Positions 1-64,000 of a stretch of DNA of 64,000 nucleotides are shown here, piece by piece. The notes beneath the pieces were generated by a model. The model had not been told where the DNA came from. It worked only from the letters and a program-made list of their open reading frames with translations, and ran no database searches. Numbering within the stretch: the first letter of the stretch is position 1; the number at the start of each line of letters is the position of its first letter. Source of the DNA: Escherichia phage BEU50; sequence record OM632671.1; one strand, written 5' to 3'. Position numbers and translations under genes: made by a program.

Positions 1-1255
1 CTAGGAATATCTCTTCAAATTTATGTTGCAGCTCACGAATAAATTTACCAAATGACAATTCATCTCGTGTAATAGAAGTACCAGCATCAAACTGTATACC
101 ACCTTGGTCACTTGGAATACGGGTAATAGGAATACGTAAAGCCATATAAAGTGCATTACGGAACCAACGTACATCTTCCATATTTCCAGTATTATCTGCA
201 CCTGGTAATGTGTCAACTTCTGTTACTGCTTTACCATCACGTCGTTGTAACCAATAATCTTCGGTCATCGACATAATATGCTGCTGGTTTTTAATCTTGC
301 CTGTAGTAGCATCATATGCAATACGGTTTTTCATCGTATTCATAACATGTTGCATATGTTCTGCTGCTTTTCTTGAAGGCATATTACCTGTATCAACGTA
401 CCATACACGACGATCGGGAGCACGAGTAATACGATAAATTACGACGGCATCTTCAAGAAGTTTTAATTGGTTCGCTGGCTTAATAGCCCGATGCAAATAA
501 CCGATGATATTTTTACCACAACAATCAACTAAACCAGAATGGGCATAAACAATCGCGGCTTTAGGGATTTTTATTTTTGTGCCAGCTTCATATATGCGAC
601 CATCACAAGCATAAGATTCGTGTGATGTGTCATAAATGAAATATTCTTTATAACCCTTGACTATTTTAACACCGGCTTCAGTGGTTGTAATAACTTCACG
701 GACATATTGAACTTGACGTGGGTCTAAACGACGAAGCTCTTTAATACCTTCTTTAGGGCGTTTAGGGTCAATAATTTTATGGAAGAAAATTCGAGAATCC
801 ACATACCAACGTCTAAAATGATCTGAACCTTTACGTTGGAAAGATAAATGATTTAACACTTCGTTAAATTCATCCAACATCATTGATTTGATATTTGGAC
901 TAAATTTTGTGTTGTCTAAATTTATAGAAACGACTTCTGTATCATCTTCATATACGATAGCATCGGAAACTATTTCAGAGACCGCATTGTCTACTTCATA
1001 GTTCGTCATCAAATTTCGATAAGTATCGATTAATTCACGGGTTGATTTGAGCCCTGGTTCTTGACTACCGAACATTCTCTGAAACATAGCATTATATGTT
1101 TGCTGTGCTTCATTTTCAGATACTTCGTATTCTTTAGCGCCGTCGTCTAATTTTGGCGCGGTGATAGATTCTAAATTTTCTTTTTCTTGGTCTTTGTAAT
1201 CACGTTCGTCCATTTTTGCCCATGGAGCAAACAAACTTAAGATATTAAATTTCAT
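1..1255 (-). CDS. 20: portal vertex protein gp20 (partial; C-terminal part lies beyond window start)
   Basis: Minus-strand frame open from ATG at 1253-1255 to window edge; N-terminus [18 protein letters not shown]... matches recalled T4 gp20; conserved position upstream of 19. Confidence 0.9.
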
Positions 1256-1283
1256 TGTATTCTCCGAATGGGAATTATAGTTA

Positions 1284-1291
1284 TATTTATA
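1284..1291 (-). promoter_or_regulatory. T4-type late promoter (TATAAATA) upstream of gene 20
   Basis: Plus-strand tatttata = TATAAATA on minus strand, about 30 nt upstream of gene 20 start. Confidence 0.6.
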
Positions 1292-1339
1292 TGGACTTCT
1301 CCGTCATCACGGGAAGCTGGGGATTTCTCCCCAACCAGA

Positions 1340-1831
1340 TTATTCCCACCAATCAAGAGCAAGAGTTACTTCGAACGTTTCAATCTCGTTATTCGAATCC
1401 CAATCAAGAGATACTTCACCAACGTTAGTAGGCCACAAGCCGACAATTTCAACTTCTTTAGTGACCGTTTTAGCATCACGAGCAAATTGACGAACGATAG
1501 CAGACTTTTTATATTCAGCAGGTTTACCACCGGTAATTTCATTACCTTGTCCTGCTGCAATACCTTGCCAATCAACAAATTTCTGACGAATGCTATGAGC
1601 ATCATCGTTCATTACTGTAATAGTCCAATCATCGAATGTACGATCACCGGCCACGTTAATTTTACGGTTCATATAAGAAACAGGAACCTTTTCAACAATC
1701 GCAGCAGGAAGAGCCGTAGCACGACACTGGAAGCTAAAGTTTTGCCCAAGATAAGAGATTTCTACTTCGAACAGGTTAGGGCGAGCGAAATCACCTGATT
1801 CGAAGGCACGAGTTACGTCATCTACAAACAT
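1340..1831 (-). CDS. 19: tail tube protein gp19
   Basis: 163 aa, same length as T4 gp19; synteny 20-19-18. Confidence 0.93.
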   Translation of the reverse strand: MFVDDVTRAFESGDFARPNLFEVEISYLGQNFSFQCRATALPAAIVEKVPVSYMNRKINVAGDRTFDDWTITVMNDDAHSIRQKFVDWQGIAAGQGNEITGGKPAEYKKSAIVRQFARDAKTVTKEVEIVGLWPTNVGEVSLDWDSNNEIETFEVTLALDWWE

Positions 1832-1903
1832 ATTAGCCTCTGTAGTAATATGGGCTTAGGATTAACCGGATGCCCATAGAATTAATTTTTAAACGATATA
1901 GTA

Positions 1904-1911
1904 TATTTATA
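1904..1911 (-). promoter_or_regulatory. T4-type late promoter (TATAAATA) upstream of gene 19, preceded on the transcript by a hairpin after gene 18
   Basis: tatttata on plus strand; adjacent inverted repeat atgggcta...tagcccat at 1912-1933. Confidence 0.55.
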
Positions 1912-1943
1912 TGGGCTACCGAAATAGCCCATCAGGCGTCTTA

Positions 1944-3926
1944 TTAGGCACCTACAGCACCAATTAGTTCGTCGAAATCGGCACCCGTTGCTGTTGCTAC
2001 AAAGTTCAACGTAATATAATTTATCGATCTCGCAGGTTGTAAGTAGAAAGTAGCTACAAATTCATTACGGTCGATAACTGCTGGGGTGTTATTGGTAGTA
2101 TCACAAACAACTTTAAAGTTATATACACCACCGAGAGCTTTAATACCCTGTAGATATTGAGAAGTCTCTGTACGGAAAGAAGAACGGGTAAATGCGTTGT
2201 TCAATTCAAACAGGCGATATTTAGATGCTGAACCAATGTTCGTTTTAACCATATTGAACAAACGACGAACGTTAATACGGTCAAATGGCGAAGGAACGGA
2301 AGTGGCAGTTTTATCACCGTACAGAACATACCCATCACCACCGGTACCAGTAACAGGGTTAATAGCTTCCTGGTACAAACGATCACGCTGCGCTTGGCGA
2401 GTTTCAATTGCAAGCTTAATAACGTTAAGAATTTGTCCACGGTTATAACCGGCAGGAGACATCCAAGGCTGAGAAATATTGTCTGTGCGAGCACAAAGAC
2501 CAGCAATATCAGCAGCTAATGGAACCCAACGATTCACATCATTATATTTGTCATATTGATATTTATAGTTACCGTCAATAGCAGCATAAGTAGAACTTAC
2601 ATTAAAGTTATTATCAGTGTAAGTTCCTGACGCAGTACGCCAATCAACCAGATTATCAACTGCACGATTAACAGGAATACCGACTATAGTTGCACGTGGT
2701 GGTGAGCAAAGAACCAAACAATCTTGGCGAGAATCACCAATTGCTACAACATGTTTCTGAACTGTAGAAGCAACTTCTAAAGATTCACCTGCACAAGAAC
2801 CAGCAATAAACAACTGCGCATTAACAGATTCACGGTCAGCAAACAAATCCCAAGCTTCCATTAAATCACCAGCGTCAACAGTTTCATTAGATGATAAGCC
2901 ACCACCCAGTTTGATTACGCCAGAGAAACCTTTTGGCCAACCTTGTGCAGTAGCGAAAATATAATTGCTTGCGCCTTTAGCAAAGAAATCATCAATAAAG
3001 ATATTACTACCATAAATATCGCGTTCACCACGTTTAGTAGAAAGAACTACGCTCTGAACTACAGCATCGTTACGACGAACGATAATTGCATATTGGTCAT
3101 CAGTTTGTGGGCCATACCCAAAGATTGCTTTAGCAGTAGATGCACGAGTACCACCATCAGGATAAATTTTTAACTGGGCTGAAGCACCTTTGTCATAGTC
3201 TGCTTTAGATACGATTTCAATTTCGAGCTGGTCGCCAAGTTCACCAGGATAAAGAGCAACTACGCCTGGGACACCATATTTTTTAATAGATTCTTGGAAA
3301 GTTAGAGAAGTAATAGCTTCTTCAGAAGTTTCAACTTCAGTTAACAGAATACCCGAATCGGTTACGATAGAACCAATTGTAATAACGCCAGAGAGACCAG
3401 AAGAAGAACTGGCAACTTCGGCGGTCCAGTTAGAACCCAATGCCGGATATTCATTAATTTCTTTTGCACGAGCAATAATTTTACCGGTTGGGATATAAAT
3501 GTTACGAATTTTACCATCGACATCAACTGAAGTGACATAACCATCTGCTTCAACAGTTTCGGTCAAATACTTAACGATAATTTTATCACCAACTGCATAG
3601 TTACTACCAGCAGCAGAGATTGTGAATTCAATATTGCCTGCTACAGGAGATGAGTTCTTAGCAGCATCACGATCAACTGCGCGTACAACACGAAGGTCAT
3701 TACCATATTGAAGGAAGTTCATAGCAGACATGAAATAATCTGCTGTATCCGTATTAGGAGCACCAAACATATCAACCAATGCAACTTCATCAGTGATTTG
3801 TTTAATCTGGAATGCAGGTCCCCATTGGAATTTTCCAGCCAGGGCAGCAGTACCAGTGGAGTTATTAACTACAGTACTCTGTACGGTAGTTTCTTTGAGC
3901 TCAACGCCCGGAGAGAGAAGTGCCAT
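1944..3926 (-). CDS. 18: tail sheath protein gp18
   Basis: 660 aa; N-terminus MALLSPGVELKETTVQSTVVNNSTGTAALAGKFQWGPAFQ near-identical to recalled T4 gp18. Confidence 0.97.
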   Translation of the reverse strand: MALLSPGVELKETTVQSTVVNNSTGTAALAGKFQWGPAFQIKQITDEVALVDMFGAPNTDTADYFMSAMNFLQYGNDLRVVRAVDRDAAKNSSPVAGNIEFTISAAGSNYAVGDKIIVKYLTETVEADGYVTSVDVDGKIRNIYIPTGKIIARAKEINEYPALGSNWTAEVASSSSGLSGVITIGSIVTDSGILLTEVETSEEAITSLTFQESIKKYGVPGVVALYPGELGDQLEIEIVSKADYDKGASAQLKIYPDGGTRASTAKAIFGYGPQTDDQYAIIVRRNDAVVQSVVLSTKRGERDIYGSNIFIDDFFAKGASNYIFATAQGWPKGFSGVIKLGGGLSSNETVDAGDLMEAWDLFADRESVNAQLFIAGSCAGESLEVASTVQKHVVAIGDSRQDCLVLCSPPRATIVGIPVNRAVDNLVDWRTASGTYTDNNFNVSSTYAAIDGNYKYQYDKYNDVNRWVPLAADIAGLCARTDNISQPWMSPAGYNRGQILNVIKLAIETRQAQRDRLYQEAINPVTGTGGDGYVLYGDKTATSVPSPFDRINVRRLFNMVKTNIGSASKYRLFELNNAFTRSSFRTETSQYLQGIKALGGVYNFKVVCDTTNNTPAVIDRNEFVATFYLQPARSINYITLNFVATATGADFDELIGAVGA

Positions 3927-3953
3927 TTTAATTCCTCTTAATTTGCTTTATTT

Positions 3954-6279
<2,326 letters not shown>

Positions 6280-7101
6280 TTATTGTTTTCTAGGACCAGG
6301 AGGGGTTGGTGGAGTCGGGATTGGAATATCATGAGTATAAGTTTGTTCAACTTCACCATTCCAATCTTGTGCTTCAACGTCTCTCGGTTTAATTTCTGTA
6401 TCAACTGATTCAAAAACGCTGGCGGCTGTTTGAAGGTCTCGTTCATTAGCATGAAAATCAAGATAAGTCGTTTTAATAAGGCCTTCAGCTGCGCCTACCG
6501 GAGGATACATCCATCCATTTACTTCAAATGTTAATGACCACTCTAAACGTCGACGGGATAAATTATCACCGTCTATTTGTTCATCCATTGCTGCTGCCAT
6601 CCATACGACTTTAATATCCCTTTCAAATGGAATATCCTGCCCATATTGTTCAATCATAGTCGTATTAAAATGCGGCTGAAAATATGGAATAATTTGCTCA
6701 ACGATTTGGAACATATCATCTTCATAACGAGTAAAGATGCTCAGTTCAAAAATCATTTTAATTGGTGATGGGTTGTATTGGTCTACAATATCCTTAGTCG
6801 ATTTACTCAAAAGAGAGTTATTCAATATATTCGTTTTAAACGTTGGGTTATAAACGAAATCCACCATTTGGAGATTTATACGTGGTAGAATAGTTTCGAC
6901 TTTAGCCACATCTTCTTGTGAGTTTATAGAGGTCCATTTATTAAGTTTCATCATAAAGTGCTCTTTAGATGCATACGTAATAGGAACTCTAATTAATTTA
7001 TTGCCTGTAGACAATTGACGGTTAACTTGGATATTTGAAAACAAATCGCCCATCATTGTGATATATCGCCTGAACGACGAGTTGTAAAAATAGCCAAACA
7101 T
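6280..7101 (-). CDS. 15: tail sheath stabilizer / tail terminator gp15
   Basis: MFGYFYNSSFRRY... matches recalled T4 gp15 N-terminus; start taken at second Met of the track ORF. Confidence 0.92.
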   Translation of the reverse strand: MFGYFYNSSFRRYITMMGDLFSNIQVNRQLSTGNKLIRVPITYASKEHFMMKLNKWTSINSQEDVAKVETILPRINLQMVDFVYNPTFKTNILNNSLLSKSTKDIVDQYNPSPIKMIFELSIFTRYEDDMFQIVEQIIPYFQPHFNTTMIEQYGQDIPFERDIKVVWMAAAMDEQIDGDNLSRRRLEWSLTFEVNGWMYPPVGAAEGLIKTTYLDFHANERDLQTAASVFESVDTEIKPRDVEAQDWNGEVEQTYTHDIPIPTPPTPPGPRKQ

Positions 7102-7153
7102 CATTTCTCCTAACCGGCCTTTCGACCGGTGTTTGCTTTATCTTATCTATTTA

Positions 7154-7918
7154 TTAATTCATAAACCCATCGTCAAATGGTGAATTTTGTCTACCACGGT
7201 TGTTAACTACTACGTACGGTTCAACGTATTCACTTGCCTCTGAATTGATTTGCTCAACTTCAGAATATTCATCGATATTAATGTCATGGATACCGTCAAG
7301 ATTTCTAACAGGGTTAAGTTCCAAGTCACTAAATTCAGGTATATTGATACCTTCATTTTTCTGAAGCACCGGATTGATTTCTTCGCCAGAGTAAATAAAC
7401 TTGCCTGCAGTAATTTTACGAATCGCATTTTTACCTACTTGATAGAATGGGTCATATGGTTCAACCCAGTTAATCTCAAACAAACTGTTATCCATTGGGA
7501 AGTATATTAAATCACCTTCCTTGGGCTCCTGATTGTTGACCTGGTGTTTGAAAAGACCCGGGTTAATAGATAATGTAACTTCGTCTTGAACTTGCATTCC
7601 GAAGTTGCTGAAGAACGATTTCGCTCCTTCATAACCTTCAAAAGAGTTCAGATATGCAGCAAATTTCCATGCTTTAGTAAATTTATTTTTAAGGTCCTCA
7701 CCAAAGATAAGGTCCACGGCAACATATTCACGTGGAACATAAAAACATTCAATACCGCGCATCTGTATGCTTTCTGCTACTAACACATCAGCTAGGGTTT
7801 GACTATTTTCGTATTTGTTGAAGTTCACGTATTTGTTTAAAATCTCGGTTTCATTAGTTTTAGAATAGCCACCACGATTTTCTAGTTTGGCGAAAAGATT
7901 TTTATCATAAGTTGCCAT
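7154..7918 (-). CDS. 14: neck protein gp14
   Basis: 254 aa; synteny 13-14-15; T4 gp14-like. Confidence 0.9.
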
Positions 7919-7919
7919 A

Positions 7920-8846
7920 TTAACCTACCAAAATACCTGCAGGAGGGTCCAGTAAATATAACTCTTCTCGTAAAGCTTCTTTCTCTAAACGAGCTTCTTC
8001 AATTAATCGAACACCATCAACAGTGACGCCGCCTGGTAACATCATACCTTGATGTTTAGCAAGAATTTGTCCATTAAGCTCTTTAGCTAATGCAGTTGCA
8101 TAATCTTTAACCCAGCGGTTGTTATATGCGCCTTGTTTGGTTGCAGGATCTTCACCAACTCGGCGTCCGACCAAATTATGGTCTGGATTATCATAACGTT
8201 CAGAAATAGTCCATGAATCACGAGGACCAACCTGACCGTACCCTACTGTATTTCCTACCATCTTATGGGTCTCGATATAAGAGCGAACATACGATTCAAC
8301 GATAATGACATCTTTCTGTCTAAAGTTACCCATTACTTTTAATTGCTCGTTTGCAGAGTTAAACCAAAAATCTGGAAGAGGAGCAATCATATCTTGAAGC
8401 ATACCCATATAAGATACTAATTGAGAATAATACCCAAGATCAGCGCCAAAAGCGTTCGGGCCGTAGAATTTACCGCAATTACTACCCATACCACCTGAAA
8501 CACCTGCCATTCCTAAAAGGAAATCAGTGAACCATGGATAAGTTGCATTACCATCCATTGAAGTAATAGAGCCAACGTTTGTTCTTATAATTCTTGTTAC
8601 AGCAAATACGTTAGAACCACGCATATCAAATACGCCGTGACGGTATTTTTCTTCGTCATCAACAAAAAATACATGGAACCCTTTATTCAACCCGTCAAAA
8701 TGGTATTCGCCATAAAGTTCTAACGCTCGTGAAATACAATCATAAATTTGGTCTGTAGTTAATTCAACATTTACAATAGGAGCGCCTAAACGACGTAATA
8801 TTACGTCCTTTAATTCTTTAGGGTTTTGTGCATTATAACCTGACAT
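7920..8846 (-). CDS. 13: neck protein gp13
   Basis: 308 aa; synteny between wac and 14; T4 gp13-like. Confidence 0.9.
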
Positions 8847-8878
8847 ATAAATCCTTTAGGGCCCGAAGGCCCTTTTCA

Positions 8879-10327
8879 TTAAGCTGTAGGAAGTTCAACC
8901 CATGCGCCATCTTTGCGAACATAGAATTTACCGTCTGAAGGAGCATCTTCAATATATCCAGCGTCCTTAAGAGTTTGGATTTCAGCTTCTGCAGCGGCCA
9001 AATCAGTTTCAAGAGTAGCAATTCTAGAAGTTAAACCATTAATTGTCGTATCATGACTTTTAACTGTAGGCAATATACCGCGTTCTTCAACAGTTGAACC
9101 ATTTGGGTTGGTGCCATTTATAAGAGTATTTAATGTGTTTACAGAACCCTTAATTCCTGTGGAATTAGTCCCAACATCAGTTTGAATGTTCTGAATGTCA
9201 TTACTCAGCCCACCGATAGTTCCTTCAAGCTCTCGAGTACGATAAAGCAAAGAGCCGTCTGGTTCCGGTTTCCCACCTGAAGCGTCAACACCAACTACGT
9301 TATTTAACCATGACACATTAAAACGCAATCCTGACGAAGAATCAGAGCCGACAACAGTGTTCAATGCTCCGATAGCATCAGTATTGAGTTTAATACGTCC
9401 TTGGATTGTAGTAGGCAAATCATCAGCGCCAATGGCAGTTTCTACTGTAGTCAAACGAGGTTTAATACCACCGGATTGATTGAGCTCAAGATTAATGTCG
9501 TTTATTGCTGAACTATTCGCATTAGTTGTAGTAATAATAGAAGTCGTATTAGGATACCCAATAGACTGTTTAATGCCATCCAAGTCAGCATTTTGACGCG
9601 ACAAAGTTAAATCAATACTGGAAAGACGACTAAACACTGGAGTAGTGAAAGAAGTACGAGGCCCCATTTCTTCGCGCAAGTGTTCGACTTCAATAGTTAA
9701 AGAGCCGACGTCAGAATCAGCAAATTTAGTTTCTAAATCGGTTAATCGAACACCGTGGTCAACAATTACGGAGCTATTAGTCATAATACGGCGTTTCATA
9801 CCAGTGCTATCATTTCCTGGAGTAGGAACCCCATTAATATCTTGACCAGTATATTGTCCTAATTCATTTTTAATCCAAAGCAGGTCATTACGAACCGTTC
9901 TATAAACTGAATCCGTTTCCTGATTATAAACACCAATATCATCAGTATTCGCATCAATATGTTCATTCAAATCATTCAATTCACTGGCATGGGTTTGAAC
10001 TGTGACTTTAATGACATCGATATCTTGGGTGTTCTGACCTATCTGTGAAAGAGCATCAACATCCCCAGAAACATCTAAAATACCTTGAATAACTTTGATA
10101 TCTTCATTGGCCGTATTCAAAGAAGATGCTATAGTTTTAATATTAACATCTAACGCTTCTACGTTACGTTGAACTTCAACAATAGGACGGTTCATTACAC
10201 CTTCAGAACCGTATTTTGTGTCAGCACCTGTTATTTCTTCATCGTTTTTAATCCATTCAATACGACTCTGACCCGCGTCTGGCGGGCCGTCAACATATGG
10301 TAAATCTACCAGAGTTATATCAGCCAT
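8879..10327 (-). CDS. wac: fibritin (whisker protein) with C-terminal foldon
   Basis: 482 aa; C-terminus GYIEDAPSDGKFYVRKDGAWVELPTA resembles the T4 foldon; position between 12 and 13. Confidence 0.9.
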   Translation of the reverse strand: MADITLVDLPYVDGPPDAGQSRIEWIKNDEEITGADTKYGSEGVMNRPIVEVQRNVEALDVNIKTIASSLNTANEDIKVIQGILDVSGDVDALSQIGQNTQDIDVIKVTVQTHASELNDLNEHIDANTDDIGVYNQETDSVYRTVRNDLLWIKNELGQYTGQDINGVPTPGNDSTGMKRRIMTNSSVIVDHGVRLTDLETKFADSDVGSLTIEVEHLREEMGPRTSFTTPVFSRLSSIDLTLSRQNADLDGIKQSIGYPNTTSIITTTNANSSAINDINLELNQSGGIKPRLTTVETAIGADDLPTTIQGRIKLNTDAIGALNTVVGSDSSSGLRFNVSWLNNVVGVDASGGKPEPDGSLLYRTRELEGTIGGLSNDIQNIQTDVGTNSTGIKGSVNTLNTLINGTNPNGSTVEERGILPTVKSHDTTINGLTSRIATLETDLAAAEAEIQTLKDAGYIEDAPSDGKFYVRKDGAWVELPTA

Positions 10328-11910
10328 TATTTTACCTTAATGATATAGTTTAAAGAAATATTCCATGGACGTGTTTCATTTCCAATTAATTCAGGACGAT
10401 TCATGGTATATTTAGAGTTACGCTGAGACGCTGGATCAATTTCATATCCTTCGTTAGTAAAATATGAACGGTTATCCCAGTCAAGTCCTTTACGAGTACC
10501 AACAAAGTTTGAACGACGAGTATTACCAAATGCACCGGAATCGTCATGTTCGCCAAAACCGCCAGCATGCTTATGATATGACATCTGTTGTTTTTGCACT
10601 TCACCGACATATCCACCAGTACAACCTACACCTAATCTAGGCTTACCAAACTGGTCATTACCATTAACATTAGGGTTAGTTAAATGGTTACCACGACCTG
10701 AGCCGCGAACAAATAATCCACGCATATCAGGCAAGCCTGGGTTAGAAGAACTACCACCATATCGTGTCCCAATTCTGGAAGCATATACCGGACATTCTGA
10801 AGCAGAAACGGTCCCACCGTGACAGAAGCGCCAGTCAGAACTCGGTAAACTATCTGCAGCCCACATTGTAATAGCGCCAACTGGAAGAATTCGGTCTAAT
10901 TCATTTTGAGTCACAATACGATTGCCTTGAATATAACCACCAGTCATATTGACATTACCAGTTATATTAGCTCCACCAGAACCAACCGTCAACGTATTAT
11001 TAATGCGAAGCGTGCCATTAATAGTTTGTCCGCCTCGTTGGTGGATAACATCAGCATTCCAAGCAAGGGCAGAAGAACCATCACCGCCTGATTGGCTACC
11101 CGCTTGTGTAGTTAAACGAACAACTCCACGTAAAGAAGTTGTAGCCCCACGCCCGTTTAATGTTGCGCCGGTCACTACAACTGAAGAGTTGTTACTATTT
11201 ACTTCAGTCTGTGTCCCTAGTTTAACGACACCTTTATTAGTTTCTGATGCTACTGAATTCATAAAGGTATAAGGTGAAATTGCATAGCCTTCACGCAGGG
11301 TGCCTTGTTGTGCTTGAGCAACTGTAGCCAAACGAACAACACCGGTAATAGATTCGCTGGCGTCACTATTATTTGGAGCAATTTGTGAAATAAGTTTAAT
11401 TGCTAATTGTTGTGTTTTTAACGGGGTCATTGCCGTTGTATCGTCAGAACCAGCTAATGCCGCAGCAGAAGTTGAAATTTTAATTACACCATTTGTTGCT
11501 TCTGTTGATACTTTTGTCTGGAATACATTGTCTATTTTTTGATTCAATTTAAGCGGAGTAATTGATGCATCGTCAATAGCTCCGGCTACTGCTTCATCTT
11601 CAGTAGCATAACGAGTTAAACCATATTGAGTTTCGGTTGCATTAGGATATTGTAGACGAGCATTCAGTGATGCCGGAGTAACAGCTTTACTATTATCTAA
11701 TCCATCAATAACTTCTTGTGGAGTGGCTATTTGAATAATTCCAGGTGTAGTAGTTGTTGCTTCCGGGACGCCGTTAACACCTGAAGGAGAAATAGCAGCT
11801 AATGCGGCTTGGACATTAGTGACTGTATCTGGAAAATTCGACCCAGTAGGGTCGAATTCAACGTAAATAGATTCATTTGAAACGTGTTGGTATGTATTGT
11901 TATTACTCAT
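10327..11910 (-). CDS. 12: short tail fiber gp12
   Basis: 527 aa; [23 protein letters not shown]... and C-terminal receptor-binding region match recalled T4 gp12. Confidence 0.95.
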
Positions 11911-12566
11911 GAGGCTCTCACAAAGTGGTAGAAAACGGTAGGAGTATCATGGTTATCAAGAGTAACCGTTTGGGCACCTAATAAATTCCATGTTCCGTAT
12001 CCGGATTTTGCTTCAGACAAAATTTCTTGCGAAATTGTTACACCAAACGAAGCATATGTTGGCAACACATGACGTTGGTTATCTAAATATGTCACCTGAA
12101 GTTTATTACCTTCGGATGGATGGTCTTTATAAGAAGAAATAGCGATTTGATTAGCAATGGCTTCTTGTAAAGCTATACGAACTTGTGCCGTTAATTCGTT
12201 ATCAGTCATACCGATTGTTGCTTTAACAGCAAGTCCAAATACGTTAATAACGACTGGCGTTCCAGTGGTCAAAGTATCGTCGAGAACATCACCAGAAAAA
12301 GTCCAATAATCAACTTGTGCTGTACCTTCAGGCGATACGCCTGAAGTGTTTGTGACAACAGTACCAATATCAGCTCGTGCCATATTATGGACATCATTTA
12401 TTGCAGATTCTACGTTAGCATCATAAAAACCGCGAGCTAACTGAGAAATAGTCACGGAACCTACAGCTTGGTTGTTTAAAACATCAATTTGAGCTGGATT
12501 TTTTCTGTAATTCAAAAAATCAGCATGACGGGAAATAACTCCCGCCTTTGTATTAAGTACAGTCAT
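11907..12566 (-). CDS. 11: baseplate wedge / short tail fiber attachment protein gp11
   Basis: Start set at [13 protein letters not shown] (T4 gp11-like N-terminus), overlapping gp10 stop. Confidence 0.88.
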
Positions 12567-14371
12567 TATGCAATCCTTACCCAACGGTATACAGTTATAG
12601 ATGGCTGAATATTAGTTATAGAACGCGCTGGAACATGAGATCCATTAGTCTTTGCATGGTCTTCACGATATTTAGTGTAAATAGGACCTTCTTCATCCGG
12701 GTCATATTGGCAACCGCCTATAATTACTGTACCATTATCATCAGAAATAAGAACCTTTTCATCGGTTTGTGTAGCTGGTAAATCAGCATTTTCTAATGTG
12801 ATGGTTGTTACACCAACGGTACCACCTGCGGTATGAGTAGGGTTACCATTGACGTCAAGGTCATTATTATTTAATGCAAAATTAGGATCGGATGCGTCGT
12901 CATTCCAACCTGCTAATACTTTGCCTTGTCCCCAAATTTTCCACAAACCAAAACCTAAATAAGTTGCCGGATTATTAGGGTTAACCGCATTTTCGTAAAT
13001 AGTCCCGACAGGATAAATTGTATCAAATATTGCTGAGATAGTCGAGAATTCACGTTCATACTTAGGAACAGGTTCTACATTAGGCCATCCAATTTTATCG
13101 AAATCGGTTAATGCAACGTCACCAGTAATTTCAATGTTAGACCCTTGAGAAACATATTTCTCATCAGCGACATCAAGGATTTCTTCCATTTCAAGAAGAG
13201 TTCCTAAATCGTTATTAAACCATGTGATGGTAATAATGTCTTGGTCTTCAAATTGACGGTCAAACAGAATTGCGCTAGGGATATTATCAGTATATTCAAT
13301 CGCATAATCTGTATACGATTGAGTCCATGTCCCACCGAGATTAGCGCATGACTCTTCAGAATCAGCATCCACACCTTCACAACGGAAAATAGGAGTTCCA
13401 ACAGTACCAGCTAATTCTTGGAGAATACCATTGAAGCGAACTTCTAACGAATTAGGGTTAGGTGGTTCCGTAGGATTAATACCAAATGCTGTAAATGGAA
13501 TAGACCGGAACGTACTCAAATCAGTGACGTAAATACTTCCGTCAATAGACTTTTTAGCAGTCAATTTACTATCTAAAATGCGAACTTGGCGACGAGTATA
13601 TGAACTACGCCACTGAGAAACACCATCTAGGAATGTCTCAATTTGTACAGTGTCCCCAACATTACACGGTTGGCGTAATCTAATATTAAATCCATCGAGT
13701 GCAACCAGTTCACCAGGATTAGCGCCTGGAGAACCAAAATCACTATTATCACTGAATACATCACCATAGTACAATTCGTTGCCACGATGTTTTACGCGAA
13801 TGTTGTTAACATTATAAGAGGTCCCGTTAAAAACATCCATGAAATCGGTCTGACCTTGGGTTTCAACCAGATATTCTCTACGAGCAACGTTACTAATGTC
13901 AGAGCTAACTATTTTGTCAATTTGTTTGTTCTTGATGTATTCCCAACGTCCAGGAGCACAATAAACTAATTCTAAATCAGAGAACTGAACGTTAATTTCC
14001 ACCGGAGATGAAGAACCTTTAATCGTGTCTCCGTTTGCCGGAATTAAAGTAACAGGGTTAATGTTCCAAGTTGCAAATACGTCACGGGCACGAATAACTT
14101 TATTATAGTCTGCAATTGTCCCTTTAGGAAGATTTACCGAAACTCGTCCAGAAGTAGTATTAATTGCATAAGATTTACCCCAAGCAGCCTTAAGATTAAG
14201 ACCATCAGCCGCATCATAAGTCTTCCATGCGCCAGCGGCATAAGGAACTTCACCGTCACCTAATTCATAATAGATTTCGTCAAAGTTCTCATTTATTTTT
14301 TCACCACCTCGACGAAGGTAATCGCCTTGTCCGTCATCAACGACGTTACCAATTTTAATATTTTGTTTCAT
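12566..14371 (-). CDS. 10: baseplate wedge protein gp10
   Basis: 601 aa; synteny 9-10-11. Confidence 0.93.
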
Positions 14372-15243
14372 TATTGAGCGACCCCAATTTTCTGAGTTGA
14401 GATAATTTTAACTGCTGAACGTAATCCAATAATATCGGATGTAATCGTCATAGTAGCAAAGTTGTTAATAATACTAAAGCTAATATTAGCAATCTCGTCG
14501 GTTTCATCTACATTACCAACTCGCATTACTGCAAATTCGGTAGAAAGAACTTCTGAGTTAATTGTATCTATTAGAATATTTATTTCACATGTTTTTATTT
14601 TTCTACCGTCTGCGGATTGGCATGTAACAAGCAATTTAGCCATGTTATAATCTGTGCGATAAAACAGAGGAATAGAAACTGAGTTTCCTGTAAGACTCCA
14701 AGTCCCATCGACAGGAGATTCTTTCTGCCCAAACATGCTATCGGTAGAATAATTCCATACTGAAGTTGGCCCATTAATTTCAACACAGCGAAGAACAACA
14801 TGGGTATAAGGGGTTGAAATAACAAGATTATTAAGAACACCTTTAATCGAACCGTCGGTTACTTGGATACTTAAAGGATTGTTAACAGAAATAGACCCAT
14901 TAGAGTTTATGAATTCTACAGAGTCACCTAATTCAGGACGGTCAATAATAACAATCACACCACCATCAGAAGCATCAATATCATGCATAGTGCCTGGTTT
15001 AATAGGAGTTTGATAATCGACCGCCTTTCCTTTTTGATAATAACCTGTGGCATGAATAGTTTGACCTGTAGGTCCGGTTCCATCTGCTACGGCCATTTTA
15101 CGTTGATCGCCAAATGCATTGTAAATAGCGTTGATATCGTCATTTATTTTATTACCACCGTCGAATAAGATATCACCTGTTGAGGCATTACCAATTTCGC
15201 CGGTATCGATTAATTGTTTAGGAGTTTGCTTAAAAAATGCCAT
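14371..15243 (-). CDS. 9: baseplate wedge / long tail fiber socket protein gp9
   Basis: 290 aa; synteny 8-9-10. Confidence 0.92.
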   Translation of the reverse strand: MAFFKQTPKQLIDTGEIGNASTGDILFDGGNKINDDINAIYNAFGDQRKMAVADGTGPTGQTIHATGYYQKGKAVDYQTPIKPGTMHDIDASDGGVIVIIDRPELGDSVEFINSNGSISVNNPLSIQVTDGSIKGVLNNLVISTPYTHVVLRCVEINGPTSVWNYSTDSMFGQKESPVDGTWSLTGNSVSIPLFYRTDYNMAKLLVTCQSADGRKIKTCEINILIDTINSEVLSTEFAVMRVGNVDETDEIANISFSIINNFATMTITSDIIGLRSAVKIISTQKIGVAQ

Positions 15244-15275
15244 AATTCTGCCTTTTGTTGTCCGATATTATATTC

Positions 15276-15283
15276 TATTTATA
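15276..15283 (-). promoter_or_regulatory. T4-type late promoter (TATAAATA) upstream of gene 9
   Basis: tatttata on plus strand between gene 8 terminator hairpin and gene 9 start. Confidence 0.6.
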
Positions 15284-15287
15284 GACA

Positions 15288-15312
15288 CAAAAATGGGAGC
15301 CCGAAGGCTCCC
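15288..15312 (-). terminator. hairpin with U-run downstream of gene 8 (minus strand)
   Basis: Inverted repeat gggagcc-cgaa-ggctccc followed on the minus strand by AUUUUUG. Confidence 0.6.
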
Positions 15313-15315
15313 TAA

Positions 15316-16320
15316 TTAAAACATAAACAAAATGTTAATTTCTTCTGTTTGGTCCATTGCCATAATAACAGGTGGTCGGTTTTCCATATAAATCATTTCA
15401 CCAGAATGACGTTGCAGGTCTCTAGGGTCGTAATAATCCTTTTCTGCTTTAACATTAGGGTCATTTGGATTTTTCTTAGCTTCTAACGGGTTTGCGATAA
15501 TTGATATCTGTCTAAAACCCTTGTTACCAGGCAAAGCTGCCTCAGGGAAATAAACAGAATCAAAATATGCTTTAAACCGCATCGTATTAGCTTTAACACG
15601 GTAAATCAAACCGTAGTCATCTTGTTGCCAAGTTAAGTTATTTTCATATCCCCAACGGGTGGGGTCTTCTTTAATTTCTTCGGGCCATGGAACTACAAGA
15701 TATTCGTTAGTGCAACGGTTAATTGACACATCGGCAGGAATCTCATAAAGATATTCCCAAATATATCCATCACCGGTTTCGATAACCCCATTAGCATCGC
15801 CTCTGCCTTCAGGAGGAGACATAGAACGAACAGACGGAGTCCATTTACCACCTAATTTAAGACATTCATCTTTATTATCTAAAGATTCTATTGAACAGAG
15901 CCCTACGTCAGGGACATCTAAACAACGGTAAATTAACCAACCGGCTCCAACTTCTGTCGCGTTGTACGGAGCAGTATTACATGCGACTATATCGTTAATT
16001 CTAAACGTGTAAGGGTCTGGATATCGCACATCTCCCCAATCACGTCTAGGAATAACAGAATCTAACATTGAAGGTAAAACTTTAACGGTACCCATCATAT
16101 GGGTCCACATATCAGTAACACCAAGAACAGAATCTGTAGGATAAGGTGGGGCGAAGCCCACCTCATTTTCATTTGACGCCCAAGGCTCTGAACGTCCAAA
16201 CGTAATATAAATGGAGTTCTTATCATCTCCATCCCCAACTGAATTGTAAAAATTCAGCATTTTCTCTGTTCTAAATTTTGATGTAACTATTGCACGATAG
16301 ATAACACTTGAATCATTCAT
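15316..16320 (-). CDS. 8: baseplate wedge protein gp8
   Basis: 334 aa, same as T4 gp8; sequence T4 gp8-like. Confidence 0.95.
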   Translation of the reverse strand: MNDSSVIYRAIVTSKFRTEKMLNFYNSVGDGDDKNSIYITFGRSEPWASNENEVGFAPPYPTDSVLGVTDMWTHMMGTVKVLPSMLDSVIPRRDWGDVRYPDPYTFRINDIVACNTAPYNATEVGAGWLIYRCLDVPDVGLCSIESLDNKDECLKLGGKWTPSVRSMSPPEGRGDANGVIETGDGYIWEYLYEIPADVSINRCTNEYLVVPWPEEIKEDPTRWGYENNLTWQQDDYGLIYRVKANTMRFKAYFDSVYFPEAALPGNKGFRQISIIANPLEAKKNPNDPNVKAEKDYYDPRDLQRHSGEMIYMENRPPVIMAMDQTEEINILFMF

Positions 16321-19300
16321 CTAATTTAACCTGTGGTGGATTCACGGGGTCTCTTGGATTTCCTACATTATCGATTAACCGTTGTTCAACCAAATCTCTA
16401 AATCTAGAGAATGTTGTTCCGGACGCATCAAATAATGGGCTCATCAGTTTACGTCGTTCCGATGGAAGTTGACCTTGAAATATGGAGTTATTGTTTTCAG
16501 CGTTATAATCTTCAGGCAATGGATAATCTTGTCCAGCCATAGGGCCTATTTCATATATCGCTTCACCTGTAATAGGGTTAAACTCAACATTTCCTTGTGG
16601 GTCTAATTTAGCCACTCGGTCTGCATATTTAGTCGGTAATCCAGAATCCCACTTATAGTTTTTGTATTTATTAATAATGGTTTCAACATGTTTAAGTGTT
16701 AATCCGGTGTTAATAAACATTGTGAGAAGGGTAATTGCGATAAATCCAAATCCAACCGGATGAACAAAACGTAATACGTCTGATTTCCAACGAGATGATG
16801 GAAGTTTAGATTTAATCTTCATTACGTAGTATGCTCTACCACGATTTATGTAATCGATGTTGTTCTGAGAAAGCTCTTTACCTTTAATACCACGAACAAT
16901 TTCACCTTCAAAACCAGGGAGTCTTTCAGCTTTAACTTCCTGTCCTTGGATTAAACGTCCTAAGAGGTTGTGAATTGTTACAGTCCATTGTAATTTACCT
17001 TTAGAGTAACTTCTCTCGATATACGTCACATTACAACGTCCTGTAGCAGTGTATATGGTTTGTCCGACCAAATCTTCTGTCAACGAATCAGATTCAATGA
17101 TGATATCATATTCGGTCCCGGAACTAGATTCAATTTCAATTTCAACATCTTCGTTATAGAGCACTTTAAACAAGAATTTATATGATGCTTCAGTTCCTTT
17201 AGTTGAATAGAAGTCATAACTTCTTGATTCAAAGAAACGAGACACTAAATCGCGTTTTTCGGCGTTTAAGTAAATGTTTCGTTTATAAATCTCAGACCAT
17301 AAGTATTCCCACGCATGTTCTTCGCGCGGATATTGATTTTTAATAAGATTCAAAAGGTTGTTATAATGGGTCCCATAACCGTCAGAAAGATACTGAATAT
17401 AAGCCTCGCAGAATGCTTCGAAGTTTGTATTGTCTAAAAGATAAGACTCTGGCATCATTGTAGTGAGCAATGGTCGTAAATCTGGGTCTGCAATACCGTT
17501 CTCTTCTACAGGAGTCCATGTGGTATCTTTTTCTTGGTTTTGTAACGATGCTGTTAAGAATATATTAGTAGGCTTCCAAATTATAGAAACATTATCTCTA
17601 ACACGATAACTAAAATCATAATAAGAAATAATCTCACCTGATGATTTATAGAAAATCATGCCGGATGCATATTTTTTAAATCCGGTGAAATCTACGTTAG
17701 GCATCACTATTGTACAGTCACCATCCTTCCAATATTCATGAACTTCACGGTCTGAAGAACTAAGTGGATGATTCTCAATAACCTTAGTGTAAAGTAAATC
17801 AGAATAAATTACAACGGCCTTGTCTGAGTTATTAATCCAACATCGGGTACCAGACTTTCTAGAATAACTAAAGAATGGCTCGGCATAGTATTCCATCGGT
17901 TGAGGAGTGAACGATTCCCATTGAGAGTCTTCAGTTGAAATAAATGCCATCATATGATAATGTTTATCAGCCAACCATTCGCGAGGATACTCATATTTAA
18001 CAGCACCGATTAAACCGTACTTGATTTGTGTTTTTGGGTCATCAACAATATCCGATTCTAAAAATTTAAAATTACTGGATGAAATAGATAACTCAACACC
18101 ATCAGTAGACATACTGGTGTACCCAGGTTCAATACGACGGCGTTCTTCTTCAGTATTACCAAACACACGTTTAAATGTGCCAGCATCATGGTCTAGAACG
18201 TAAACACCCTTATCAGCAGAATCAACAATAGGAGTAGTCCTCGGGTCATCGTTAAGATTAACAACTTCACCGATAATCAGTGCAAATATTTTACCACCGA
18301 CAGAATCCATTTTATAGCAAACTGCCTTAGGGTTACCTGTGATGTTAAATGTTTCTTGTTCAAACAAACGTTCGGAATATGTCGGAGATAACGGATCTGA
18401 ATCAATAGGGGCATTACTAGTTTTAATAAAACGAACTTTATCTCGAGCAGCAACATATACATAATCGTCATTGCAAACGATAGCTTCTGCAATACGTGAT
18501 ACGTTAGCAGGTAATGATGCATAGTTACCAAATATTTCTACATCATATCCTAAATTTAACTGGTCACCAACTTTAGCAAATGTTATATCTTGAGAACTAA
18601 ATCTCACATCATCAGCAGACCAACGAACGTCAGTTGATTTACGGCCGTAAAATAATTTATCATACCCAAGAACATACGTGGTGTAATCTGTCTGGTAATA
18701 CACTGTTCTTGATACAGGGTACCCTACACGGTCATTAAACAATTTAACCGATTTCCAGGTTTGTCCCTTATCATTAGAGACTTTAACCACAGGCTGATAC
18801 CGTTCAAACAAATAAAGAATTCCTTCGGATTCCATCAAATAAACACGGTTTATATCATTACACACCTGTTGAATCGAACCTTGAATTTCATGATACTCAT
18901 TTTCGCCAATAATGAAATTTTTAATAGATGAAATATCCGCATAAGCAGGGCTAAATTGGAACGATTCATTCATTAGAGCTGCCATTATAGTGTCGTTATT
19001 AAAATCGACATAAGCCGTGTTGTTATTTGTAAATTTTTCTCTAATAAAAGTGTTAGCCAATTGCATTTCAATCATATGTTGAAATGTATACGCGTTAGTC
19101 TGAAATGATTCAAATATTTCGGTATATACCCAATCAGATCTCTCGAAGCCTTCGGCGGCAGTTGATACACGAATAATATAAGAAGTTAATGGGTCTAAGC
19201 TACTTTCGAACCAGTTGCTATTAGGAGTATATCCTAAATTTATCCATCTGTAGCTGGCAGGGGGAATTATTTCCCCGTCTGCCGTTTTAGTCTCAGCGAT

Positions 19301-19411
19301 TTCTACGAAATAGTAGAAATTAGCACCAACGTCATCCCAGCGTATTTGAACTTGGTTAGCGGACAACTTGGATATTCTGAGACTTGTGACTGCTGGCGCT
19401 TTTACTGTCAT
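16313..19411 (-). CDS. 7: baseplate wedge protein gp7
   Basis: 1032 aa, same as T4 gp7; synteny. Confidence 0.95.
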   Translation of the reverse strand: MTVKAPAVTSLRISKLSANQVQIRWDDVGANFYYFVEIAETKTADGEIIPPASYRWINLGYTPNSNWFESSLDPLTSYIIRVSTAAEGFERSDWVYTEIFESFQTNAYTFQHMIEMQLANTFIREKFTNNNTAYVDFNNDTIMAALMNESFQFSPAYADISSIKNFIIGENEYHEIQGSIQQVCNDINRVYLMESEGILYLFERYQPVVKVSNDKGQTWKSVKLFNDRVGYPVSRTVYYQTDYTTYVLGYDKLFYGRKSTDVRWSADDVRFSSQDITFAKVGDQLNLGYDVEIFGNYASLPANVSRIAEAIVCNDDYVYVAARDKVRFIKTSNAPIDSDPLSPTYSERLFEQETFNITGNPKAVCYKMDSVGGKIFALIIGEVVNLNDDPRTTPIVDSADKGVYVLDHDAGTFKRVFGNTEEERRRIEPGYTSMSTDGVELSISSSNFKFLESDIVDDPKTQIKYGLIGAVKYEYPREWLADKHYHMMAFISTEDSQWESFTPQPMEYYAEPFFSYSRKSGTRCWINNSDKAVVIYSDLLYTKVIENHPLSSSDREVHEYWKDGDCTIVMPNVDFTGFKKYASGMIFYKSSGEIISYYDFSYRVRDNVSIIWKPTNIFLTASLQNQEKDTTWTPVEENGIADPDLRPLLTTMMPESYLLDNTNFEAFCEAYIQYLSDGYGTHYNNLLNLIKNQYPREEHAWEYLWSEIYKRNIYLNAEKRDLVSRFFESRSYDFYSTKGTEASYKFLFKVLYNEDVEIEIESSSGTEYDIIIESDSLTEDLVGQTIYTATGRCNVTYIERSYSKGKLQWTVTIHNLLGRLIQGQEVKAERLPGFEGEIVRGIKGKELSQNNIDYINRGRAYYVMKIKSKLPSSRWKSDVLRFVHPVGFGFIAITLLTMFINTGLTLKHVETIINKYKNYKWDSGLPTKYADRVAKLDPQGNVEFNPITGEAIYEIGPMAGQDYPLPEDYNAENNNSIFQGQLPSERRKLMSPLFDASGTTFSRFRDLVEQRLIDNVGNPRDPVNPPQVKLDE

Positions 19412-21381
19412 TGTGAAATAGGCTCCAAATCTATAGTTAAGTACTGAGGACGTAAGTCGTTTTCGAATACGATTAAAGAACCATCCTTTGTAAAAATAAT
19501 ATCATCTGCAGGGTCGGAATAAAGTTCAATTGTTTGAACTTCAAAACGGTCTGAAGTGAGGTCAATTTTAGCAATGTTCCAATAAATCGAATCGGCAGGA
19601 TAATTCACTTCACCAATTGAATAGTATTTGTTTCGTCCGTCAGTAACAGTAAGTTTATTAAAATCATTACCTGTATAAGGTTGTATATTTTCGTTTTCAA
19701 CAACATCGCCGTCGGCAAATGGACCAATAATAACTTGACCTATGCCACGGTCATTACGGTCAGAAGATACTATGCGAACACCATATTTAATAGTTTCGTT
19801 TGCATTTTCTGGATTAGGTCTGTGCGAATCAAACGAGAATATATTAGATTCCAACGATCTATCTTTAATCTGATTATTGTATTTAATACCGGCCTCAGGC
19901 GTTTTATAGAAGTTTTGTACTTCGCGAACCATTTGAATAGTAGCTGAAGAACCAATAATAGAAATATCTGCATCATCGACATAAGTTAGCATTTTAGATT
20001 TTGCAAACGATGAGTTAAAAATTTCTACATCTTCAATATAATATCGGTCAATTTTATTAATAATTTGCCCTTCAAGATATTGTTCTGATTCTTGGAGTTT
20101 ATTCAACGCGTATGTAACTTTGATATTCATTTTGATAAACAAATAATCAGGCGAAATAACAACAGGTGTAATAGTCCCTAAGTTATAATCATTTAAATAG
20201 TTTTTGATATCATCGCGTTGGACAGAAGTCAAATACAATCCAGATTTAGGCTTAGCAGCAATATATGCGTACCCTGGTTTAGATGAATCTGTGAATGTTT
20301 GAACCGCTTGAATAATAGAACCAAACCGCTCAGAGACGAATGTGTCATAGTCGGAAGCGGTTACACAACGTTGTTGAGTTTCGCGTTTAATTGTGCCTAA
20401 TTCGCGGATACGTTCAATATCTTCAGGGTCACCACCACCATCGGCCCCAACAAAGTCTGGGTTATTGCTAGGGTTCTCGTTAATACCGATTACAGTGATA
20501 TTAGCTAATGTATCAGCATAAGAAAATCCTACAGCACCGTTAGCATCTGCGCCATTAGTAGAAATATACTCAATTACGATTTTAGAACCCTGAACAGGTT
20601 TAAGGCCACCAATATAGTTAGACGTTAACGCACCTTCTGACGTGTTAATAGAGATTTCGCCTTCACCAAAATAAAATTCGGTGTTCCCGTCAACTGTTTC
20701 ACGCATATAATAGATTGTTGACGTAGAACCAGCGTGAACCATCGACTTACGAGTCCAGTTAATCCATTCTGCTCCGTCAACATACAACTTAACCAAATTA
20801 CGGTCAATATTCTTATCACGAATAATGATAGGTTTTAATTTATCAAATGTTAATTCAGTGCGAACAATACGTCCTTGAGCTAATCGAAGACGTGGAAAAT
20901 ATTGGTTATTTTTGTCTTTAACTACAATGACATCTTCAGTAGAAACAAAGTTATACGGGTTAACAGAAGTATCTTTAGCGTATGCTAAGAAACGAGTGCC
21001 ACGTGGAATGGTGATATAGTTTCTATTTAATGCATCCGTACATGTGAGCATAATTTCTGTTTGTGCTGCTGATTTAGATGAAGGCAGATATCCGTTATCT
21101 TGAGCCGCTTGTACAACAGAACTACGCAAGTTTGCAGTACGCATAAAACTTTCATACACTGCACTATTACTGAACTGTTGGATGTAAAGAGTGTTATATG
21201 CTAAAAGGTCGCACAATACGTTTAAACGCGAACCTTCAAAATCATAATCAAGAAATTCATTCTGTCCATTGAGCCATTCGATAATGTTTTGTTTGATTTC
21301 GGCAAATGTGCCCCCGATAAAAATCTCGGGAATAGCATTCGCTGTTCGGGTTAATTGATAATTTACAGGAGTGTTTGCCAT
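19408..21381 (-). CDS. 6: baseplate wedge protein gp6
   Basis: Start set at MANTPVNYQLTRTANAIPEIF (T4 gp6 N-terminus); the track ORF begins 19 codons earlier. Confidence 0.93.
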   Translation of the reverse strand: MANTPVNYQLTRTANAIPEIFIGGTFAEIKQNIIEWLNGQNEFLDYDFEGSRLNVLCDLLAYNTLYIQQFSNSAVYESFMRTANLRSSVVQAAQDNGYLPSSKSAAQTEIMLTCTDALNRNYITIPRGTRFLAYAKDTSVNPYNFVSTEDVIVVKDKNNQYFPRLRLAQGRIVRTELTFDKLKPIIIRDKNIDRNLVKLYVDGAEWINWTRKSMVHAGSTSTIYYMRETVDGNTEFYFGEGEISINTSEGALTSNYIGGLKPVQGSKIVIEYISTNGADANGAVGFSYADTLANITVIGINENPSNNPDFVGADGGGDPEDIERIRELGTIKRETQQRCVTASDYDTFVSERFGSIIQAVQTFTDSSKPGYAYIAAKPKSGLYLTSVQRDDIKNYLNDYNLGTITPVVISPDYLFIKMNIKVTYALNKLQESEQYLEGQIINKIDRYYIEDVEIFNSSFAKSKMLTYVDDADISIIGSSATIQMVREVQNFYKTPEAGIKYNNQIKDRSLESNIFSFDSHRPNPENANETIKYGVRIVSSDRNDRGIGQVIIGPFADGDVVENENIQPYTGNDFNKLTVTDGRNKYYSIGEVNYPADSIYWNIAKIDLTSDRFEVQTIELYSDPADDIIFTKDGSLIVFENDLRPQYLTIDLEPISQ

Positions 21382-21389
21382 TTTAATTC

Positions 21390-21683
21390 CTATTTTATAA
21401 AGACTTTTGACGAGGCCTGAGAAACAGTATCCCCGCATGAAATTGGGTCAGCCATTTGAACGGCCTTTTTACCGGTGACGTATACTTTAGATGTACGAGG
21501 TTCAGTAACACCTCCATGAGTCTCGTATGGTTTTTTAATTTCTGTATGAGGTGTTATTTGGTCTCCTGCTACAAGAACAGGAATACCGCCGGTGAACACT
21601 TTAGATTGGGAAGCATTTATTACAGTAGGAGGCCATGCTTCATGACCTGTTGTAACGCACTTGTCGTAACTTAAGCCAGACAT
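21390..21683 (-). CDS. 5.4: PAAR-repeat tail spike tip protein gp5.4
   Basis: 97 aa from [30 protein letters not shown]..., near-identical to recalled T4 gp5.4. Confidence 0.88.
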
Positions 21684-21685
21684 TT

Positions 21686-22201
21686 TCACGGCCTCACATA
21701 AACATAGTTTCGTAATTGATGAGCCCATTTGCTCCAATTTCCTACTATAGTTTTTGTATAAACCTTAGTAAGAGTTTTTTGTACTGGAGCCGGTGGAGGT
21801 TCTGTACCAGAGTCACTTCTAGAACCGCCTGATGAACTTTCTTCTTGGTAGTTATAAATCATTTCAACCGTATAACTAAACACTTTACGAAGATTCTGAG
21901 GAGCTCTCCACAAATATAACTGTGTGGACTCATCTTTTGGTAAATCATCCCATGAAGATGCGGTTTCAAAATCATCATTTAATCGGTATTTCAATGCGTC
22001 CGAAGAAAAGCTAAACACACTTTCATATGTTCCATATAAACGATTACCATCTACCGTAATGCCTTGTGTCGGTTCATAATCTGTTATATTTATTGACACT
22101 AAAGTTTCGGTTGTTTCTAACTGTGGAGTAAAAAGGACGTCAATAGACGCCCCTTCCATGTCTTCTCCTAAGTCGGTATTTAAAGGAAGTATTTGTGCCA
22201 T
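21686..22201 (-). CDS. 5.1: gp5.1-like protein
   Basis: 171 aa ORF immediately downstream of gene 5, in the 5.1 position. Confidence 0.6.
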
Positions 22202-22204
22202 ATA

Positions 22205-23938
22205 TTACCCAATATCAATACGAGATCCGTCAACAGTGTATTGTCCTGAAGCTACTGAGCTCATTGTAGACATTGTTTCTGCCCAATCCCCGGCAACAGT
22301 CATATCAACATTACCATTAACAGTCCATTTAACGTTTCCGTTGACGGTGTAATCATGATTCCCTTCGACCTGAGTTTTAGCATCACCTTTAACAAGAATA
22401 TCTGCATTTCCGTCAACAACTATTTTGATATTACCCTTAACGTAAAGAGTTCCATCGCCTTCAACAGTTTTAGTTTGGTTACCACGAATAAAGATTGTGT
22501 CATTGCCGTCTATTTGATGGAGGCGGTCTGCCATGTTATAATATATTTCATTAGCACCAACGTTAACAAGCTTATCGCCAGAAATCAAGAAGTTCCCATC
22601 GCCATTAGTGATGTCAAAAAGGTCTTCTACAGTTTTACGAGTACGACGCCCAGACGGAGAAACTTCCTCATATGACCCTGTTGGATGAACTAAGCGATAA
22701 CGTTCATTACCTGGAGTATCGTCAAATTCTTGGATATGACCACTTTCTGTTTCCATAGCATGAACATATGGGTACTCACCACGATAACTTGATTCCGGTT
22801 CTTTAAAAAGGATGCGTGAATCTAATGGAACAGGAGGACCAGCCGGGTCTTCTGAATCGGTATTTCTAGTAACTAAATCGGCACCAACTCCTGGTGAAGG
22901 CGGTGTTTTAACAGGAACACCGTATGATTCCATGTTACCGGTTAAAATAATTGTTGTTACACGTGAAGCGCGTCCTTTAGTCTGTTGGAACCATAATGAA
23001 TCGCGCCCGGATTTGTATGCAGTTTTCCAATCACCTTCGGCCATTGCTTTAAGCATAGTATTGAATTTTGCTACACCACCAACGCCCATTTGGAAGCACA
23101 TGTTTTCTAATGCCATTTGGCGAGATCTGTTCATTTTAGCATAAACAGGACCTACTTTAGAATTAGAACGAATGTCTTTCTGCATCTTAGCAAGGTCCTT
23201 CTCAAATAACGCTGTTGCTTCTTCTAATGTAATAGTTCCCGGATTTCCTGTTACTTCACGCCCTACTTGATCAGATAACAATTTATTAATTCGAGACATA
23301 TCTCGGGTCTTTTCCATTACGATAAGGTGTCCAATACCTACTGTAGGATACCCGAGATGGTCCCAATACACTTTATCACGAAGACCTTCGTCACGACGTA
23401 ACATTTCTGTTATTGTAAAATTAGGGTCATCATCTTCTGGAATATTTGCTAAATCTGTATCATCTGGGTTTATACCATAATCCAAGTTGTTATCTTGAAT
23501 TACGTTAGAGTTCGAATAATAACCAGCTTCACCACCTTGGTTTAATACGTTCGTATCATTACCTAAACGTCGCGGATACTGGCCTGTCGGGTCTGAAAAA
23601 CCTTCAAGTCTATTAGGCTTTTCACGTACGATTCCGCCATATGTACCAAGTACAATACCGTTTGTTTTCCATTTGTCTAAGAAATGACCATATACTCGAG
23701 TTCCTTCAACAGGACCTGTAACAGAACCACCAATACCTGACATTGATGCAGACGTAATAGGTTGAATAACAGTCATCCATGGAAGTTTTTCTGTAGGAAT
23801 ACCTTGTACGTCACCTTGTGCTCTCTGCGCTGGATGAAGACCAACGACTCGAACTCGAACTCGCCCTTGTTTTAATGGGTCCATTCTGTCCTCGACAACA
23901 CCCACGAACCAATTAAGGCTACTGCTAATCATTTCCAT
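22205..23938 (-). CDS. 5: baseplate hub subunit and tail lysozyme gp5
   Basis: 577 aa; central lysozyme domain; C-terminal VxGxxxxx beta-helix repeats. Confidence 0.95.
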   Translation of the reverse strand: MEMISSSLNWFVGVVEDRMDPLKQGRVRVRVVGLHPAQRAQGDVQGIPTEKLPWMTVIQPITSASMSGIGGSVTGPVEGTRVYGHFLDKWKTNGIVLGTYGGIVREKPNRLEGFSDPTGQYPRRLGNDTNVLNQGGEAGYYSNSNVIQDNNLDYGINPDDTDLANIPEDDDPNFTITEMLRRDEGLRDKVYWDHLGYPTVGIGHLIVMEKTRDMSRINKLLSDQVGREVTGNPGTITLEEATALFEKDLAKMQKDIRSNSKVGPVYAKMNRSRQMALENMCFQMGVGGVAKFNTMLKAMAEGDWKTAYKSGRDSLWFQQTKGRASRVTTIILTGNMESYGVPVKTPPSPGVGADLVTRNTDSEDPAGPPVPLDSRILFKEPESSYRGEYPYVHAMETESGHIQEFDDTPGNERYRLVHPTGSYEEVSPSGRRTRKTVEDLFDITNGDGNFLISGDKLVNVGANEIYYNMADRLHQIDGNDTIFIRGNQTKTVEGDGTLYVKGNIKIVVDGNADILVKGDAKTQVEGNHDYTVNGNVKWTVNGNVDMTVAGDWAETMSTMSSVASGQYTVDGSRIDIG

Positions 23939-24513
23939 TATGCAATCTCCATCTCACGAATCAAATCAGTAATAAACGAGTTTATATCTTCTTTTGCAAC
24001 AATTTTTATTTTACGAAGTTTTTCATTATCTAATACTGCCGCTTCATAAGTATCTACTGCAGCTAAAGGTCCTTTATATTGTGGATACTTACGAGCTTCA
24101 TCACCTTTATCGTACCACACTAAAGGCTCGTCTGGATATGAAACCAAATTGTAAAATTTCTCACGGTTCTCGTTAATATGATAAAGAATTTGGTCTCCGC
24201 CGGCATTTGCATATTTCTGAATAGAAGCTTGATACGCTGCTTCCTGAGATGTAATCCAACCATAATACGGATCATAGTTGTCATTACACATCAAAAGGAC
24301 CCAGTATAATTGAGGGTTGCCATAAATTATGTTTGCTAGTTCTTCAGGACGTGGAGAGCCTTTAATGTAATAAGAACGTAATCTATAATTGGCAGCCACA
24401 CGCTTAAAGTACTCTTTATAATTACGAAATATGTCCGTCATAGGAATAGTAGGTGCGTTCTTATTAACTGTTTTAGCACTATATCCTATCGGGTCGAAGA
24501 ATGTAAATAACAA
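23938..24513 (-). CDS. 53: baseplate wedge protein gp53
   Basis: 191 aa; position between 5 and divergently transcribed gene 4. Confidence 0.9.
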   Translation of the reverse strand: MLFTFFDPIGYSAKTVNKNAPTIPMTDIFRNYKEYFKRVAANYRLRSYYIKGSPRPEELANIIYGNPQLYWVLLMCNDNYDPYYGWITSQEAAYQASIQKYANAGGDQILYHINENREKFYNLVSYPDEPLVWYDKGDEARKYPQYKGPLAAVDTYEAAVLDNEKLRKIKIVAKEDINSFITDLIREMEIA

Positions 24514-24540
24514 GATAGTCTCCTTCCAATATGAAATTGG

Positions 24541-24548
24541 TATAAATA
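24541..24548 (+). promoter_or_regulatory. T4-type late promoter (TATAAATA) for gene 4
   Basis: tataaata 27 nt upstream of gp4 ATG, followed by SD aaggagg. Confidence 0.65.
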
Positions 24549-24555
24549 ATAATAC

Positions 24556-24563
24556 TATTTATA
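24556..24563 (-). promoter_or_regulatory. T4-type late promoter (TATAAATA) for gene 53, divergent from the gene 4 promoter
   Basis: tatttata on plus strand, about 45 nt upstream of gp53 start. Confidence 0.55.
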
Positions 24564-24574
24564 AGGAGGACAAC

Positions 24575-25024
24575 ATGGCCTACTCTGGTAAATGGGTCCC
24601 AAAAAATTTAAAAAAATACCGTGGAGACCATACCAAAATAACGTATCGTTCAAACTGGGAAAAATTCTTTTTCGAATGGTTGGATAAAAATCCAGAAATT
24701 ATTGCATGGGGTAGTGAAACAGCAGTAATTCCATATTTTTGTAATGCTGAAGGTAAGAAACGTCGATACTATATGGACATATGGATGAAAGATGCATCAG
24801 GTCAAGAGTTCTTTGTAGAAATAAAACCAAAGAAAGAAACTCAACCACCTATTAAGCCTGCAAATCTTACGACTGCAGCAAAGAAACGTTATATGAACGA
24901 GATCTACGTGTGGTCTGTGAACTGTGATAAATGGAAAGCTGCGTCAGCTGTTGCTGAAAAGAGAAATATAAAATTTCGAGTTCTAACCGAAGATGGTCTT
25001 AGAAAACTCGGATACAAGGGGTAA
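24575..25024 (+). CDS. 4: head completion protein gp4
   Basis: [48 protein letters not shown]... near-identical to recalled T4 gp4; start set at ATG after the SD. Confidence 0.93.
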
Positions 25025-25026
25025 TT

Positions 25027-25848
25027 ATGAGCATATTCCAAATTATATCTGAAGGCGTACAAGCCCCTAAGATTGCTCAGTCTATGAATGAAAGAAAATG
25101 GATTGAGATAGGATTAGAATACAAGAAAGCTAAAGAGAAAGGAATCACTGCAAAAGCATTTGCAGAATCAAAAGGAATAAAATACTCGTCGTTTACATCT
25201 GCAATGTCTAGATATGCATCATCTATTAAGACTGCACAGAAAATTGAAACGCTTGAATCTAAACCTAAAAATAAACTCAATAAACAAGAACGTCAACTTC
25301 TGATGATAAACTCGTTTCGCAGTTCAATACGAGAAAAGATTAGAAATGAAGGCGCAGCAGTAAACAACAAATCATCTAAGTGGTTTGTTGAAACAATTAA
25401 GAAAAGTGTAAAAGGTCATAAAGTAGTCAAGCCTACGCCAGGCAAAATTTATACTTACGTGTATGATGCTAAACATAAAGATACTCTGCCGTATTGGGAC
25501 CGATATCCTTTGATTATTTATTTAGGATTAGGTAAACATAATTTGATGTACGGGTTAAACTTGCACTATATCCCACCTAAAGCACGTCAACAGTTTCTTG
25601 AAGAATTGCTGAAGCAATATGCTAGCACAACTACTATTACTAATAACACAAAGTTGAAGATAGACTGGAGCAAGGTGAAAGGATTTCAAGGTGCGGACAA
25701 AATGATTAAAGCATACCTGCCAGGCCACATTAGAGGAACAATAACAGAAATAGCTCCTAAAGACTGGGCTAACATAATCATGTTACCTACTCAGCAATTT
25801 ATGTCAAAAGGAAAACGTTTCTCTGCGAATACTGTTTGGAAATCTTAA
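25027..25848 (+). CDS. 2: DNA end protector protein gp2
   Basis: 273 aa (T4 gp2 about 274 aa); synteny 4-2-3-1. Confidence 0.75.
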
Positions 25849-25950
25849 TTCTATTCTCTTCCGTTCTTCTGATATTCTGTTGAACCAGATTAATGGAAGA
25901 GACCTAAAACCATTATACTGCATTTTTATTAAAGCGTTTTTGAGGTGCTT

Positions 25951-26535
25951 ATGACTCGTCCAACGAGACAGATTTTTAACCAAACAAATATAACAAACTT
26001 TGTTGTGGATATCCCGGATAGTACACGAACTTCAGGTTTTGTGCTCAATGCCCAAACGGCTCCATTGCCAGGTGTGAGAATTCCTGTTGTTGAAACTGTG
26101 ACAGGCACAATGGGGTTAGGACGTGCAATGCGTGCAGGCACCACATTTGAATATGACCCTTTTGTTGTACGATTTATAGTTGATGAAGACATGACGTCCT
26201 GGATGAACATGTATAAATGGATGCTCAGCACTAATAACTATATAACCGGACATAATACGGCCCACTCCGATGGTCCTGAGTTTGTTACTTTGCACATTTT
26301 AAACAACAATAAGACTGAAGTAGTTTTGACGGCAAATTTCTATAAACCATGGATTTCCGATCTGAGCGAAATTGAATTTAGTTACACTGAAGATTCTGAC
26401 CCTGCCGTTACGTGCGTAGCAACTATTCACTATGCGTATATGACGATAGAAAAGGATGGTGAAGTCATTGTATCTCAACAACCGCGTCAAGCGGTCGAAT
26501 CTAAATCCATTTCTAGACACCCTTCCTTGCGTTAA
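25951..26535 (+). CDS. 3: tail completion / tube terminator protein gp3
   Basis: Synteny between 2 and 1; ATG at 25951 preceded by gagg; the track ORF starts at GTG 25945. Confidence 0.7.
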   Translation: MTRPTRQIFNQTNITNFVVDIPDSTRTSGFVLNAQTAPLPGVRIPVVETVTGTMGLGRAMRAGTTFEYDPFVVRFIVDEDMTSWMNMYKWMLSTNNYITGHNTAHSDGPEFVTLHILNNNKTEVVLTANFYKPWISDLSEIEFSYTEDSDPAVTCVATIHYAYMTIEKDGEVIVSQQPRQAVESKSISRHPSLR

Positions 26536-26588
26536 TCGCTTCTAGCTCCGTATGTTATAATCACTCATAAATTATATGAGGAAAACCT

Positions 26589-27323
26589 ATGGAGCTAATC
26601 TTTTTAAGTGGCATCAAACGTAGTGGTAAAGACACTACTGCTGATTACATCAATTCAAACTTTAAATCCGTAAAATACCAATTGGCATATCCGATTAAAG
26701 ACGCTCTAGCAATAGCCTGGGGACGTAAACATGCTGAAGATCCTGATGTATTCACAGAGTTGAAATACGAATACTTTGAAGGTGTCGGATATGACCGTGA
26801 AACACCATTAAATCTCAATAAGTTGGATGTTATTGAATTAATGGAAGAAGCGCTAATTTATTTACAAAGTCAATATTTACCAATTAATAATGTTAAAGTA
26901 TTATCATCATTAGAAGGTGGATATTCATATCTAGATATTAAACCATATGAAGCCCTGCGTGAAGCTATAAATAATATCAACGACACATGGTCAATCCGCC
27001 GTCTTATGCAAGCCCTCGGTACGGATGTTGTCGTTAATTTATTTGACCGTATGTATTGGGTTAAACTTTTTGCATTAAACTATATGGATTATATTGGAAG
27101 TGATTTCGATTACTATGTTGTAACCGATACACGCCAAGTCCATGAAATGGAAACCGCCAGAGCGATGGGTGCTACAGTTATTCATGTGGTTCGCTCTGGT
27201 ACGGAATCCACTGATAAACATATTACAGAAGCTGGGTTGCCTATTGAAGAAGGCGATTTAGTTATTACAAACGACGGCTCTTTAGAAGAGCTTTATTCTA
27301 AAATTGAAACAATCTTAAGGTAA
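26589..27323 (+). CDS. 1: deoxynucleoside monophosphate kinase gp1
   Basis: MELIFLSGIKRSGKDTTADYI... P-loop; C-terminal IHVVRSGTESTDKHITEAGLPIEEGDLVITNDGSLEEL matches recalled T4 gp1. Confidence 0.92.
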   Translation: MELIFLSGIKRSGKDTTADYINSNFKSVKYQLAYPIKDALAIAWGRKHAEDPDVFTELKYEYFEGVGYDRETPLNLNKLDVIELMEEALIYLQSQYLPINNVKVLSSLEGGYSYLDIKPYEALREAINNINDTWSIRRLMQALGTDVVVNLFDRMYWVKLFALNYMDYIGSDFDYYVVTDTRQVHEMETARAMGATVIHVVRSGTESTDKHITEAGLPIEEGDLVITNDGSLEELYSKIETILR

Positions 27324-27327
27324 TAAA

Positions 27328-28013
<686 letters not shown>

Positions 28014-28089
28014 TTTCACAAAACAGTTTACATAAGGATGATGGCGTGTTACTATCATCCTATCAAATAAACGACCTCAAGGAAATAAA

Positions 28090-28377
28090 ATGAAAACCTA
28101 TAAAGAATTTATATCACCTGATGCTAACGTTTCTACTCTAACCGAAGCAACCCTTACTTCCGAAGTTATTAAAGCAAATAAAGGACGTGAGGGTAAACCA
28201 ATGATTGGCCTGGTTGACGGCGAAGAAGTAAAAGGTACTGTTTACTTAGGGGATGGATGGTCTGCTAAGAAAGATGGCGCTACTATTGTTATCTCTCCGG
28301 CTGAAGAGACTGCACTGTTTAAAGCTAAGCATATTTCTGTAGCTCAGCTTAAAATTATTGCAAAAACTCTTCTGTAA
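28090..28377 (+). CDS. internal protein (IPI-like) with N-terminal capsid-targeting sequence
   Basis: 95 aa; begins MKTYKEFI (CTS-like); occupies the ipI position after 57B. Confidence 0.65.
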   Translation: MKTYKEFISPDANVSTLTEATLTSEVIKANKGREGKPMIGLVDGEEVKGTVYLGDGWSAKKDGATIVISPAEETALFKAKHISVAQLKIIAKTLL

Positions 28378-28380
28378 GTA

Positions 28381-28412
28381 GTTTACATGCTGATAGGACT
28401 ATGTTATAGTAG
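28381..28412 (+). promoter_or_regulatory. early promoter (GTTTAC -35, TATAGT -10) inside a 10-bp inverted repeat (PeSL family A)
   Basis: GTTTAC at 28381-28386; IR gataggacta / tagtcctatc flanks the -10. Confidence 0.6.
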
Positions 28413-28447
28413 TCCTATCAAAACAAATGAGTAAATGGAGAAATAAA

Positions 28448-28633
28448 ATGAAACGCGCTGAACTGATTCGTAATGTTGCTGTAGTAATTGCTTCAATGGC
28501 TTTTAGTTTTTCGATGTTTGTAGGATTCATTTGTGGACTACTGACAACAACAGAAAATTCTATCTCATTGGTAGTAGCATTTCTAATCGGCTTAATCGCT
28601 ATCGTTATGGATAAAATTGCAAAAGGTGAGTAA
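28448..28633 (+). CDS. small membrane protein (two predicted TM helices)
   Basis: ATG after SD ggag; hydrophobic stretches. Confidence 0.55.
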   Translation: MKRAELIRNVAVVIASMAFSFSMFVGFICGLLTTTENSISLVVAFLIGLIAIVMDKIAKGE

Positions 28634-28634
28634 A

Positions 28635-28997
28635 ATGAAATATCACGTATATGCGGATTTTGAAGCAAATCCTTCTAAAGACCCTGATTGTCGTTTGATA
28701 CGCAGACCATTTGATTCAGCAGCTCAAGCATGGGCTTGGATTAAAACTTGTACTCCTTCTTACACTTTCTTTGAAGTGGTAGACGATAACGGTGTTCTGC
28801 ATCCAGAACCTACAGAAACTATTAATTTCCTTCTGTTTGCTGGTTACGACTGTTATCCTCTTGGCGGTATTGATGATCTTGTTGCTACAGGAAAAACTGT
28901 TGAAGCTCTTCGCGAAATTTATAAAAACGCGGAAGAAAATTTTGACTGGTATCATATTGTTGATGCTCATACCTTTGAAATGGTGGAACATTCATGA
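28635..28997 (+). CDS. hypothetical protein
   Basis: ORF with SD aaggtgag; tightly packed early-gene arrangement. Confidence 0.55.
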   Translation: MKYHVYADFEANPSKDPDCRLIRRPFDSAAQAWAWIKTCTPSYTFFEVVDDNGVLHPEPTETINFLLFAGYDCYPLGGIDDLVATGKTVEALREIYKNAEENFDWYHIVDAHTFEMVEHS

Positions 28998-29284
28998 TTC
29001 TTTATGCTAAAGTATCGTCCATTGAGAACGGATATGAAAGCGACCAACGAGCAGCTAAAGCGTTAGTTGATGACTATGGTATTTTGACTAATTTTGAAGT
29101 TGAAAAGGTTTACATCGACCGTTCGTCTTCACAGGTTAAATTACTCTGTGAAGACGATAAATTTAACACAGTTAACTTTGATTTCTTTATTGAAACAGAA
29201 AAAGGCCCTCTTGAATATGATATTTTCAAGAATCCTTTGAAATTACGTTGCATTGAATATAATTACATTAATATGGTACGGTGA
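28994..29284 (+). CDS. hypothetical protein
   Basis: ORF overlapping upstream stop (ATGA coupling). Confidence 0.55.
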   Translation: MILYAKVSSIENGYESDQRAAKALVDDYGILTNFEVEKVYIDRSSSQVKLLCEDDKFNTVNFDFFIETEKGPLEYDIFKNPLKLRCIEYNYINMVR

Positions 29285-29288
29285 GTAA

Positions 29289-29804
29289 ATGAATATTTGT
29301 TTAGGCAGTACAATTCCTAAGGGTTACGTAATTGATGTCACTACTTGGGAAAATGACGGCGACAACTATAAAACCAAAACATTATTTGGTGTGGAAGAGC
29401 ATGAGCTCCAACAGTTTAAATATCTCTTGAAGAAATTTAAGAGTCGTCATTCCAGCACTAAAGCTGAACGTTACTGTGGTAATACACCATTCAGTGATTG
29501 CTCGCTTTTAATCTATGAATACTTGGTTGAAGGGCTGTTCTCAGACCAGCTTTATCCAGAATTCATTAAAAAGGTCTTTGATATTGAAGTCGACCTTGGT
29601 AATAAATCTGAAGAAGACGAATCGCGTGTATTCGACCTGTTCCATGAGAATGGATATTTGGTATCAGAAGGTCTCATTGATATTCTTGGTCATGCTTCTG
29701 AATATTATGATTATGATTTCTTGCGTGTAGTTGAATGTGTTGAATTTGCTTATATTGAAGAAGAAATCGTTTTGCCAACTGTTAAAATGATTGATTTGCT
29801 TTAA
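29289..29804 (+). CDS. hypothetical acidic protein
   Basis: 171 aa ORF. Confidence 0.55.
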   Translation: MNICLGSTIPKGYVIDVTTWENDGDNYKTKTLFGVEEHELQQFKYLLKKFKSRHSSTKAERYCGNTPFSDCSLLIYEYLVEGLFSDQLYPEFIKKVFDIEVDLGNKSEEDESRVFDLFHENGYLVSEGLIDILGHASEYYDYDFLRVVECVEFAYIEEEIVLPTVKMIDLL

Positions 29805-29883
29805 GAATTATGTGTTATTATTAATTCGTACCCTCTATTACCAAAGGTGCTCTAAAGTGCCTTTCATAATAGAAAGTTATTTA

Positions 29884-29957
29884 GGCCCTGTAGCTCAATG
29901 GTTAGCAGCAGTCCCCTCATAAGGGAAAGGTTACCAGTTCGAATCTGGTCTGGGTCA
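29884..29957 (+). tRNA. tRNA with anticodon CAU (Met, or Ile if lysidine-modified)
   Basis: Manually folded cloverleaf: acceptor GGCCCTG / CTGGGTC, anticodon loop CTCATAA, T-arm ACCAG-TTCGAAT-CTGGT; D-stem imperfect. Confidence 0.7.
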
Positions 29958-29963
29958 TATATT

Positions 29964-30040
29964 CGAGGCATAGCTCAATTGTATGGAGCAACGGACTTCT
30001 AATCCGTAGGTTGAAGGTTAGAATCCTTCTGTCTCGACCA
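29964..30040 (+). tRNA. tRNA-Arg (anticodon UCU), CCA encoded
   Basis: Acceptor CGAGGCA / TGTCTCG, anticodon arm ACGGA-CTTCTAA-TCCGT, T-arm GAAGG-TTAGAAT-CCTTC, 3' ACCA; 6 nt after the previous tRNA. Confidence 0.85.
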
Positions 30041-30058
30041 ACTTTAAGTGAGGAAAAT

Positions 30059-30403
30059 ATGAAAGGCAATATTTATCTGGTAGTTCATGATTTAACGTTT
30101 TATTTTAACGAATATGATACAGTTATTTCTCATCGATTGATTAATTCGCTGTATCAGCATGCCGATTACATTTATGTTCAAAATGAATTTGGACATTGGA
30201 AGTTCATTAAAAATCGTTACGGGTTAACTAGTTTTGAATACTTTGACCGTAAAGACCTTTTAAACGAAATCCCATTGCAACATCGATTCCAGAAACGCGA
30301 ATCATTATATTATTGCCGTCATATACCAAACGCCGAATGTGTTAATGAAGCGATTAATCTATGGCGTCGGCGTCGAGAGCAAATTGATGATATGCCAAAA
30401 TAA
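30059..30403 (+). CDS. hypothetical protein
   Basis: ATG after SD gaggaaa; the track ORF 30011 would overlap tRNA-Arg, so the downstream start is used. Confidence 0.5.
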   Translation: MKGNIYLVVHDLTFYFNEYDTVISHRLINSLYQHADYIYVQNEFGHWKFIKNRYGLTSFEYFDRKDLLNEIPLQHRFQKRESLYYCRHIPNAECVNEAINLWRRRREQIDDMPK

Positions 30404-30715
30404 GAAGCCGGGTCGCTACCGGTAAGTCGTCGGACTGATGTTCCCTGAGTAAGGACTGGTCTTAATAAATCTTTACGATTTGTTAATATCCCCTTACATC
30501 ACAGCAGAAACGGCGCACAGAATTATCGATTCGAGGAAATATCTTTGCCGTAAGCCGAGTAGCGTTTTTGACGGAACGTTCGGATATGGTCGAGATATGG
30601 CCTTTTAAAAATATTGAGTAGCGTCAACTGCTTAATAACCGGGTTCGAATCCCGGCGTTTCGTACAAACACTTGCCTTAGCAGGTGGAAACCCCGACAAG
30701 GTTGCCGCAAGGCTT
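30404..30715 (+). ncRNA. non-coding region with tRNA-like T-arm; possible stable small RNA(s) analogous to T4 tRNA-cluster species
   Basis: About 310 nt with no convincing ORF; ACCGGG-TTCGAAT-CCCGG T-arm-like element near 30640-30660; ends at a rho-independent terminator. Confidence 0.3.
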
Positions 30716-30745
30716 AGCCCCTTCCGAAAGGTTGGGGCTTTTTGG
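30716..30745 (+). terminator. rho-independent terminator (repeated element, copy 1)
   Basis: agcccc-ttcc-gaaa-gg-ttggggct hairpin followed by TTTTTGG. Confidence 0.65.
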
Positions 30746-30788
30746 CATAATAATAAATAGATAAGTTAATTAACTTAGGAAAAGCAAC

Positions 30789-31253
30789 ATGAAATCATAC
30801 GCTGAATTTTTGACTGAACAATCTAGTTCAGATGTAAAAGCCGCTGCGATTGCAGCAATTCAAGCAGGTAAATATTCTTACAAAGACGCCTCTGATGAAG
30901 AACGTTTCCGTTTTATTAGAGATTTTAAAGCCGAAGGTTTTACTAATGCTAATACTGTTAGCCGAGTTTTTAAAAGCCTAGCTGCATCAGGTGAATTGTT
31001 CCAGAAAGCTACAGGTAAAGCACCTGCGCCAAAAGCGGACCCTAAAGCAGCTCAAGAAAAAAATATCGCCAAAGGAATTATTTCTAAGTATGAAGCAATT
31101 CTTAAAGAGCTTTTAGTAATCAAAACAGAAGGACAGAAACTGGCACGAGCACATAGCTTCAAAGATAATCCTCACGCTCATAGCCTTGAGTATGTTGAAG
31201 ATATCCAAAAACTTATTAAAGACCGTATCTGGTCTGCTAAACAAATTAAATAA
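30789..31253 (+). CDS. internal-protein-like protein with N-terminal capsid-targeting sequence
   Basis: 154 aa; begins MKSYAEFLTE (CTS with L-x-E); flanked by terminator copies 1 and 2. Confidence 0.6.
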   Translation: MKSYAEFLTEQSSSDVKAAAIAAIQAGKYSYKDASDEERFRFIRDFKAEGFTNANTVSRVFKSLAASGELFQKATGKAPAPKADPKAAQEKNIAKGIISKYEAILKELLVIKTEGQKLARAHSFKDNPHAHSLEYVEDIQKLIKDRIWSAKQIK

Positions 31254-31258
31254 TAGAA

Positions 31259-31290
31259 TGCCCCTTCCTTATGGTTGGGGCTTTTTGGCA
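31259..31290 (+). terminator. rho-independent terminator (repeated element, copy 2, loop variant)
   Basis: gcccc-ttcc-ttat-gg-ttggggc plus T-run; same stem as copy 1. Confidence 0.65.
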
Positions 31291-31319
31291 TCTAGGGCAT
31301 AAAAATATTTCATAAAGAT

Positions 31320-31350
31320 GTTTACTTCTTCTAAGGACATGATACTATAG
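31320..31350 (+). promoter_or_regulatory. early promoter (GTTTAC, 17 nt, TACTAT), PeSL family B
   Basis: GTTTAC 31320-31325, TACTAT 31343-31348; downstream SD agaggag. Confidence 0.6.
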
Positions 31351-31376
31351 ACTTATCAACCACAGAGGAGAATATT

Positions 31377-31682
31377 ATGAGTCTTTACACTGAACTGAAT
31401 AAAAAATCTGAAGAATCTGCTGAAACTATTTTTAAAAACGTGCAAAAGCGTATTTTAGAAAAGATGTATAACACTGCAGCTAAAGGTGAAAAATCTTGCC
31501 GGTTCCCGATGAGGTGTTCTTCCGATTTATGCGCAAATACTATTGAATGGCTGGAAAGTGAAGGTCTTACGGTAGAGAAAAACCCGGCGATTTCTATTGA
31601 CAGTGAATCATATATTAGTATTTCTTGGGATAAACCACGTATGAATGAAGGACACTACAAGTTGTTAAGTTGGAAAAATTAA
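31377..31682 (+). CDS. hypothetical protein
   Basis: 101 aa ORF downstream of an early promoter. Confidence 0.55.
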   Translation: MSLYTELNKKSEESAETIFKNVQKRILEKMYNTAAKGEKSCRFPMRCSSDLCANTIEWLESEGLTVEKNPAISIDSESYISISWDKPRMNEGHYKLLSWKN

Positions 31683-31689
31683 AAATAAT

Positions 31690-31722
31690 GATGTACAAGC
31701 ACCAAGGATGGTGATACTATAG
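31690..31722 (+). promoter_or_regulatory. early promoter, PeSL family C (ccaaggatgg core)
   Basis: atgtacaagcaccaaggatggtgaTACTAT; related to the promoters at 48061, 49117 and 50137. Confidence 0.5.
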
Positions 31723-31750
31723 ACTTATCAACTACAGAGGAGTAAACAAA

Positions 31751-31915
31751 ATGACTACTTTAATTATTTGGTTCGATGAAAATGAAGAAACATACTGTGT
31801 GAATATTGGTGAAAGTCCAATGCCTGAATTTGAATCCTCAGATAAAAACTCTGTTGTATCTTGGGCTGAAGGTTATAAAGCAGCTAAAGGTGACGTTGAA
31901 ATAATTTACATCTAA
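31751..31915 (+). CDS. hypothetical small protein (54 aa)
   Basis: Manually translated ORF MTTLIIWFDENEETY...; SD gaggag; not in the track (<60 aa). Confidence 0.45.
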   Translation: MTTLIIWFDENEETYCVNIGESPMPEFESSDKNSVVSWAEGYKAAKGDVEIIYI

Positions 31916-31961
31916 GTAAGTTTATGTTATAGTAGTCCTATCAAATCAAGAGGAAAACAAA

Positions 31962-32189
31962 ATGGCTAAAGTTAGTATTGATGTCGTTGATTATGAATAC
32001 ACCGAAGAAGTTATTCGCAACCGCCACCCTGAAGTTCGTATCGATTCAGTACAAGATTCCAAGTTCTGGACAACTGAGCTTAATCTGAGCGGCCCTTATG
32101 AAGCTGTTAAGAAGTTCATGGTTGAAGAATACTGCGAAGGCATGCACCCCGAAGACGCCAAGTTTTATGTCAATTTGATTAAAAAATAA
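31962..32189 (+). CDS. hypothetical protein
   Basis: 75 aa ORF after SD agaggaaa. Confidence 0.55.
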   Translation: MAKVSIDVVDYEYTEEVIRNRHPEVRIDSVQDSKFWTTELNLSGPYEAVKKFMVEEYCEGMHPEDAKFYVNLIKK

Positions 32190-32220
32190 TTTACAAACTC
32201 TTGAGAGCAGAGTATAATGC
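32189..32220 (+). promoter_or_regulatory. early promoter with IR around the -10 (PeSL family D)
   Basis: ATTTAC ... gagagca-gagTATAATgctctc; about 50-nt element repeated at 58353-58405. Confidence 0.55.
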
Positions 32221-32259
32221 TCTCGTTGGATAATAAACCACCAATTGAAAGGTAATAAT

Positions 32260-32853
32260 ATGAACACACTGAAGAAACTTGTTGAATTCATCCGCACTAA
32301 ACTGGGTACTGCTATGGCTAAAAATCTGACTGTCGAAGAACAGTATAACGCAGCTGCAGATAAGTTGATTACCCAAATCAAAGAACTAAAAACGGCTTCT
32401 GTTAAATCTATTAATGAAGAAAAACGTATTCGCGAACTTGTTAATGAAAAGAACAAGCAAGCCGCTTCTAAGGAACGTGAAATTCGTAAGCTCCTTGCTG
32501 AAGGACAAGATGTTACTATGCATGCTAAGCTTGGTCTTCTGTATCGTCGAACTGCCGAACAACTTAATACAAAGGCTGACGGGTATGCCGCTATGCGAAT
32601 TGAAATTGCTCGTAAGGTGGTTGAACTTGACGATGCTCGTCAGAACCTGGCAATCAAACTCGAATACATTCGTGAAACTCGAGCAGCCAATGCCCTTGGT
32701 ATCTCTACGGCCGATGATGTAATTGAAATAGCTGCACTGACTAAGGTTGATATCGAAGACACTCTGACTCGTGTTGAAACGTTCAATGGCACTCCAGCCG
32801 GCGTCGAAACCACTTCTGCTGATGTACAAGAATATATTAACTCTTTGAAATAA
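32260..32853 (+). CDS. hypothetical coiled-coil protein
   Basis: 197 aa from ATG after SD aaggtaa; predicted long alpha-helical/coiled-coil sequence. Confidence 0.55.
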
Positions 32854-32902
32854 AATAATACGGAGGACTCCGGTCCTCCTTTTGGATAATAAAGGAGTTA
32901 AC

Positions 32903-33385
32903 ATGCGAAACCAAAATAATGATATTGACTCAATGTTCGAAGAGTTCCGAGATAAGGTAAATCCACCTACGTCTTTAGTTGATTCATTACGATATGTTGC
33001 AACTGGACGTAAATGGTACTGGTCGTCTTCTTATGAGACCACCGAGAAAACGGCTAGCCATAGCAGAAAATCTTTATTAGCCCCAGGTATTATGATTCAT
33101 GATATCGGAGCTATTGCTAAACTAGTTGCAGACCATGATATTAGATTCACCGATTTCGTTGCTCCTACATGGTCTGTTTGTTGTTTAAACACTGAATGGG
33201 AAGCTCCAGATCGTACTCTTCTTCAGTTTGATTGGCAAACATGGCACACTGGTTCTCGTGCAATTAGTAACGGATGGCGTTGGTTCGGACGTGTATCTCG
33301 TAATACAGACCGAGTTAAAAAGATTACCAATGAAATTCGTGTCAATGCCCAAGTTTATCTGGAATTCCCTATGGAAGGTTGGTAA
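32903..33385 (+). CDS. hypothetical protein
   Basis: ATG after SD aaaggag; the track ORF starts at an upstream TTG. Confidence 0.55.
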   Translation: MRNQNNDIDSMFEEFRDKVNPPTSLVDSLRYVATGRKWYWSSSYETTEKTASHSRKSLLAPGIMIHDIGAIAKLVADHDIRFTDFVAPTWSVCCLNTEWEAPDRTLLQFDWQTWHTGSRAISNGWRWFGRVSRNTDRVKKITNEIRVNAQVYLEFPMEGW

Positions 33386-33876
33386 TGATTAACAAAACAT
33401 ATTGGTCTAATATAGACGATGGCGACGAAGGTATTTCGTATTATTCGGTAGATTGGACAGGATGTCCATCCTACTTAGTGAAACATATTTGCCAAGAATT
33501 TAAAATCGACCAGCCAGCAGGTATTATTGTGAACAGATACATTAATGGATATCAACCTATCGATGAAGTAATACGAACAACTCAAGCTGAGCTTGAAAAG
33601 TTTTTCAATAAGTGTCAATGGATAACAGGATGGATTATATTTGTACCGTCGGTATGGTTTTTTAGTACTAAAGTAAGTGCCTTTGCTGTACTAGATATTA
33701 TCGCTATCTTATTAGCATCTACTATCGTAAGTATTATTGGTGGTATTATTGGTGGAGGTACTATAGGCATCATTATTAATCTTGTTAAAAGTAGTTTACA
33801 AGAACATAAAGACAAGATAAAAGCCAAGAATAATGAAGTTGAACGTTTTATTACCGAATGCAGGAATTTGAGATGA
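33385..33876 (+). CDS. hypothetical membrane protein (Gly-rich TM segment IIGGIIGGGTIGIII)
   Basis: ATG overlapping the upstream stop (TAATG); hydrophobic core. Confidence 0.55.
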   Translation: MINKTYWSNIDDGDEGISYYSVDWTGCPSYLVKHICQEFKIDQPAGIIVNRYINGYQPIDEVIRTTQAELEKFFNKCQWITGWIIFVPSVWFFSTKVSAFAVLDIIAILLASTIVSIIGGIIGGGTIGIIINLVKSSLQEHKDKIKAKNNEVERFITECRNLR

Positions 33877-34109
33877 GTATAGCAATTTACATTAAATCAG
33901 AATCATGTGATAGTTATCTGTACACATATGATAAAGATGTGTCAGAAGAAAAAATCAAAGACGACCTTAATATGGACCTTGATATGTTCTGTCCTATTGC
34001 AGATTACAAACTTGCGGTCTCTAATAGTGAAAGTCCATCTAAAGAAACGCGCATTGAAGAATTTATGTCCGAATTAATGGCCAAATCATGGGACCGAGAT
34101 GATGAGTAA
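33873..34109 (+). CDS. hypothetical acidic protein
   Basis: ATGA overlap with the upstream stop; alternative start at 33858. Confidence 0.5.
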   Translation: MSIAIYIKSESCDSYLYTYDKDVSEEKIKDDLNMDLDMFCPIADYKLAVSNSESPSKETRIEEFMSELMAKSWDRDDE

Positions 34110-34557
34110 GAAAAATAAAGTGAAAGAACTATCAGCCGGTATTATTTTCCTTACCGAAGATAAAGAATTATTCATGGGGCGTGTAACTGGTTCTCGTCCT
34201 AAAGGTGCATTAGCTCATCGGTGGGATATTCCTAAAGGCCGTGTCGAACCTGGCGAATCTCCTATCGAAGCCGCTATTCGTGAATGCGAAGAAGAAACTG
34301 GGTTTACACAATATGACCCTGCCTTCCTGAAAGACCTAGGCGAACATCATTACTCAGACAATAAGAATATTCATCTGTTCCTATATACCATCCCTGTAGA
34401 GCACGAGCAATTCAGAAACAGTGTTTGTAATTCCTATCATACATTCCCAGACGGACGACAGATTCCTGAATTTGATGCATTCGCTTTAATTAAACCTTCT
34501 CAATGGGAATATGTAATGGGCAAATCATTATATAAGGTGCTCACCACCCTCCTATAA
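34099..34557 (+). CDS. nudE: Nudix hydrolase NudE (e.1)
   Basis: Nudix box GRVEPGESPIEAAIRECEEETG; 152 aa; immediately upstream of lysozyme e as in T4. Confidence 0.9.
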   Translation: MMSKKNKVKELSAGIIFLTEDKELFMGRVTGSRPKGALAHRWDIPKGRVEPGESPIEAAIRECEEETGFTQYDPAFLKDLGEHHYSDNKNIHLFLYTIPVEHEQFRNSVCNSYHTFPDGRQIPEFDAFALIKPSQWEYVMGKSLYKVLTTLL

Positions 34558-34591
34558 GTAATAAATACCTCCTATAAACGTGGGAGGTATT

Positions 34592-35080
34592 ATGAATATA
34601 TTTGAAATGCTTCGTAATGACGAAGGTCTTAGACTGACTTTATACAAAGACACCGAAGGCTTTTGGACGATTGGCATAGGCCATTTAGTAACAAAGAACC
34701 CGTCTTTAGCCGTAGCTAAAGCTGAACTTGACAGAATGATCGGACGTAAATGCAACGGTACAATTACCCTTGATGAGGCTGAAAAGCTATTTAATGAAGA
34801 CGTTGATAAAGCCGTTCGCGGAATCTTGGGTAATGCTAAACTTAAACCGGTATATGATTCTTTAGATGCGGTTCGTCGTTGTGCATTGGTCAATATGGTC
34901 TTCCAAATGGGTGTAGCAGGCGTCGCCGGTTTTACTAATTCTCTTCGTATGCTTCAACAGAAACGTTGGGATGAAGCGGCAGTAAATCTAGCCCAATCTA
35001 AATGGTATCGTCAGACACCTAATCGCGCGAAACGTGTAATCTCAACATTTAAAACAGGAACTTGGAAAGCGTATATATGA
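34592..35080 (+). CDS. e: endolysin (T4 lysozyme)
   Basis: [32 protein letters not shown]... near-identical to recalled T4 lysozyme. Confidence 0.97.
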
Positions 35081-35358
35081 AAACATATAGTGAATTTTTA
35101 TCAGAATCTATTCTTAACGAAGCTACTGACACATTTGCAACTAAGCTAGGTGCAGCTTTGGTTGAAGCTGAAAGTCTATTAGCACGTATTTCTGAACTTG
35201 CTAGTAAGATAGATACTCGCAAATTTGAACGTACCAGCGATATCGCTAAGCTTGAAGCTTTGTTACGTATGTGCGATAAACCGGAAGAAATCGCTAAGAA
35301 CGGCTCGTTAATGAAACAACGTCTTGAAAAATATATTTCAGGCGCTTCAGAAAAATAG
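35077..35358 (+). CDS. internal-protein-like protein with capsid-targeting sequence
   Basis: 93 aa; begins [10 protein letters not shown]; ATGA overlap with e stop; sits between e and denV where T4 carries ipIII/ipII. Confidence 0.6.
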
Positions 35359-35359
35359 T

Positions 35360-35390
35360 GTTTACTTCCTCCAAGGACTTTGATACTATA
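35360..35390 (+). promoter_or_regulatory. early promoter (GTTTAC, 18 nt, TACTAT), PeSL family B, with IR cctccaag / cttggagg
   Basis: GTTTAC 35360-35365; right IR arm contains the denV SD ggagg. Confidence 0.6.
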
Positions 35391-35416
35391 CATTCATCAA
35401 CTACTTGGAGGAAATT

Positions 35417-35830
35417 ATGACTCGTATCAATTTAACACTTGTTTCTGAACTGACTGACCAACATCTTATGGCTGAGTATCGTGAATTACCACGCGTATTT
35501 GGTGCAGTCCGTAAACATGTTCAAAACGGTAAACGTGTAAAGGATTTTAAAATCTCTCCAACATTTATCTTAGGCACAGGTCACGTAACATTCTTTTACG
35601 ACAAACTCGAATTTTTACGTTTACGTCAAATCGAGCTAATCGCTGAATGTTTGAAACGTGGTTTCAAAATCAAGGACACGACAGTCCAGGATATTTCCGA
35701 CATCCCTGCCGAATTTCGTAATAATTATGTCCCGTCCGAAGCGTCCATTGCGATAAGTCAAGCACGCTTAGATGAAAAAATTGCTCAACGTCCGACTTGG
35801 TACAAATACTATGGTAAATCAATTTACTAA
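35417..35830 (+). CDS. denV: endonuclease V (pyrimidine dimer DNA glycosylase)
   Basis: [35 protein letters not shown]... near-identical to recalled T4 DenV. Confidence 0.95.
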
Positions 35831-35836
35831 GGAAAA

Positions 35837-36097
35837 ATGAAAATGTATCAAGAATTTATCATTGAAGCAGATGCCAAAGGTCCTAAATTTAAAGTTAAAG
35901 CTTTCATTGGTGATGCGGAAGACTTTGGCTCATTAAAACGTAATGGGTATTCTTTCTTAGGTGGCGATGGTAAAGAAATCAACACCTATGCAAAACGTAG
36001 TGAAATTGCTTATGTTGTAGCAAGTCCTAAAGTAGATGTTGACGATATTGGATATGATTTTAACAACTTCGGAATTATTTCTGGCGGTAAAGCTTAA
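35837..36097 (+). CDS. internal-protein-like protein with capsid-targeting sequence
   Basis: 86 aa; begins MKMYQEFIIE. Confidence 0.55.
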   Translation: MKMYQEFIIEADAKGPKFKVKAFIGDAEDFGSLKRNGYSFLGGDGKEINTYAKRSEIAYVVASPKVDVDDIGYDFNNFGIISGGKA

Positions 36098-36100
36098 ATT

Positions 36101-36131
36101 GTTTACGCTTAAGTATTAATATGGTATAATT
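36101..36131 (+). promoter_or_regulatory. early promoter (GTTTAC, 18 nt, extended -10 TGgTATAAT)
   Basis: GTTTAC 36101-36106, TATAAT 36125-36130. Confidence 0.65.
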
Positions 36132-36160
36132 ACTCTATCAAAACAAACAAGGAAACAAAA

Positions 36161-36475
36161 ATGAAAACGTATAAAGAATTTATTGCAGAATCCGCCAACC
36201 AACGCGTTGAAGGTGGTTATATTTGGATTGAACAAGTTGAGCCACCGAGCCGCACTTCTACAGGTAAATGGAAAATTACTGTTGACGGTCCTGGTGGTAA
36301 ACGTAGGACTCTTAAAGAAATTAATGGGTACTATGAAGAAGCTCTTTCGGATGCAGGAACTTACATGATGCAAATCATGATTAAAAACCCTGAAAACCGT
36401 TTTGCAGCTAAAGTCTTCCGTCGTATTGGTAATAAACTTTATGATGCATACTCTAAAAACTTCCCTAAAGAATAA
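36161..36475 (+). CDS. internal-protein-like protein with capsid-targeting sequence
   Basis: 104 aa; begins MKTYKEFIAE. Confidence 0.6.
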   Translation: MKTYKEFIAESANQRVEGGYIWIEQVEPPSRTSTGKWKITVDGPGGKRRTLKEINGYYEEALSDAGTYMMQIMIKNPENRFAAKVFRRIGNKLYDAYSKNFPKE

Positions 36476-36500
36476 CATAAATTAAAACAATAGGAACAAA

Positions 36501-36830
36501 ATGAAAACATATCAGGAGTTTATCACTGAAGTTACATTATCTGCGGAACAGAAAGCTGCTATCGAAGAAGGTAAAAATCCCAAAGTAACATACAAAGTAA
36601 ATAGTAAAGGCGTTTTTGATGGCTTGGTTCAAGACCCTGAATTGAAAAAAGCTCTTTCTAAAACTAATGCGTACTTTGCTCCTAAATTTAACACAGCCGG
36701 TGTACTTATTGGATTGGATGTATTCAACTCTAAAGGTGTTCTATCTAATGCCTTTGGTTATGCCGCTAACAAAATTACCAAAGCCGCATGGGAATCCAAT
36801 ACCAAACAAGCTCAAAAGCCTAGAGTATAA
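36501..36830 (+). CDS. internal-protein-like protein with capsid-targeting sequence
   Basis: 109 aa; begins MKTYQEFITE. Confidence 0.6.
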   Translation: MKTYQEFITEVTLSAEQKAAIEEGKNPKVTYKVNSKGVFDGLVQDPELKKALSKTNAYFAPKFNTAGVLIGLDVFNSKGVLSNAFGYAANKITKAAWESNTKQAQKPRV

Positions 36831-37003
36831 TTCTTGCCTAATAAAGGGAAACGCAACCTCTCCTCATGAACGTCGAGTCCTCTGAGTGATGTACCTTTTC
36901 CAACCTGTAATAAGGTCGAGCGCAATGCGGTAATGGGTTTACATAGCGAGTCGAAGGACCTAACATGTGCCACGGAATGGCCCCAACCTAAAAGAGAAAC
37001 TAA

Positions 37004-37543
37004 ATGAGAACATTTTTAACTGGACCTTATCTATCCCTGATGAATGCTTTTACACACCATTCTGATGCTAGAGTAGAAGAAATTTGTAAGAACGGTTATA
37101 TCCCACCGTTTGAAGACGTACTCAAGCAGTACTGTACACTTCGTTTAGACGGCGGCAGACAATCAGGTAAATCGACCGCAGTAACTAATTTTGCTGCTAA
37201 TTGGCTGTATGACGGTGGAACAGTTATTGTTCTTTCTAATACTTCAGCTTACGCTAAAATTTCTGCAAATAACATTAAAAAGGAATTTTCTCGTTATTCT
37301 AGCGATGATATTCGATTCCGTTTATTTACTGATTCTGTTCGTAGTTTTATTGGCAATGAAGGTTCTAAATTCCGTGGATTAACGCTTTCTCGTATTCTGT
37401 ATATAATTGACGAGCCTATTAAAGCTCCTGATATGGATAAGATTTACAATGTCCACATTAAAACAGTACAGCACTGCTGCAAAAGCAAATATTGCATCGG
37501 CGGTAATGCTCGTCCTCAATTTTTTGTGATTGGAATGCAATGA
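37004..37543 (+). CDS. hypothetical P-loop NTPase
   Basis: Walker A GGRQSGKST, Walker B-like ILYIIDEP; preceded by about 165 nt without an ORF. Confidence 0.55.
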   Translation: MRTFLTGPYLSLMNAFTHHSDARVEEICKNGYIPPFEDVLKQYCTLRLDGGRQSGKSTAVTNFAANWLYDGGTVIVLSNTSAYAKISANNIKKEFSRYSSDDIRFRLFTDSVRSFIGNEGSKFRGLTLSRILYIIDEPIKAPDMDKIYNVHIKTVQHCCKSKYCIGGNARPQFFVIGMQ

Positions 37544-37848
37544 TGACCACTATTGAAGTTTTTGAGTATTGTTATAACAGCCCAGTATGCAATAAAAGGG
37601 CTCTTGTAGAAAATTATGAGATTTACCATTTTAAACCTAAACGATATCGTTTGACTAAAGGTCCGTTCGCAGGGCAGCAGGTTCTTTGTACTGCTCCTAA
37701 TGCACGGTTGATGACTAGTATTCCGCATTTCAAAATGGAATTTATTGATGGGCCATTTAAGGGATTAATCACTCAAAGTTTAATGGCGTTTAATTCCGAC
37801 CCATTTTTGATTAAAGAAAAATCTTGGATAAATTTATTTTCTAATTGA
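37540..37848 (+). CDS. hypothetical protein
   Basis: 102 aa ORF, start overlaps the upstream stop. Confidence 0.5.
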   Translation: MMTTIEVFEYCYNSPVCNKRALVENYEIYHFKPKRYRLTKGPFAGQQVLCTAPNARLMTSIPHFKMEFIDGPFKGLITQSLMAFNSDPFLIKEKSWINLFSN

Positions 37849-37854
37849 GGTTAT

Positions 37855-38217
37855 ATGAAAGCATATCAAATTCTTGAAGGTGCACATAAAGGCACTATTT
37901 ATTTTGAAGACAGTACTCAAGCCCGGATTATTGTCTCTAAGACTTTTAAAGAAGACGCTATTGTAGACCCGGAAATTTTCTACGGTTTGCATGCTCGTGA
38001 AATTGAAATTGAACATCAACCTAAAGTTAAAATTGAAGGTGGTCAACACCTGAACGTTAACGTTCTGCGTCGTGAAACTCTGGAAGATGCAGTTAAGCAT
38101 CCGGAAAAATATCCGCAGCTGACCATCCGTGTATCCGGATATGCAGTTCGCTTTAACTCTCTGACTCCGGAACAGCAGCGCGACGTTATCGCTCGTACCT
38201 TTACTGAGAGTCTATAA
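37855..38217 (+). CDS. grcA: autonomous glycyl radical cofactor (GrcA/YfiD-like; T4 Y06I-type)
   Basis: C-terminal glycyl-radical motif [29 protein letters not shown]; C-terminal about 60 aa match recalled E. coli GrcA; CTG/CGT-rich codons in 38040-38217. Confidence 0.85.
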
Positions 38218-38441
38218 TGGCTAAATTGATTATAGAAGGGTCTGAAGATGTTTTAAAATGTTTTGCCGCCTGGTTTAGTTGCTCAGGCGAGCAATCATTC
38301 ATTGAAGCATTTAGAATGGGTGATATTACTGGAAACTATCCGACAACTGATATCACTGTACATGGATATGGTATTAATGAGCCTATCCAATTGGTCGAAT
38401 ATGACCTTGCCACCGATGAGGAAATTCCTTATGTCGATTGA
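38217..38441 (+). CDS. hypothetical protein
   Basis: 74 aa ORF, ATGA-coupled to the grcA stop. Confidence 0.5.
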   Translation: MAKLIIEGSEDVLKCFAAWFSCSGEQSFIEAFRMGDITGNYPTTDITVHGYGINEPIQLVEYDLATDEEIPYVD

Positions 38442-38697
38442 AGACATCAAAGGCTACAAGCCGCATACCGATGATAAAATCGGTAAAGTGAACGCTATTA
38501 AAGATGCTGAAGTCCGTCTTGGATTGATGTTTGATGCTCTGATTGAAGAAGCATATATCTTGAAAGAAAATGAAACAGAGCAACAAACCAAAGAAGATAT
38601 GGATGCAGTGCAGGCTCTTAAGTATGCTAAGCAACATCTAAAAGAAGCCAGCATGTGGGCATGTCGTGCGGTATTTCGACCTGAGGAAAAATACTAA
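38431..38697 (+). CDS. hypothetical protein
   Basis: ATG at 38431 in frame with the track ORF 38263..38697; overlaps the upstream ORF end. Confidence 0.45.
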   Translation: MSIEDIKGYKPHTDDKIGKVNAIKDAEVRLGLMFDALIEEAYILKENETEQQTKEDMDAVQALKYAKQHLKEASMWACRAVFRPEEKY

Positions 38698-38912
38698 TGG
38701 CTTCTACTATTACTGGGTTATTGGACTTCCAAGAAAAGGTCAACAAAATTTGTAGTGAATACTTAAAGTATCTTGAAGAAGACCTTGAAGATTGTAAGGA
38801 AGAAGGCGAAGAAGACTATGCTGACCAGCGTCGCCGCCAAATCGAAGAGATGAGGCATTTCGCCAATATGGTATCTAAAGAATCTTGGGCTTTAACTCCG
38901 TTTTATCAATAA
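38697..38912 (+). CDS. hypothetical acidic protein
   Basis: 71 aa ORF. Confidence 0.5.
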   Translation: MASTITGLLDFQEKVNKICSEYLKYLEEDLEDCKEEGEEDYADQRRRQIEEMRHFANMVSKESWALTPFYQ

Positions 38913-38916
38913 AGTA

Positions 38917-38946
38917 GTTTACTTCTCCTCTAGTTGTGTTACTATA
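38917..38946 (+). promoter_or_regulatory. early promoter (GTTTAC, 17 nt, TACTAT), PeSL family B, with 12-bp perfect IR whose right arm carries the regB SD
   Basis: IR ctcctctagttg ... caactagaggag flanks the -10. Confidence 0.65.
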
Positions 38947-38973
38947 GACCTGTCAACTAGAGGAGAAATCAAA

Positions 38974-39432
38974 ATGACTATCAATTCGGAAGTTTTTATC
39001 CGCCGTAATAAACTCCGTCGAATCTTTGAAACGGAGTTCCGCAAAATAAATGCCAGTATAAAAGACGCTGCAAAGTCTCTTGGACTACCAGGCTTTCATA
39101 TCAAGTATTCTCAACATCTCTTAGATCGTGCTATCCAGAGAGAAATAGATGAGAATTACGTTTTTGAATTATTTCGTAAAGTAAAAAATCATGTTAAAGA
39201 AGTTGCAGAATTTTTATCAATGCCGGCACGTCCAGATGTTGATGAAGATTTTGTCGAAGGTGTCGAATATCGCCCGGGCCGTTTAGAAATAACTGATGGA
39301 AATCTTTGGTTGGGACTTACAGTTTGTCGCGAAAATCCGGCATTCAAAATGAAGACTCTTCAATGCAGAATGGCTATTATTAACAGTAAACGACTACCAG
39401 GAAAAGCTTCTAAAGCAGTGATTAAAATCTAG
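38974..39432 (+). CDS. regB: endoribonuclease RegB
   Basis: MTINSEVFIRRNKLRR...HIKYSQHLLDRAIQREIDENYVFELF...QCRMAIINSKRLPGKASKAVIK matches recalled T4 RegB. Confidence 0.88.
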   Translation: MTINSEVFIRRNKLRRIFETEFRKINASIKDAAKSLGLPGFHIKYSQHLLDRAIQREIDENYVFELFRKVKNHVKEVAEFLSMPARPDVDEDFVEGVEYRPGRLEITDGNLWLGLTVCRENPAFKMKTLQCRMAIINSKRLPGKASKAVIKI

Positions 39433-39440
39433 AGGTAAAC

Positions 39441-39983
39441 ATGAGAAAAGCACTACTCGCTGGTCTATTTGCTCTTTCATTATCAGCACATAGCTCCGAG
39501 CATACTTTTAGTAATGTCCAACTCGATAACTTGAATTATGCTTATCAGTTTGGGGAACAGTTTTCTAAGGACGGAAAATTTAAAACGCATGAAAATATGC
39601 ATAAGAAAGGACTTGGATACATAATGGCCGCAATACTATGGCAGGAATCATCTGCCGGTATTAATCTTAAAGATAAGAAAGGTCACCATGCGTATGGAAT
39701 GTTCCAAAATTATCTACCAACAATGAGGGCAAGAATTAACCAGCTTGGTTATAATATGACTGATGCCCAAATTAAGAAAATGCTATCTAAGCGGTCTAAT
39801 TCAACCAGATGGGCTTATATCGAATTTTCTTATTGGTTAAATATACATAACGGGGATATAAGAAAAGCTATATCCTCATATAATGCGGGATGGAAGACAA
39901 GCGCTGGAAGTAAATATGCTTCTGAAGTCCTAGAAAAGGCTAATTACCTTAAATCAAATAAACTACTGGAAATAAAAGAATGA
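39441..39983 (+). CDS. predicted periplasmic lytic-transglycosylase-like protein
   Basis: N-terminal signal peptide MRKALLAGLFALSLSAHS; SLT-like motifs WQESSAG, GMFQ, SYNAGW. Confidence 0.6.
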   Translation: MRKALLAGLFALSLSAHSSEHTFSNVQLDNLNYAYQFGEQFSKDGKFKTHENMHKKGLGYIMAAILWQESSAGINLKDKKGHHAYGMFQNYLPTMRARINQLGYNMTDAQIKKMLSKRSNSTRWAYIEFSYWLNIHNGDIRKAISSYNAGWKTSAGSKYASEVLEKANYLKSNKLLEIKE

Positions 39984-40327
39984 CCAAAATGTTGGCTTTA
40001 ATAGTTGGCTTGGTTTCATTTAACGCTCTTGCTAATACTACATATACTGATGTAACGGAGTATACAAACAGAACGGCGTCTGATTATTGTGGTAAAAGTC
40101 AAGAGTGTAAAGTAGATTTTTCACAAAAATTGTTATATGCGTATAAAGACGGAGAAAAAGATGGGGCGTCTAGTAGGTTCAAGGCGTCTACCTTAATTAA
40201 AAGATACTATAAAAAATGGCAAATATTAGAATGCTCTGTGGCGGAACCTAAAGATAAGGCAGCATGCAATTCTATGGTGGACCGTCTAGTTGACTCTTAT
40301 ACTAGAGGACTTGCAGCAAGTGATTAA
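39980..40327 (+). CDS. predicted secreted protein (signal peptide, 4 Cys)
   Basis: MTKMLALIVGLVSFNALA signal-like N-terminus. Confidence 0.55.
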   Translation: MTKMLALIVGLVSFNALANTTYTDVTEYTNRTASDYCGKSQECKVDFSQKLLYAYKDGEKDGASSRFKASTLIKRYYKKWQILECSVAEPKDKAACNSMVDRLVDSYTRGLAASD

Positions 40328-40784
40328 AAACTATATCAAGGGCGATATTGTCGCCCTGTTTTCTAAAGGTAATAATATTGCTCATGGGTGTAATTGTTTT
40401 CATACAATGGGCGCCGGTGTAGCAGGCCAATTAGCAAAGGCTTATCCAAAAATTCTGGAAGCCGATAAACTTCAAACCGAATTCGGAGACAAGTCTAAAC
40501 TCGGGACTTATTCGGTTTATGAAAAATATTTTAAGACCCATAAAGCTTATTGCTTTAATCTTTATACACAGTTTGAGCCGGGACCTAATTTTGAGTACTC
40601 TGCTTTAATGAATTGTATAATAGAATTAAATGAATTCGGAAAGAATAAGATAATAAAGCCTGTAATTTATATGCCTAGAATTGGTGCAGGTATTGGTGGT
40701 GGAAACTGGGATATCATCGAAGAGATTTTAGATACGTATTCCACTAAACTAGAAATTGTGATTGTTGATTGGGAACCTAAATGA
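40320..40784 (+). CDS. macrodomain protein, TARG1/DarG-like (predicted ADP-ribose processing)
   Basis: Motifs YIKGDIVALFSKGNNIAHGCNCFHTMGAGVAGQL and MPRIGAGIGGGNWDIIEEI align with recalled human TARG1/OARD1; start uncertain (GTG 40320 after SD gagga, or TTG 40290). Confidence 0.7.
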   Translation: MIKNYIKGDIVALFSKGNNIAHGCNCFHTMGAGVAGQLAKAYPKILEADKLQTEFGDKSKLGTYSVYEKYFKTHKAYCFNLYTQFEPGPNFEYSALMNCIIELNEFGKNKIIKPVIYMPRIGAGIGGGNWDIIEEILDTYSTKLEIVIVDWEPK

Positions 40785-40963
40785 AATTAACTAAAGAAGA
40801 GAAAGCTAAATTGTTCGAACTTATCCATGACCTATTGGATGAGCAAGCAGCCACCAATGCGTATGATGAATATGCTCCTTTAACAGATGAAGAATATCAA
40901 GCATTGATGGAATCATTTGACAGGAAAGAACAAGAACTCATTGACTACGTGAATTCACTATAA
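40781..40963 (+). CDS. hypothetical acidic protein
   Basis: 60 aa ORF. Confidence 0.5.
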   Translation: MKLTKEEKAKLFELIHDLLDEQAATNAYDEYAPLTDEEYQALMESFDRKEQELIDYVNSL

Positions 40964-40972
40964 GGGGCTCTT

Positions 40973-41554
40973 ATGGCTAGTTTAATTTTTACATATGCCG
41001 CTATGAACGCCGGTAAGTCTGCTTCATTACTTACTGCCGCACATAACTATAAAGAACGTGGCATGGGTGTATTAGTTCTTAAACCGGCTATTGATACTCG
41101 TGATTCAAAAGGTGAAATAGTCTCTCGTATTGGTATTCGTCAGGATGCCAATATAATTACAAAAGACATGGATATCTTTGAATTCTATAAATGGGCTGCA
41201 GCACAAAAGGATATTCACTGTGTATTTGTTGACGAAGCTCAGTTCTTAACTACTGAAAAGGTGTATCAACTTAGTCGTATTGTTGACGTATACAATGTGC
41301 CGGTAATGGCATATGGACTACGAACAGATTTTAAAGGTAATCTATTTGAAGGTTCTCAAGCATTAATGGCTATTGCCGATAAGCTTGTTGAACTTAAAGG
41401 TGTCTGTCATTGTGGTAAAAAGGCCACAATGGTAGCTAGAGTCACGGAAGACGGACTTCCAATTACAGATGGCAGTCAAATTGAAATTGGTGATACTGAT
41501 AGATATGTGTCATTATGCCGGAAGCATTGGAATGATTTGACAGGATTGTTATAA
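40973..41554 (+). CDS. tk: thymidine kinase
   Basis: P-loop AMNAGKS; VDEAQF; C-terminal Zn-binding cysteines; 193 aa as in T4 Tk. Confidence 0.93.
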   Translation: MASLIFTYAAMNAGKSASLLTAAHNYKERGMGVLVLKPAIDTRDSKGEIVSRIGIRQDANIITKDMDIFEFYKWAAAQKDIHCVFVDEAQFLTTEKVYQLSRIVDVYNVPVMAYGLRTDFKGNLFEGSQALMAIADKLVELKGVCHCGKKATMVARVTEDGLPITDGSQIEIGDTDRYVSLCRKHWNDLTGLL

Positions 41555-41581
41555 ATACTAATATCTAACCAAGAGGTATAT

Positions 41582-41794
41582 ATGCAGCAATTAAACGAAA
41601 GACAACTTCGTAATCTTACTGTAACCCAATTGGATGAAATCCGAAGAGAATTAGGACATTCTATTTCTCATTTAAACGAGGATATCCGTCAAACTGGTTC
41701 TAAAGCTGATTATACACGCAAGCGCAAGCTGGAAAAATACCTCACAGATGTTAAGGCCGTCCAAAGGCGAAAAATAAATACTGGCCAAAATTAA
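41582..41794 (+). CDS. hypothetical protein (rI.-1 position)
   Basis: 70 aa ORF between tk and rI. Confidence 0.5.
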
Positions 41795-41806
41795 CAGGAG
41801 GCCTAT

Positions 41807-42109
41807 ATGGCCTTAAGAGCGATAGCTGTCATGGCGATGCTGGGGTTTTTTGCAGCAACAACTCCTATCGTTGGTACTGCATATGTTGACCCATATTTTG
41901 ATAACTTTATGGAATCAGGGATTAAAAACGTATATACTTTGTTTGAAATTCAAAATGTCGAGAATTCTGAAAAATTCTATAAGTATATGGCAAAGCATTA
42001 CAAAAATAGCCCCTGTGATGATGCATTTGAATGTCACGAACAAGGCATAAAAACTGCCAGACAATTTGCCGAGTTCATGAAAATAAAATTAGAGCCTACA
42101 TCTATCTAA
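41807..42109 (+). CDS. rI: lysis inhibition regulator RI (antiholin)
   Basis: Signal-anchor plus VDPYFDNFMESGIKNVYTLFE...SPCDDAFEC... matches recalled T4 RI. Confidence 0.85.
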   Translation: MALRAIAVMAMLGFFAATTPIVGTAYVDPYFDNFMESGIKNVYTLFEIQNVENSEKFYKYMAKHYKNSPCDDAFECHEQGIKTARQFAEFMKIKLEPTSI

Positions 42110-42115
42110 TTTACT

Positions 42116-42148
42116 AGCCCCTTCCGAAAGGTTGGGGCTTTTTGGCAT
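42116..42148 (+). terminator. rho-independent terminator (repeated element, copy 3; identical to copy 1)
   Basis: tagccccttccgaaaggttggggctttttggcat identical to 30715-30748. Confidence 0.65.
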
Positions 42149-42154
42149 CTATCA

Positions 42155-42184
42155 GTTTACTTCTCCTCAGGTTGTGTTATAGTA
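42155..42184 (+). promoter_or_regulatory. early promoter (GTTTAC, 17 nt, TATAGT), PeSL family B
   Basis: GTTTAC 42155-42160; IR tctcctc ... gaggaga with the right arm as SD. Confidence 0.6.
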
Positions 42185-42210
42185 AACCTTACTTACTAGA
42201 GGAGAACGTT

Positions 42211-42390
42211 ATGACACGTAAAGAAAAAATTTCTAAGTTAATGTTTTTGATTGAAGAGTACGCTAATGCGGTATCTGATTGGGAAAATGCTCATGGTTGC
42301 GAAGATGGAGACATCGACATTAACAGAGCTATGAAAAAGATGGCTGATGCCCACACCGAATTGCAAATGTATGTTAACGAGATTATGTGA
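42211..42390 (+). CDS. hypothetical small protein
   Basis: 59 aa from ATG after SD gaggag. Confidence 0.5.
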   Translation: MTRKEKISKLMFLIEEYANAVSDWENAHGCEDGDIDINRAMKKMADAHTELQMYVNEIM

Positions 42391-42397
42391 GGATATT

Positions 42398-42604
42398 ATG
42401 CTTTACGATTATACTGGAAAATCTGAAGACGGTGTACTTGAACTTTTACCTGAAAGCGCTGAAGATGATGATATGGTGGCGATGTTTTGTAAAAATGGCC
42501 CTGGGGATAAGGGATGGATTTATCTTCGTCAAGAAAATGACTTAATTGTTTTGGACCCTAAACAAGTTGAAGAACTTTATCAACATTTAAAACACAATCG
42601 GTAG
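42398..42604 (+). CDS. hypothetical small acidic protein
   Basis: 68 aa from ATG after SD gagga. Confidence 0.5.
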   Translation: MLYDYTGKSEDGVLELLPESAEDDDMVAMFCKNGPGDKGWIYLRQENDLIVLDPKQVEELYQHLKHNR

Positions 42605-42645
42605 TTTACAACTTGGTAGGACTATGTTATAGTAGTCCTACCAAA
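42604..42645 (+). promoter_or_regulatory. early promoter inside a 10-bp inverted repeat (PeSL family A)
   Basis: GTTTAC 42604-42609; IR ggtaggacta / tagtcctacc around TATAGT; near-copy of the 28381 element. Confidence 0.6.
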
Positions 42646-42869
42646 ACAAATGGAGAACAAAATGAAACTTTTGCTTATCGCTTATGTTGTAGTACAATAC
42701 AATTATCCGATGTTTACGTATAACATGGTAAATGGTGTAATGAATCTTATTGAAGCGAGTATGGTAAAATGACCTGTGAAATGGATCTTATTTAATTTTT
42801 ATAGAAATCAGGTTGATGCTCGTCAGAATGATTTGGTGAATTTTGTTGAAACTTTAATTGGTGAATAAT

Positions 42870-43400
42870 ATGAAAACTGTAATTGAAACGACTGAGTTGT
42901 TTGGTGATTTATGTATCGAAAAACGTGGTTATGCGTACGTTCTGACGCAAGAAGATGATGTTGTTACTATTCTTCCTATGGAACTAGACAAGATTTTGAA
43001 ACTCAATCCACCAGGTCATGCATCTGTAATTAACATTGATGAAGACCTCCAAGTTCGTTTTTATCACGGACTTTATAGTGGGGTTAATATCGAAACCGAA
43101 GACGAATGTTTTTCTATTAATAATTGGAAAACATTTGTCACTAAGGTGAAAGAATTCATGGAATCTGAAACAGCCAAAAAGGCCAAACTTCAATGGGCTA
43201 AATGCCGTAATGCTTTTATTACAAATCAGGACCGCCCTGACTATACAACAGTCCTAGGCGTTAATCCTTCTTATGAAGATGGTGATGTCGTAGTTATTCG
43301 CCAAATTGATGACCTTCGTCAACATATCATTACATTAGACAAAGATGAAGCAGTTGCTCTTAAAGCTTATCTCGATTCTATTATCCCAACTTTGAAATAA
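42870..43400 (+). CDS. hypothetical protein
   Basis: 176 aa from ATG; the track ORF starts at GTG 42858. Confidence 0.55.
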   Translation: MKTVIETTELFGDLCIEKRGYAYVLTQEDDVVTILPMELDKILKLNPPGHASVINIDEDLQVRFYHGLYSGVNIETEDECFSINNWKTFVTKVKEFMESETAKKAKLQWAKCRNAFITNQDRPDYTTVLGVNPSYEDGDVVVIRQIDDLRQHIITLDKDEAVALKAYLDSIIPTLK

Positions 43401-43409
43401 GGAATTATT

Positions 43410-43886
43410 ATGATTATCAATGAAAACTCTTGGCACTTTAAAATTTATGCCGCGTTCAATAGTACATGGAATCGTCCGAAAACGTTATGTGCTTATTTTT
43501 GGAAAACGTTTCTCCCGGTATTGGCTGCTTCAATTATTGGATTTGCGATTTTAGCAGCAGTCACAATCATTGGCCAGGAAATTTTAACTAAATTCTTTGT
43601 TTTTAGCAGTCTATGGACATTAGTTCTGGCTTCAATTGGTGTAGGCATTTTAATGGTAGCAGTCATGGCTTTTATTGCTACCGGGTTGGTAATTGGTCCG
43701 TCTTGGTTGTTAGACAAATATAACGACAGAAAATATTATAAAGAAATTGAGCTCATTGCACAAAACCAAGAACGAATTAAAAATGGACTTGAGCCTATTG
43801 AACGTAAGAAATCGATTATCGTTGAATTTTTAAAAGCTCGTAAAGCTAAAGTGTGTCCTACTCTTGAATACAAGCCAGGCAAATGA
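43410..43886 (+). CDS. hypothetical membrane protein
   Basis: Hydrophobic TM segments; 158 aa. Confidence 0.55.
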   Translation: MIINENSWHFKIYAAFNSTWNRPKTLCAYFWKTFLPVLAASIIGFAILAAVTIIGQEILTKFFVFSSLWTLVLASIGVGILMVAVMAFIATGLVIGPSWLLDKYNDRKYYKEIELIAQNQERIKNGLEPIERKKSIIVEFLKARKAKVCPTLEYKPGK

Positions 43887-44665
43887 ATTATATCAAATGT
43901 TATGATGCAATAATTCAACGAGGAAAACTTAGAGGCAGTGATAAGTCTGAGTTGAATTATTATACTGAATCCCATCACATAATCCCTTCATGTATTGGAG
44001 GGAGTGATGACCCGAGTAATAAAGTTTTATTGACTGCCAGGGAACATTTTATCGCTCATTGGTTATTATCAAAAATTCACCCAAACTCTGAAGGATTGAT
44101 TTACGCTTACTGGGCGTTCTATAATTTAGGCGAAGATGCTTTAGGACGAAATCTTAAATTAACCTCAAGAGGCTATAAAGACGTAAGGGAAAAGTTTTCA
44201 GAAATTCACTCTAATAGAATGAAAGATATATGGGAATCACAAGAATATCGTGATAAGCGTTCAGCGACCATGAGCCTCCCTGAGATAAAGGCTAAAATGT
44301 CAGATTCTCAAATAGAGGCACAGAATAGACCTGAAGTTAAAGCAAAAATATCTACTGCTATCAAAGAGGCCTTTAAGAGAGATGATGTTAAAGAACGGCA
44401 TTCAAGAGCTGTTAAAAAGGCCCTAGATAATCCAGAAACTAAAAAGAGACAGTCTGAAGCGTCTAAAGCTAGACAACGAACTGGTAAACACTGGGAAGAT
44501 TATGATATGCTTTACGAACTTTGGATTAAATTGAATCGACCTAAGCGTGGGGCTTTCGGAACCCATATTAGTAAAATGGGTTATCCTAAATCAAATTACC
44601 AACGCTTAATATTACAGTTCATTGAAGATTATGAAAGGAAAGTGAATAATGAAAACGATTGTTAA
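43883..44665 (+). mobile_element. free-standing HNH homing endonuclease (Mob-like) with C-terminal repeated DNA-binding motifs
   Basis: HNH core ESHHIIPSCIGGSDDPSNKVLLTAREHFIAHWLL; C-terminus LYELWIKLNRPK...GYP shared with the HEG at 62324. Confidence 0.8.
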
Positions 44666-45635
44666 GGCTTACTTTGGTAGCCACCTTTATGGAACGTCTA
44701 CCCCTGAATCTGACGTTGATTTTAAAGAAATTTATGTCCCTCATGCTCGTGATATCTTGACCGGTAACGTTAAAGAACATATGAGCAAGAACACGAATAA
44801 CACATCTTCTAAGAACACAAAAGACGACGTGGACCATGAGTTATATAGTCTCAAATATTTCTTTAAACTAGCTGCAGATGGTGAAACTGTCGCATTAGAT
44901 ATGCTTCACACTCCACCAAGTCTAGTAGTTAAATCTGATTTGCCTGATGTATGGAAGTATATTCAAGATAACAGGTCTCGTTTCTATACCACTAACATGA
45001 AATCTTATTTAGGGTATGTCCGTAAGCAAGCTTCTAAATACGGTGTCAAGGGTTCTCGACTGGCTGTTCTTCGTCAAGCCCTTAAACGTTCTAATGAATG
45101 GGGACAATACTTTGATAATGGTGCAGTAATTCGTTTATCACATATGAAGAATGTTCTGCCTGTAGGTGAATTTGCTTCATGGGTTGAAACCGAAAACGAG
45201 AAAACAGGTAAGCAAACATTCTATAATCTGTTAGACCGTAAATTCCAAGATACGTTAACCAATAAAGAGTTCAATGCCATCCTGGTTAAACTGGAAGAGA
45301 ACTACGGTGAACGTGCTCGTAAGGCGGAAGCCAACGAAGGTATTGACTGGAAAGCATTGAGTCATGCATGCCGTGGTGGACTTCAACTATTGGAAATTTA
45401 CAAAACCGGCGACCTGGTTTACCCACTTCAGGATGCTCCATTTATTCTCGATGTTAAGCTTGGTAAACATACGTTTAAAACTGTACAAGAATTCCTAGAA
45501 GATATCGTTGACCAAGTTGAACAAGCATCAGAACAAGCCGCTAAGAACGGTATGCAACAAAAAGTAGATATGAGTTTCTGGGATGACTTCCTTGAACAAG
45601 TCTATCTCGAAAATCATAATTCTTACTATAAATAA
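44649..45635 (+). CDS. predicted Pol-beta-superfamily nucleotidyltransferase-fold protein
   Basis: N-terminal motif YFGSHLYGTSTPESDVDF (GS...SDxD); 328 aa; start overlaps the HEG end. Confidence 0.55.
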   Translation: MKTIVKAYFGSHLYGTSTPESDVDFKEIYVPHARDILTGNVKEHMSKNTNNTSSKNTKDDVDHELYSLKYFFKLAADGETVALDMLHTPPSLVVKSDLPDVWKYIQDNRSRFYTTNMKSYLGYVRKQASKYGVKGSRLAVLRQALKRSNEWGQYFDNGAVIRLSHMKNVLPVGEFASWVETENEKTGKQTFYNLLDRKFQDTLTNKEFNAILVKLEENYGERARKAEANEGIDWKALSHACRGGLQLLEIYKTGDLVYPLQDAPFILDVKLGKHTFKTVQEFLEDIVDQVEQASEQAAKNGMQQKVDMSFWDDFLEQVYLENHNSYYK

Positions 45636-45666
45636 GTAGATAAATAACCATTAACTTGAGGTAAAT

Positions 45667-45948
45667 ATGAAAAAATTAGTAATTGGTTTATTCGCAGTAA
45701 TGATGGCATTCTCTGTTGGTGCTACCACAGGTGCTGCTGGCGGTAGTGCAGGAGCTGGTGGTAACCAGTCTTCTGGGCCTTCCAATGGTTCGGTAAATGC
45801 ATCACATTCTCAGGGTATTGAGAACATTAAATCAAGCTATATTAATAGCACGGCAGGTCAAGCAACTGAAGCATGGTCAAAGGGCCGAGTAGTTACTCGC
45901 TCCGTATTCTGTGATATGCCTAATTATGTTGCTAAGTGCGATAAGTAA
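45667..45948 (+). CDS. small secreted Gly/Ser-rich protein with C-terminal Cys-x8-Cys loop
   Basis: Signal peptide MKKLVIGLFAVMMAFSVGA; AGGSAGAGGNQSSGPSNGS; C-terminal CDMPNYVAKC. Confidence 0.55.
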   Translation: MKKLVIGLFAVMMAFSVGATTGAAGGSAGAGGNQSSGPSNGSVNASHSQGIENIKSSYINSTAGQATEAWSKGRVVTRSVFCDMPNYVAKCDK

Positions 45949-45952
45949 ATGT

Positions 45953-45973
45953 GGGGACCTTCGGGTCCCTTTA
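45953..45973 (+). terminator. rho-independent terminator
   Basis: gggacc-ttcg-ggtccc followed by TTT. Confidence 0.6.
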
Positions 45974-45999
45974 GGGGGTTAAAATATTTTTAAAAAGTA

Positions 46000-46029
46000 G
46001 TGTACATGCTTTTAGGATATGTTATTATA
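46000..46029 (+). promoter_or_regulatory. early promoter (GTGTAC -35, TATTAT -10), PeSL family A variant
   Basis: Downstream 5' UTR aaacgaaatgagtaaattggag resembles the 28420 copy. Confidence 0.5.
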
Positions 46030-46066
46030 GACCTATCGAAACGAAATGAGTAAATTGGAGAATAAA

Positions 46067-47047
46067 ATGTTCAACGTTCAAATCAAAAAAGGTATCTATC
46101 GTAATAACGAAATCTCTGGTTCTTATGTTGCCACAAAGACATGGTTCCCGGCAAAGCTTAATCCTGAATGTTCCCACTTAGGTGATGGTAAAATTTTCGT
46201 TATGATTGATGGTTCTGAACGTGGAGTATGGGTCTTCAAATCAGACATCGTAATGGAAGGAGTTGAGACATCTCCAGTTTCAGTTGTTGAAAGCACTGAA
46301 GATATGAAAACTCGTATCAACAAACGCTTTAAAGTAATGAACATGATGACGAATGGCATTATCGATGGCAAAATTCGTTCACTCATTATTTCAGGTGCAG
46401 CCGGTATTGGTAAGACGTATTCTCTGGATAAAGCACTTAATAATGCTAATGATAATGGTTTCATCAAATACAAAAGCATTAATGGTAAAATCTCTGGTAT
46501 TGGCCTTTACGAACAACTTTGGCTCAACCGTGATGCATACAGCGTTCTCTTAATCGACGACGTTGATGTATTCTCAGATATGGACATCTTGAACCTTCTT
46601 AAAGCAGCATTAGATACCGGAGATAAACGCAAAGTTTGTTGGAGCACTGCGTCATCTTATCTCGATGATAAGGGTATTGATAAAGAATTTGAGTTTGAAG
46701 GTACTATCGTTTTCATTACAAACGTTGATATCGATAAAGAGTTAGAACGCGGTTCGAAACTTGCTCCGCACCTTCAAGCTTTAGTATCTCGTTCAGTGTA
46801 TTTGGACCTTGGAGTACACTCTAATGAAGAGATTATGGTTCGAGTTGAAGATGTAATATTATCTACTGACATGATGCAGAAACGTGGCCTGACGGATGCA
46901 GAAACGTATAAAGCATTGTCCTGGATGAAGGCTAACGTATCTCGTCTTCGCAATGTATCATTACGTACGGCTCTTTATGTAGCGGATTTTATTTCAACTG
47001 ATAAAGATGGTTGGGAGGAAATCTCTGAAGTAACTTTACTGAAATAA
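46067..47047 (+). CDS. predicted P-loop ATPase
   Basis: Walker A SGAAGIGKTY, Walker B LLIDDVD; 326 aa from the second ATG after SD ggag. Confidence 0.6.
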   Translation: MFNVQIKKGIYRNNEISGSYVATKTWFPAKLNPECSHLGDGKIFVMIDGSERGVWVFKSDIVMEGVETSPVSVVESTEDMKTRINKRFKVMNMMTNGIIDGKIRSLIISGAAGIGKTYSLDKALNNANDNGFIKYKSINGKISGIGLYEQLWLNRDAYSVLLIDDVDVFSDMDILNLLKAALDTGDKRKVCWSTASSYLDDKGIDKEFEFEGTIVFITNVDIDKELERGSKLAPHLQALVSRSVYLDLGVHSNEEIMVRVEDVILSTDMMQKRGLTDAETYKALSWMKANVSRLRNVSLRTALYVADFISTDKDGWEEISEVTLLK

Positions 47048-47185
47048 GCTTATAGGAAGTTCTGAGGTAACAAAAGCCATAAAGATGAATAATCATATGG
47101 CTTACCTCAAAGAAGGACACCAGGAACCTACTGAGGGCATAGAAATATTTAAAAATAATGATGTACAAATCAAAGAGGATATGTT

Positions 47186-47473
47186 ATGGATTTTATGCAA
47201 AAAATTAAAGCCGCAGTCGAACTCTATGCTCATCGTATGGTTAGTTCTACAATGCAATATAGCGAGGAGGTTCGCCAGGACTCTTCCTTGAAAGGAAAAA
47301 CTAGAGCCTTAATTACCTTAGACCGTCTACAAAAGAATGCCATAGAGATGCTCCAGTACGACAAGGGTGTATATAAGAAAGAACAGGAAGAGAAACTTAA
47401 ATCTGAAAAATTACAAAAAATCCCGAAGTCTGTTTGGTTCAGTGGAAAAAATACCGAAAAAAGTTTCTTTTAG
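47186..47473 (+). CDS. hypothetical protein
   Basis: 95 aa from ATG after SD agagga. Confidence 0.5.
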   Translation: MDFMQKIKAAVELYAHRMVSSTMQYSEEVRQDSSLKGKTRALITLDRLQKNAIEMLQYDKGVYKKEQEEKLKSEKLQKIPKSVWFSGKNTEKSFF

Positions 47474-47475
47474 TT

Positions 47476-47505
47476 GTTTACAAGGTCTATGGTTATGTTA
47501 TTATA
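47476..47505 (+). promoter_or_regulatory. early promoter (GTTTAC, 17 nt, TATTAT) with IR aggtctat / atagacct
   Basis: GTTTAC 47476-47481. Confidence 0.6.
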
Positions 47506-47531
47506 GACCTATCAACTACTGGAGGTAAAAC

Positions 47532-48059
47532 ATGAACGCTAAAGATATTTTCAACCTGGTAAATTATAACGACGGTAAATTTAAATCTGAAGCACAAAGC
47601 AAGTTCTTTAATGACGTTGCTTATGGTAACGAGATTACCGTGGACGGAGGTCAGATTTTCAAATCTCGCTGGAATTGGATTGTTATCATCGATTCAGTTG
47701 GAATTGTGGAAGTCTACAAAAACACTAACAAAAAACGTACATTATTCTGGTCTCGTGAAACTAACGAGCAGTACAAAAAGGATAAAGCATCTCGTTTATC
47801 CAAAGTAACCCAGGAAGATATCGAGTTTATCAAGAAAGATATCGAGATGTACGAAAATTTAATCGCTGAAGACCAGGCAGTACTCGATAAGTTTGATGAA
47901 ATTAAAGCTTCTCGTGAAATCCCTGACTTCATGAAAGAAACAGTAAACGAACGATACGCTCTCACTTCAGAACGTATTGCAAACTATACAAAACAGAAAG
48001 CAGAACGTATTAGTACTCTTCGGAAATTTGAAGAACGTTTAAAGACGGTTCACGCATAA
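47532..48059 (+). CDS. hypothetical protein
   Basis: 175 aa ORF after SD ggagg. Confidence 0.55.
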   Translation: MNAKDIFNLVNYNDGKFKSEAQSKFFNDVAYGNEITVDGGQIFKSRWNWIVIIDSVGIVEVYKNTNKKRTLFWSRETNEQYKKDKASRLSKVTQEDIEFIKKDIEMYENLIAEDQAVLDKFDEIKASREIPDFMKETVNERYALTSERIANYTKQKAERISTLRKFEERLKTVHA

Positions 48060-48060
48060 A

Positions 48061-48086
48061 CGCTTTACCCAAGGACGGGTTATAAT
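48061..48086 (+). promoter_or_regulatory. promoter-like element, degenerate PeSL family C (ccaaggacgg, TATAAT)
   Basis: gctttacccaaggacgggttataat upstream of the ORF at 48122; -35/-10 spacing is irregular. Confidence 0.35.
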
Positions 48087-48121
48087 GGTTTTGAGTTCCA
48101 ATTCAATCTGAGGAAATAGTT

Positions 48122-49117
48122 ATGAGCATTACATCTGATGCGGTAAAACATGAAATTAACGGTTTATGTGCTTCACAGATTAAAGTGTGGTTTAAAGACC
48201 ATAATGATCGCAGAGCACTTAATTATGAGCAAATTGCTATCCAAGTTCATCAATTACTGACTAGTAAATTTGATTTTCATATGCCGTCTGAAATCTATAC
48301 TAATCTGCCGCGAGCGCTTATTAAAGCGTGTAAAGGTTACGGAAAATCAATGGCTGATGGAATCTTCAGCGCGCTGAATAAACTTAACGTTCTGTCGATG
48401 ATTAACTCTAACAACATCCTGCGTAATCTAGGACGTACTGATTTGTTCGGTCGTGAACAGTGTAAAATGCCTTTGAAATGGATTGTTGCTCATCTTAACG
48501 AGAACCAAACACGTTTTATGGCCGTATCAGCACGCTTACAAATGGGTCTAGATCGTCAGATGAACTTTAAAACTCATCCATGTTATTCAGGTTCAACAGA
48601 CTTTTATAAATGTGAGCTTCAAAAGGTTGGTGGCAAAACTGTCTTAGTAGTTCGTGTAACGTTTGAAGGACGACGTCAAGGATATTTTAACCTAATCGGC
48701 TCTGGTCTTAAACATTGTGGATTTATCGACGAAGTTGATATCAAGCGAGACGGCACTGGATATCGTATTGGATATGTTTGTACTCTTAAAGAAGAGATTT
48801 CAGGACCAGCTCCAGGACTAAAAGATGTTAGATATAAAGATGAGCTCGTTGAAGAAATAAAAGAAGTTGAATATGATATCAACCAAGAAGATGCTCTTAA
48901 AGACCTTATTGATGAACTAAACCAAGACGTTATTCCGGTTCAGAAATTTGAATCAAAACATGCTGAGCAAATCAAATACTTTGAAGCTTTGATTAACGAA
49001 CTTAATGTAACTATTCAACAGACCGACGATGAAATCTCACGATTAGCAGGCTTAAACGGTAAAAATAAAACAGAACGAGCTAATCTTATTCAAGTAGTAA
49101 AACTTCTTAAGGAATGA
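48122..49117 (+). CDS. hypothetical protein with C-terminal coiled coil (tandem cassette, 1 of 3)
   Basis: 331 aa; no recognised domain. Confidence 0.6.
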   Translation: MSITSDAVKHEINGLCASQIKVWFKDHNDRRALNYEQIAIQVHQLLTSKFDFHMPSEIYTNLPRALIKACKGYGKSMADGIFSALNKLNVLSMINSNNILRNLGRTDLFGREQCKMPLKWIVAHLNENQTRFMAVSARLQMGLDRQMNFKTHPCYSGSTDFYKCELQKVGGKTVLVVRVTFEGRRQGYFNLIGSGLKHCGFIDEVDIKRDGTGYRIGYVCTLKEEISGPAPGLKDVRYKDELVEEIKEVEYDINQEDALKDLIDELNQDVIPVQKFESKHAEQIKYFEALINELNVTIQQTDDEISRLAGLNGKNKTERANLIQVVKLLKE

Positions 49118-49147
49118 TGTACAACCAAGGATGGTTGGAGTATAATA
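49117..49147 (+). promoter_or_regulatory. early promoter, PeSL family C
   Basis: atgtacaaccaaggatggttggagTATAAT; 27 nt identical to the 50137 copy. Confidence 0.6.
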
Positions 49148-49172
49148 AATTTTTCAACATGAGGAATATAAA

Positions 49173-50132
49173 ATGGCTTTTATTACACGTAGAGAACTTA
49201 TCAAAGAATTTACCTCGAACGCATATACTCCAGGACCTAATCCTATCCGTATGCCTGTAAAGACTCCTGAAGAGATTGAGGAAATCTGTTCATATTATGG
49301 GATTACTTCTCGTAAGTTTACTCAATTTGAATGCGTTACTAACACACCCGTTAAAGAGTTCATTAAAAATGGTGAGTTCAGCCGTTTATTAGCCAAACAG
49401 AAACTTCGTAATTTTTGTATTGGTGGTGAAGGACAATATTTCGCTAAGCAGTTCCGGAATAACCTTAACAATCTGATGGCCATTGCTTCTCGTATTCGTC
49501 CTCAAGCAATTAACATGAAACATTTGAAATATACTTACGATAAGTTAGAAATCATGGTTATCGGTGAGAACGAGTTCACTCTTACGTATAAACCTAAGAA
49601 TGATAACGTTGCTCGTGTATTCCACCAAGCGTTGGAAGTTTTAGGTGATAATATCCACCAGATTAAAGCAATTTATTCTCGTGAGCTTAATATTATCGAC
49701 CCTATCAAGAATAAGGGCCATATCGCTATCCAGGCTCGTGTATCTATTGGTAAAAAGGTTCCTGCGCCATGGTGGCACAAAGACTCTGAATACTATCAAA
49801 ATCTTAAAAAGGAAAATGCATTGTTTGAAGCATCGCTTACTGGGACCCCAATTGAACAGGCCGAAGTCCTAAGTGCTTATTCTACTTCGGGTAAATCAAT
49901 GTTTAAAGGTTTGCCAAATGTGTGCAAACTGTCTGCAGTAAAACTAAATGTTTCTAATGACCTTCTTCCGGCCGAAGATTACCGTTACAATCAAATCAAG
50001 GCCACTATGGACCAACTGTCTGTTGAACTTGACAAAGCACAAGCTAAGCTTCGTGATGCTCAAAGTGTTGTAACGAATCTCCAGTTGCAGTATTCTAAAC
50101 TTTTTAACGCAATGAATGCATTAAAATCATAA
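49173..50132 (+). CDS. hypothetical protein with C-terminal coiled coil (tandem cassette, 2 of 3)
   Basis: 319 aa; no recognised domain. Confidence 0.6.
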   Translation: MAFITRRELIKEFTSNAYTPGPNPIRMPVKTPEEIEEICSYYGITSRKFTQFECVTNTPVKEFIKNGEFSRLLAKQKLRNFCIGGEGQYFAKQFRNNLNNLMAIASRIRPQAINMKHLKYTYDKLEIMVIGENEFTLTYKPKNDNVARVFHQALEVLGDNIHQIKAIYSRELNIIDPIKNKGHIAIQARVSIGKKVPAPWWHKDSEYYQNLKKENALFEASLTGTPIEQAEVLSAYSTSGKSMFKGLPNVCKLSAVKLNVSNDLLPAEDYRYNQIKATMDQLSVELDKAQAKLRDAQSVVTNLQLQYSKLFNAMNALKS

Positions 50133-50136
50133 AATA

Positions 50137-50167
50137 GTTTACAACCAAGGATGGTTGGAGTATAATG
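50137..50167 (+). promoter_or_regulatory. early promoter, PeSL family C
   Basis: GTTTACaaccaaggatggttggagTATAAT. Confidence 0.65.
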
Positions 50168-50194
50168 AATCTATCTTAACGAGAGGAAAATATT

Positions 50195-51145
50195 ATGACA
50201 CGTTCACATTACATTGAATACTTTGCAGGTCTTATCGCTAACGTTCATGCCCAACGTGCTTCTGGTTCATTAGGATTTGATGTTCCACACCGAGATGTAG
50301 TAAGTGGTATTCTTCGAGATTTTGGTACATACATAGGCCAAGAAAATCATATCTGTAAAGATACTCAAAATGCGTATTCTCATTCGTTAGGGACGTTGCT
50401 TCAATGGTTCAAACGTTCTCGTTTATTATCTTCTACTGTAGCTCGCGATAACATTAAAAACTTTATGAAGCCGAGCTTTATTAAATCTGTGACATCTAAA
50501 ACCGATTTGGTTGAATTCACTATTGTTAATGATGTTAAAAAGACTCATTTGGCTGATTGGTTAACTACCATTCCTGAAACTAAATTTGCTGATAAATTTG
50601 CTTGTGAATTCAATAACCAAGTGAATATGCTTTTTAAACATTCTCGTAAATTATTCACAGGCGGCGATGATCGTACAAATAAAGTTCATGCTAAAGATTG
50701 GGTTACTGCAGTGTTCAAACCAACCGGTAATGGTACCGCATCATTATCAATTGATATTCAGGTTCCTTATTATTACTCACGTAATCTCGGCACCATGAAA
50801 GCTGAAGAAATTAAGAAGCACAATAAAACCATTCGTTCGCTGTCTTATAAACTTCGCATGATGTTAAGAATCATGGACGTGGTAGAAATGTATGATGAAA
50901 CCGAAGATAATGGTTCAATGTTATACAGTTCTCGCATTCAAATTAAGTTGAAGAACCCTAACGAGTATAAGCCTAAGCCTATTAAAGAGCCTAAAGCAGA
51001 AAAAGTTGATAACTTAAGAGAAGAACGCGAATATCTCAAATCTCGTCTGAAAGAAGTCGAAGCCCAGATTGCAGAACAAACTAAATCATTAAAAGCTCTG
51101 AATGCAAAAGCGGATGGTTTACGAAATGCCATTGAGGTTTTATAA
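50195..51145 (+). CDS. hypothetical protein with C-terminal coiled coil (tandem cassette, 3 of 3)
   Basis: 316 aa; no recognised domain. Confidence 0.6.
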   Translation: MTRSHYIEYFAGLIANVHAQRASGSLGFDVPHRDVVSGILRDFGTYIGQENHICKDTQNAYSHSLGTLLQWFKRSRLLSSTVARDNIKNFMKPSFIKSVTSKTDLVEFTIVNDVKKTHLADWLTTIPETKFADKFACEFNNQVNMLFKHSRKLFTGGDDRTNKVHAKDWVTAVFKPTGNGTASLSIDIQVPYYYSRNLGTMKAEEIKKHNKTIRSLSYKLRMMLRIMDVVEMYDETEDNGSMLYSSRIQIKLKNPNEYKPKPIKEPKAEKVDNLREEREYLKSRLKEVEAQIAEQTKSLKALNAKADGLRNAIEVL

Positions 51146-51450
51146 TGAAACTACGTCTTTTAGAGGATATTGATATGAGCACTAATCATGACTTGGTTAA
51201 GTTTATTGACGATAGTTCAAAGATTGAATTTGTTCAGCGAGATAAAATCCACGGTGAAGAAGAGTTCGTTCCTCCGGCATGGAACGAAATCATGAAAATG
51301 GTTGAACGACGTGAAAATGCTGCCAAATCGGCAGCAAAACATCCATGTCCGGAATGTGGAACTATCCAAGTCCAACTGGTTAACTGGACCACTGATAACT
51401 TGAAATTGAAATGCCGTAAATGCTTCCACAAATTTGAGAGAACATTATAA
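51145..51450 (+). CDS. hypothetical zinc-ribbon protein
   Basis: CPECG ... CRKC; ATG overlaps the upstream stop. Confidence 0.55.
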   Translation: MKLRLLEDIDMSTNHDLVKFIDDSSKIEFVQRDKIHGEEEFVPPAWNEIMKMVERRENAAKSAAKHPCPECGTIQVQLVNWTTDNLKLKCRKCFHKFERTL

Positions 51451-51863
51451 TGAGATATAGCCTTCGTTGTTTTATTGCAGCTTTAGTTTTTGCCATCATT
51501 CCATTCATTTGGAACAGCCAGAATACTTACATGGAAACTAAAGTAATTCCTGTGGAGGTAGTGGAATTAATTTCAGGTCAATCTACAGGAAAATATTCTA
51601 AATTAGAATTTATTGCCGTCTATAAAGATGAGCAAGGACGAGTTTTTGACAGGCGTGTATCACCGTCGTTTTATACGCTTCTGAATAAAGGTGATACGAT
51701 AGCTATAGAAATTCGTGAGATGGATATCAAACAAACTACTAAAGATAACCTGATTTGGTTCTTTGGTACAGTGTTGATGTTCTCTATCGGTATCACAGGT
51801 TTTATTACATGTATTGTATTTGGTGTTGCATATTTAATCGATGAAAGGAAAAATAATGTTTAA
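51450..51863 (+). CDS. hypothetical membrane protein
   Basis: N- and C-terminal hydrophobic helices. Confidence 0.55.
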   Translation: MRYSLRCFIAALVFAIIPFIWNSQNTYMETKVIPVEVVELISGQSTGKYSKLEFIAVYKDEQGRVFDRRVSPSFYTLLNKGDTIAIEIREMDIKQTTKDNLIWFFGTVLMFSIGITGFITCIVFGVAYLIDERKNNV

Positions 51864-52119
51864 AGTGTACGGGTATGACTCTACTATTCACCGTTGTGTT
51901 TTCTGTGATAATGCGAAAAGATTGCTGACTGTTAAGAAACAGCCATTCGAATTCATTAATGTTATGCCAGAAAAAGGTGTGTTCGATGATGAGAAAATTG
52001 CTGAGCTTCTGGTTAAGCTTGGTCGTGAATCACAAGTCGGATTGACTATGCCTCAAGTGTTTGCTCCTGACGGAAGTCACATTGGTGGATTTGACCAACT
52101 GCGAGAATATTTTAAATGA
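51856..52119 (+). CDS. nrdC: glutaredoxin/thioredoxin NrdC
   Basis: MFKVYGYDSTIHRCVFCDNAKRLLTVKKQPFEFINVMPEKG... near-identical to recalled T4 NrdC; CVFC redox motif. Confidence 0.93.
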   Translation: MFKVYGYDSTIHRCVFCDNAKRLLTVKKQPFEFINVMPEKGVFDDEKIAELLVKLGRESQVGLTMPQVFAPDGSHIGGFDQLREYFK

Positions 52120-52451
52120 ACAATATTGATTTCGCCAAAGCATATAAATTTGTAGCAACTCTTCTCGGCCCTGACGCTCCTACTAAGCTTGAAGTTTTAA
52201 ATTTGATTCCGACTTCATTGGTTCGAGATGCTGAAATATGGACATGGGACGACCCAGCTGTTTGTGAAGACCTGTACATTCTGATGAATGACATGATGGT
52301 TAAAAAGCCTGAAACAATGGTTACTATTACTGTTGAAGAATATAATCGCCTACAAGCCATCGAAGAGCTTCTGTGGAATGTTGAATCTGATTTGCCGTCC
52401 GGACTAGAATCCTGGATTGATTATGAAGAGCTCGATAAGCTCCGCGGTTAA
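52116..52451 (+). CDS. hypothetical acidic protein
   Basis: 111 aa ORF. Confidence 0.5.
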   Translation: MNNIDFAKAYKFVATLLGPDAPTKLEVLNLIPTSLVRDAEIWTWDDPAVCEDLYILMNDMMVKKPETMVTITVEEYNRLQAIEELLWNVESDLPSGLESWIDYEELDKLRG

Positions 52452-52579
52452 ACCGTGGTATTCGGCTCGATGGGAGACAGTCGAGCCAGACGTCGAAACA
52501 GTTTACAACGACGAAGAAACGTGTTATGATGAACCTTCAATAAATGAATTAATTAATATGGAAATGGGAAGAGATTATT

Positions 52580-52750
52580 ATGCAAGTTAAATTATTGTAC
52601 CGTTTATTAAAAAATGGCAAGCATGATTGGTATTTGCTTATTAAAACCGATCCGAATTTTTTCTCCGGACAACCATTTACAGTTCGTCCTACTAAACGTC
52701 AGCTTCGCAAAGCTAAACGTTCTCATCGTAACTTTTATAACGTTTACTAA
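52580..52750 (+). CDS. hypothetical small basic protein (56 aa)
   Basis: Manually translated ORF MQVKLLYRLLKNGKHDWYLL...; not in the track. Confidence 0.4.
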   Translation: MQVKLLYRLLKNGKHDWYLLIKTDPNFFSGQPFTVRPTKRQLRKAKRSHRNFYNVY

Positions 52751-52790
52751 ATAATAAATACCCTTATCTATTTAAGGTAAGGGTTTTATC

Positions 52791-53262
52791 ATGTTATTAT
52801 CAGGCAAAATATAAAGAAGAAAAACAAAAATTTTATGATGCACAGAATGGTAAGTGTCCTATTTGCCACCGTGAATTAGACCCTGATGTTCAAGGTAACC
52901 ATCTTGACCACGACCACGAATTAAACGGGCCAAAAGCCGGTAGAGTTCGTGGATTACTCTGTAATCTGTGCAACGCAGCAGAAGGTCAAATGAAGCATAA
53001 GTTCAACCGTTCCGGTCTTAAAGGACGTGATGTTGACTACCTCGAATGGCTTGAAGCTCTTCTTGCTTATTTGAAACAAGATTATTCTTATAATAATATC
53101 CATCCTAATTTTGTTCCAGACAAAACTAAAGAGTTCTCAAGACTAGGTAAAGAGGAAATGATGGCTGAGATGCTTCAAAGAGGATTTGAATATAATGAAT
53201 CTGACACCAAAACACAGTTAATAGCTTCATTTAAGAAGCAACTTAGAAAGAGTTTAAAATGA
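52791..53262 (+). pseudogene. 49: endonuclease VII (gene 49) interrupted by a frameshift at codon 7; internal-start ORF 52990-53262 intact
   Basis: ATG 52791 gives MLLSGKI then stop; the +1 frame from 52810 encodes YKEEKQKFYDAQNGKCPICHRE...CNLCNAAEGQMKHKFNRSGLKG..., matching recalled T4 EndoVII; apparent 2-nt loss in aaaatat(at)aaag. Confidence 0.7.
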
Positions 53263-55076
53263 CAATTGAAAAAGAAATTGAAGGATTGATTCATAAAACT
53301 AATAAAGACCTTTTAAACGAGAATGCTAATAAAGATTCTCGTGTTTTTCCAACTCAACGGGACCTTATGGCTGGTATTGTGTCTAAACACATTGCCAAAA
53401 ATATGGTCCCGTCTTTTATTATGAAAGCGCATGAAAGCGGAATTATCCATTTCCACGATATTGATTATTCCCCTGCTCTTCCATTTACTAATTGCTGTTT
53501 AGTAGATTTAAAAGGAATGCTTGAGAACGGGTTTAAGCTCGGTAATGCACAGATTGAAACTCCTAAATCAATCGGTGTTGCTACTGCAATTATGGCACAA
53601 ATTACTGCACAAGTTGCTTCACACCAGTATGGCGGAACGACTTTTGCTAATGTAGATAAAGTACTTTCTCCTTATGTTAAACGCACCTATGCAAAACATA
53701 TTGAGGATGCAGAAAAATGGCAAATCGCTGATGCGTTGAATTATGCTCAATCCAAAACAGAAAAAGATGTCTATGACGCATTCCAAGCTTATGAATATGA
53801 AGTAAACACTCTCTTTAGTTCAAACGGACAAACGCCTTTTGTAACAATTACATTTGGTACGGGAACTGACTGGACTGAACGAATGATTCAGAAAGCAATT
53901 CTGAAAAATCGTATTAAAGGTCTTGGTCGTGATGGGATAACTCCTATTTTCCCTAAGCTTGTTATGTTCATTGAAGAAGGTGTTAATCTTTATAAAGACG
54001 ATCCGAACTATGATATTAAGCAGCTTGCGTTAGAATGTGCAAGCAAAAGAATGTATCCTGACATTATTTCGGTTAAGAATAATAAAGCTATTACCGGTTC
54101 ATCTGTTCCTGTTTCTCCAATGGGTTGCCGTAGTTTCTTGAGTGTATGGAAAGATTCAACCGGTAATGAAATTCTTGATGGTCGCAATAATCTTGGTGTT
54201 GTAACATTGAATCTTCCTCGCATCGCGTTAGATTCTTATATTGGAACGCAATTTAACGAACAGAAATTTGTTGAATTATTCAATGAACGAATGGATTTAT
54301 GTTTTGAAGCTTTGATGTGTAGAATTAGTTCCTTAAAAGGAGTTAAAGCGACTGTTGCTCCTATTCTTTACCAAGAAGGTGCATTCGGGGTTCGTCTTAA
54401 ACCTGATGACGATATAATTGAGTTATTTAAAAATGGTAGAAGTTCAGTGTCCCTAGGATACATTGGTATTCACGAATTGAATATTCTTGTCGGTCGTGAT
54501 ATTGGACAAGAAATTTTAACTAAAATGAATGCTCATCTTAAACAGTGGACTGAAAGAACTGGATTTGCTTTTAGTTTATATTCGACTCCTGCTGAAAACC
54601 TTTGTTATCGCTTCTGTAAACTTGATACAGAAAAATATGGAAGTGTAAAAGATGTTACCGATAAAGGCTGGTACACTAACAGTTTCCACGTTTCAGTAGA
54701 AGAAAATATTACTCCGTTTGAAAAGATTTCTCGTGAAGCGCCATATCATTTCATTGCGACAGGTGGTCACATTTCTTATGTTGAACTTCCTGATATGAAA
54801 AATAACTTAAAGGGTCTTGAGGCCGTATGGGATTATGCTGCACAACATTTAGATTATTTTGGTGTTAATATGCCAGTAGATAAATGTTTTACATGCGGAA
54901 GTACCCATGAAATGACTCCTACTGAAAACGGATTTGTTTGTTCTATTTGTGGAGAAACTGATCCTAAAAAGATGAATACCATAAGAAGAACATGCGGCTA
55001 TCTTGGAACTCCTAGCGTTGTTCCATGGAATTTAGGTAAAATGAAAGAAATGGTAAAACGAGTAAAACATGCATAG
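53259..55076 (+). CDS. nrdD: anaerobic ribonucleoside-triphosphate reductase NrdD (no intron)
   Basis: 605 aa uninterrupted; C-terminal Zn Cys cluster and glycyl radical motif RRTCGYLG. Confidence 0.95.
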   Translation: MTIEKEIEGLIHKTNKDLLNENANKDSRVFPTQRDLMAGIVSKHIAKNMVPSFIMKAHESGIIHFHDIDYSPALPFTNCCLVDLKGMLENGFKLGNAQIETPKSIGVATAIMAQITAQVASHQYGGTTFANVDKVLSPYVKRTYAKHIEDAEKWQIADALNYAQSKTEKDVYDAFQAYEYEVNTLFSSNGQTPFVTITFGTGTDWTERMIQKAILKNRIKGLGRDGITPIFPKLVMFIEEGVNLYKDDPNYDIKQLALECASKRMYPDIISVKNNKAITGSSVPVSPMGCRSFLSVWKDSTGNEILDGRNNLGVVTLNLPRIALDSYIGTQFNEQKFVELFNERMDLCFEALMCRISSLKGVKATVAPILYQEGAFGVRLKPDDDIIELFKNGRSSVSLGYIGIHELNILVGRDIGQEILTKMNAHLKQWTERTGFAFSLYSTPAENLCYRFCKLDTEKYGSVKDVTDKGWYTNSFHVSVEENITPFEKISREAPYHFIATGGHISYVELPDMKNNLKGLEAVWDYAAQHLDYFGVNMPVDKCFTCGSTHEMTPTENGFVCSICGETDPKKMNTIRRTCGYLGTPSVVPWNLGKMKEMVKRVKHA

Positions 55077-55088
55077 GGTTAAACACCA

Positions 55089-55721
55089 ATGAATTATGAC
55101 AGAATCTATTCAAATCTAGTTAATTCTGCTGAACACCCATCTAAGCCCCGTCAAACTAAAGCCGGGTATGAACTTCATCATATAATTCCAAGAAGCATGG
55201 GTGGTCCAGATGATTTAGACAACTTAGTATTTTTAACTTATAAGGCCCACTATACTGCTCACCATTTATTGGCTAAAATATATGGTGGAAAGATGTATGA
55301 TGCATATTGGATAATGAGTAATAGTAAGCATAGAAAAGTTACTTCTTCACAATACGCGTATGCAAAAGCTAAGAAATTTGAAAATCAGCGTGGCGCAAAA
55401 AGAAGCGATAAAACTAAGAAGCTAATGAGCATAGCTAGGTCTAAAGTAACTCTTCCTGATGATTTTGGAAAAAGGATATCTGATGGGCTAACAGGAAGAA
55501 CTTTGTCTACTAGTCATAAAGAGCATATCAAAAATAGTTCTAGAAATCGCTTTAACACCAAAACGGTTATTGGCTATTCACCAGACGGAAATACAATAGA
55601 ACTAACTGGAGCAACTGAAATAAGAAATGCAGGATTTTTTCATTCTGCTGTTTATAAATGTTGCAAAGGAATTCAATCTATTCATAAGGGATATACTTGG
55701 AAATATAAAGATGAATTATGA
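55089..55721 (+). mobile_element. free-standing HNH homing endonuclease between nrdD and nrdG
   Basis: HNH core YELHHIIPRSMGGPDDLDNLVFLTYKAHYTAHHLL; first 7 codons (MNYDRIY) match nrdG; stop overlaps the nrdG start. Confidence 0.8.
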
Positions 55722-56181
55722 TAGAATATACCCGTGCTGCTTTGTTAATGGTCCTGGATGCAGGGTCGTTCTCTTCGTCACTGGATGTTTGCATAAATGC
55801 GAAGGTTGTTATAATCGTAGTACTTGGAATGCTCGTAACGGACAGTTATTCACTATGAATACCGTTAAAGAACTTGCGTCCCATTTAAGCAAATCGTATA
55901 TCCAAGGCCTTACCTTAACCGGTGGTGACCCACTTTATCCACAGAACCGAGAAGAGATTTCAAATTTAGTTTCTTGGGTTAAAGCAAGATTTCCGGAGAA
56001 AGATATCTGGTTGTGGACAGGATATAAGTTTGAAGATATTAAACAGCTAGAAATGCTTAAATATGTTGATGTTATTATTGATGGGAAGTATGAGAAAAAT
56101 CTTCCGACTAAAAAGCTGTGGCGAGGATCAGATAATCAGCGACTTTGGTCAAATACCGATGGGGTGTGGAAACATGATTAA
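55711..56181 (+). CDS. nrdG: anaerobic ribonucleotide reductase activating protein NrdG
   Basis: MNYDRIYPCCFVNGPGCRVVLFVTGCLHKCEGCYN (radical-SAM CxxxCxxC); 156 aa. Confidence 0.93.
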   Translation: MNYDRIYPCCFVNGPGCRVVLFVTGCLHKCEGCYNRSTWNARNGQLFTMNTVKELASHLSKSYIQGLTLTGGDPLYPQNREEISNLVSWVKARFPEKDIWLWTGYKFEDIKQLEMLKYVDVIIDGKYEKNLPTKKLWRGSDNQRLWSNTDGVWKHD

Positions 56182-56291
56182 ATTGAATTACATTATGGAT
56201 ACTATAAATGATATGATTTTTCGTTTTGGTCCAGAATTTTATTCGCAATATAGTTTAGTGCTTATCAATGCTTAGTTAATTAAGGGTAAAT

Positions 56292-56504
56292 ATGTATAAA
56301 TTTCGTAAAGGTTTAGCTGATTTTCTTACAACTGTAACATTCTTTTTGTTTATGGCAGTTGGAGCTATTTTTCTTATTCCTTTTACTGCTGTATTTTTCG
56401 TGATTAGTTTAATTTCTCCGGAAAAGGGTTTATCCTCCAGCGAATTCAATGAACGTTTGGACAAAATTACTAATAAACTGAATTCTGTTCTTGGCAAGGA
56501 ATAA
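56292..56504 (+). CDS. hypothetical small membrane protein
   Basis: Two hydrophobic helices; 70 aa. Confidence 0.5.
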   Translation: MYKFRKGLADFLTTVTFFLFMAVGAIFLIPFTAVFFVISLISPEKGLSSSEFNERLDKITNKLNSVLGKE

Positions 56505-56506
56505 TT

Positions 56507-56815
56507 GTGGAACACAACAAGATTGAAATTTATGGCATCCCTGAAGAAGTAGGACGTTGTCCAGGATGTTATACTGTTACAAAACTTTTAAAGGAGCTCA
56601 ATGCTCCTTATACATTTTATAAAGTCCTCACTAATAATGGTAAGATTGAATATGACCGTCCTTTAATCGTATCTCTTGCTAAACGTGCAGGATTCACTTC
56701 ACTTAATATTCGTTATCCTGTCATATTTTTAAATGATAAGAAACAAAAGAATATTGCAGAGTTTAAAAAGTCCTTGATTTCATTAGGATATGACTCTGAT
56801 ATCATAGAAGATTGA
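56507..56815 (+). CDS. nrdH: glutaredoxin-like protein (NrdH-like)
   Basis: CPGC redox motif in a thioredoxin-like context; GTG start after SD aagga; adjacent to nrdG. Confidence 0.65.
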   Translation: MEHNKIEIYGIPEEVGRCPGCYTVTKLLKELNAPYTFYKVLTNNGKIEYDRPLIVSLAKRAGFTSLNIRYPVIFLNDKKQKNIAEFKKSLISLGYDSDIIED

Positions 56816-56838
56816 CCAGGTGCCGCCTGGTCTTCTTT
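56814..56838 (+). terminator. rho-independent terminator
   Basis: gaccagg-tgccg-cctggtc followed by TTCTTT. Confidence 0.6.
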
Positions 56839-56923
56839 ATCTCATTTCTAATATAATCCATTGGAATCTTCACTTCACTATCTCCTTGTGCCCCTCTCAA
56901 ATCGAAAATATTTTCATAAAACA

Positions 56924-56953
56924 GTTTACATCCTCAATAGACGTGTTAAGATT
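56924..56953 (+). promoter_or_regulatory. early promoter (GTTTAC, 17 nt, TAAGAT)
   Basis: GTTTAC 56924-56929. Confidence 0.45.
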
Positions 56954-56980
56954 AAACCATCTACTATAGAGGAAAATAAA

Positions 56981-57163
56981 ATGACAATTGAAGATAAAGA
57001 AATTAAGGTTGACCAGTACTATTCTGTCAACGGTAATGCAGTACAGATAACCAGAGTTTCAAGCCTGGATGTTTGGTACCGTTTAATCAAATATCCAGAA
57101 ATTGGCGAAATGCTTTGTGACCGTGGTATCTTCTGTTCAATTGCGAAGGAAATTAAGCCATGA
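56981..57163 (+). CDS. hypothetical small protein
   Basis: 60 aa from ATG after SD agagga. Confidence 0.5.
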   Translation: MTIEDKEIKVDQYYSVNGNAVQITRVSSLDVWYRLIKYPEIGEMLCDRGIFCSIAKEIKP

Positions 57164-57408
57164 TTAGTTTAGATTCAAAGAAAGTTGTTCTAACCCTTAA
57201 AGTTAATGACGAGCGACCGGTATTCGTTACCATTTCCGATTTGCATGTTGAAATTGCTAATGGCGTTCGTACTTATCAAGCAAATAAAACTCAATGGGAT
57301 TATATCCCGATGTTGACGCTTACTCAGCGTTTAGAAGCAATTGGCCTTAAAGACCTTTCAGTAAGTGAAGTGAATTTTATCAAACGCATTGTATCAATCA
57401 ACCTCTGA
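57160..57408 (+). CDS. hypothetical protein
   Basis: 82 aa ORF, ATGA-coupled. Confidence 0.5.
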   Translation: MISLDSKKVVLTLKVNDERPVFVTISDLHVEIANGVRTYQANKTQWDYIPMLTLTQRLEAIGLKDLSVSEVNFIKRIVSINL

Positions 57409-57415
57409 GGTACTT

Positions 57416-57709
57416 ATGGGTAAAACATATCGTCGTAAAGATTTGAAAGTTCGCGATTACGACTATTTTGGTAAGCGTAAAGCTCCTGATGGTGTTAGCC
57501 ACAAAGACATGGTTGAAAACATTTTCCGCTCAGATAAATGGAAACGTATGAAAGGCGTTGATTCTGAAGTCAAGAATGAAATGAATCGACAACTCCGCAA
57601 AGAAGTTCGTAAGTTGAAAAAAGATGTTTACAGTAAAGAAGAGTATGATTATAATACTTCTCATACTGAAGCCAAACGTAAAGCTAACGAATGTTATCGT
57701 TACAGTTGA
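57416..57709 (+). CDS. hypothetical basic protein
   Basis: ATG after SD gagg; lysine/arginine rich. Confidence 0.5.
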   Translation: MGKTYRRKDLKVRDYDYFGKRKAPDGVSHKDMVENIFRSDKWKRMKGVDSEVKNEMNRQLRKEVRKLKKDVYSKEEYDYNTSHTEAKRKANECYRYS

Positions 57710-57848
57710 GGAAATTATGAATATCAAACGCTGGCTTTTTAAGCAAGGGTTCTACACTTTAAATGCTACTCCAAAAGGCGATACAACTAAGTGGTCAGTA
57801 ACTGACTGGATTAAATTTATTGATGAAAATGGCAATTGGGAAATTTAA

Positions 57849-58049
57849 ATGAATCCTGAATCTATGTTATCTCAAAAACTTCGTGAAGAACGTGCCGAAT
57901 TCTTTGCCAATATGAAACTCAACGGTGTTGAGGATGAAGACTTCTTACGCTGGTTCTGGATTTACAAATACAAAGAATGCCAGCACGCTGTACTACTGAC
58001 TTGTGCAGTTATGTACGAAGGCTGGAAAGGCGCTAAAAAGTTCGGTTAA
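57849..58049 (+). CDS. hypothetical protein
   Basis: 66 aa ORF. Confidence 0.45.
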   Translation: MNPESMLSQKLREERAEFFANMKLNGVEDEDFLRWFWIYKYKECQHAVLLTCAVMYEGWKGAKKFG

Positions 58050-58113
58050 TAATGTACAACGATAGGAAGACATGTTATTATCTTTCCTATCGTCTTAAAA
58101 TGAGGAAAATATC

Positions 58114-58353
58114 GTGGCCCAAGAATTAGATTTTATCAAATTCAAAAAACACCTCGACGTTAAAATTGGGGATTCAATTGTTAGGATTGAGTATGACATT
58201 TTAACAGATGCTATTACTGTTAGTTGTGATGGAAATAGTTTCAGCTTCGATACAACCGAAAACAAGTACCCAATCTATAAAGGCATCTTTGATATGGGTG
58301 TTGATATTACTCCACGTGATACAAATTACTTACTTTTCATGCTTAAAAAATAG
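58114..58353 (+). CDS. hypothetical protein
   Basis: GTG start after SD gaggaaa; 79 aa. Confidence 0.45.
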   Translation: MAQELDFIKFKKHLDVKIGDSIVRIEYDILTDAITVSCDGNSFSFDTTENKYPIYKGIFDMGVDITPRDTNYLLFMLKK

Positions 58354-58383
58354 TATACAAACTCTTGAGAGATGAGTATAATT
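58353..58383 (+). promoter_or_regulatory. early promoter with IR around the -10 (PeSL family D, second copy)
   Basis: GTATAC ... gagaga-tgagTATAATtctctc; about 50 nt near-identical to 32191-32240. Confidence 0.55.
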
Positions 58384-58419
58384 CTCTCGTTGGATAATAA
58401 AATAACCGAGGAAAATAAT

Positions 58420-58752
58420 ATGTCTACTAAAATCAAAAACGTAGTTAATTCTTTCGCTTTCGATAAAGTTGTTGCTCTTCTGGAATCCGGCAATATTGTT
58501 ACTCCTCAAGTTCTTGACGCGTGGGAATTCCGTCTTTATGAAATCATGCAAAAACACGACCAGAAAATTGGACGTAATTCTATTCGTGAAATTCTAGTAC
58601 AATATATTCTTTCTGAATTTGACGTTGCTGCATTTGGTGTTGAATCTAAAGCTTATCAGAAACATGAAATCTCTGAAAAGACTATCCGTCGTATGAAAAA
58701 TCAACGTAAGAAAAAATTCGTTGACCTGAAAATTGTTAAGGCGGTAAAATGA
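58420..58752 (+). CDS. hypothetical protein
   Basis: 111 aa from ATG after SD gaggaaa. Confidence 0.55.
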   Translation: MSTKIKNVVNSFAFDKVVALLESGNIVTPQVLDAWEFRLYEIMQKHDQKIGRNSIREILVQYILSEFDVAAFGVESKAYQKHEISEKTIRRMKNQRKKKFVDLKIVKAVK

Positions 58753-58976
58753 GCGTATTAACAGAAACTTTGATTAATGACCTGCGTCTAGCTGGTTACG
58801 AAGTTGGTACAAATAGCCTAGGTCTTCCTCAGATTGAAGGGCCTGGATTTATCCTAGAATATGAATTCAAACAATGGTGGTTATATGCTACGGTTGACGA
58901 TGCGTTGAATATTGATTTTGTTGACCAATTTGATTCGTTGGATGCTGCTCTTGAAGCAGCAAAGGAACTAGAATGA
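58749..58976 (+). CDS. hypothetical acidic protein
   Basis: 75 aa ORF, ATGA-coupled. Confidence 0.5.
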   Translation: MSVLTETLINDLRLAGYEVGTNSLGLPQIEGPGFILEYEFKQWWLYATVDDALNIDFVDQFDSLDAALEAAKELE

Positions 58977-59242
58977 AATTAACTCGAATCAGTATAACTG
59001 AAGAAAAGCTGGGCGAATTTTATGTTGACGAATACATGAAAGTCACGTATTTTCCATTCGTTAAAGGTGTTGGTTTTTGGGAAACTCATGTATCTCAATT
59101 AAACGAAGGCGACTATAACGAAACACATGAGAACTTTTTAGATTTTCTTTATAATGCCGGTCTTACTGAGCTTTATATCGATATCCATGAGTTCAAACGT
59201 TTAATGGAAAAAGTGTTTCAGGCTTATTGTTTGCTCCGATAG
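58973..59242 (+). CDS. hypothetical protein
   Basis: 89 aa ORF, ATGA-coupled. Confidence 0.5.
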   Translation: MKLTRISITEEKLGEFYVDEYMKVTYFPFVKGVGFWETHVSQLNEGDYNETHENFLDFLYNAGLTELYIDIHEFKRLMEKVFQAYCLLR

Positions 59243-59314
59243 TATCTCGTGCTTTAAGATAGGTCTCTAAATATTATGATATAATAGACCTATGAATTGA
59301 GCCAAGAGGTACTT

Positions 59315-59872
59315 ATGACTGAACAAAAACCTAAAAATAACTATGTGAATAATAAAGAGCTTCTCGCTGCTATAATCGAGTGGAAAAAGGAGCTCTTAAA
59401 TAATAAAGACCCAAACAAAATTATTCGTCAGAATGATACCATCGGATTAGCAATTATGCTTATCGCCGAAGGCCTGTCCAAACGTTTCAACTTTTCAGGA
59501 TATACCCAGTCTTGGAAGCAGGAGATGATTGCAGATGGGATTGAAGCCTCTATTAAAGGTCTTCATAATTTCGACGAAACTAAGTACAATAACCCACATG
59601 CATACATAACTCGAGCTTGTTTTAATGCTTTTGTCCAACGTATCAAAAAAGAACGTAAGGAAGTTGCAAAGAAATATAGTTACTTCGTTCATAATGTCTA
59701 CGACAGTCATGACGATGATATGGTAGCGTTGGTAGATGAAACGTTTATTCAAGACATCTACGATAAAATGACGCATTATGAAGAATCCGCTTATAAAGCT
59801 CCTGGGGCTGAAAAGAAGGAAGTTGTTAGCGATTCGCCTAGTTTGGATTTTTTATATGAGGATGACAATTGA
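59315..59872 (+). CDS. 55: late transcription sigma factor gp55
   Basis: [63 protein letters not shown]... near-identical to recalled T4 gp55; ATG after SD gagg. Confidence 0.95.
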
Positions 59873-60071
59873 CATCTCTAACTATTTAGAAGAACCTTTT
59901 GACGAAGCAATCCCTTATTTGGTAAAACTGTTGGGTCGTGAATTTAAAATTAATTTTGACATCGACCCTTTGAACCCACATGACGTGTCATTTTCGATAA
60001 ATGGGACTCCGGTTGAGTATGAGTTCTGTATTGAAGAGGATGGGCGTTTTTATTTTAATTTAATGAGATAA
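59862..60071 (+). CDS. hypothetical protein
   Basis: 69 aa from ATG after SD gagg, overlapping the gene 55 stop. Confidence 0.5.
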
Positions 60072-60072
60072 T

Positions 60073-60396
60073 ATGACTACCGAGATTATTGAAAATAAAG
60101 AAGCAGAAGATGCAGTAGCTAAAATGCTACAAGAAATCCAAAAGAAAAATGAAGCTGAAGCACGTAAAAAATCCGAAAAGATTCTTAAAAAGAATCGTTT
60201 TGAACTAAACCGTCTTTATGCTCATGCTCAAGAAGCAGCAATTCAAAACAACTTCGAAGCTTACGAATATGCTATTAAGAAATCTCGGGATATTCTACGA
60301 CAACCATATAATGACAAGTTAATTAAAATCCAGTGGGTTACTACTCGTCAGGCTATTGAGGACATCATTAATGGCGCTAGTTCAAACAAAGTTTAA
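60073..60396 (+). CDS. hypothetical protein
   Basis: 107 aa ORF. Confidence 0.5.
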   Translation: MTTEIIENKEAEDAVAKMLQEIQKKNEAEARKKSEKILKKNRFELNRLYAHAQEAAIQNNFEAYEYAIKKSRDILRQPYNDKLIKIQWVTTRQAIEDIINGASSNKV

Positions 60397-60577
60397 ACGT
60401 CTGAAGCTGAACGCAGGGTTCACCCTTAAATTGGGAGGTCCTCTTTGTGTTAAAATTTCTGAAAAGGAATATCACGACGGTTCTATTACAGAAATTTGTC
60501 CGCCTATTGTAAAGGCAGACCCAAAACAACTCGTGTGGGTCGATTCATTTCAAGTTAAGAAATGGTGGAAACGATGA
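60371..60577 (+). CDS. hypothetical protein
   Basis: 68 aa from internal ATG of the track ORF 60356. Confidence 0.4.
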   Translation: MALVQTKFKRLKLNAGFTLKLGGPLCVKISEKEYHDGSITEICPPIVKADPKQLVWVDSFQVKKWWKR

Positions 60578-60789
60578 GAGAAATTGATTTAGGCATTTTC
60601 TGAGAGGTGCTTATGCATGACGAACGACCTGACCTCTGAAAATTTCGATAAAATCCGTAAAGGCAAAGCAGAAAGAATGAGACGTTTTAAAGAGTCTTAT
60701 GATAAAGCTAAAGCCGAAGGAACTATTACATACAAGCCCATTAGATTTAAAAGTTCAAATGAGCCTCTGTACGGTGTACTATGTGGATA

Positions 60790-60814
60790 GGAACTCTTCG
60801 GAGTTCCTTTTTTT
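60790..60814 (+). terminator. rho-independent terminator
   Basis: ggaactc-ttcg-gagttcc followed by TTTTTTT. Confidence 0.7.
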
Positions 60815-60840
60815 GCTTTATAAACGGATGATAAAATGAA
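60813..60840 (+). promoter_or_regulatory. candidate MotA-dependent middle promoter upstream of gene 47
   Basis: MotA-box-like TTTGCTTTA followed about 12 nt later by TAAAAT; T4 genes 46/47 are middle genes. Confidence 0.4.
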
Positions 60841-60860
60841 TTAACTAATGAGGAAATAAT

Positions 60861-61880
60861 ATGAAAATTTTGCACTTAGGCGACTTCCATATCGGAGTCA
60901 AACAAGACGACCCATGGGTTCAAGATATTCAACGTGATGGTATTCGTCAAGCAATTGAATACTCTAAGAAACACGGGATTAAAACTTGGATTCAGTACGG
61001 TGATTGGTTCGACGTCCGTAAAGCAATAACACATCGTACAATGGAATTCAATCGTGAAATCGTTGATATGATTTCTAAAGCAGGCATTCACGTTCATGTC
61101 ACGATAGGAAACCATGACATGGCGTTTAAGAATACAATAACACCCAACACTGTTTCTGAATTGTTAACTCAATTTGAAAATTTTACTATTTACGAGCATC
61201 CAACTACTGTAGATTTTGACGGATGTCTTATTGATATCATTCCATGGATGTGTGAAGAAAATACAGGTGAAATCTTAGAGCACATCAAGACTTCTTCTGC
61301 AGCGTATTGTGTTGGGCACTGGGAACTGAACGGCTTTTATTTCTATAAAGGGATGAAGTCTCATGGGCTTGAACCTGATTTCTTAAAGACCTATAAACAA
61401 GTCTGGTCCGGCCACTTCCACACAATCTCTGAAGCTGCTAACGTCAAATATATTGGGACACCATGGACCCTTACTGCAGGTGATGAGAACGACCCACGCG
61501 GATTCTGGGTATTTGACACTGATGTTGAACGTATGGAATTTATTCCTAATGAAACAACATGGCATCGACGAATCACTTATCCGTTTAAAGGCAAAATCAA
61601 TTATTCTGATTATACTAATCTAGCCGTACGTGTTATAGTATCAGAAATTGATTCAGAGTTGACTAAGTTTGAATCTGAACTTGAAAAAGTAGTTCACTCT
61701 CTTCGTATGGTTTCTAAAGTTGATAACAGTGTTGAATCTGATGACGACCAGGAAATCGAGATTAAATCACTTCAAGATATCATTAAAGAATATATTGACG
61801 CGATTCCAGATATCTCAGACGAAGACAGAGAAGCGCTGGTCAAATATTCCAACGAACTTTATATTGAGGCAACACAATGA
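60861..61880 (+). CDS. 47: recombination endonuclease subunit gp47 (Mre11-like)
   Basis: Phosphoesterase motifs LHLGDFH, GNHD, GHWE; 339 aa as in T4 gp47. Confidence 0.95.
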   Translation: MKILHLGDFHIGVKQDDPWVQDIQRDGIRQAIEYSKKHGIKTWIQYGDWFDVRKAITHRTMEFNREIVDMISKAGIHVHVTIGNHDMAFKNTITPNTVSELLTQFENFTIYEHPTTVDFDGCLIDIIPWMCEENTGEILEHIKTSSAAYCVGHWELNGFYFYKGMKSHGLEPDFLKTYKQVWSGHFHTISEAANVKYIGTPWTLTAGDENDPRGFWVFDTDVERMEFIPNETTWHRRITYPFKGKINYSDYTNLAVRVIVSEIDSELTKFESELEKVVHSLRMVSKVDNSVESDDDQEIEIKSLQDIIKEYIDAIPDISDEDREALVKYSNELYIEATQ

Positions 61881-62140
61881 CTTTAGATGAATTTAACAAT
61901 GCTGGACTCAGGCTTGAAGTTGAAATGGACGTTAAAGATGATGATGGATTCGAGAACACTATCAAGTATTGGATTGAGCCATTACGCGTTGAAGGCAATG
62001 AAGTTAAAGCAGTTCATGTCTGCACCGACTGGGCTGTATCCTTTAACTTCAACATTTTAGATAATGACACACCTAAATCATTGCGAGATATGGCTGTATC
62101 TTGTATTAAGGATGCATACTGTGAAGTTTTCGACATTTGA
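61877..62140 (+). CDS. hypothetical protein (46.1/46.2 position)
   Basis: 87 aa ORF between 47 and 46. Confidence 0.5.
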   Translation: MTLDEFNNAGLRLEVEMDVKDDDGFENTIKYWIEPLRVEGNEVKAVHVCTDWAVSFNFNILDNDTPKSLRDMAVSCIKDAYCEVFDI

Positions 62141-62323
62141 CATTAATGATGAATTCATAGCAAACATTGATTATACCGAAGAAGATTCTAGATATGTTGG
62201 AATAATTTATATTACATCAAAAACAGCACAAGGCGTTGTTTGCATGGCTGAATTTGATGAATACTTTTTAGATTATGATGATATGATAGAATGGTCTAAA
62301 AGATACATTAAAAGGAATCTTTT

Positions 62324-63178
62324 GTGAAGAATTTTAAACTTGATATTAATGACGAATTTTTAATAAAGGAATTAGTTGAAAAATTAGTGTTGAGCGAAGA
62401 AGACGCCAAGTCTTACATTAATTTTATTTCTATGAATTCAACTGTTAAAACTCCGGGTAAAACGGAAGCACATCACGTGCTTCCTAAATCAATATTTCCT
62501 GAATATTTAAAATCTACATGGAATTTAGTTAATTTAAGTCATTTTAATCATTTCAAAGCACATTTCTTATTAGCAAAAGGTAAAAATGGAAAAATGCTAA
62601 ATGCTTTAAATAGAATGATGTCAGGAAAAACATATAAAAATTTATCTTTAGCCGAAGTTGATTTAATAGCTGCTGAATATAGTTTTATAAGACAAGATGT
62701 AAGTGACACAATATCAAAAAGGCTTCAACAATATTATTCAAATCCGCAAAATAGAAATGCTGCTAGAGAAAGGGCATTAAAATATTTTTCAGTAGCAAAA
62801 AATAGGAAAGATAACAAAGAAAGATTAAATAATTTTAAAACAAAACAAAAAATTTCAATGGCTTCAAGGGAATGGTTTAATAACGAAGAAAATAAAATTA
62901 AACACCAAAAGGCTGTTCGTGCTGCTTTATCAAAACCTGAATATAAAATAGCTATATCAAATTCAGTAGCTGCTAGTTGGAAAAATCCGGAGATTAGAAA
63001 AGCTCATATAGCATCTCGACGAAAAGGCTATCATTGGGATAATAAAGATAAATTGTATGAATTGTGGATATCATATAATCGTCCTAAACATGTGATGTTT
63101 AGGAAAATGTTAGTTAAGAATGGATATCCAATAGAGGCTTCATTACAGGCTTTAGTTAAAGAATTTTCTTCATTGTGA
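62324..63178 (+). mobile_element. free-standing HNH homing endonuclease (Mob-like) between genes 47 and 46
   Basis: HNH core TEAHHVLPKSIF...NLVNLSHFNHFKAHFLL; C-terminus paralogous to the HEG at 43883; very AT-rich; GTG start after SD aaagga. Confidence 0.75.
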
Positions 63179-63193
63179 ACAATTGGATACAAA

Positions 63194-64000
63194 ATGAAAT
63201 CATTTAAACTTAATAGAGTAAAATATAAAAATATAATGTCAGTTGGTCAAAATGGAGTTGACATTCAATTAGATAAAGTCCAAAAGACATTAATCACTGG
63301 TAAAAATGGCGGTGGTAAATCTACGATGTTAGAAGCCATCACTTTTGGACTTTTCGGCAAACCATTTCGTGATGTTAAGAAAGGACAAATCATTAATAGC
63401 ACGAACAAGAAAGAGCTCTTAGTTGAGCTTTGGATGGAATTCGATGATAAAAAATACTTCATTAGACGTGGCCAAAAGCCCAATATTTTCGAAATCTCCG
63501 TTGACGGTGTTCGTCTTGATGAATCTGCCAGCAGTCGTGACTTCCAAGAAGAATTTGAACGTAGCATCGGAATGTCATACGCGTCTTTTAAACAAATCGT
63601 TGTGCTTGGGACGGCAGGGTATACCCCTTTCATGGCTCTTAGCACCCCTGCTCGTAGAAAACTTGTCGAAGACCTTTTAGAAGTCGGCACACTCGCTGAA
63701 ATGGATAAAATCAATAAGTCTCAAGTTCGAGAACTTAATTCCCAGGGACAAGTTCTCGATGCCAAGAAAGATGGTGTTATCCAACAAATTAAGATTTATA
63801 ACGAGAATATCGAACGTCAAAAGAAATTATCTGGTGATAATGTAGCGCGTCTACAGAATATGTATGACGACCTAGCCAAAGAAGCTCGTTCATTAAAAGC
63901 AGAAATCGAAGAAGCTAATGAGCGACTACTTAATATCGTTCTTGATGAAGACCCTACTGAGGCATTCAACAAGATCGGACAAGAAGCATTCTTGATTAAA
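63194..64000 (+). CDS. 46: recombination endonuclease subunit gp46 (Rad50/SbcC-like), partial (continues beyond window end)
   Basis: Walker A GKNGGGKST at the N-terminus; coiled coil begins; open to the window edge. Confidence 0.9.
   Translation, partial: MKSFKLNRVKYKNIMSVGQNGVDIQLDKVQKTLITGKNGGGKSTMLEAITFGLFGKPFRDVKKGQIINSTNKKELLVELWMEFDDKKYFIRRGQKPNIFEISVDGVRLDESASSRDFQEEFERSIGMSYASFKQIVVLGTAGYTPFMALSTPARRKLVEDLLEVGTLAEMDKINKSQVRELNSQGQVLDAKKDGVIQQIKIYNENIERQKKLSGDNVARLQNMYDDLAKEARSLKAEIEEANERLLNIVLDEDPTEAFNKIGQEAFLIK

Follow-up and report, generated by a model that had tools for sequence, protein, structure and literature searches.

The DNA analysed here is a stretch of 64,000 nucleotides from Escherichia phage BEU50 (sequence record OM632671.1), referred to below as the window, which by its sequence is part of a T4-like Mosigvirus genome. 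At positions 37855-38217 of the plus strand it carries a gene for a protein of 120 amino acids, which was identified from its open reading frame, its synteny and its Pfam, TIGR04365 and PDB matches as the orthologue of T4 vs.6 (Y06I), a glycyl-radical ("spare part") protein of the GrcA/YfiD type. The gene is located between the homologues of vs.7 and vs.5 and upstream of regB, and the gene order of the region, vs.8-vs.7-vs.6-vs.5-vs.4-vs.3-regB-vs.1-vs, is that of T4. A putative ribosome binding site, GAGG (37847-37850, plus strand), can be read from the sequence, overlapping the TGA stop codon of the upstream vs.7 homologue (37846-37848). The context TGAGGTT(T)ATATG at the start of vs.6 is also present in T4 and Lv5cm, and at the opposite end the stop codon of vs.6 overlaps the start codon of vs.5 (TAATG). 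A scan for promoters and terminators between 36.4 and 39.5 kb gave a number of sites not above that of shuffled sequence. The gene is 100% identical to the copy in Escherichia phage a20, a Mosigvirus, and shares 93.4% of its nucleotides with T4 vs.6. At the protein level 113 of the 120 residues (94%) are the same as in T4 Vs.6/Y06I, the seven substitutions being all located in the N-terminal half. The gene class is not new, as a preliminary description of this DNA had already stated.

The product scores 67.2 bits against the Pfam family PF01228 (Gly_radical, cut-off 22.2) and 159.5 bits, over residues 18-120, against TIGR04365, the NCBIfam model of the GrcA/YfiD autonomous glycyl radical cofactor family (InterPro IPR011140). 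The latter score is below the NCBI equivalog cut-off of 170 and compares with 233.9 bits for E. coli GrcA itself, a shortfall that arises because the N-terminal half of the BEU50 protein has diverged. In a search of the PDB, the protein matched the NMR structure of YfiD (6OWR) at E=1.4e-42; the alignment covers residues 25-127 of the full-length YfiD, and only residues 696-759 of PflB. The architecture is that of a stand-alone protein, in which an N-terminal half is followed by the radical domain and the catalytic body of PFL is absent. The RVxG motif of the family is found near the C-terminus as RVSGY (38128-38142, plus strand). It contains the radical glycine, G95, encoded by GGA at 38137-38139, and, in the alignment with 6OWR, falls at the region of YfiD around G102.

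When the whole window was compared by megablast with 5,426 complete E. coli genomes, a single match was obtained. This tract of 175 nucleotides, at 38033-38207 of the plus strand, corresponds to nucleotides 200-374 of E. coli grcA and differs from them at one position only (99.4% identity). The sole mismatch lies at 38139 and is synonymous, GGA instead of GGT, in the codon of the radical glycine. The equivalent tract of T4 vs.6 is identical to E. coli grcA at 178 of 178 nucleotides (100%). Just upstream of the junction, nucleotide identity to E. coli grcA drops to about 46%. At the 3' edge (38208-38217, plus strand), the last three codons and the stop codon are no longer of host type: the phage has GAG AGT CTA and E. 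coli GAA AGC CTG, all synonymous, and differences specific to phage clades resume there (nucleotides 358 and 360 of the gene). The tract codes for the structured glycyl-radical domain, phage residues 60-118 being GrcA residues 67-125. Over a slightly longer stretch, E61-L120, all 60 residues coincide with those of GrcA 68-127, in agreement with the identity of the last 60 or so residues that the preliminary description had put forward; the comparison with E. coli grcA at the nucleotide level, which it had proposed, gave 174 identities in 175 positions, a stronger match than the protein alone showed.

The tract also differs from its surroundings in composition. Its GC content is 49%, against 35% in the 5' half of the gene and a mean of 38% in windows of 58 codons taken from the other open reading frames of the BEU50 window, among which it falls within the top 0.3%. 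All five of its leucine codons are CTG, a codon used for 8% of the leucines in the genes of the window (top 0.03%), and when CTG and CGT/CGC counts are considered jointly it is without equal among the 58-codon windows of the 64 kb. The GC content at third positions is less extreme (0.41, top 5%). The composition is, therefore, that of a donor-type segment in an AT-richer recipient. A second run of CTG codons was noticed in the open reading frame at 48122-49117; it lacks any match to E. coli DNA and was treated as chance. Composition thus proved not to be uniform along the gene. The GC- and CTG-rich character that had been ascribed to 38040-38217 stood, but not these bounds, since the tract begins at 38033 and ends ten bases before the end of the gene.

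Conservation of the protein is insufficient to account for such a match, because bacterial hosts in which all 60 residues are identical have DNA only 85-92% identical to that of E. coli over the same stretch. In a comparison set comprising grcA from 80 species of Enterobacterales and Pasteurellales, the BEU50 tract was nearest to E. coli and next to a cryptic Escherichia species, after which there was a gap. For the codons of the tract, the synonymous divergence (dS) from E. coli was 0.046 in the cryptic Escherichia species, 0.41 in Citrobacter amalonaticus and 1.06 in Salmonella enterica, so that values of 0.41-1.06 between host genera contrast with 0-0.045 for the phage tracts. Out of 44.5 synonymous sites, none has changed relative to E. 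coli in T4 and two have changed in BEU50. Hence, the breakpoints are sharp and the identity inside them exceeds that of vertically inherited orthologues subjected to the same protein constraint, as in a conversion tract. The BEU50 tract is therefore a recent copy of E. coli grcA. The host codon usage of the tract, together with the ordinary vertical divergence of grcA among enteric bacteria, indicates that the direction of transfer was from host to phage.

The 5' half of the gene, codons 1-59 (37855-38032, plus strand), is of a diverged phage type, with a GC content of 0.35, no CTG codon and about 46% nucleotide identity to grcA in the part adjoining the junction. It is nevertheless not unrelated to the host gene, and in this respect the preliminary description, which was right in calling it divergent and phage-like, has to be amended. 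Its 59 residues are colinear with the N-terminal 66 residues of GrcA, at 30% identity (E=1e-5) and with seven residues fewer, and the alignment to the GrcA model extends back to residue 18. Weak homology and colinearity of this half show that BEU50 vs.6 is an old, diverged grcA homologue partly overwritten by host DNA, and not a fusion. In YfiD, residues 1-60 are disordered and aid in the binding of cleaved PFL and in radical installation, while residues 61-127 fold in the same way as PflB 693-759, carry the radical and dock into PFL (PMC8683613). The start of the tract, at GrcA residue 67/68, is near the border between the disordered and the folded part. Therefore, what the host-identical DNA encodes is almost exactly the folded domain that docks, and the disordered half is encoded by the diverged DNA.

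At an identity of at least 95%, matches to E. coli grcA were found in 638 phage genomes. None of these matches covers 80% of grcA, and among all the matches listed the match starts at nucleotides 199-202 of the host gene. From these comparisons, the mosaic is common to about 640 Tequatrovirus and Mosigvirus genomes, T4 included, and not special to BEU50. The mosaic structure that the preliminary description had singled out as the point of interest is hence real, but not peculiar to this phage. The same description had taken T4 Y06I as an ordinary comparator and a host identity no higher than that of the T4 gene as an argument against host origin. Taken literally, this is what was found, T4 being the closer of the two to E. 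coli. The comparison is uninformative because T4 Y06I carries the same mosaic, with the same junction and a cleaner tract, and the host origin is not refuted by it. An exact-pattern scan of metagenomes for the phage-specific junction recovered only five contigs, one of which ends inside the gene, and so enlarged the sample little.

Population structure was analysed in 21 copies with an E. coli-type tract, drawn from isolates, IMG/VR and metagenomes, a small sample in which carriers of a C allele discussed below were picked deliberately. In their 5' half, these copies form two haplotype groups that follow genus, a Mosigvirus type, to which BEU50 belongs, and a Tequatrovirus type. Nine fixed differences separate the groups in nucleotides 1-178 of the gene, the last of them at nucleotide 170; there is none in nucleotides 179-353 and one at nucleotide 360 (Fisher p=0.0035). 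Clade structure is thus lost inside the tract and only there. Accordingly, the two groups are separated by a dS of 0.44 over the 5' half and of 0.054 over the tract, the latter value being equal to the diversity within clades. The homogenised stretch matches the stretch of host homology to within 8 nucleotides at the 5' side and 5 nucleotides at the 3' side, a coincidence that copying from the host in each lineage explains directly. The consensus of the 21 tracts is the E. coli sequence, and deviations from it are mostly private third-position changes; synonymous changes are, therefore, tolerated but not fixed. Synonymous diversity within clades is about 0.05 in the tract and 0.07-0.10 in the 5' half. 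That the former is about half of the latter implies that conversions are rare, and since the two are only about two-fold apart, one event per genus could suffice.

A single common E. coli polymorphism was found in the tract. It is a T/C site at 38073 (plus strand), nucleotide 219 of the phage gene and 240 of grcA, and it is common to E. coli and both phage genera. In E. coli, T (the 1190/IAI1 type) and C (the K-12 type) are each present in about half of the 5,426 genomes. BEU50 has T, and the exact K-12-type 61-mer was detected in 66 of 619 phage genomes. Both alleles occur in Mosigvirus and in Tequatrovirus, and C is carried by more than one sub-haplotype of Tequatrovirus. This sharing fits several copying events from different host alleles, although recurrent mutation at a mutable site would also be possible; one phage shows G at the position equivalent to grcA nucleotide 240. 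Elsewhere in the tract, nucleotide 282 varies between T and A among phages, one sampled cryptic Escherichia species having T. The rare E. coli grcA allele of strain N12 has no variant in common with the sampled phages. Tequatrovirus and Mosigvirus phages whose isolation host was Yersinia, Salmonella or Citrobacter still have a tract of the E. coli type, and therefore the tract does not quickly follow the isolation host.

The Klebsiella phages of the genus Jiaodavirus carry a vs.6-type gene with the same junction, a tract GC content of 56% and Klebsiella-type residues. For the comparison, Klebsiella grcA DNA was retrieved through the Klebsiella GrcA proteins and taken from its chromosomal ung-grcA context. 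The tract of phage KEN37 is 97.1% identical to Klebsiella grcA, with an exact run of 134 nucleotides, and 87% identical to E. coli grcA, which is the divergence between the E. coli and Klebsiella host genes themselves. In total, 88 phage records match Klebsiella grcA at 90-98%, starting at nucleotide 202, and the phages of the E. coli group reach about 85-87% among the matches listed. The Jiaodavirus tract derives from a second, clearly independent host source that entered at the same junction, and the phage tracts have at least two donors. Recombination with host grcA, as the preliminary description had suggested, is thus borne out by the sharp breakpoint, the host-specific nucleotide identity, the host codon usage and the Klebsiella-type tract in Klebsiella phages. 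Other phage lineages have nearly the same domain at 72-86% identity to E. coli or Klebsiella grcA. In Slopekvirus, Pseudotevenvirus, the Karamvirus-like CC31 group on Enterobacter, Krischvirus, Gualtarvirus and Tequintavirus/T5-like phages, the DNA of the domain reaches only 77-86% identity to its best match among 88 sampled host genes, and exact runs are of 20-35 nucleotides. These lineages therefore hold no recent host copy, and conversion is episodic and not universal. An IMG/VR contig considered as a Yersinia-type converted phage gene (91% to Yersinia) was discarded, since the gene proved to be a grcA of bacterial origin in its complete form, the contig being classed among viral sequences.

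Taken together, these results are probably best explained by gene conversion that acted repeatedly, from host to phage, on a grcA homologue of old phage descent. The phage lineage has long carried its own diverged homologue, and in Tequatrovirus and Mosigvirus a copy of grcA from present-day E. coli has taken the place of the DNA for its structured C-terminal domain. Homologous recombination during infection, with host chromosomal DNA as template, is the likely route. In T-even phages homologous recombination is very active, and it also takes place with homologous sequences that the cell carries as cloned DNA. Fragments of the host chromosome that arise during infection could template repair synthesis wherever homology suffices; against such templating counts that T4 degrades host DNA and uses a modified cytosine. 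Even in old copies, identity remains at 75-85% in the radical domain and not in the disordered half, and this would set a common 5' limit. The collapse of homology near the border between disordered and folded parts would end the replacement upstream, and the 3' limit would lie a few bases before the stop codon because homology is lacking beyond it, leaving the last codons unconverted. Conversion took place more than once, yielding an E. coli tract in the genera that infect E. coli and a Klebsiella tract in Jiaodavirus, with other lineages keeping decayed versions. A stronger proposal, which we hold tentatively and consider somewhat less probable than its negation, is that vs.6 evolves in concert with the host chromosome: T-even recombination would repeatedly repair the gene from the grcA of the infected cell, so that the radical domain is re-synchronised to the most recent host species or allele. 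Some observations speak against the explanation preferred here. An invariant 5' junction is also expected from a single origin; Slopekvirus, Pseudotevenvirus, Karamvirus-like, Krischvirus and T5-like phages live on similar hosts without recent conversion; and the vs.6 product stays under the GrcA equivalog cut-off.

The invariant junction, one and the same in about 640 genomes among the matches listed, is what would be expected if a single T-even phage had recently captured the E. coli tract and phage-phage recombination, for which T-even phages are known to be readily disposed, had spread it, the Klebsiella tract being one separate event. Variation in the tract is star-like around the E. coli sequence and consists mostly of private synonymous changes, and tract diversity within clades is not much below that of the 5' half, as such a spread would also produce. 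However, the patch transferred between phages would need to have ended by chance within 8 nucleotides (5') and 5 nucleotides (3') of the limits of host homology, without dragging along clade-specific markers in the flanks, given that nucleotides 170 and 360 stay fixed between clades. Two further facts are against a single capture: both genera, and within Tequatrovirus more than one sub-haplotype, have the T/C polymorphism that is common in E. coli, and Jiaodavirus reached the same junction independently from a different host. We consider this scenario unlikely, though it is the most serious of the alternatives.

The remaining explanations are much less probable. The extreme conservation of the domain protein across hosts and phages, and the codons of grcA, typical of highly expressed host genes, might suggest that the gene was captured long ago and its 3' half frozen by strong selection on protein and codon choice for high expression. 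Such freezing is very improbable, as bacterial orthologues with identical residues differ at 8-15% of their bases (dS 0.4-1.06), phage copies tolerate synonymous singletons, other phage lineages with nearly the same domain have kept only 72-86% identity to E. coli or Klebsiella grcA, and the Klebsiella phage tract follows Klebsiella codon choices. Nucleotide identity alone has no direction, and E. coli, and Klebsiella too, could in principle have taken the 3' half of grcA from T-even phages. This is more improbable still: composition and codons of the tract are host-like and an outlier in the phage, host grcA tracts diverge vertically among enteric genera, host 5' halves are unlike that of the phage, and the phage tract matches the host genus that the phage genus infects. 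Finally, host reads are common in phage preparations, and contamination with host DNA or a chimeric assembly could have affected the BEU50 record. The chance of such an artefact is negligible: over 600 genomes sequenced independently, T4 among them, show the same in-frame junction, as do metagenomic contigs, and the tract contains synonymous changes private to phages and has diverged at its 3' edge.

Two proteins have been validated biochemically as spare parts of PFL, T4 Y06I and E. coli YfiD, and in vitro Y06I is activated by PFL-AE and restores PFL that oxygen has cleaved (Wagner et al. 2001, cited in PMC8683613). By analogy with the T4 protein, the BEU50 vs.6 protein would receive a radical on G95 from the host PFL-activating enzyme and replace the lost C-terminal radical domain in oxygen-cleaved PflB, whose activity would return. 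Under repeated conversion from the host, a selective benefit can be envisaged, since the domain must suit the host PflA and PflB and an exact host copy would never be worse than a drifted one. Because transcription of host genes is shut off by T4, it could be speculated that a phage-expressed copy keeps PFL working after exposure to oxygen. Formate is the reductant of the phage anaerobic ribonucleotide reductase and, equally speculatively, vs.6 might sustain its supply.

The BEU50 gene adds no new function, its class and function being already known from T4; what it contributes is evolutionary. A segment of a host chromosomal gene, 178 nucleotides long, is present as a perfect copy in T4, the best-studied virulent phage. 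In the searchable literature no report of the host-identical vs.6 tract was found, only citations of the biochemical work, and an earlier notice is possible; as far as checked, the tracking of host genus and the repeated copying are new. If confirmed, they would provide a simple and testable system for studying how frequently lytic phages recombine with host chromosomes and why the fit of the spare part to the host enzyme must be exact. The tract could possibly serve as a marker of the recent hosts of a phage lineage. Moreover, if evolution in concert with the host were true, the 175 nucleotides would be a natural recorder of recent host history, and direct natural evidence that a virulent phage that degrades host DNA recombines with host chromosomes at homologies of about 100-200 bp. 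Tools that flag host-like DNA in phages should reckon with the vs.6 tract, as should those that have phage grcA as their marker. A published Straboviridae grcA qPCR assay was considered as a case of cross-amplification of host DNA and dismissed, its forward primer being located in the phage-specific 5' half.

The closest known system is T4 Vs.6/Y06I, which BEU50 vs.6 resembles in orthology, neighbourhood, junction and host-identical tract, and from which it differs by the seven N-terminal substitutions, the Mosigvirus-type 5' haplotype and a private synonymous change in the radical-glycine codon. With E. coli GrcA/YfiD (6OWR) it has in common the last 60 residues, all but one of the tract nucleotides and the RVSGY loop, within the fold unit 61-127 that replaces PflB 693-759; the N-terminal half differs, being 30% identical and seven residues shorter, and the gene lies in a phage cluster instead of the host ung-grcA-eamB locus. 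The GrcA-like genes of Slopekvirus, Pseudotevenvirus, CC31, Krischvirus, Gualtarvirus and Tequintavirus belong to the same family and have the same architecture, usually with an N-terminus of the MKAYQI... type and a conserved radical domain, but unlike BEU50 they contain no recent host copy. A broader parallel is offered by psbA of cyanophages, a copy of a host metabolic gene in virulent phages, segments of which bear signs of recombination with host alleles. Like psbA, vs.6 is a phage-borne host metabolic gene with segmental exchange with the host. It differs from psbA in that the exchanged DNA is a sharply bounded patch of 175 nucleotides, the size of a domain, inside an older and strongly diverged homologue, and in that the patch occurs in the model phage T4 and switches with host genus, between E. 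coli and Klebsiella.

When the window (1-64000) was compared by megablast with 5,426 complete E. coli genomes, nothing matched outside the grcA tract (38033-38225), the stretch that gives vs.6, the GrcA-type gene, its host-identical 3' half. The sole other site in the window with a comparable run of CTG codons is a 331-aa ORF at 48122-49117 (+), in which five of them form an unusual local cluster within 58 codons. Since no E. coli DNA match was found for this ORF, its CTG run is probably due to chance.

GrcA-like genes are also present in other phages and viral contigs. The vs.6 homologue of Enterobacter phage CC31 (L099) and of 22 related Enterobacter, Cronobacter and Klebsiella phage records encodes the radical domain in a version of its own (…LTKETLEDAVQHPEKY…TFTKEM), and its DNA reaches only about 80% identity to any sampled Enterobacter grcA; therefore, it gives no sign of a recent host copy. 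Low-GC phage contigs of about 30-150 kb, represented by IMGVR_UViG_3300008607_000007 (L113) and its relatives (L110-L115 and L121), bear a GrcA-like gene as well. In the final ~65 nt of this gene, 56 consecutive nt agree exactly with Haemophilus grcA (L067), and the remainder is about 80% identical; the match may mark a small patch of host origin in a Pasteurellaceae phage. A complete bacterial, Yersinia-like grcA (MITGIQITKA...) was found on a 19-kb contig listed as viral (L120, IMGVR_UViG_2706794630_000006), which is probably host flank or a mis-binned fragment.

In Salmonella phage Lv5cm (MZ150757; positions 150-335 of sequence L181) the initial ~150 nt of vs.6 are duplicated in tandem, RBS included, generating an extra truncated 'GrcA' ORF (MKAYQ...) immediately 5' of the intact gene; the duplication could be genuine or an assembly artefact. 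Phage grcA has been adopted as a Straboviridae marker gene in a published qPCR typing scheme (PMC12845203, Table 3). The forward primer of that assay falls in the phage-specific 5' half, and therefore the host-identical tract should cause no cross-amplification of the host.

Among other ORFs of the window, each of those named here on the + strand, three small, adjacent paralogous ones (35837-36097, 36161-36475 and 36501-36830) share the start MK(M/T)YQEFI. In the Mosigvirus relative a20 the counterpart of the first is annotated as 'internal head protein' and those of the other two as 'hypothetical protein'. Two genes 3' of vs.6 lies the homologue of T4 vs.4 (38431-38697, within the listed ORF 38263-38697), whose counterpart in phage Mizar is annotated as the anti-CBASS protein Acb2. 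The T4 tk.4 counterpart, assigned by position, occupies 40290-40784; T4 tk.4 is annotated with an A1pp (macro-domain) phosphatase motif, and the a20 equivalent as 'phosphatase'. The start common to the three paralogous ORFs resembles the capsid-targeting leader of the T4 internal proteins.

Follow-up and report, generated by a model that had tools for sequence, protein, structure and literature searches.

Predicted export of the products of the adjacent genes vs.1 and vs in an RB69-like phage, and a possible envelope role for the pair

We suggest, at a probability of roughly 0.55, that vs.1 and vs make up a conserved module of two translationally coupled genes, both of whose products act in the periplasm. 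The pair lies in a 64 000-nt stretch of Escherichia phage BEU50 (record OM632671.1), here called the window, which comes from an RB69-like T4-type phage (RB69-like phages are 98.5–99.2 % identical to it). Export of Vs.1 and Vs is well supported by their conserved N-termini, from which we infer actual export and cleavage, and Vs.1 is most likely a lytic transglycosylase that would cut the MurNAc–GlcNAc bond of host murein; a functional partnership of the two proteins, and a biological purpose for it, may be read from the same features. The T4 identities of both genes have long been named, and Vs is annotated everywhere as a valyl-tRNA synthetase (ValRS) modifier with a cytoplasmic role. The point of interest is the conflict between that role and the export signals which Vs carries.

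The vs.1–vs locus and its conservation

Two ORFs, of 180 and 115 aa, lie where the sequence-only reading of the window had placed them (Table 1) and are, judged by sequence, the orthologues of T4 vs.1 and vs. Vs.1 is 82.6 % identical to T4 Vs.1 (Y06E_BPT4) and matches phrog_600 (E 2.6e-66); Vs is 66.7 % identical to T4 Vs (E 2e-44) and matches phrog_1256 (E 5e-35). The order regB-vs.1-vs-tk.4-tk.2-tk-rI.1-rI is common to the window, RB69 and T4. T4 Vs.1 agrees with the window protein in length, position between regB and vs, signal peptide and motifs, with no difference of substance, and T4 Vs agrees in length (115 aa) and in its place between vs.1 and tk.4. The window copy is the RB69-type allele, and the function given below for Vs.1 is a prediction, as it would be for any member of the family.

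The GAGG of vs.1, 5 nt upstream of its ATG, overlaps the regB stop codon (39430–39432), and vs.1 and vs overlap by 4 nt in an ATGA that combines stop and start, an arrangement implying translational coupling. A GC-rich hairpin begins 12 nt past the vs stop and lies inside tk.4, at its 5' end. Relatives have a 'terminator' annotated under the match, and the hairpin is possibly a partial terminator or an RNA-stability element that closes the vs.1–vs unit. In a promoter scan, sigma-70-like sites were no more numerous than in shuffled sequence.

Table 1. Coordinates of features in and around vs.1 and vs (window numbering)
Feature	Position	Strand	Basis
GAGG Shine-Dalgarno of vs.1	39432–39435	+	Read from sequence
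vs.1 CDS, 180-aa precursor, predicted GH23/SLT-like murein glycosidase	39441–39983	+	ORF, phrog_600, fold model
Vs.1 predicted Sec signal peptide, residues 1–18, MRKALLAGLFALSLSAHS, cut after AHS	39441–39494	+	Heuristic and conservation
Glu69-Ser70 codons, predicted catalytic ES motif	39645–39650	+	E69 invariant; g-type lysozyme alignment
GMFQ, residues 86–89, SLT motif II	39696–39707	+	G86, Q89 invariant
SYNAGW, residues 146–151, SLT motif 'AYNAG'	39876–39893	+	Y147, N148, G150 invariant; g-type lysozyme alignment
ATGA overlap: vs start 39980–39982, vs.1 stop 39981–39983	39980–39983	+	Sequence
vs CDS, 115-aa precursor of Vs	39980–40327	+	ORF, phrog_1256, T4 Vs identity
Vs predicted Sec signal peptide, residues 1–18, MTKMLALIVGLVSFNALA, cut after ALA	39980–40033	+	Heuristic and conservation
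Cys37 (40088–40090) and Cys43 (40106–40108) codons	40088–40108	+	Invariant in 15 divergent sequences
Cys85 (40232–40234) and Cys96 (40265–40267) codons	40232–40267	+	Family-wide Cys conservation
GC-rich 8-bp hairpin, then T-run	40339–40357	+	Terminator-like scan

Beyond the T4 and RB69 genomes, vs stands downstream of vs.1 in 64 of 70 IMG/VR loci, which were collected with a Vs.1 alignment (no stretch of Vs is conserved enough to serve as a query), and in 55 of the 70 the two genes abut or overlap, with a gap of −8 to +7 nt. The arrangement spans phages of Escherichia, Klebsiella, Erwinia, Serratia, Morganella, Pseudomonas and Acinetobacter. Vs.1 has no strict need of Vs, since no Vs was detected beside the Vs.1 homologues of Ackermannviridae, Felixounavirus, some Aeromonas phages and jumbo phages. 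Moreover, because T4-like genomes are highly syntenic in general, the adjacency of two genes says little by itself about partnership. A mirror-tree comparison controlled for RegB gave no Vs.1–Vs co-evolution beyond shared phylogeny (partial r 0.17), and the evolutionary rate of Vs is about double that of Vs.1 (mean p-distance 0.57 vs 0.29).

Export signals and predicted structures of Vs.1 and Vs

Both N-termini combine a positive n-region, an h-region of 13–15 residues and small residues at −3/−1 (AXA-type sites). In Vs.1 (MRKALLAGLFALSLSAHS, followed by SEHT) the three parts are MRK, ALLAGLFALSLSA and AHS before S, and in Vs (MTKMLALIVGLVSFNALA, followed by NTTY) they are MTK, MLALIVGLVSF and ALA before N. 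In T4 Vs, candidate cleavage sites lie after Ala18 and after Ala20. The calls were made with a simple n/h/c heuristic, which asked for a hydrophobic h-region of 7–15 residues between the positive n-region and the small residues at −3 and −1, together with evolutionary conservation, and RI, which is known to be exported, served as positive control. Six of the 142 ATG-started ORFs of at least 60 aa in the whole window were positive, namely Vs.1, Vs, RI, another ORF with the look of a secreted protein and two antisense ORFs, probably spurious ones; as so few pass, the adjacent pair of positives is not chance. Of 62 distinct Vs.1 homologues, 52 retain the n/h/c architecture (the others are mostly ORF-start artefacts or fragments), and a signal-peptide-like N-terminus is present in 54 of 56 distinct Vs homologues, in agreement with the signal peptides that the sequence-only reading had assigned to both proteins. 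Within each family it is the physicochemistry of the segment that is conserved and not its sequence. In four Vs homologues, all CC31-like, the N-terminus includes a lipobox (LSGC), and two GenBank vs genes seemingly without a signal peptide regain one when read from a start that abuts or overlaps the vs.1 stop. In the AF2 models, residues 1–20 of Vs.1 have a pLDDT of ~62 (body >90) and residues 1–15 of Vs fall below 50. A SAR domain as in T4 RI, an uncleaved, weakly hydrophobic stretch rich in Gly/Ala and of about 18–20 residues or more, was considered for either N-terminus and rejected, given the short h-regions with cleavage sites directly behind them; RI of the window, for comparison, has a 23-residue uncharged run.

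The predicted mature Vs.1 (162 aa, 18.7 kDa, pI 9.6, without Cys) carries the motifs ES, GMFQ and SYNAGW, which had already been read as SLT-like and which correspond to the GH23/SLT pattern of Glu plus Ser at a helix end, G-[LM]-[MF]-Q and [AS]-Y-N-[AS]-G. Their key residues (E69, G86, Q89, Y147, N148 and G150) are invariant among 45 homologues. In the AF2 model (pLDDT 90.1) E69 sits at the C-terminal end of helix 59–70, and the segment AILWQESSAG aligns with GIISRESRAG, the segment of g-type lysozyme that holds the catalytic Glu. The Pfam SLT model (PF01464) scores Vs.1 at 19.4 bits (E 7.8e-4), under the gathering cut-off of 21.3, and among the matches listed about 30 of 120 homologues have a precomputed PF01464 match. 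The similarity to an SLT fold extends to the model, which Foldseek matched to GH23 chitinase (3w6e, E 9.8e-3), MltD (8rhf) and Slt70 (Slt 6fcq, 1sly, 1qte) with probabilities of 0.93–1.0 and TM scores of 0.47–0.53, at E-values of only 1e-2 to 0.7; weaker matches were to the phi6 lysin and T7 gp16 (probability ~0.85). Direct searches of PDB sequences with Vs.1 and its family profile gave nothing significant, and the alignment of the profile with g-type lysozyme, although full-length and with the catalytic Glu in register, is marginal (E 0.4). The SLT likeness is not new, since a marginal SLT match of T4 Vs.1 has been published (PMC1524935).

Comparison with characterized enzymes suggests what kind of glycosidase Vs.1 may be. 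Goose-type lysozymes (3mgw, 4g9s) agree with it in overall length and have the catalytic Glu and AYNAG in register, but they possess additional catalytic Asp residues, whereas the columns of Vs.1 aligned to the extra Asp hold Lys, Asn or His, and no Asp or Glu between E69 and G86 is invariant, or nearly so, among the 45 homologues. Since the extra conserved acids of the g-lysozyme type are missing, a lytic-transglycosylase mechanism is likelier for Vs.1 than hydrolysis. With Slt70, MltD and MltE (PF01464, GH23) it has in common ES, G-[LM]-[MF]-Q, [AS]-Y-N-A-G and a helical lysozyme-like fold; unlike that family, it scores below the Pfam cut-off, is a single-domain soluble protein of ~160 aa, is phage-encoded and expressed early, and is distinguished by an N-terminal extension conserved within its own family (FSNxQLDNLxYAYxFGEQ, residues 23–40) plus an HHAYG motif. 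VirB1, P19, IpgF and EtgA are Sec-exported single-domain SLT enzymes of ~17–20 kDa that open murein locally without lysis; they resemble Vs.1, by general description only, in size and in the single SLT domain, but no trans-envelope machine is encoded beside vs.1.

The sequence-only reading had described the second ORF as a small secreted Cys-containing protein, and the predicted signal peptide and four Cys of the mature form agree with this, but the protein is not anonymous, being the orthologue of T4 Vs. Its mature form is predicted to have 97 aa (11.0 kDa), and the AF2 model (pLDDT 84.5) is a four-helix bundle (helices 14–37, 41–64, 69–85 and 90–114) in which Cys37 and Cys43 flank the turn between helices 1 and 2, and Cys85 and Cys96 that between helices 3 and 4. 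Disulfides Cys37–Cys43 and Cys85–Cys96 are suggested by this geometry and by conservation: exactly four Cys past residue 22 occur in 54 of the 56 distinct homologues. Groups of Vs are 20–25 % identical to each other (21–29 % for the versions of E. coli phages), and hhalign joins the divergent groups with a probability of 96 % (E 2.5e-9). Apart from the Cys, only G58, L103 and G110 are invariant family-wide and almost no surface residues are conserved, which does not speak for a constant contact surface with Vs.1, itself well conserved.

Searches for relatives of Vs led back to the family itself. Its precomputed label, PF26829, is mentioned in no paper that our literature search found; Pfam and NCBIfam scans assigned Vs to no family, and when 10 members were scanned with Pfam no family common to them came out. 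Foldseek with the Vs model returned nothing from the PDB at E<=0.001 and only the Vs family from BFVD, and sequence and family-profile searches against PDB sequences returned noise only. A search for cellular homologues retrieved phage proteins only (7 representatives among 1.84 billion proteins), as did the family-profile search (17 matches). DUF1311/LprI, a four-Cys helical family of lysozyme inhibitors, was rejected as a relative (3gi7 at rank 28, probability 0.04; no Pfam match in the 10 members).

Published T4 observations and alternative roles

In work of 1966–1980 by Neidhardt, Marchin and colleagues, the vs product, 'tau' (~10 kDa), reportedly co-purified with host ValRS and stabilized temperature-sensitive ValRS, and vs mutations are said to alter plating on valS(ts) relA hosts. 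These classical observations point to an action of Vs in the cytoplasm, and we count them against a periplasmic reading. Vs might then be a cytoplasmic tau factor that binds host ValRS, with its N-terminus unused or its export partial (dual location), its adjacency to vs.1 a matter of ordinary T4 synteny, and Vs.1 an independent periplasmic SLT-like enzyme; we regard this as unlikely. The window protein is a clear orthologue of the T4 protein that classical biochemistry and genetics, cited in PMC8076793, tie to ValRS, and it gives no specific co-evolution signal with Vs.1. The predicted mature T4 Vs (11.0–11.2 kDa) is near tau in mass, which supports the ORF assignment but implies removal of the signal peptide too. 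Against a purely cytoplasmic Vs stand the retention of the n/h/c signal in nearly all homologues despite such low identity between groups, the existence of lipobox variants, the disorder of the N-terminus in the AF2 model, and the four invariant Cys at helix turns, where disulfides would be of a kind that does not form in the cytoplasm. Nor do the divergent versions of E. coli phages show a conserved patch for one conserved ValRS. N-terminally His-tagged T4 Vs was insoluble in the E. coli cytoplasm (PMC8076793), which fits a secretory disulfide protein. Altogether, the activity described for T4 Vs is at odds with the family-wide architecture of signal peptide or lipobox and four Cys; in the searchable literature we found no paper on the localization of Vs and no discussion of this clash.

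Transposon data for T4 bear on several of the possible roles. In LB, reads per site numbered 26.6 for vs and 22.6 for vs.1, whereas regB had 178.6, tk.4 289.6 and vs.3 652 (preprint 10.1101/2025.11.20.689424, Data S8), i.e. insertions in the pair were ~10-fold under-represented relative to neighbours. We count these shared fitness costs in favour of the two-gene module. In M9, vs was further depleted (log2FC −2.19, adjusted p 0), with a weaker change for vs.1 (log2FC −0.87, p 0.0055, adjusted p 0.155); no other T4 gene is as strongly required in minimal medium as vs, the plaque defect of vs depends on the medium (M9 vs LB), and the authors invoke ValRS and nutrient limitation (10.1101/2025.11.20.689424), which favours the cytoplasmic role. 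An insertion in vs.1 could also have a polar effect on vs.

We think it improbable that the pair serves as a defence against competitors, with Vs inhibiting the murein hydrolases of superinfecting or competing phages, or host autolysins, in the manner of T4 Spackle, and Vs.1 remodelling murein, the outcome being superinfection exclusion, a role raised by the sequence-only reading, or resistance to lysis from without. T4 Sp, a small exported lysozyme inhibitor, is the precedent; Vs.1 and Vs are both predicted to be periplasmic and lie in the early-gene region, the twofold faster evolution of Vs, which keeps scaffold residues only, would be expected of an arms-race binder, and the fitness cost was seen in liquid competition at high titre, conditions under which cells are often superinfected. 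However, Vs has no likeness in sequence or fold to Sp, Ivy, PliC/MliC, PliG or LprI, no exclusion phenotype for vs or vs.1 was found in the searchable papers, and the M9-vs-LB dependence of the vs plaque defect is not obviously predicted by exclusion. Spackle–gp5, these other inhibitors and the T6SS effector–immunity pairs may still offer a working analogy for Vs, a small protein with predicted Sec or lipoprotein export whose gene is coupled to that of an adjacent periplasmic murein glycosidase. Very improbable, in our estimation, is that Vs.1 is an accessory enzyme of lysis or cell growth, supplementing endolysin E or keeping murein expandable during lysis inhibition after host autolysin synthesis stops, with Vs in an unrelated periplasmic role. 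The GH23 fold with its conserved catalytic Glu and the nearness of vs.1 to rI/rI.1 would accord with such an enzyme, and Nolan et al. proposed 'some role in cell lysis' (PMC1524935), but gene e is near-essential in T4 (2.5 reads per site; 10.1101/2025.11.20.689424), so that Vs.1 cannot replace endolysin, and on this ground an accessory-endolysin role was judged unlikely. Furthermore, an early, Sec-exported enzyme would be at the murein long before programmed lysis, and the tight coupling to vs would be left unaccounted for.

A possible early envelope module

In the two-gene periplasmic module that we favour, the 180-aa Vs.1 precursor would be exported by Sec and cut after Ser18, and the mature protein would be a basic, soluble enzyme of ~18.7 kDa with a GH23 (Slt70/goose-lysozyme) fold and a single catalytic Glu69, which, acting as a lytic transglycosylase, would cleave host murein at the MurNAc–GlcNAc bond from early infection. 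Vs would be translated by coupling to vs.1, exported likewise and cut after Ala18, and in the oxidizing periplasm it would form an 11-kDa four-helix bundle with two disulfides as staples. There it may act on, or together with, the cleavage of murein; most plausibly it would regulate Vs.1 or be its partner, whether in place of modifying ValRS in the cytoplasm or in addition to it. The 'envelope remodelling' of the sequence-only reading is compatible with these data.

A more far-reaching proposal, which we hold tentatively and with more doubt than belief, is that the T4 'valyl-tRNA synthetase modifier', so known for over 50 years, is exported to the periplasm, carries disulfide bonds (and in certain phages is a lipoprotein) and works there with Vs.1 on the cell wall, its association with ValRS being secondary or due to a mixing of compartments at cell breakage. 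The nutrient and relA phenotypes of vs would then arise not through translation but through the coupling of the stringent response to murein synthesis and autolysis (reviewed in PMC8359209).

Should the textbook role prove correct, the finding is an ordinary one: both genes are known, and so is the SLT-like domain of one of them. But vs is among the oldest named non-essential genes of T4, and the purpose of the 'modification' of ValRS has never been explained; if Vs does belong in the periplasm, linked to an enzyme that cuts murein early on, its function should be sought in the envelope and no longer in translation. The label 'valyl-tRNA synthetase modifier' on hundreds of phage genomes (795 records match) would then be misleading, and Vs.1–Vs would be a conserved early envelope module of T4-like phages, to stand beside Imm, Sp and RI.

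The vs.1-vs locus and its conservation

Both ORFs picked out by the sequence-only reading, together with the features noted in them, are confirmed; they lie on the same strand in the ORF listing and in the window sequence. Since PHROGs places Vs.1 in phrog_600 ('unknown function', E 2.6e-66) and Vs in phrog_1256 ('valyl tRNA synthetase modifier', E 5e-35), and the T4 orthologues are 82.6% and 66.7% identical, respectively, these are long-named T4 genes rather than anonymous ORFs. The 'small secreted Cys-containing protein' of the earlier description is the orthologue of T4 Vs. The flanking DNA is 98.5-99.2% identical to that of RB69-like Mosigvirus phages, and in RB69 and T4 the two genes occupy corresponding positions, with the order regB - vs.1 - vs - tk.4 - tk.2 - tk - rI.1 - rI retained. 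A GAGG Shine-Dalgarno sequence lies 5 nt upstream of the vs.1 ATG.

Coordinates of the features discussed (window positions, or positions within the homologous phage locus, L-number, fetched for comparison)
Feature	Position	Strand	Remarks
vs.1 ORF	39441-39983	+	180 aa; ORF listing
vs ORF	39980-40327	+	115 aa; ORF listing
ATGA overlap	vs start 39980-39982, vs.1 stop 39981-39983	+	read from sequence
tk.4	40320-40784	+	macro-domain protein; Pfam Macro, E 1.4e-6
Hairpin	40339-40357	+	8 bp, GC-rich, then T-run; 12 nt past vs stop, within tk.4 start
tk.2 orthologue	40781-40963	+	60 aa; DUF7438, E 2.4e-16
RI	41807-42109		experimentally exported
Exported-looking ORF	45667-45948	+	93 aa; strong signal peptide MKKLVIGLFAVMMAFSVGA (heuristic)
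Vs ORFs with lipobox	about 3049-3375 in L050-L052, L075		CC31-like contigs; ALSGC
Vs genes with GenBank starts too far downstream	L009:2450-2779 (ZZ1p0140), L014:2510-2809 (MP1 gp095)		
Shortened Vs genes	L008:2393-2650 (phage vB_EcoM_005), L054:3191-3376		internal deletion or truncation
Third exported-looking gene	L015:1719-2111 (YP11), L016:2303-2719 (IT22), L009:2776-3207 (ZZ1)		

The hairpin beyond vs, in a region where some relatives carry an annotated terminator, could act on the vs.1-vs transcript as an attenuator or a stabiliser. Going by homology with RB69, tk.4 begins at a GTG codon and shares 8 nt with vs. A recent preprint (10.1101/2025.11.20.689424) gives its T4 orthologue the name AdfM and describes it as an anti-DarTG2 factor; PHROGs still labels the family 'phosphatase'. 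The tk.2 orthologue matches the Acb2/Tad1 hairpin domain very weakly (E 0.15, well below cut-off), and a possible nucleotide-sponge-like fold is no more than a lead.

Of 70 IMG/VR loci retrieved with the Vs.1 profile, 64 have a same-strand Vs-family ORF after vs.1: 55 show a spacing of -8 to +7 nt, one has a fragmentary vs, and eight, all RB43-like contigs, place vs at a distance of 0.5-1.2 kb from vs.1. No Vs-family ORF was found downstream of vs.1 in six loci, from Aeromonas-phage-like and jumbo contigs. Within the 'phages' collection the identity bands correspond one to one, with 154 Mosigvirus-level and 502 Tequatrovirus-level matches for both proteins. Vs diverges about twice as much as Vs.1, and the mirror-tree test (raw r 0.68; partial r 0.17 given RegB) detected no co-evolution of the pair beyond shared phylogeny. 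A third signal-peptide protein (130-143 aa) is encoded after vs in Klebsiella phage YP11, Erwinia phage IT22 and Acinetobacter phage ZZ1, so these phages are predicted to have three consecutive exported proteins. By blastp the third proteins are homologous to one another (1e-10 to 1e-26); that of YP11 belongs to phrog_4957, and the gene is absent from the window and T4.

Predicted export signals of Vs.1 and Vs

Using a simple n/h/c heuristic written for this analysis (not SignalP), we find classical signal-peptide layouts in Vs.1 (MRK / ALLAGLFALSLSA / AHS↓SE) and Vs (MTK / MLALIVGLVSF / NALA↓NT). Across the whole 64-kb window, 142 ORFs start with ATG and encode 60 aa or more, and it is positive for six of them: Vs.1, Vs, RI, the 93-aa ORF and two probably spurious antisense ORFs. 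The 93-aa ORF, a further exported-looking protein of the early region, combines low-complexity sequence rich in Gly/Ala/Ser with two C-terminal Cys, and falls in phrog_2243 (label unknown function, E 4e-38).

Family-wide conservation is a stronger argument for export than this window-wide count. In the 70 loci, the heuristic is positive for 54 of the 56 distinct Vs proteins and for 52 of the 62 distinct Vs.1 proteins, most failures being fragments or ORFs called from an upstream start, and the signal segments vary freely in sequence while retaining charge, hydrophobicity and cleavage-site pattern. In four CC31-like Vs proteins (MKKLFVLLVVFALSGC...) a lipobox, ALSGC, replaces the AXA site, and these homologues are predicted lipoproteins. 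The signal peptide is apparently missing from two GenBank Vs genes, of ZZ1 and Morganella phage MP1; an in-frame ATG, overlapping the vs.1 stop in ZZ1 and 2 nt after it in MP1, restores it. ZZ1p0140 is annotated merely as hypothetical, yet is a Vs homologue. In the AlphaFold models the N-termini have low pLDDT (<50 for Vs residues 1-15, ~62 for Vs.1 residues 1-20; >90 in each body). The signal peptides proposed earlier for both ORFs are kept in most homologues, and we regard export of both Vs.1 and Vs as very likely.

Vs.1 as a probable GH23-like enzyme and the Vs family

Pfam SLT aligns to Vs.1 residues 61-154 with E 7.8e-4 (19.4 bits, below the 21.3-bit gathering cut-off). Across 45 homologues, with identity down to 39%, E69, S71, G86, Q89, N90, Y147, N148 and G150 are invariant and take in the ES, GMFQ and SYNAG motifs on which the SLT-like reading had been based. 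The best PDB matches of the model built from this alignment (pLDDT 90.1) are all lysozyme-superfamily GH23 proteins, namely a Ralstonia GH23 chitinase (E 9.8e-3), MltD, P. aeruginosa Slt and E. coli Slt (probability 0.93-1.0, TM ~0.5); phi6 lysin and gp16, a core protein of T7, match less well (probability ~0.85). Over its full length the family profile can be aligned with fish g-type lysozymes (E 0.4), which pairs AILWQESSAG with GIISRESRAG and SYNAG with AYNAG. A GH23 fold is accordingly highly probable. Unlike g-type lysozymes, however, the Vs.1 family has no conserved acid after the catalytic Glu at the g-lysozyme positions, from which we infer that Vs.1 would be a single-acid lytic transglycosylase rather than a hydrolase. 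The SLT interpretation is supported yet already known: Nolan et al. (2006, PMC1524935) described the similarity in T4 vs.1 together with five relatives. Relatives of Vs.1 occur in 2060 phage records, including Ackermannviridae and Felixounavirus.

The Vs family is narrow and confined to phage proteins: 795 phage records (tblastn), seven representatives in a 1.84-billion-protein library, and 17 family-profile matches, every one labelled PF26829. Foldseek found no structural relative outside the family in PDB or BFVD. In a structural-genomics study, N-terminally His-tagged T4 Vs was insoluble in E. coli (PMC8076793). By inspecting DNA downstream of vs.1 we located divergent members (21-29% identity to the window protein) in Krischvirus, Gualtarvirus, Jiaodavirus, Roskildevirus, Muldoonvirus, Jiangsuvirus, Pseudotevenvirus and Acinetobacter Zedzedvirus, homology being backed by hhalign (probability 96%, E 2.5e-9). 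M1, C37, C43, G58, C96, L103 and G110 are invariant in 15 divergent sequences; the fourth Cys also keeps its place, though divided over two alignment columns. In the model (pLDDT 84.5; helices 14-37, 41-64, 69-85 and 90-114) the first turn lies between C37 and C43 and the third between C85 and C96, which suggests two hairpin-stapling disulfides; these would need an oxidising compartment. The mature protein is predicted to have 97 aa (11.0 kDa). Two of the four Cys are removed in the shortened genes of vB_EcoM_005 and L054, possible natural loss-of-function alleles.

A proposed periplasmic role and the ValRS connection

The name of Vs derives from classical ValRS-modification work, in which a phage factor of approximately 10 kDa reportedly accompanies host ValRS through purification and has a stabilising effect on it; modified ValRS is said to be absent in vs mutants, and on valS(ts) relA hosts vs mutations reportedly change plating. 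These results imply cytoplasmic action of Vs, whereas the sequence evidence implies export. The predicted mass of mature T4 Vs (11.0-11.2 kDa) is nearer than that of the precursor (13.1 kDa) to the approximately 10 kDa given for the factor, which, if anything, suggests that the purified factor had already lost its signal peptide. We found no discussion of the discrepancy in the searchable literature, which excludes most subscription journals, and it may have been noticed. Since RelA and the stringent response are coupled in E. coli to both the synthesis and the autolysis of murein (review PMC8359209), the nutrient- and relA-dependent vs phenotypes could, speculatively, originate at the envelope.

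According to the HIDEN-SEQ preprint (10.1101/2025.11.20.689424), T4 vs and vs.1 are both non-essential, and vs shows the strongest depletion of any T4 gene when M9-glucose is compared with LB; a plaque defect of vs was confirmed. From LB to M9, insertions fall from 26.6 to 5.0 reads per site in vs (log2FC -2.19, adjusted p 0) and from 22.6 to 11.9 in vs.1 (log2FC -0.87, p 0.0055, adjusted p 0.155); in LB, the nearby genes regB, tk.4 and vs.3 have 178.6, 289.6 and 652 (10.1101/2025.11.20.689424, Data S8). A mild fitness cost is thus common to vs and vs.1 and not to the flanks; it could in part reflect polar effects of vs.1 insertions on vs. A role for Vs.1 as substitute endolysin is ruled out by gene e, near-essential at 2.5 reads per site (10.1101/2025.11.20.689424).

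We slightly favour (probability roughly 0.55) a Vs that acts in the periplasm, functionally connected with murein cleavage. Its biological purpose might be to remodel the wall in a controlled way, to restrain Vs.1 or to protect against the lysins of competitors.

What the first reader, a model, noticed from the sequence alone, without database searches (positions are those of the whole stretch)
40290..40784. TARG1/DarG-like macrodomain protein: candidate ADP-ribosylation eraser
The motifs KGDIVALFSKGNNIAHGCNCFHTMGAGVAGQL and MPRIGAGIGGGNWDIIEEI align closely with the TARG1/OARD1 macrodomain family, which includes the DarG antitoxin that removes ADP-ribose from DNA. A phage copy could reverse host ADP-ribosylation of phage DNA or proteins (for example DarT-type defence) or tune the phage's own ADP-ribosyltransferases. 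I do not recall a characterised counterpart in T4.
Basis: partly seen in the sequence, partly recalled or inferred. Interest (0 to 1): 0.7.

Follow-up and report, generated by a model that had tools for sequence, protein, structure and literature searches.

The report
Phage macrodomain AdfM (T4 Tk.4 ortholog)

Summary
Window 40290-40784 (+) is a real macrodomain gene. The true start is most likely GTG 40320, giving 154 aa. Support: Pfam Macro above its cut-off, an AlphaFold model at pLDDT 95, and top structural matches to BT1257, Poa1p, DarG and TARG1.

The window comes from a Mosigvirus-like T-even phage. The gene lies between vs and tk, as T4 tk.4 does, and is 86% identical to T4 Tk.4 (dN/dS 0.07). 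Tk.4 has carried an "A1pp phosphatase" label since the 2000s. A 2025 preprint showed that deleting it sensitises T4 to DarTG2 and renamed it AdfM.

The anti-DarT reading is supported by orthology. The enzyme activity itself is still inferred.

One refinement: the protein is not DarG-type. It lacks DarG's C-terminal domain. At the position of the catalytic lysine of DarG and TARG1 it has an invariant glutamine (Q84). Streptomyces SCO6735, a proven thymidine-ADP-ribose DNA hydrolase, has a glutamine there too. PhiKZ "AdfM" keeps the lysine and belongs to a separate, DarG-like lineage.

Verdict: already known, low interest.

The parts
40320..40784 (+). Coding sequence of the macrodomain protein (ortholog of T4 tk.4 / adfM): GTG start, 154 aa, TGA stop
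   Evidence: ORF. T4's ATG aligns with GTG 40320. 86% identity over 153 aa to T4 Tk.4. dN/dS 0.07 against T4.
40290..40319 (+). 5' extension of the maximal ORF from TTG 40290; probably not translated. It lies inside the 3' end of vs.
   Evidence: Homologues align only from residue 11 of the TTG-started ORF. T4's start is at the position of 40320.
40305..40309 (+). Shine-Dalgarno-like GAGGA, 10 nt upstream of GTG 40320
   Evidence: Read from the sequence. GAGGA is conserved in T4.
40383..40397 (+). H22-G-C-N25-C26 motif. N25 aligns with DarG N22 and PhiKZ AdfM N23. H22 aligns with SCO6735 H24 and TARG1 H32; the Poa1p H23 equivalence is read by eye from the alignment.
   Evidence: Alignments. 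N25 is present in 76/76 and H22 in 75/76 family members. The PhiKZ N23A mutant has reduced activity.
40407..40424 (+). First glycine-rich ADP-ribose (phosphate) binding loop, M30-G-A-G-V-A35
   Evidence: Aligns with DarG MGKGVA and TARG1 MGAGIA. G33 and A35 are invariant.
40557..40571 (+). Strand end N80-L-Y-T-Q84. Q84 occupies the position of the catalytic Lys of DarG (K80), TARG1 (K84) and PhiKZ AdfM (K78), and of the essential Gln85 of SCO6735.
   Evidence: L-INS-i alignment and MAFFT alignment. Q84, N80 and Y82 are present in 76/76 family members. The role of SCO6735 Q85 comes from PMC9411070.
40674..40709 (+). Second glycine-rich loop, P119-R-I-G-A-G-I-G-G-G-N-W130 (distal ribose / diphosphate binding). 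G126 aligns with TARG1 D125.
   Evidence: Aligns with DarG PPLGAGNGGLPW, SCO6735 LPRIGCGLAGGTW and TARG1 MPRIGCGLDRLQW. P119, I121, G122 and G124 are invariant.

Best explanation
The gene is the ortholog of phage T4 tk.4 (AdfM, anti-DarT factor macrodomain). It encodes a stand-alone, 154-aa 'orphan antitoxin-like' macrodomain made by a T-even (Mosigvirus-like) phage. Proposed mechanism: when the host toxin DarT2 ADP-ribosylates thymidines in single-stranded phage DNA at TNTC-type motifs, the protein binds the ADP-ribose through its two glycine-rich loops. It then hydrolyses the ribose-thymine N-glycosidic bond, releasing ADP-ribose and restoring replicable DNA, so the phage escapes DarTG2. The chemistry is probably of the SCO6735 type rather than the DarG/TARG1 type: an invariant Gln84, helped by N25 and H22, positions the distal ribose for attack by an activated water, and no catalytic lysine is involved. 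What is shown here: the macrodomain fold and class, and the orthology and synteny with T4 tk.4. What is shown in the literature: the tk.4 knockout sensitises T4 to DarTG2; a Gln-type macrodomain (SCO6735) cleaves thymidine-ADP-ribose on DNA and needs that Gln; and a phage macrodomain (PhiKZ gp104) removes DarT2 marks in vitro. What is inferred: that this protein has the same enzymatic activity and phenotype.
For: Macrodomain identity is supported. DarG is the only NCBIfam hit (E=6.8e-8) and the only PADLOC hit (E=1.8e-9), and both matches cover only the macrodomain part of the model. The protein is 86% identical to T4 Tk.4 over its full length. The gene order is the same as in T4, vs.1-vs-tk.4-(tk.2)-tk-rI.1-rI. 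dN/dS is 0.07, and this is the best-conserved protein of its neighbourhood. Q84 aligns with DarG K80, TARG1 K84 and SCO6735 Q85. The SCO6735 Q85A mutant is inactive, while the wild-type enzyme cleaves dT-ADPr and rescues cells from DarT toxicity. The active-site residues N25 and Q84 are invariant, and H22 is present in 75/76 homologues down to 39% identity. PhiKZ AdfM biochemistry provides proof of principle for phage macrodomains.
Confidence: 0.77

Rival explanations
1. It is mainly a Poa1p-like hydrolase of small ADP-ribose derivatives, such as ADP-ribose-1''-phosphate, O-acetyl-ADP-ribose or ADP-ribose-derived immune signals. This is what the historical 'phosphatase / A1pp' annotation implies. 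DNA repair of DarT2 damage would then be secondary or indirect.
Against: The 'phosphatase' label is only the old name of the domain, not an assay result. The one phenotype known for the ortholog is specific to DarTG2, which modifies DNA. The position aligned with Poa1p S30 (T29, equivalence read by eye) is variable in the family, with T in only 49/76 members. No pathway producing Appr1p is known to limit T4 growth (own knowledge).
Confidence: 0.08
2. It erases ADP-ribose from proteins or RNA. The targets would be host ART-based defences, or the marks written by the phage's own Alt/ModA/ModB enzymes, as in the first reader's second suggestion.
For: TARG1 and SCO6735, members of the same class, also de-ADP-ribosylate protein substrates. 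T-even phages encode several ARTs (PMC9503650).
Against: T4 ARTs modify arginine (own knowledge). Among macrodomains, arginine-specific activity appears here only for MavL (title of PMC10951314, listed), and I know of none for this class. No phenotype of tk.4 other than DarTG2 sensitivity was reported. Nothing in the window links the gene to an ART.
Confidence: 0.07
3. It neutralises DarT2 without catalysis, by binding the toxin or shielding the modified DNA.
For: Catalytically dead SCO6735 (Q85A), DarG (K80A) and TARG1 (K84A) still inhibited DarT in vitro.
Against: The protein lacks the C-terminal DarT-binding domain of DarG, matching only model positions 4-148 of 338. The strict invariance of the pocket residues N25 and Q84 and of the glycine loops across distant phages argues for catalysis.
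Confidence: 0.05

Closest known systems
Phage T4 Tk.4 = AdfM (anti-DarT factor Macrodomain; NP_049723)
   Same: 86% identity and 95% similarity over the full length. Same position between vs and tk. Same HGCNC, NLYTQ and PRIGAGIG motifs.
   Different: GTG rather than ATG start. G127 (the family consensus) where T4 has K127. This phage has only a tk.2-like ORF between the gene and tk, where T4 has tk.1, tk.2 and tk.3. The DarTG2 phenotype is known only for T4.
Streptomyces coelicolor SCO6735 (PDB 5E3B) and Bacteroides BT1257 (2FG1/2AFC)
   Different: The loop after the Gln is 5 residues shorter and lacks the lysines K89 and K93. K34 corresponds to A32 and V25 to G23. Sequence identity is only about 25-29%. 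These are cellular proteins, not phage proteins.
DarG antitoxin of DarTG2 (T. aquaticus 5M31/5M3E, M. tuberculosis 5M3I)
   Different: The NCBIfam score is 32 bits against a cut-off of 250. There is no C-terminal DarT-binding domain, no adjacent darT, and Gln replaces catalytic K80.
PhiKZ gp104 'AdfM' (chimallivirus, Cell Rep 2026, PMC13309987)
   Same: A stand-alone phage macrodomain that counters DarTG2, and it carries the same name.
   Different: It is a different lineage. gp104 scores 73-90 bits against the DarG macrodomains but only 8.6 bits against the window protein, and it keeps the FPTK catalytic lysine K78. Biochemistry exists for gp104 only.
Human TARG1/OARD1
   Same: Top Foldseek hit (E=1.3e-10). 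Shares the KGD, AH-C and MPRIG-G motifs. It also removes T-ADPr from DNA.
   Different: The catalytic dyad K84/D125 is replaced by Q84/G126.
Yeast Poa1p (6LFQ-6LFU)
   Different: Poa1p is an ADP-ribose-1''-phosphate phosphatase acting on a small molecule. It has no Gln-ended strand motif.

Membership tests
Macro domain superfamily (Pfam PF01661) | Profile score above the curated gathering threshold | tested here: met
   28.7 bits against a cut-off of 22, E=1.4e-6, covering 116 of 118 model positions.
Macro domain superfamily (Pfam PF01661) | Three-layer alpha/beta/alpha macro fold | tested here: met
ALC1-like / TARG1-like macrodomain class (TARG1, DarG, Poa1p, SCO6735/BT1257) | Closest structural and sequence neighbours belong to this class, clearly separated from MacroD, viral and PARG classes | tested here: met
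T4 Tk.4 / AdfM orthologous group | Full-length high identity to T4 Tk.4 | tested here: met
   131/153 identical, E=2e-104.
T4 Tk.4 / AdfM orthologous group | Conserved genomic position between vs and tk | tested here: met
   The order is regB, vs.1, vs, this gene, a tk.2-like ORF, tk, rI.1, rI.
T4 Tk.4 / AdfM orthologous group | Required for plating on DarTG2-expressing hosts | not testable with these tools
   Shown only for T4.
DarG antitoxin (NCBIfam NF048014 equivalog) | Score above the equivalog cut-off, with a full-length two-domain architecture | tested here: not met
   32.1 bits against a cut-off of 250, with only model positions 4-148 of 338 matched. Genuine DarGs score 392-466 bits.
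DarG antitoxin (NCBIfam NF048014 equivalog) | Catalytic lysine (Taq/Mtb K80) | tested here: not met
   Q84 aligns with K80, and Gln is present in 76/76 family members.
DarG antitoxin (NCBIfam NF048014 equivalog) | Encoded next to a darT (DUF4433) toxin gene | tested here: not met
   The neighbours are vs and a tk.2-like ORF. Two distant homologue contexts also lack DarT.
TARG1/OARD1 | Catalytic dyad Lys84 / Asp125 | tested here: not met
   Q84 and G126 occupy those columns. The TARG1 sequence was verified against the PDB.
SCO6735/BT1257-type Gln macrodomains | Gln at the end of the strand, in place of the catalytic Lys | tested here: met
   N80-LYT-Q84 aligns with N81-MIG-Q85.
SCO6735/BT1257-type Gln macrodomains | Extended basic mobile loop (K89, K93) and K34 for DNA binding | tested here: not met
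   The loop is 5 residues shorter (QFEPGPNFEY) and has no Lys; A32 lies at the K34 position.
SCO6735/BT1257-type Gln macrodomains | Hydrolysis of thymidine-linked ADP-ribose on ssDNA | not testable with these tools
   Needs an enzyme assay.
Poa1p-like ADP-ribose-1''-phosphate phosphatase | His23 and Ser30 equivalents in the active site | tested here: inconclusive
   H22 is conserved in 75/76 members. T29 appears to sit at the S30 position but is variable, with T in 49/76. These equivalences were read by eye from the alignment.

The most novel reading that the evidence does not exclude
The T-even AdfM (Tk.4 type) would be a lysine-independent, Gln-type thymidine-ADP-ribose DNA hydrolase. It would be related to SCO6735/BT1257 rather than derived from DarG. 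In that case phages have recruited two unrelated macrodomain lineages against DarT2, the Tk.4 type and the DarG-like PhiKZ gp104 type. Like SCO6735, the Tk.4 type might also act on protein-linked ADP-ribose, giving it a broader anti-defence range than DarTG2 alone.
Probability: 0.5. Interest if true: 0.4.

Novelty: already known. Interest (0 to 1): 0.2.

Why it matters
It explains why this T-even-like phage should be resistant to DarTG2, and it adds one more ortholog to a counter-defence factor that is already described. Three modest points go beyond the literature I could read. First, the T4-type AdfM has an invariant glutamine where DarG, TARG1 and PhiKZ AdfM have the catalytic lysine, so its chemistry is probably SCO6735-like and remains untested. 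Second, the name 'AdfM' currently covers two distinct macrodomain lineages. Third, the closest GenBank relatives annotate a truncated protein that lacks the N-terminal active-site motif, because the start codon is GTG.

Tried and rejected
1. TTG 40290 as the start codon was rejected. T4's ATG and the homologue alignments point to GTG 40320.

2. Default MAFFT and phmmer place the BT1257/SCO6735 Gln six residues upstream, opposite C78. I rejected this register. L-INS-i with SCO6735 included aligns Gln with Gln and introduces a 5-residue loop insertion. That matches the published structure-based alignment and the reported 'five residues longer' loop.

3. 'Catalytic residue absent, therefore inactive' was rejected, because SCO6735 is active with Gln at that position.

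4. Net charge or pI as a test for DNA binding is not informative. The window protein has pI 6.8. PhiKZ gp104, which is proven active on DNA, has pI 5.1, and the Mtb DarG macrodomain has pI 6.7.

5. I looked for a DarT gene next to distant homologues (P0114, P0117). None was found, and both contexts look phage-like. This is too small a sample to settle the origin of the family.

6. I looked for the other anti-DarT gene, adfN. It is T4 gene 30.3, which by T4 map position lies outside this window, so I did not pursue it.

7. The model coordinates are not exposed to scripts, so I could not measure the active-site geometry or superpose ADP-ribose.

Full report

Window 40290..40784 (+) is an open reading frame of 164 codons counted from its first TTG.

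It is a macrodomain beyond reasonable doubt:
- Pfam Macro (PF01661) matches over 116 of 118 model positions, at 28.7 bits against a gathering cut-off of 22.
- PHROG 335 matches at E=2.9e-66.
- A sequence search of the PDB finds only macrodomains of one class: BT1257, Poa1p, SCO6735, TARG1 and DarG.
- An AlphaFold2 model built on 76 homologues has mean pLDDT 95.4 and pTM 0.91.
- Foldseek puts TARG1 (E=1.3e-10), Poa1p and DarG at the top.

The start coordinate needs a correction:
- Homologues align only from residue 11 of the TTG-started ORF.
- The ATG of T4 tk.4 aligns exactly with GTG 40320.
- That GTG lies 10 nt downstream of a conserved GAGGA at 40305-40309.
- The CDS is therefore most likely 40320..40784, 154 aa, overlapping the stop codon of the upstream gene vs by 8 nt. 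This arrangement suggests translational coupling.

**2. What is it, and where does it sit?**

The window comes from a T-even phage. The region is 98-99% identical to Mosigvirus genomes such as Escherichia phages NRG-P0074 and 348Ecol098PP.

The neighbourhood matches T4:
- The genes in order are regB (38974..39432), vs.1 (39441..39983), vs (39980..40327), the macrodomain gene, a 60-aa tk.2-like ORF (40781..40963, DUF7438), tk (40973..41554), rI.1 and rI.
- This is the T4 order, in which the gene between vs and tk.3/tk.2/tk.1/tk is tk.4.
- The window protein is 86% identical and 95% similar to T4 Tk.4 over its whole length.
- It is the best-conserved protein of this neighbourhood: tk is 81% identical, vs.1 83%, vs 67% and tk.2 48%.
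- dN/dS against T4 is 0.07 at dS of about 1.2, which indicates strong purifying selection.

Relatives are common. tblastn finds matches in 2,790 of 50,697 phage records. They are spread across T4-like phages of Escherichia, Klebsiella, Salmonella, Acinetobacter, Aeromonas and Vibrio, and also occur in phages with quite different genome sizes.

**3. What is known about the ortholog?**

- T4 tk.4 has been annotated 'phosphatase; contains A1pp phosphatase motif' in the reference genome. The domain match was reported in 2006 (PMC1524935).
- In November 2025 the HIDEN-SEQ preprint (10.1101/2025.11.20.689424) reported that tk.4 was the single significant transposon-sequencing hit on a DarTG2-expressing host. 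A clean knockout sensitised T4 to DarTG2. The authors renamed the gene adfM, for anti-DarT factor Macrodomain. They state that enzymatic removal of ADP-ribose from DNA 'seems likely'; it was not assayed.
- Earlier work had shown that T4 lacking adfA and adfN remained DarTG2-resistant, and predicted a further factor (PMC11825919).

Its statement that T4 has no counterpart is wrong.

**4. How does it most likely work?**

I fetched two genuine DarTG operons from plasmids, one from Meiothermus and one from Mycobacterium. Their DarG proteins score 466 and 392 bits on the NCBIfam DarG equivalog. I also recovered the sequences of Taq and Mtb DarG, SCO6735, BT1257, TARG1 and PhiKZ gp104.

What matches DarG:
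- The window protein matches only the macrodomain part of the DarG models, positions 4-148 of 338, at 32 bits against a cut-off of 250. It is therefore an 'orphan' macrodomain without DarG's toxin-binding C-terminal domain.
- It shares both glycine-rich ADP-ribose-binding loops: MGAGVA, and PRIGAGIGGGNW against DarG's PPLGAGNGGLPW.
- It shares the conserved asparagine. N25 corresponds to DarG N22 and to PhiKZ N23, whose N23A mutant is impaired.

What differs from DarG and TARG1:
- The position of the catalytic lysine (DarG K80, TARG1 K84, PhiKZ K78) is occupied by Gln84.
- The column aligned with TARG1 D125 is occupied by G126.
- Q84 is present in 76 of 76 homologues down to 39% identity, as are N25, N80 and Y82.

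The glutamine does not imply inactivity:
- Streptomyces SCO6735 also has Gln (Q85) at this position and is a member of the same class.
- It efficiently cleaves thymidine-linked ADP-ribose from ssDNA and rescues cells from DarT.
- It is inactivated by Q85A.
- A water-mediated mechanism without an acid-base residue was proposed for it (PMC9411070).

With L-INS-i, the window's N80-L-Y-T-Q84 aligns with SCO6735's N81-M-I-G-Q85. The only difference is a 5-residue insertion in the SCO6735/BT1257 loop, which agrees with the published structure-based alignment.

My best explanation (confidence about 0.77) is that this protein removes DarT2-installed ADP-ribose from thymidines in phage ssDNA using SCO6735-like, lysine-independent chemistry. 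The fold, the orthology and the residue equivalences are shown here. The T4 phenotype and the SCO6735 and PhiKZ biochemistry come from the literature. The activity of this protein is inferred.

Caveats:
- The residues SCO6735 uses to hold DNA (K34, K89, K93) are not conserved here. A32 lies at the K34 position, and the loop QFEPGPNFEY is short and contains no lysine.
- Overall charge does not discriminate between DNA-active and other macrodomains.

**5. Rival explanations**

- (a) A Poa1p-like small-molecule ADP-ribose-1''-phosphatase or deacetylase. The 'phosphatase' labels are inherited from the domain's old name. Poa1p is nevertheless a near-top structural match, and the H-x-C-N-C motif is Poa1p-like. 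Confidence as the main function: about 0.08.
- (b) Removal of ADP-ribose from proteins or RNA, including marks made by the phage's own ARTs. There is no supporting evidence. T4 ARTs target arginine (own knowledge), and I know of no member of this class that cleaves arginine-ADP-ribose. Confidence about 0.07.
- (c) Non-catalytic inhibition of DarT. This is possible, because catalytically dead SCO6735, DarG and TARG1 all inhibit DarT in vitro. The invariant pocket argues for catalysis. Confidence about 0.05.

**6. Comparison with what is known**

- The protein is a member of the Macro superfamily, of the ALC1-like/TARG1-like class, and of the T4 Tk.4/AdfM orthologous group.
- It is not a DarG equivalog and not a TARG1 ortholog, because defining features were tested and not met. 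The membership table lists them.
- Among solved structures it is nearest to BT1257/SCO6735. phmmer gives 44 and 27 bits for those two, against about 21 bits for DarG and TARG1.
- The chimallivirus 'AdfM' (PhiKZ gp104, Cell Rep 2026, PMC13309987) is biochemically shown to remove DarT2 marks. It is a different, truly DarG-like lineage. It scores 73-90 bits against the DarG macrodomains but only 8.6 bits against the window protein, and it retains the FPTK lysine.
- One name therefore covers two macrodomain lineages, which suggests independent recruitment by phages. I did not find this point in the papers I read. It rests on sequence comparison only.

**7. Novelty and score**

The finding is correct but already known, both as an annotation (macro domain / A1pp) and as a function (AdfM).

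The residual interest is modest. It lies in the Gln-type active site, the two-lineage observation, and the fact that no enzymology exists yet for the T-even protein. Interest: 0.2.

Noticed in passing
window 40339-40357 (+), with a U-rich tail to about 40367: A terminator-like hairpin lies about 20 nt inside the macrodomain CDS: AGGGCGAU-AUU-GUCGCCCU followed by GUUUUCUAAA. Its free energy is -13 kcal/mol, with z=-3.0 against shuffles. The 26 nt around it are identical in T4 even though dS is about 1.2 across the gene. It could be an attenuator or terminator for vs transcripts, an mRNA-stability element, or simply a by-product of the conserved KGDIVALF codons.
   Followed up: partly
L005 3008-3385 (348Ecol098PP) and L006 12707-13084 (NRG-P0074), equivalent to window 40407-40784: The two closest GenBank relatives annotate the macrodomain gene from an internal ATG, giving 125 aa. 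This cuts off the first strand and the H-G-C-N-C active-site motif. The likely cause is that the real start is GTG. Other relatives call it 'hypothetical protein'.
   Followed up: yes
window 40781-40963 (+): Only one small ORF lies between the macrodomain gene and tk: 60 aa, Pfam DUF7438, 48% identical to T4 Tk.2. T4 has three ORFs there (tk.3, tk.2, tk.1), so tk.1 and tk.3 are absent from this phage.
   Followed up: yes
window 39441-39983 (+): The vs.1 ortholog (83% identical to T4 Vs.1) has an N-terminal signal-like hydrophobic segment and a weak, sub-threshold match to the SLT lytic transglycosylase domain (E=7.8e-4, 19.4 bits against a cut-off of 21.3). A distant macrodomain homologue (L007) also sits two genes upstream of an SLT-domain gene.
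   Followed up: no
window residue G127 of the macrodomain (codon 40698-40700): T4 Tk.4 has Lys at this position of the second glycine-rich loop (GIGKGNW). The window protein and 69 of 76 family members have Gly. T4, the only genetically tested member, is therefore the atypical one at this loop position.
   Followed up: partly
L003 1848-3541 (Meiothermus taiwanensis plasmid pMtWR-220): A complete DarT-DarG operon (DarT 249 bits, DarG 466 bits on the NCBIfam equivalogs) is embedded among defence-type genes. Upstream are a DUF262 gene and a restriction endonuclease S subunit. Downstream are an AAA ATPase and a DUF4276 gene, a pair I recognise (own knowledge) as Gabija- or OLD-like. The plasmid annotation calls the DarT and DarG genes only 'DUF4433' and 'macro domain-containing protein'.
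   Followed up: no

Follow-up and report, generated by a model that had tools for sequence, protein, structure and literature searches.

Three free-standing HNH homing endonuclease genes (HEGs) lie in the 64,000-nucleotide stretch of Escherichia phage BEU50 analyzed here (record OM632671.1; "the window"), and it is very probable that they are Mob-family homing genes that entered in three separate events, with nicking or cutting of DNA followed by repair copying as the proposed mechanism. Two of them, HEG 2 (mobC) and HEG 3, are, judging from sequence comparisons, recent imports from a different genus, Tequatrovirus, that brought with them a few hundred bases of the neighboring genes. The family, intactness, sporadic distribution and exact insertion points of the three genes are established from the sequence, as are the sharp donor tracts around mobC and HEG 3.

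Three members of the Mob family

The window belongs to the genome of a Mosigvirus, an RB69-like member of the T-even (T4-like) phages. All three HNH open reading frames (ORFs) described in an earlier note on this DNA are present at exactly the coordinates given there, uninterrupted and on the + strand, and their sequences place them in the T4 "Mob" family of homing endonucleases. Mob-type homing genes are an already well-known kind of selfish element, and names pre-exist for two of the three (mobD and mobC).

All three ORFs match PHROG 655 "homing endonuclease" (E = 7e-56 for HEG 1, 2e-42 for mobC and 3e-45 for HEG 3), and their lengths agree with those of T4 MobD (259 aa), T4 MobC (210 aa) and the T6 gene (284 aa), respectively. 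Against the curated cut-off of 21.4 bits for Pfam HNH (PF01844), mobC scores 26.8 bits and HEG 1 falls below at 16.9 bits; a Pfam search with HEG 3 gave zero matches. The pattern E..HH..P..N..H...H is invariant in all three, and E48, H50, H51, P54, N67, H76 and H80 (HEG 3 numbering) are also invariant in their relatives. Along with these conserved residues of the HNH (His-Me finger) beta-beta-alpha-metal nucleases, whose motif includes a general-base His, an Asn and a metal-binding His, the fold itself is seen in the AlphaFold model of HEG 1 (pLDDT 90.6), where two strands and then a helix form the beta-beta-alpha core at residues 28-65 (pLDDT >89). About six helices of 11-24 residues follow in a row at residues 95-198. 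NUMOD3 (PF07460) matches the middle region of HEG 1 weakly (E = 0.27), and precomputed PF07460 matches are present in many homologs. A Foldseek search with the HEG 1 model returned no significant structural match (best E = 0.2).

Like the intron-encoded nicking endonuclease I-HmuI (PDB 1U3E), the BEU50 proteins appear to combine an HNH domain with extended DNA-binding modules, although their genes are free-standing. The resemblance of the MobC C-terminus to the NUMOD-like domain of I-HmuI is weak and sub-threshold (Pfam E = 0.016-0.04; PDB sequence E = 0.34).

HEG 1 and HEG 3 are 31% identical over 241 columns (E = 2e-23), with homology spanning almost their full length and including the C-terminal module to which the earlier note drew attention (HWEDYDMLYELWIKLNRPKRGAF..GYP versus HWDNKDKLYELWISYNRPKHVMF..GYP). 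mobC shares the N-terminal nuclease domain with HEG 1 (39% over 82 aa). The proposal that two of the genes are paralogous is thus right as to the homology of HEG 1 and HEG 3, but all three are homologous and none is a within-genome duplicate, since each has far closer relatives in other phages (T4 mobD, T4 mobC and T6 ORF054). "Independently acquired family members" would be a more accurate description than "paralogues".

All three genes lie outside introns and inteins and between conserved neighbors of the same orientation, and so are free-standing, as had been proposed. The accompanying claim that they adjoin conserved DNA-metabolism genes needs qualification for HEG 1: its neighbor nrdC.11 encodes a predicted nucleotidyltransferase and does not count as an established gene of that class. 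Promoter and terminator consensus scans gave no specific signal, and the late-promoter sequence TATAAATA does not occur near any of the three HEGs.

All three HEGs are inserted precisely at the start codon of the displaced gene, whose translation start they use as their own. mobC begins with the first seven codons of nrdG and HEG 3 with the first six of gene 46, while HEG 1 retains the ATG of an ATGA overlap. In all three cases the start of the displaced gene is regenerated by the 3′ end of the cassette.

HEG 1 is a diverged mobD

The features of this locus are as follows.

43875-44644 (no strand): 770-nt segment missing from AlbertHofmann (BLAST end points and junction alignment)
43883-44665 (+): HEG 1, mobD-type HNH homing endonuclease gene, 260 aa, ATG start (ORF, PHROG 655, MobD identity)
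44649-45635 (+): nrdC.11 homolog, predicted nucleotidyltransferase, displaced by HEG 1 (ORF, synteny)

The ATG of HEG 1 overlaps the stop codon of an upstream membrane-protein gene (ATGA), and its 3′ end overlaps the nrdC.11 homolog by 17 nt. The mobD-less Mosigvirus AlbertHofmann has 4 nt in place of the 770-nt segment, which shows that the insertion is clean and falls at the stop/start overlap. The encoded protein aligns to T4 MobD with 74.4% identity along 258 of its 260 residues (E = 6e-129), and this full-length similarity, together with the position directly upstream of nrdC.11, identifies HEG 1 as a mobD ortholog of diverged sequence. Slot and orientation are the same as in T4, and both proteins carry the C-terminal module LY.LWIKLNRPKRG.FG..ISK.GYP. 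However, HEG 1 is a distinct allele with only ~70% nucleotide identity to T4 mobD (78-81% to the nearest other alleles, from VR26, TH40 and E33), and its upstream neighbor is the membrane-protein gene rather than mobD.1. HEG 1 DNA was found in 2 of 50,697 phage records, and no donor is known outside the Mosigvirus clade of BEU50. Its flank shows only weak divergence from AlbertHofmann (76-88% identity in the ~80 nt upstream), and homing is a candidate route of entry for this gene.

mobC lies in a short Tequatrovirus tract

The following features make up the nrdD-nrdG region.

53259-55076 (+): nrdD, anaerobic ribonucleotide reductase large subunit, mosaic allele
54999-56045 (no strand): mobC co-conversion tract (putative), comprising the nrdD 3′ end, mobC and ~300-335 nt from the 5′ end of nrdG (mismatch list)
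55089-55721 (+): HEG 2 = mobC, 210 aa, ATG start (nucleotide identity to T4/Tequatrovirus; Pfam HNH)
55089-55109 (+): left copy of the nrdG start, ATGAATTATGACAGAATCTAT, MNYDRIY, serving as the mobC start
55711-55731 (+): right copy of the nrdG start, ATGAATTATGATAGAATATAC, MNYDRIY
55711-56181 (+): nrdG, chimera

The HNH ORF noted earlier between nrdD and nrdG is indeed flanked by these two genes, and this position and its near-identity to T4 mobC (99.5% over 633 nt) are those of a mobC ortholog. The gene is 100% identical to the copies in Tequatroviruses BCPShso_001 and BCPSen_003, and its protein is identical to SHFML-11 MobC. T4 MobC differs by two amino acids and occupies the same slot; its 11-nt nrdG overlap and its linked nrdG 5′ allele are likewise shared, but its genome is that of a Tequatrovirus rather than a Mosigvirus. 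The two copies of the nrdG start agree at 18 of 21 nt.

The 1,047 nt of the tract (54999-56045) show zero mismatches to BCPShso_001. Between 55009 and 56007 all 99 informative sites are of Tequatrovirus type; from 56142 on they are of Mosigvirus type, and 56008-56400 shows zero mismatches to Mosigvirus NRG-P0074. Upstream, the last ~70 nt of nrdD (55009-55076) are of BCPShso_001 type. The gene lacks the I-TevII intron, and 12 nt separate its end from mobC, an arrangement shared with BCPShso_001; in T4, by contrast, the stop codon of nrdD overlaps the start of mobC. nrdD as a whole is a patchwork of Tequatrovirus-type and Mosigvirus-type sites, and the best record is only 97.3% identical. In nrdG, the mobC-linked type extends over approximately nucleotides 1-300, after which the common T-even type follows; nucleotides 101-300 are 99-100% identical to mobC-carrying phages, versus 54-56% to the alleles of HEG-less Mosigviruses and T2.

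mobC DNA is present in 31 records, and the three whose taxonomy was fetched (T4, T4T and BCPShso_001) are all Tequatrovirus. No known Mosigvirus is among the 31 record names, mobC is absent from the three Mosigvirus relatives examined, and BEU50 is the single sequence with the mobC block in a Mosigvirus context. Three of the 31 are Klebsiella phages, and Boboto, the one checked, belongs to Jiaodavirus. JD18, a phage of the same species as Boboto, lacks mobC, and the first 100 nt of Boboto nrdG are 99% T4-like versus 82% identical to JD18.

The uninterrupted nrdD/nrdG junction of phage a20 is covered to at least 80% in 699 records, and most of the sampled matches are uninterrupted; in a few, a different HEG occupies the slot. 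Other occupants of this slot include SegH of T6, a GIY-YIG rather than an HNH nuclease, which has no captured codons, and the KK4-type HNH gene (P0033), which begins with 13 captured nrdG codons and ends ...NEL over the nrdG start. The latter is 36% identical to HEG 3, with a different middle region.

HEG 3 lies in a Tequatrovirus block reaching from gene 46.2 into gene 46

The following features were mapped at the third locus.

60861-61880 (+): gene 47, Mosigvirus type
61877-62140 (+): gene 46.2, chimera, Mosigvirus type to 62029 and Tequatrovirus type from 62036
62036-63265 (no strand): Tequatrovirus-type block, comprising the 46.2 3′ end, 46.1, HEG 3 and 72 nt at the 5′ end of gene 46 (informative-site runs)
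62112-62327 (+): gene 46.1, Tequatrovirus allele replacing the native Mosigvirus 46.1
62324-63178 (+): HEG 3, HNH homing endonuclease gene, T6 ORF054 type, 284 aa, GTG start (ORF, PHROG 655)
62324-62341 (+): left copy of the gene 46 start, GTGAAGAATTTTAAACTT, MKNFKL
63194-63211 (+): regenerated gene 46 start, ATGAAATCATTTAAACTT, MKSFKL
63194-64000 (+): gene 46, first ~72 nt Tequatrovirus type and the rest Mosigvirus type; exits the window

This gene had been placed between genes 47 and 46, which holds loosely, but 46.2 and 46.1 intervene and the direct neighbors are 46.1 and 46. Its GTG start overlaps the 46.1 stop codon, and the left copy GTGAAGAATTTTAAACTT has the same sequence as nucleotides 1-18 of gene 46 in T4, a phage without HEG 3. 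HEG 3 is 100% identical in nucleotide sequence to the NRG-P0074 copy and 98.7-99.2% identical to those of T6/SHFML-26, the value for T6 being 98.7%. T6 ORF054 and its SHFML-26 counterpart have the same slot between 46.1 and 46, the same GTG start and the same flanking 46.1 allele, but in BEU50 the gene is embedded in Mosigvirus 47/46.2 and 46. No name or experimental study of the T6-type gene was found in the literature searched.

The block at 62036-63265 is 98-100% identical to T6/SHFML-26 while its flanks are 60-85% identical; informative sites are of donor type inside it and of Mosigvirus type on both sides (129 and at least 74 sites). HEG 3 occurs in 70 records, among which its junction with Mosigvirus sequence recurs only in NRG-P0074. 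There the left crossover is the same and the right end lies ~40 nt further (63303), a difference expected from later recombination. T2 and RB68 have truncated copies (204 and 208 aa), a form of decay expected for a selfish element.

The AT-rich tract reported at 62560-62900 is real: its GC content is 25.5%, lower than in 99.9% of equal-sized windows. HEG 3 and its block have 28.5% GC versus a window mean of 37.5%, and the twelve lowest-GC 855-nt windows across the 64 kb (50-nt steps) all start at 62001-62551. The recent acquisition proposed on this basis finds stronger evidence in the Tequatrovirus-identical block than in base composition, although the newest of the three genes is mobC.

Distribution among relatives and order of arrival

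Approximately 130-170 Mosigvirus-like records match the region. Among close relatives the HEGs are present or absent at fixed sites, a sporadic distribution: AlbertHofmann has none, a20 has HEG 1 only and NRG-P0074 has HEG 1 and HEG 3. These differences in content run counter to the pattern named in the earlier note as speaking against homing, namely identical positions in all relatives.

We propose that the three HEGs entered at three different times. HEG 1 (mobD type), common to a20 and NRG-P0074, would be the oldest arrival, and the T6-type HEG 3, common only to NRG-P0074, would have arrived in front of gene 46 in a separate event. mobC, not HEG 3, is identified as the newest arrival, given its 100% identity to copies in Tequatrovirus and the fact that no other Mosigvirus record contains it.

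Homing as the probable route of entry

Both Tequatrovirus-identical blocks are sharply bounded, with native Mosigvirus sequence on either side; as a consequence nrdG, 46.2 and gene 46 are chimeric and 46.1 has been replaced outright. Flanking markers are thus co-converted with both mobC and HEG 3, and the two blocks bear what we interpret as the footprint of homing. Approximately 14.8 kb of the region 43000-64000 aligns to the nine Tequatrovirus loci compared, and within it exact Tequatrovirus matches of at least 100 nt are confined to nrdD and the blocks around mobC and HEG 3.

The Mob protein with experimental evidence is T4 MobE, which targets the 5′ region of its downstream gene with co-conversion of flanks, and which resembles the BEU50 proteins in family, N-terminal HNH domain and free-standing, promoterless gene (PMC2790892). 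MobE has another C-terminal domain and another target (nrdB), and nicking by the BEU50 enzymes is suggested by analogy. For mobC and mobD, activity and target were marked "ND" in a 2010 T4 review (PMC2988022). Present nuclease activity, its mode (nicking or double-strand cutting) and the positions of the target sites are likewise inferred. During mixed infection, the nuclease of an HEG-carrying genome would nick or cut the HEG-less allele of a co-infecting phage near the point where the downstream gene begins. Resection would follow, and the break would be repaired by the phage recombination system with the HEG-carrying genome as template, copying the HEG and a few hundred bases of donor flank into the recipient. 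Because MobE nicks nucleotides 122-126 of nrdB downstream of it, the MobC target may lie in the 5′ 300 nt of nrdG; that of HEG 3 may lie around the 46.1/46 junction.

Ordinary homologous recombination might instead have exchanged the blocks with the HNH genes as inert cargo. T-even phages recombine very actively, nrdD is itself a Tequatrovirus/Mosigvirus patchwork without a single donor, and crossovers lie where donor and recipient are alike, as in the 3′ part of nrdG (99-100% identical). We consider such passive hitch-hiking quite improbable: nrdD aside, only the HEG-containing tracts are Tequatrovirus-identical over length in the comparable sequence, both reach just ~90-335 nt past the HEG, a short mobC-centered tract arose again independently in Boboto, and the HEGs have kept full length and catalytic residues. 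For the mobC block alone, a mixed sample of a Mosigvirus and an SHFML-11-like Tequatrovirus could have produced an assembly chimera, with the path switching in nrdD and back in the nrdG 3′ part. Shared exact stretches on the left side are short, though (a20 mismatches at 54944, 54945, 54977 and 54998), and nrdD upstream of 54999 is exact to neither parent type. The right end of the block does fall inside a stretch identical in both genera, and the block is 100% Tequatrovirus-identical and present in no other Mosigvirus record. A published therapeutic cocktail combined a Mosigvirus with the same nearest relatives and an SHFML-11-like Tequatrovirus (PMC13600099), a parallel rather than an established source. 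Yet the analogous HEG 3 block is seen in the independent genome NRG-P0074 and an equivalent natural mobC event in Boboto, leaving an artifact highly improbable.

Homing is also to be weighed against domestication or decay, in which HEG-derived genes no longer home and are kept because they carry start signals for the displaced genes (nrdC.11, nrdG and gene 46) or exclude competitor genomes, or are not yet degraded. SegH and Hef reportedly cut HEG-containing genomes too, and the HEG 1 protein is 26% diverged from T4 MobD. Since the displaced genes get both their ribosome-binding region and their start from the 3′ ends of the cassettes, simple deletion of an HEG would be harmful, as already argued for T4 (PMC2988022). 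We nonetheless regard this alternative as unlikely. Decay is visible where it occurs, in the T2 and RB68 truncations, and none is seen in the BEU50 HEGs; moreover, the 98.7-100% cross-genus nucleotide identity of mobC and HEG 3 implies that these genes moved too recently for their function to have changed.

Three Mob-type HNH genes in a Mosigvirus genome

The plus strand of the window carries its genes in the order of the T4 early region (...nrdC.11, nrdC, endonuclease VII, nrdD, nrdG, nrdH, 55, 47, 46.2, 46.1, 46). The 21 kb around the HNH genes are matched by 983 phage records, none of them identical. The closest are NRG-P0074 (96.8% identity, 95% covered) and a20 (98.6% identity, 90% covered), both classified in Mosigvirus, the RB69-like genus among T-even phages. 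Three HNH open reading frames are present in this region, as an earlier note had proposed from the sequence alone.

43883-44665, plus strand: ORF 1, 260 aa, mobD-type gene upstream of nrdC.11
55089-55721, plus strand: ORF 2, 210 aa, mobC, between nrdD and nrdG
62324-63178, plus strand: ORF 3, 284 aa, GTG start, T6-type gene (T6 ORF054) between 46.1 and gene 46

Each of the proteins has a match to PHROG 655, 'homing endonuclease' (E values of 7e-56, 2e-42 and 3e-45 for ORFs 1, 2 and 3), and ORF 2 is the only one to reach the Pfam HNH cut-off. The catalytic residues are invariant across the three proteins and 18 more relatives; the HH pair of the motif falls at residues 31-32 in ORF 1 and MobC and at 50-51 in ORF 3. 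An AlphaFold model of ORF 1 (pLDDT 90.6) has two strands and a helix arranged as in the HNH core, together with a small helical C-terminal bundle; a Foldseek search of this model against the PDB gave a best E value of 0.2, with matches confined to the HNH core. Searches of the whole window by tblastn with the three proteins found no additional HNH paralogue.

ORFs 1 and 3 do share the C-terminal LYELWI..NRPK..GYP sequence that had been noticed before, and their homology runs near full length (31% identity, E value 2e-23). Since the nuclease domain of ORF 2 is common to the other two, the earlier description of two of the genes as paralogous is right as to relatedness but has to be extended to all three, and none is an in-genome duplicate. 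The C-terminal module, probably a DNA-binding domain, is widespread in the family and therefore does not mark a special tie between ORFs 1 and 3. Isolated fragments of it had no Pfam match, and neither of these two proteins had an NCBIfam match. The reading of all three as free-standing HNH homing endonuclease genes (HEGs) was essentially right: they belong to the known free-standing Mob-type HEGs of T-even phages, and two of the three are orthologous to named T4 genes.

In terms of annotation the set is ordinary: a Mosigvirus here carries a mobD-like gene, mobC and a T6-type HEG that has no name of its own. What the comparisons add are precise co-conversion maps, chimeric genes, a likely origin and target region for mobC, and a pattern of start-codon capture.

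Distribution and order of arrival

ORF 1 is an orthologue of mobD, with 74.4% amino acid identity to T4 MobD and 78-81% to the proteins of VR26, TH40 and E33; in all of these phages, as in the window, the gene lies immediately upstream of nrdC.11. The mobC gene has 99.5% nucleotide identity to that of T4 and 100% to those of the Tequatroviruses vB_Shso_BCPShso_001 and vB_Sen_BCPSen_003, and its protein is identical to MobC of SHFML-11. ORF 3 corresponds, at 98.7% nucleotide identity, to the gene of the 46.1/46 slot that is labelled 'T6ORF054' in T6 and 'homing endonuclease' elsewhere. In T2 (L010 comparison locus) and RB68 the T6-type HEG (proteins P0022 and P0032) is truncated to 204 and 208 aa, compared with 284 aa here; these copies are the same element degenerating.

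Searches over 50,697 phage records returned the DNA of ORF 1 from two (a20 and NRG-P0074), mobC from 31 and ORF 3 from 70, and a query across the junction of ORF 3 with Mosigvirus DNA matched NRG-P0074 only. Among the mobC records listed are T4, RB55/59, HP3, SHFML-11 and the BCP phages. Of the carriers with taxonomy checked, T4, T4T and BCPShso_001 are Tequatroviruses; three others are Klebsiella phages, of which Boboto, the one checked, is a Jiaodavirus. No known Mosigvirus is found among the 31.

Within the Mosigvirus relatives the HEGs are nested: AlbertHofmann has none of the three, a20 has ORF 1 only, NRG-P0074 has ORFs 1 and 3, and the window has all of them. This pattern gives an order of arrival in which the mobD-like gene came first, the T6-type gene second and mobC last. 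The earlier note had argued for recent acquisition of ORF 3 from its AT-richness. ORF 3 and its surroundings are indeed the AT-richest part of the 64 kb (28.5% GC, compared with 37.5% on average), and direct comparison of donor and recipient, which supersedes base composition, upholds the acquisition; the most recent arrival, however, is mobC.

Transfer footprints

The import of mobC was delimited with informative sites, at which three HEG-less Mosigviruses agree mutually but differ from the Tequatrovirus. All 99 such sites in 55009-56007 are of the Tequatrovirus type, and all 155 in 56142-56992 are of the Mosigvirus type. There are no mismatches to the Tequatrovirus BCPShso_001 across 54999-56045 and none to the Mosigvirus NRG-P0074 across 56008-56400. 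The imported DNA thus consists of mobC flanked by ~80 nt from the 3′ end of nrdD and ~300 nt from the 5′ end of nrdG, which makes nrdG of the window a chimera.

The ORF 3 block is of similar construction. Tequatrovirus-type sites span 62036-63265 and are flanked by Mosigvirus-type sites (129 upstream, at least 74 downstream). The block takes in the 3′ end of 46.2, a whole Tequatrovirus 46.1 in place of the native one, ORF 3 and 72 nt from the start of gene 46. In NRG-P0074 the block has the same left crossover but extends ~40 nt farther to the right (to 63303), which points to a single acquisition with another exchange afterwards. ORF 1, compared with AlbertHofmann, is a clean 770-nt insertion in place of 4 nt, with flank divergence raised only slightly; no donor outside this Mosigvirus clade is known among the 50,697 records.

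About 14.8 kb of 43000-64000 can be aligned to nine Tequatrovirus loci, and there a scan with exact 60-mers confined exact Tequatrovirus matches of at least 100 nt to nrdD, the mobC block and the ORF 3 block. Judged by the footprints, which also give relative dates for the three invasions, gene flow among Tequatrovirus, Mosigvirus and Jiaodavirus is restricted to about 1-1.2 kb around each HEG. These events rewrite essential or conserved genes, with nrdG, gene 46 and 46.2 made chimeric and 46.1 replaced.

The nrdD gene itself (53259-55076) is 95-97% identical between Tequatrovirus and Mosigvirus, while adjoining genes are 60-85% identical; repeated HEG- or intron-driven exchange around nrdD could account for this homogenisation. 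The window copy is a patchwork whose best record match is 97.3%, and hence no donor can be assigned to the tract upstream of 54999. Its last ~70 nt (55009-55076) belong to a separate allele, which has 16 additional nt, an altered C-terminus (...NLGKMKEMVKRVKHA) and a stop codon 12 nt before mobC. This allele also occurs in BCPShso_001, and is absent from T4, T2 and a20.

Homing as the probable source of the footprints

Directly observed are the membership of these genes in the family, their intact state, their sporadic occurrence, their points of insertion and the tracts of donor type; homing is the best explanation of these observations. During mixed infection, a HEG-encoded nuclease would nick or cut the HEG-less allele, and recombinational repair would then copy the HEG together with nearby donor markers. 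Ordinary recombination patches could also have carried the HEGs as passengers, but the tracts centre tightly and repeatedly on the HEGs, which argues against passive carriage. Equally, near-identity across genera argues against genes that have been domesticated or are decaying.

An assembly chimera could in principle place a Tequatrovirus mobC block in a Mosigvirus record. This is unlikely, as the stretches shared at the left junction of mobC are short and the analogous ORF 3 block is confirmed independently.

Origin of mobC and its candidate target

In every mobC carrier examined, a foreign 5′ segment of nrdG accompanies the gene. HEG-less nrdG alleles from two genera (a20, NRG-P0074, AlbertHofmann and T2) are 92-99% identical to each other. 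In all mobC-carrying phages examined, T4 included, nt 101-300 of nrdG (window 55811-56010; comparison loci L003, L006, L010, L011 and L012) show only 54-56% identity to these alleles but 92% identity to nrdG of the mobC-less Klebsiella Jiaodavirus JD18. From nt 301 onward the mobC-linked gene is 99-100% T-even-like. This arrangement suggests that T4's own nrdG is a chimera whose 5′ part resembles that of a Klebsiella phage.

The simplest reading suggests that the mobC cassette arose in a phage with a Jiaodavirus-like nrdG. It would next have reached the T4 lineage, taking ~300 nt of that nrdG along, before the same chimeric mobC-nrdG arrangement was handed to this Mosigvirus. Boboto, which is conspecific with JD18, carries mobC, and its nrdG is 99% T4-like over the opening 100 nt, providing an independent second case of a short mobC-centred tract.

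MobE nicks its downstream gene at nt 122-126, and its own genome is spared by polymorphisms there (PMC2790892). Taken with the foreign 5′ segment of nrdG, this precedent points to the first 300 nt of the common nrdG allele as the region on which MobC would act. A review of T4 gave both mobC and mobD as 'activity ND, target unknown' (PMC2988022), and our literature searches found no later study of their activity. It is an evenly balanced question whether the window provides the first natural-history evidence of mobC as an active cross-genus homing element, indicating where MobC acts. For two Mob proteins that had been assigned no target since the T4 genome was annotated, there are now candidate substrates: MobC may act on the nrdD-nrdG junction of a20 or T2, and the T6-type enzyme on the 46.1/46 junction of T4.

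The nrdD/nrdG slot (L009 439-1269; L016 491-1330) is occupied in different phages by at least three HEGs that are unrelated or only distantly so, namely mobC, the GIY-YIG gene segH and an HNH gene of the type in Tequatrovirus KK4; in Jiaodavirus it also holds an extra 72-aa ORF. In a protein database clustered at 90%, the MobC sequence is placed with 156-aa NrdG proteins, which is not a biological signal and may be an artefact of the overlapping mobC and nrdG reading frames.

Capture of start codons

Each HEG begins at the start codon of the gene that it displaces. The repeats at mobC and ORF 3 are as follows.

55089-55109, plus strand: first 21 nt of mobC (ATGAATTATGACAGAATCTAT, MNYDRIY)
55711-55731, plus strand: copy in the first 21 nt of nrdG, matching at 18 of 21 nt
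62324-62341, plus strand: first 18 nt of ORF 3 (GTGAAGAATTTTAAACTT, MKNFKL), equal to the first six gene 46 codons of T4, which lacks ORF 3
63194-63211, plus strand: restart of gene 46 (ATGAAATCATTTAAACTT)

In HEG-less phages the nrdD stop codon overlaps the same nrdG ATG that mobC reuses. Boboto mobC begins with MNFDRIY, as does NrdG of JD18, which places the left crossover inside the repeat in that phage. The KK4-type gene (L016 491-1330), 36% identical to ORF 3, starts with 13 NrdG residues. ORF 1 starts at the ATG of an ATGA stop/start overlap, and this ATG is the start of nrdC.11 in AlbertHofmann.

ORFs 1-3 thus each lie on the start codon from which the displaced gene was translated and use that translation start themselves; the 3′ end of the cassette supplies the gene with a new one. 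Members of the codon-capture lineage (mobC, T6-type and KK4-type) reuse the start codon, the ribosome-binding site and the first 6-13 codons of the target gene (7 for mobC, 6 for ORF 3 and 13 for the KK4-type gene). As judged from the alignments, the rule is in-frame insertion just inside the target gene rather than between genes; no statement of it was found in the literature searched. Such takeover is consistent with the description of T4 HEGs as promoterless cassettes that depend on upstream signals (PMC2988022). No T4 late-promoter sequence TATAAATA is close to any of the three HEGs, the nearest being at 45627 and the total count being at chance level, and scans for sigma-70 promoters and terminators yielded nothing specific.

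Possible setting and other variable segments

The Mosigvirus 6phi8 (GC 37.45%), recovered from the commercial cocktail 'Sextaphag', has NRG-P0074 and a20 as its nearest relatives and is co-formulated there with a SHFML-11-like Tequatrovirus (PMC13600099, 2026). The window has a GC content of 37.46%. A cocktail of this composition would be a natural setting for transfer of mobC, and is a possible source of both phage and donor. If the phage does stem from a mixed therapeutic cocktail, the mobC event would show HEG flow among cocktail components, and if that source is a manufactured product, exchange of this kind matters for how genetically stable phage-therapy preparations are.

Two other segments distinguish the window from NRG-P0074. 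At 28433-33194, 4.8 kb stand in place of 2.1 kb; this is a typical hyperplastic region with about nine small genes, each of which falls in a PHROG of unknown function and none of which encodes a nuclease. The segment 45634-46018, around a 93-aa Gly/Ser-rich ORF (45667-45948), is a20-like and unlike NRG-P0074.
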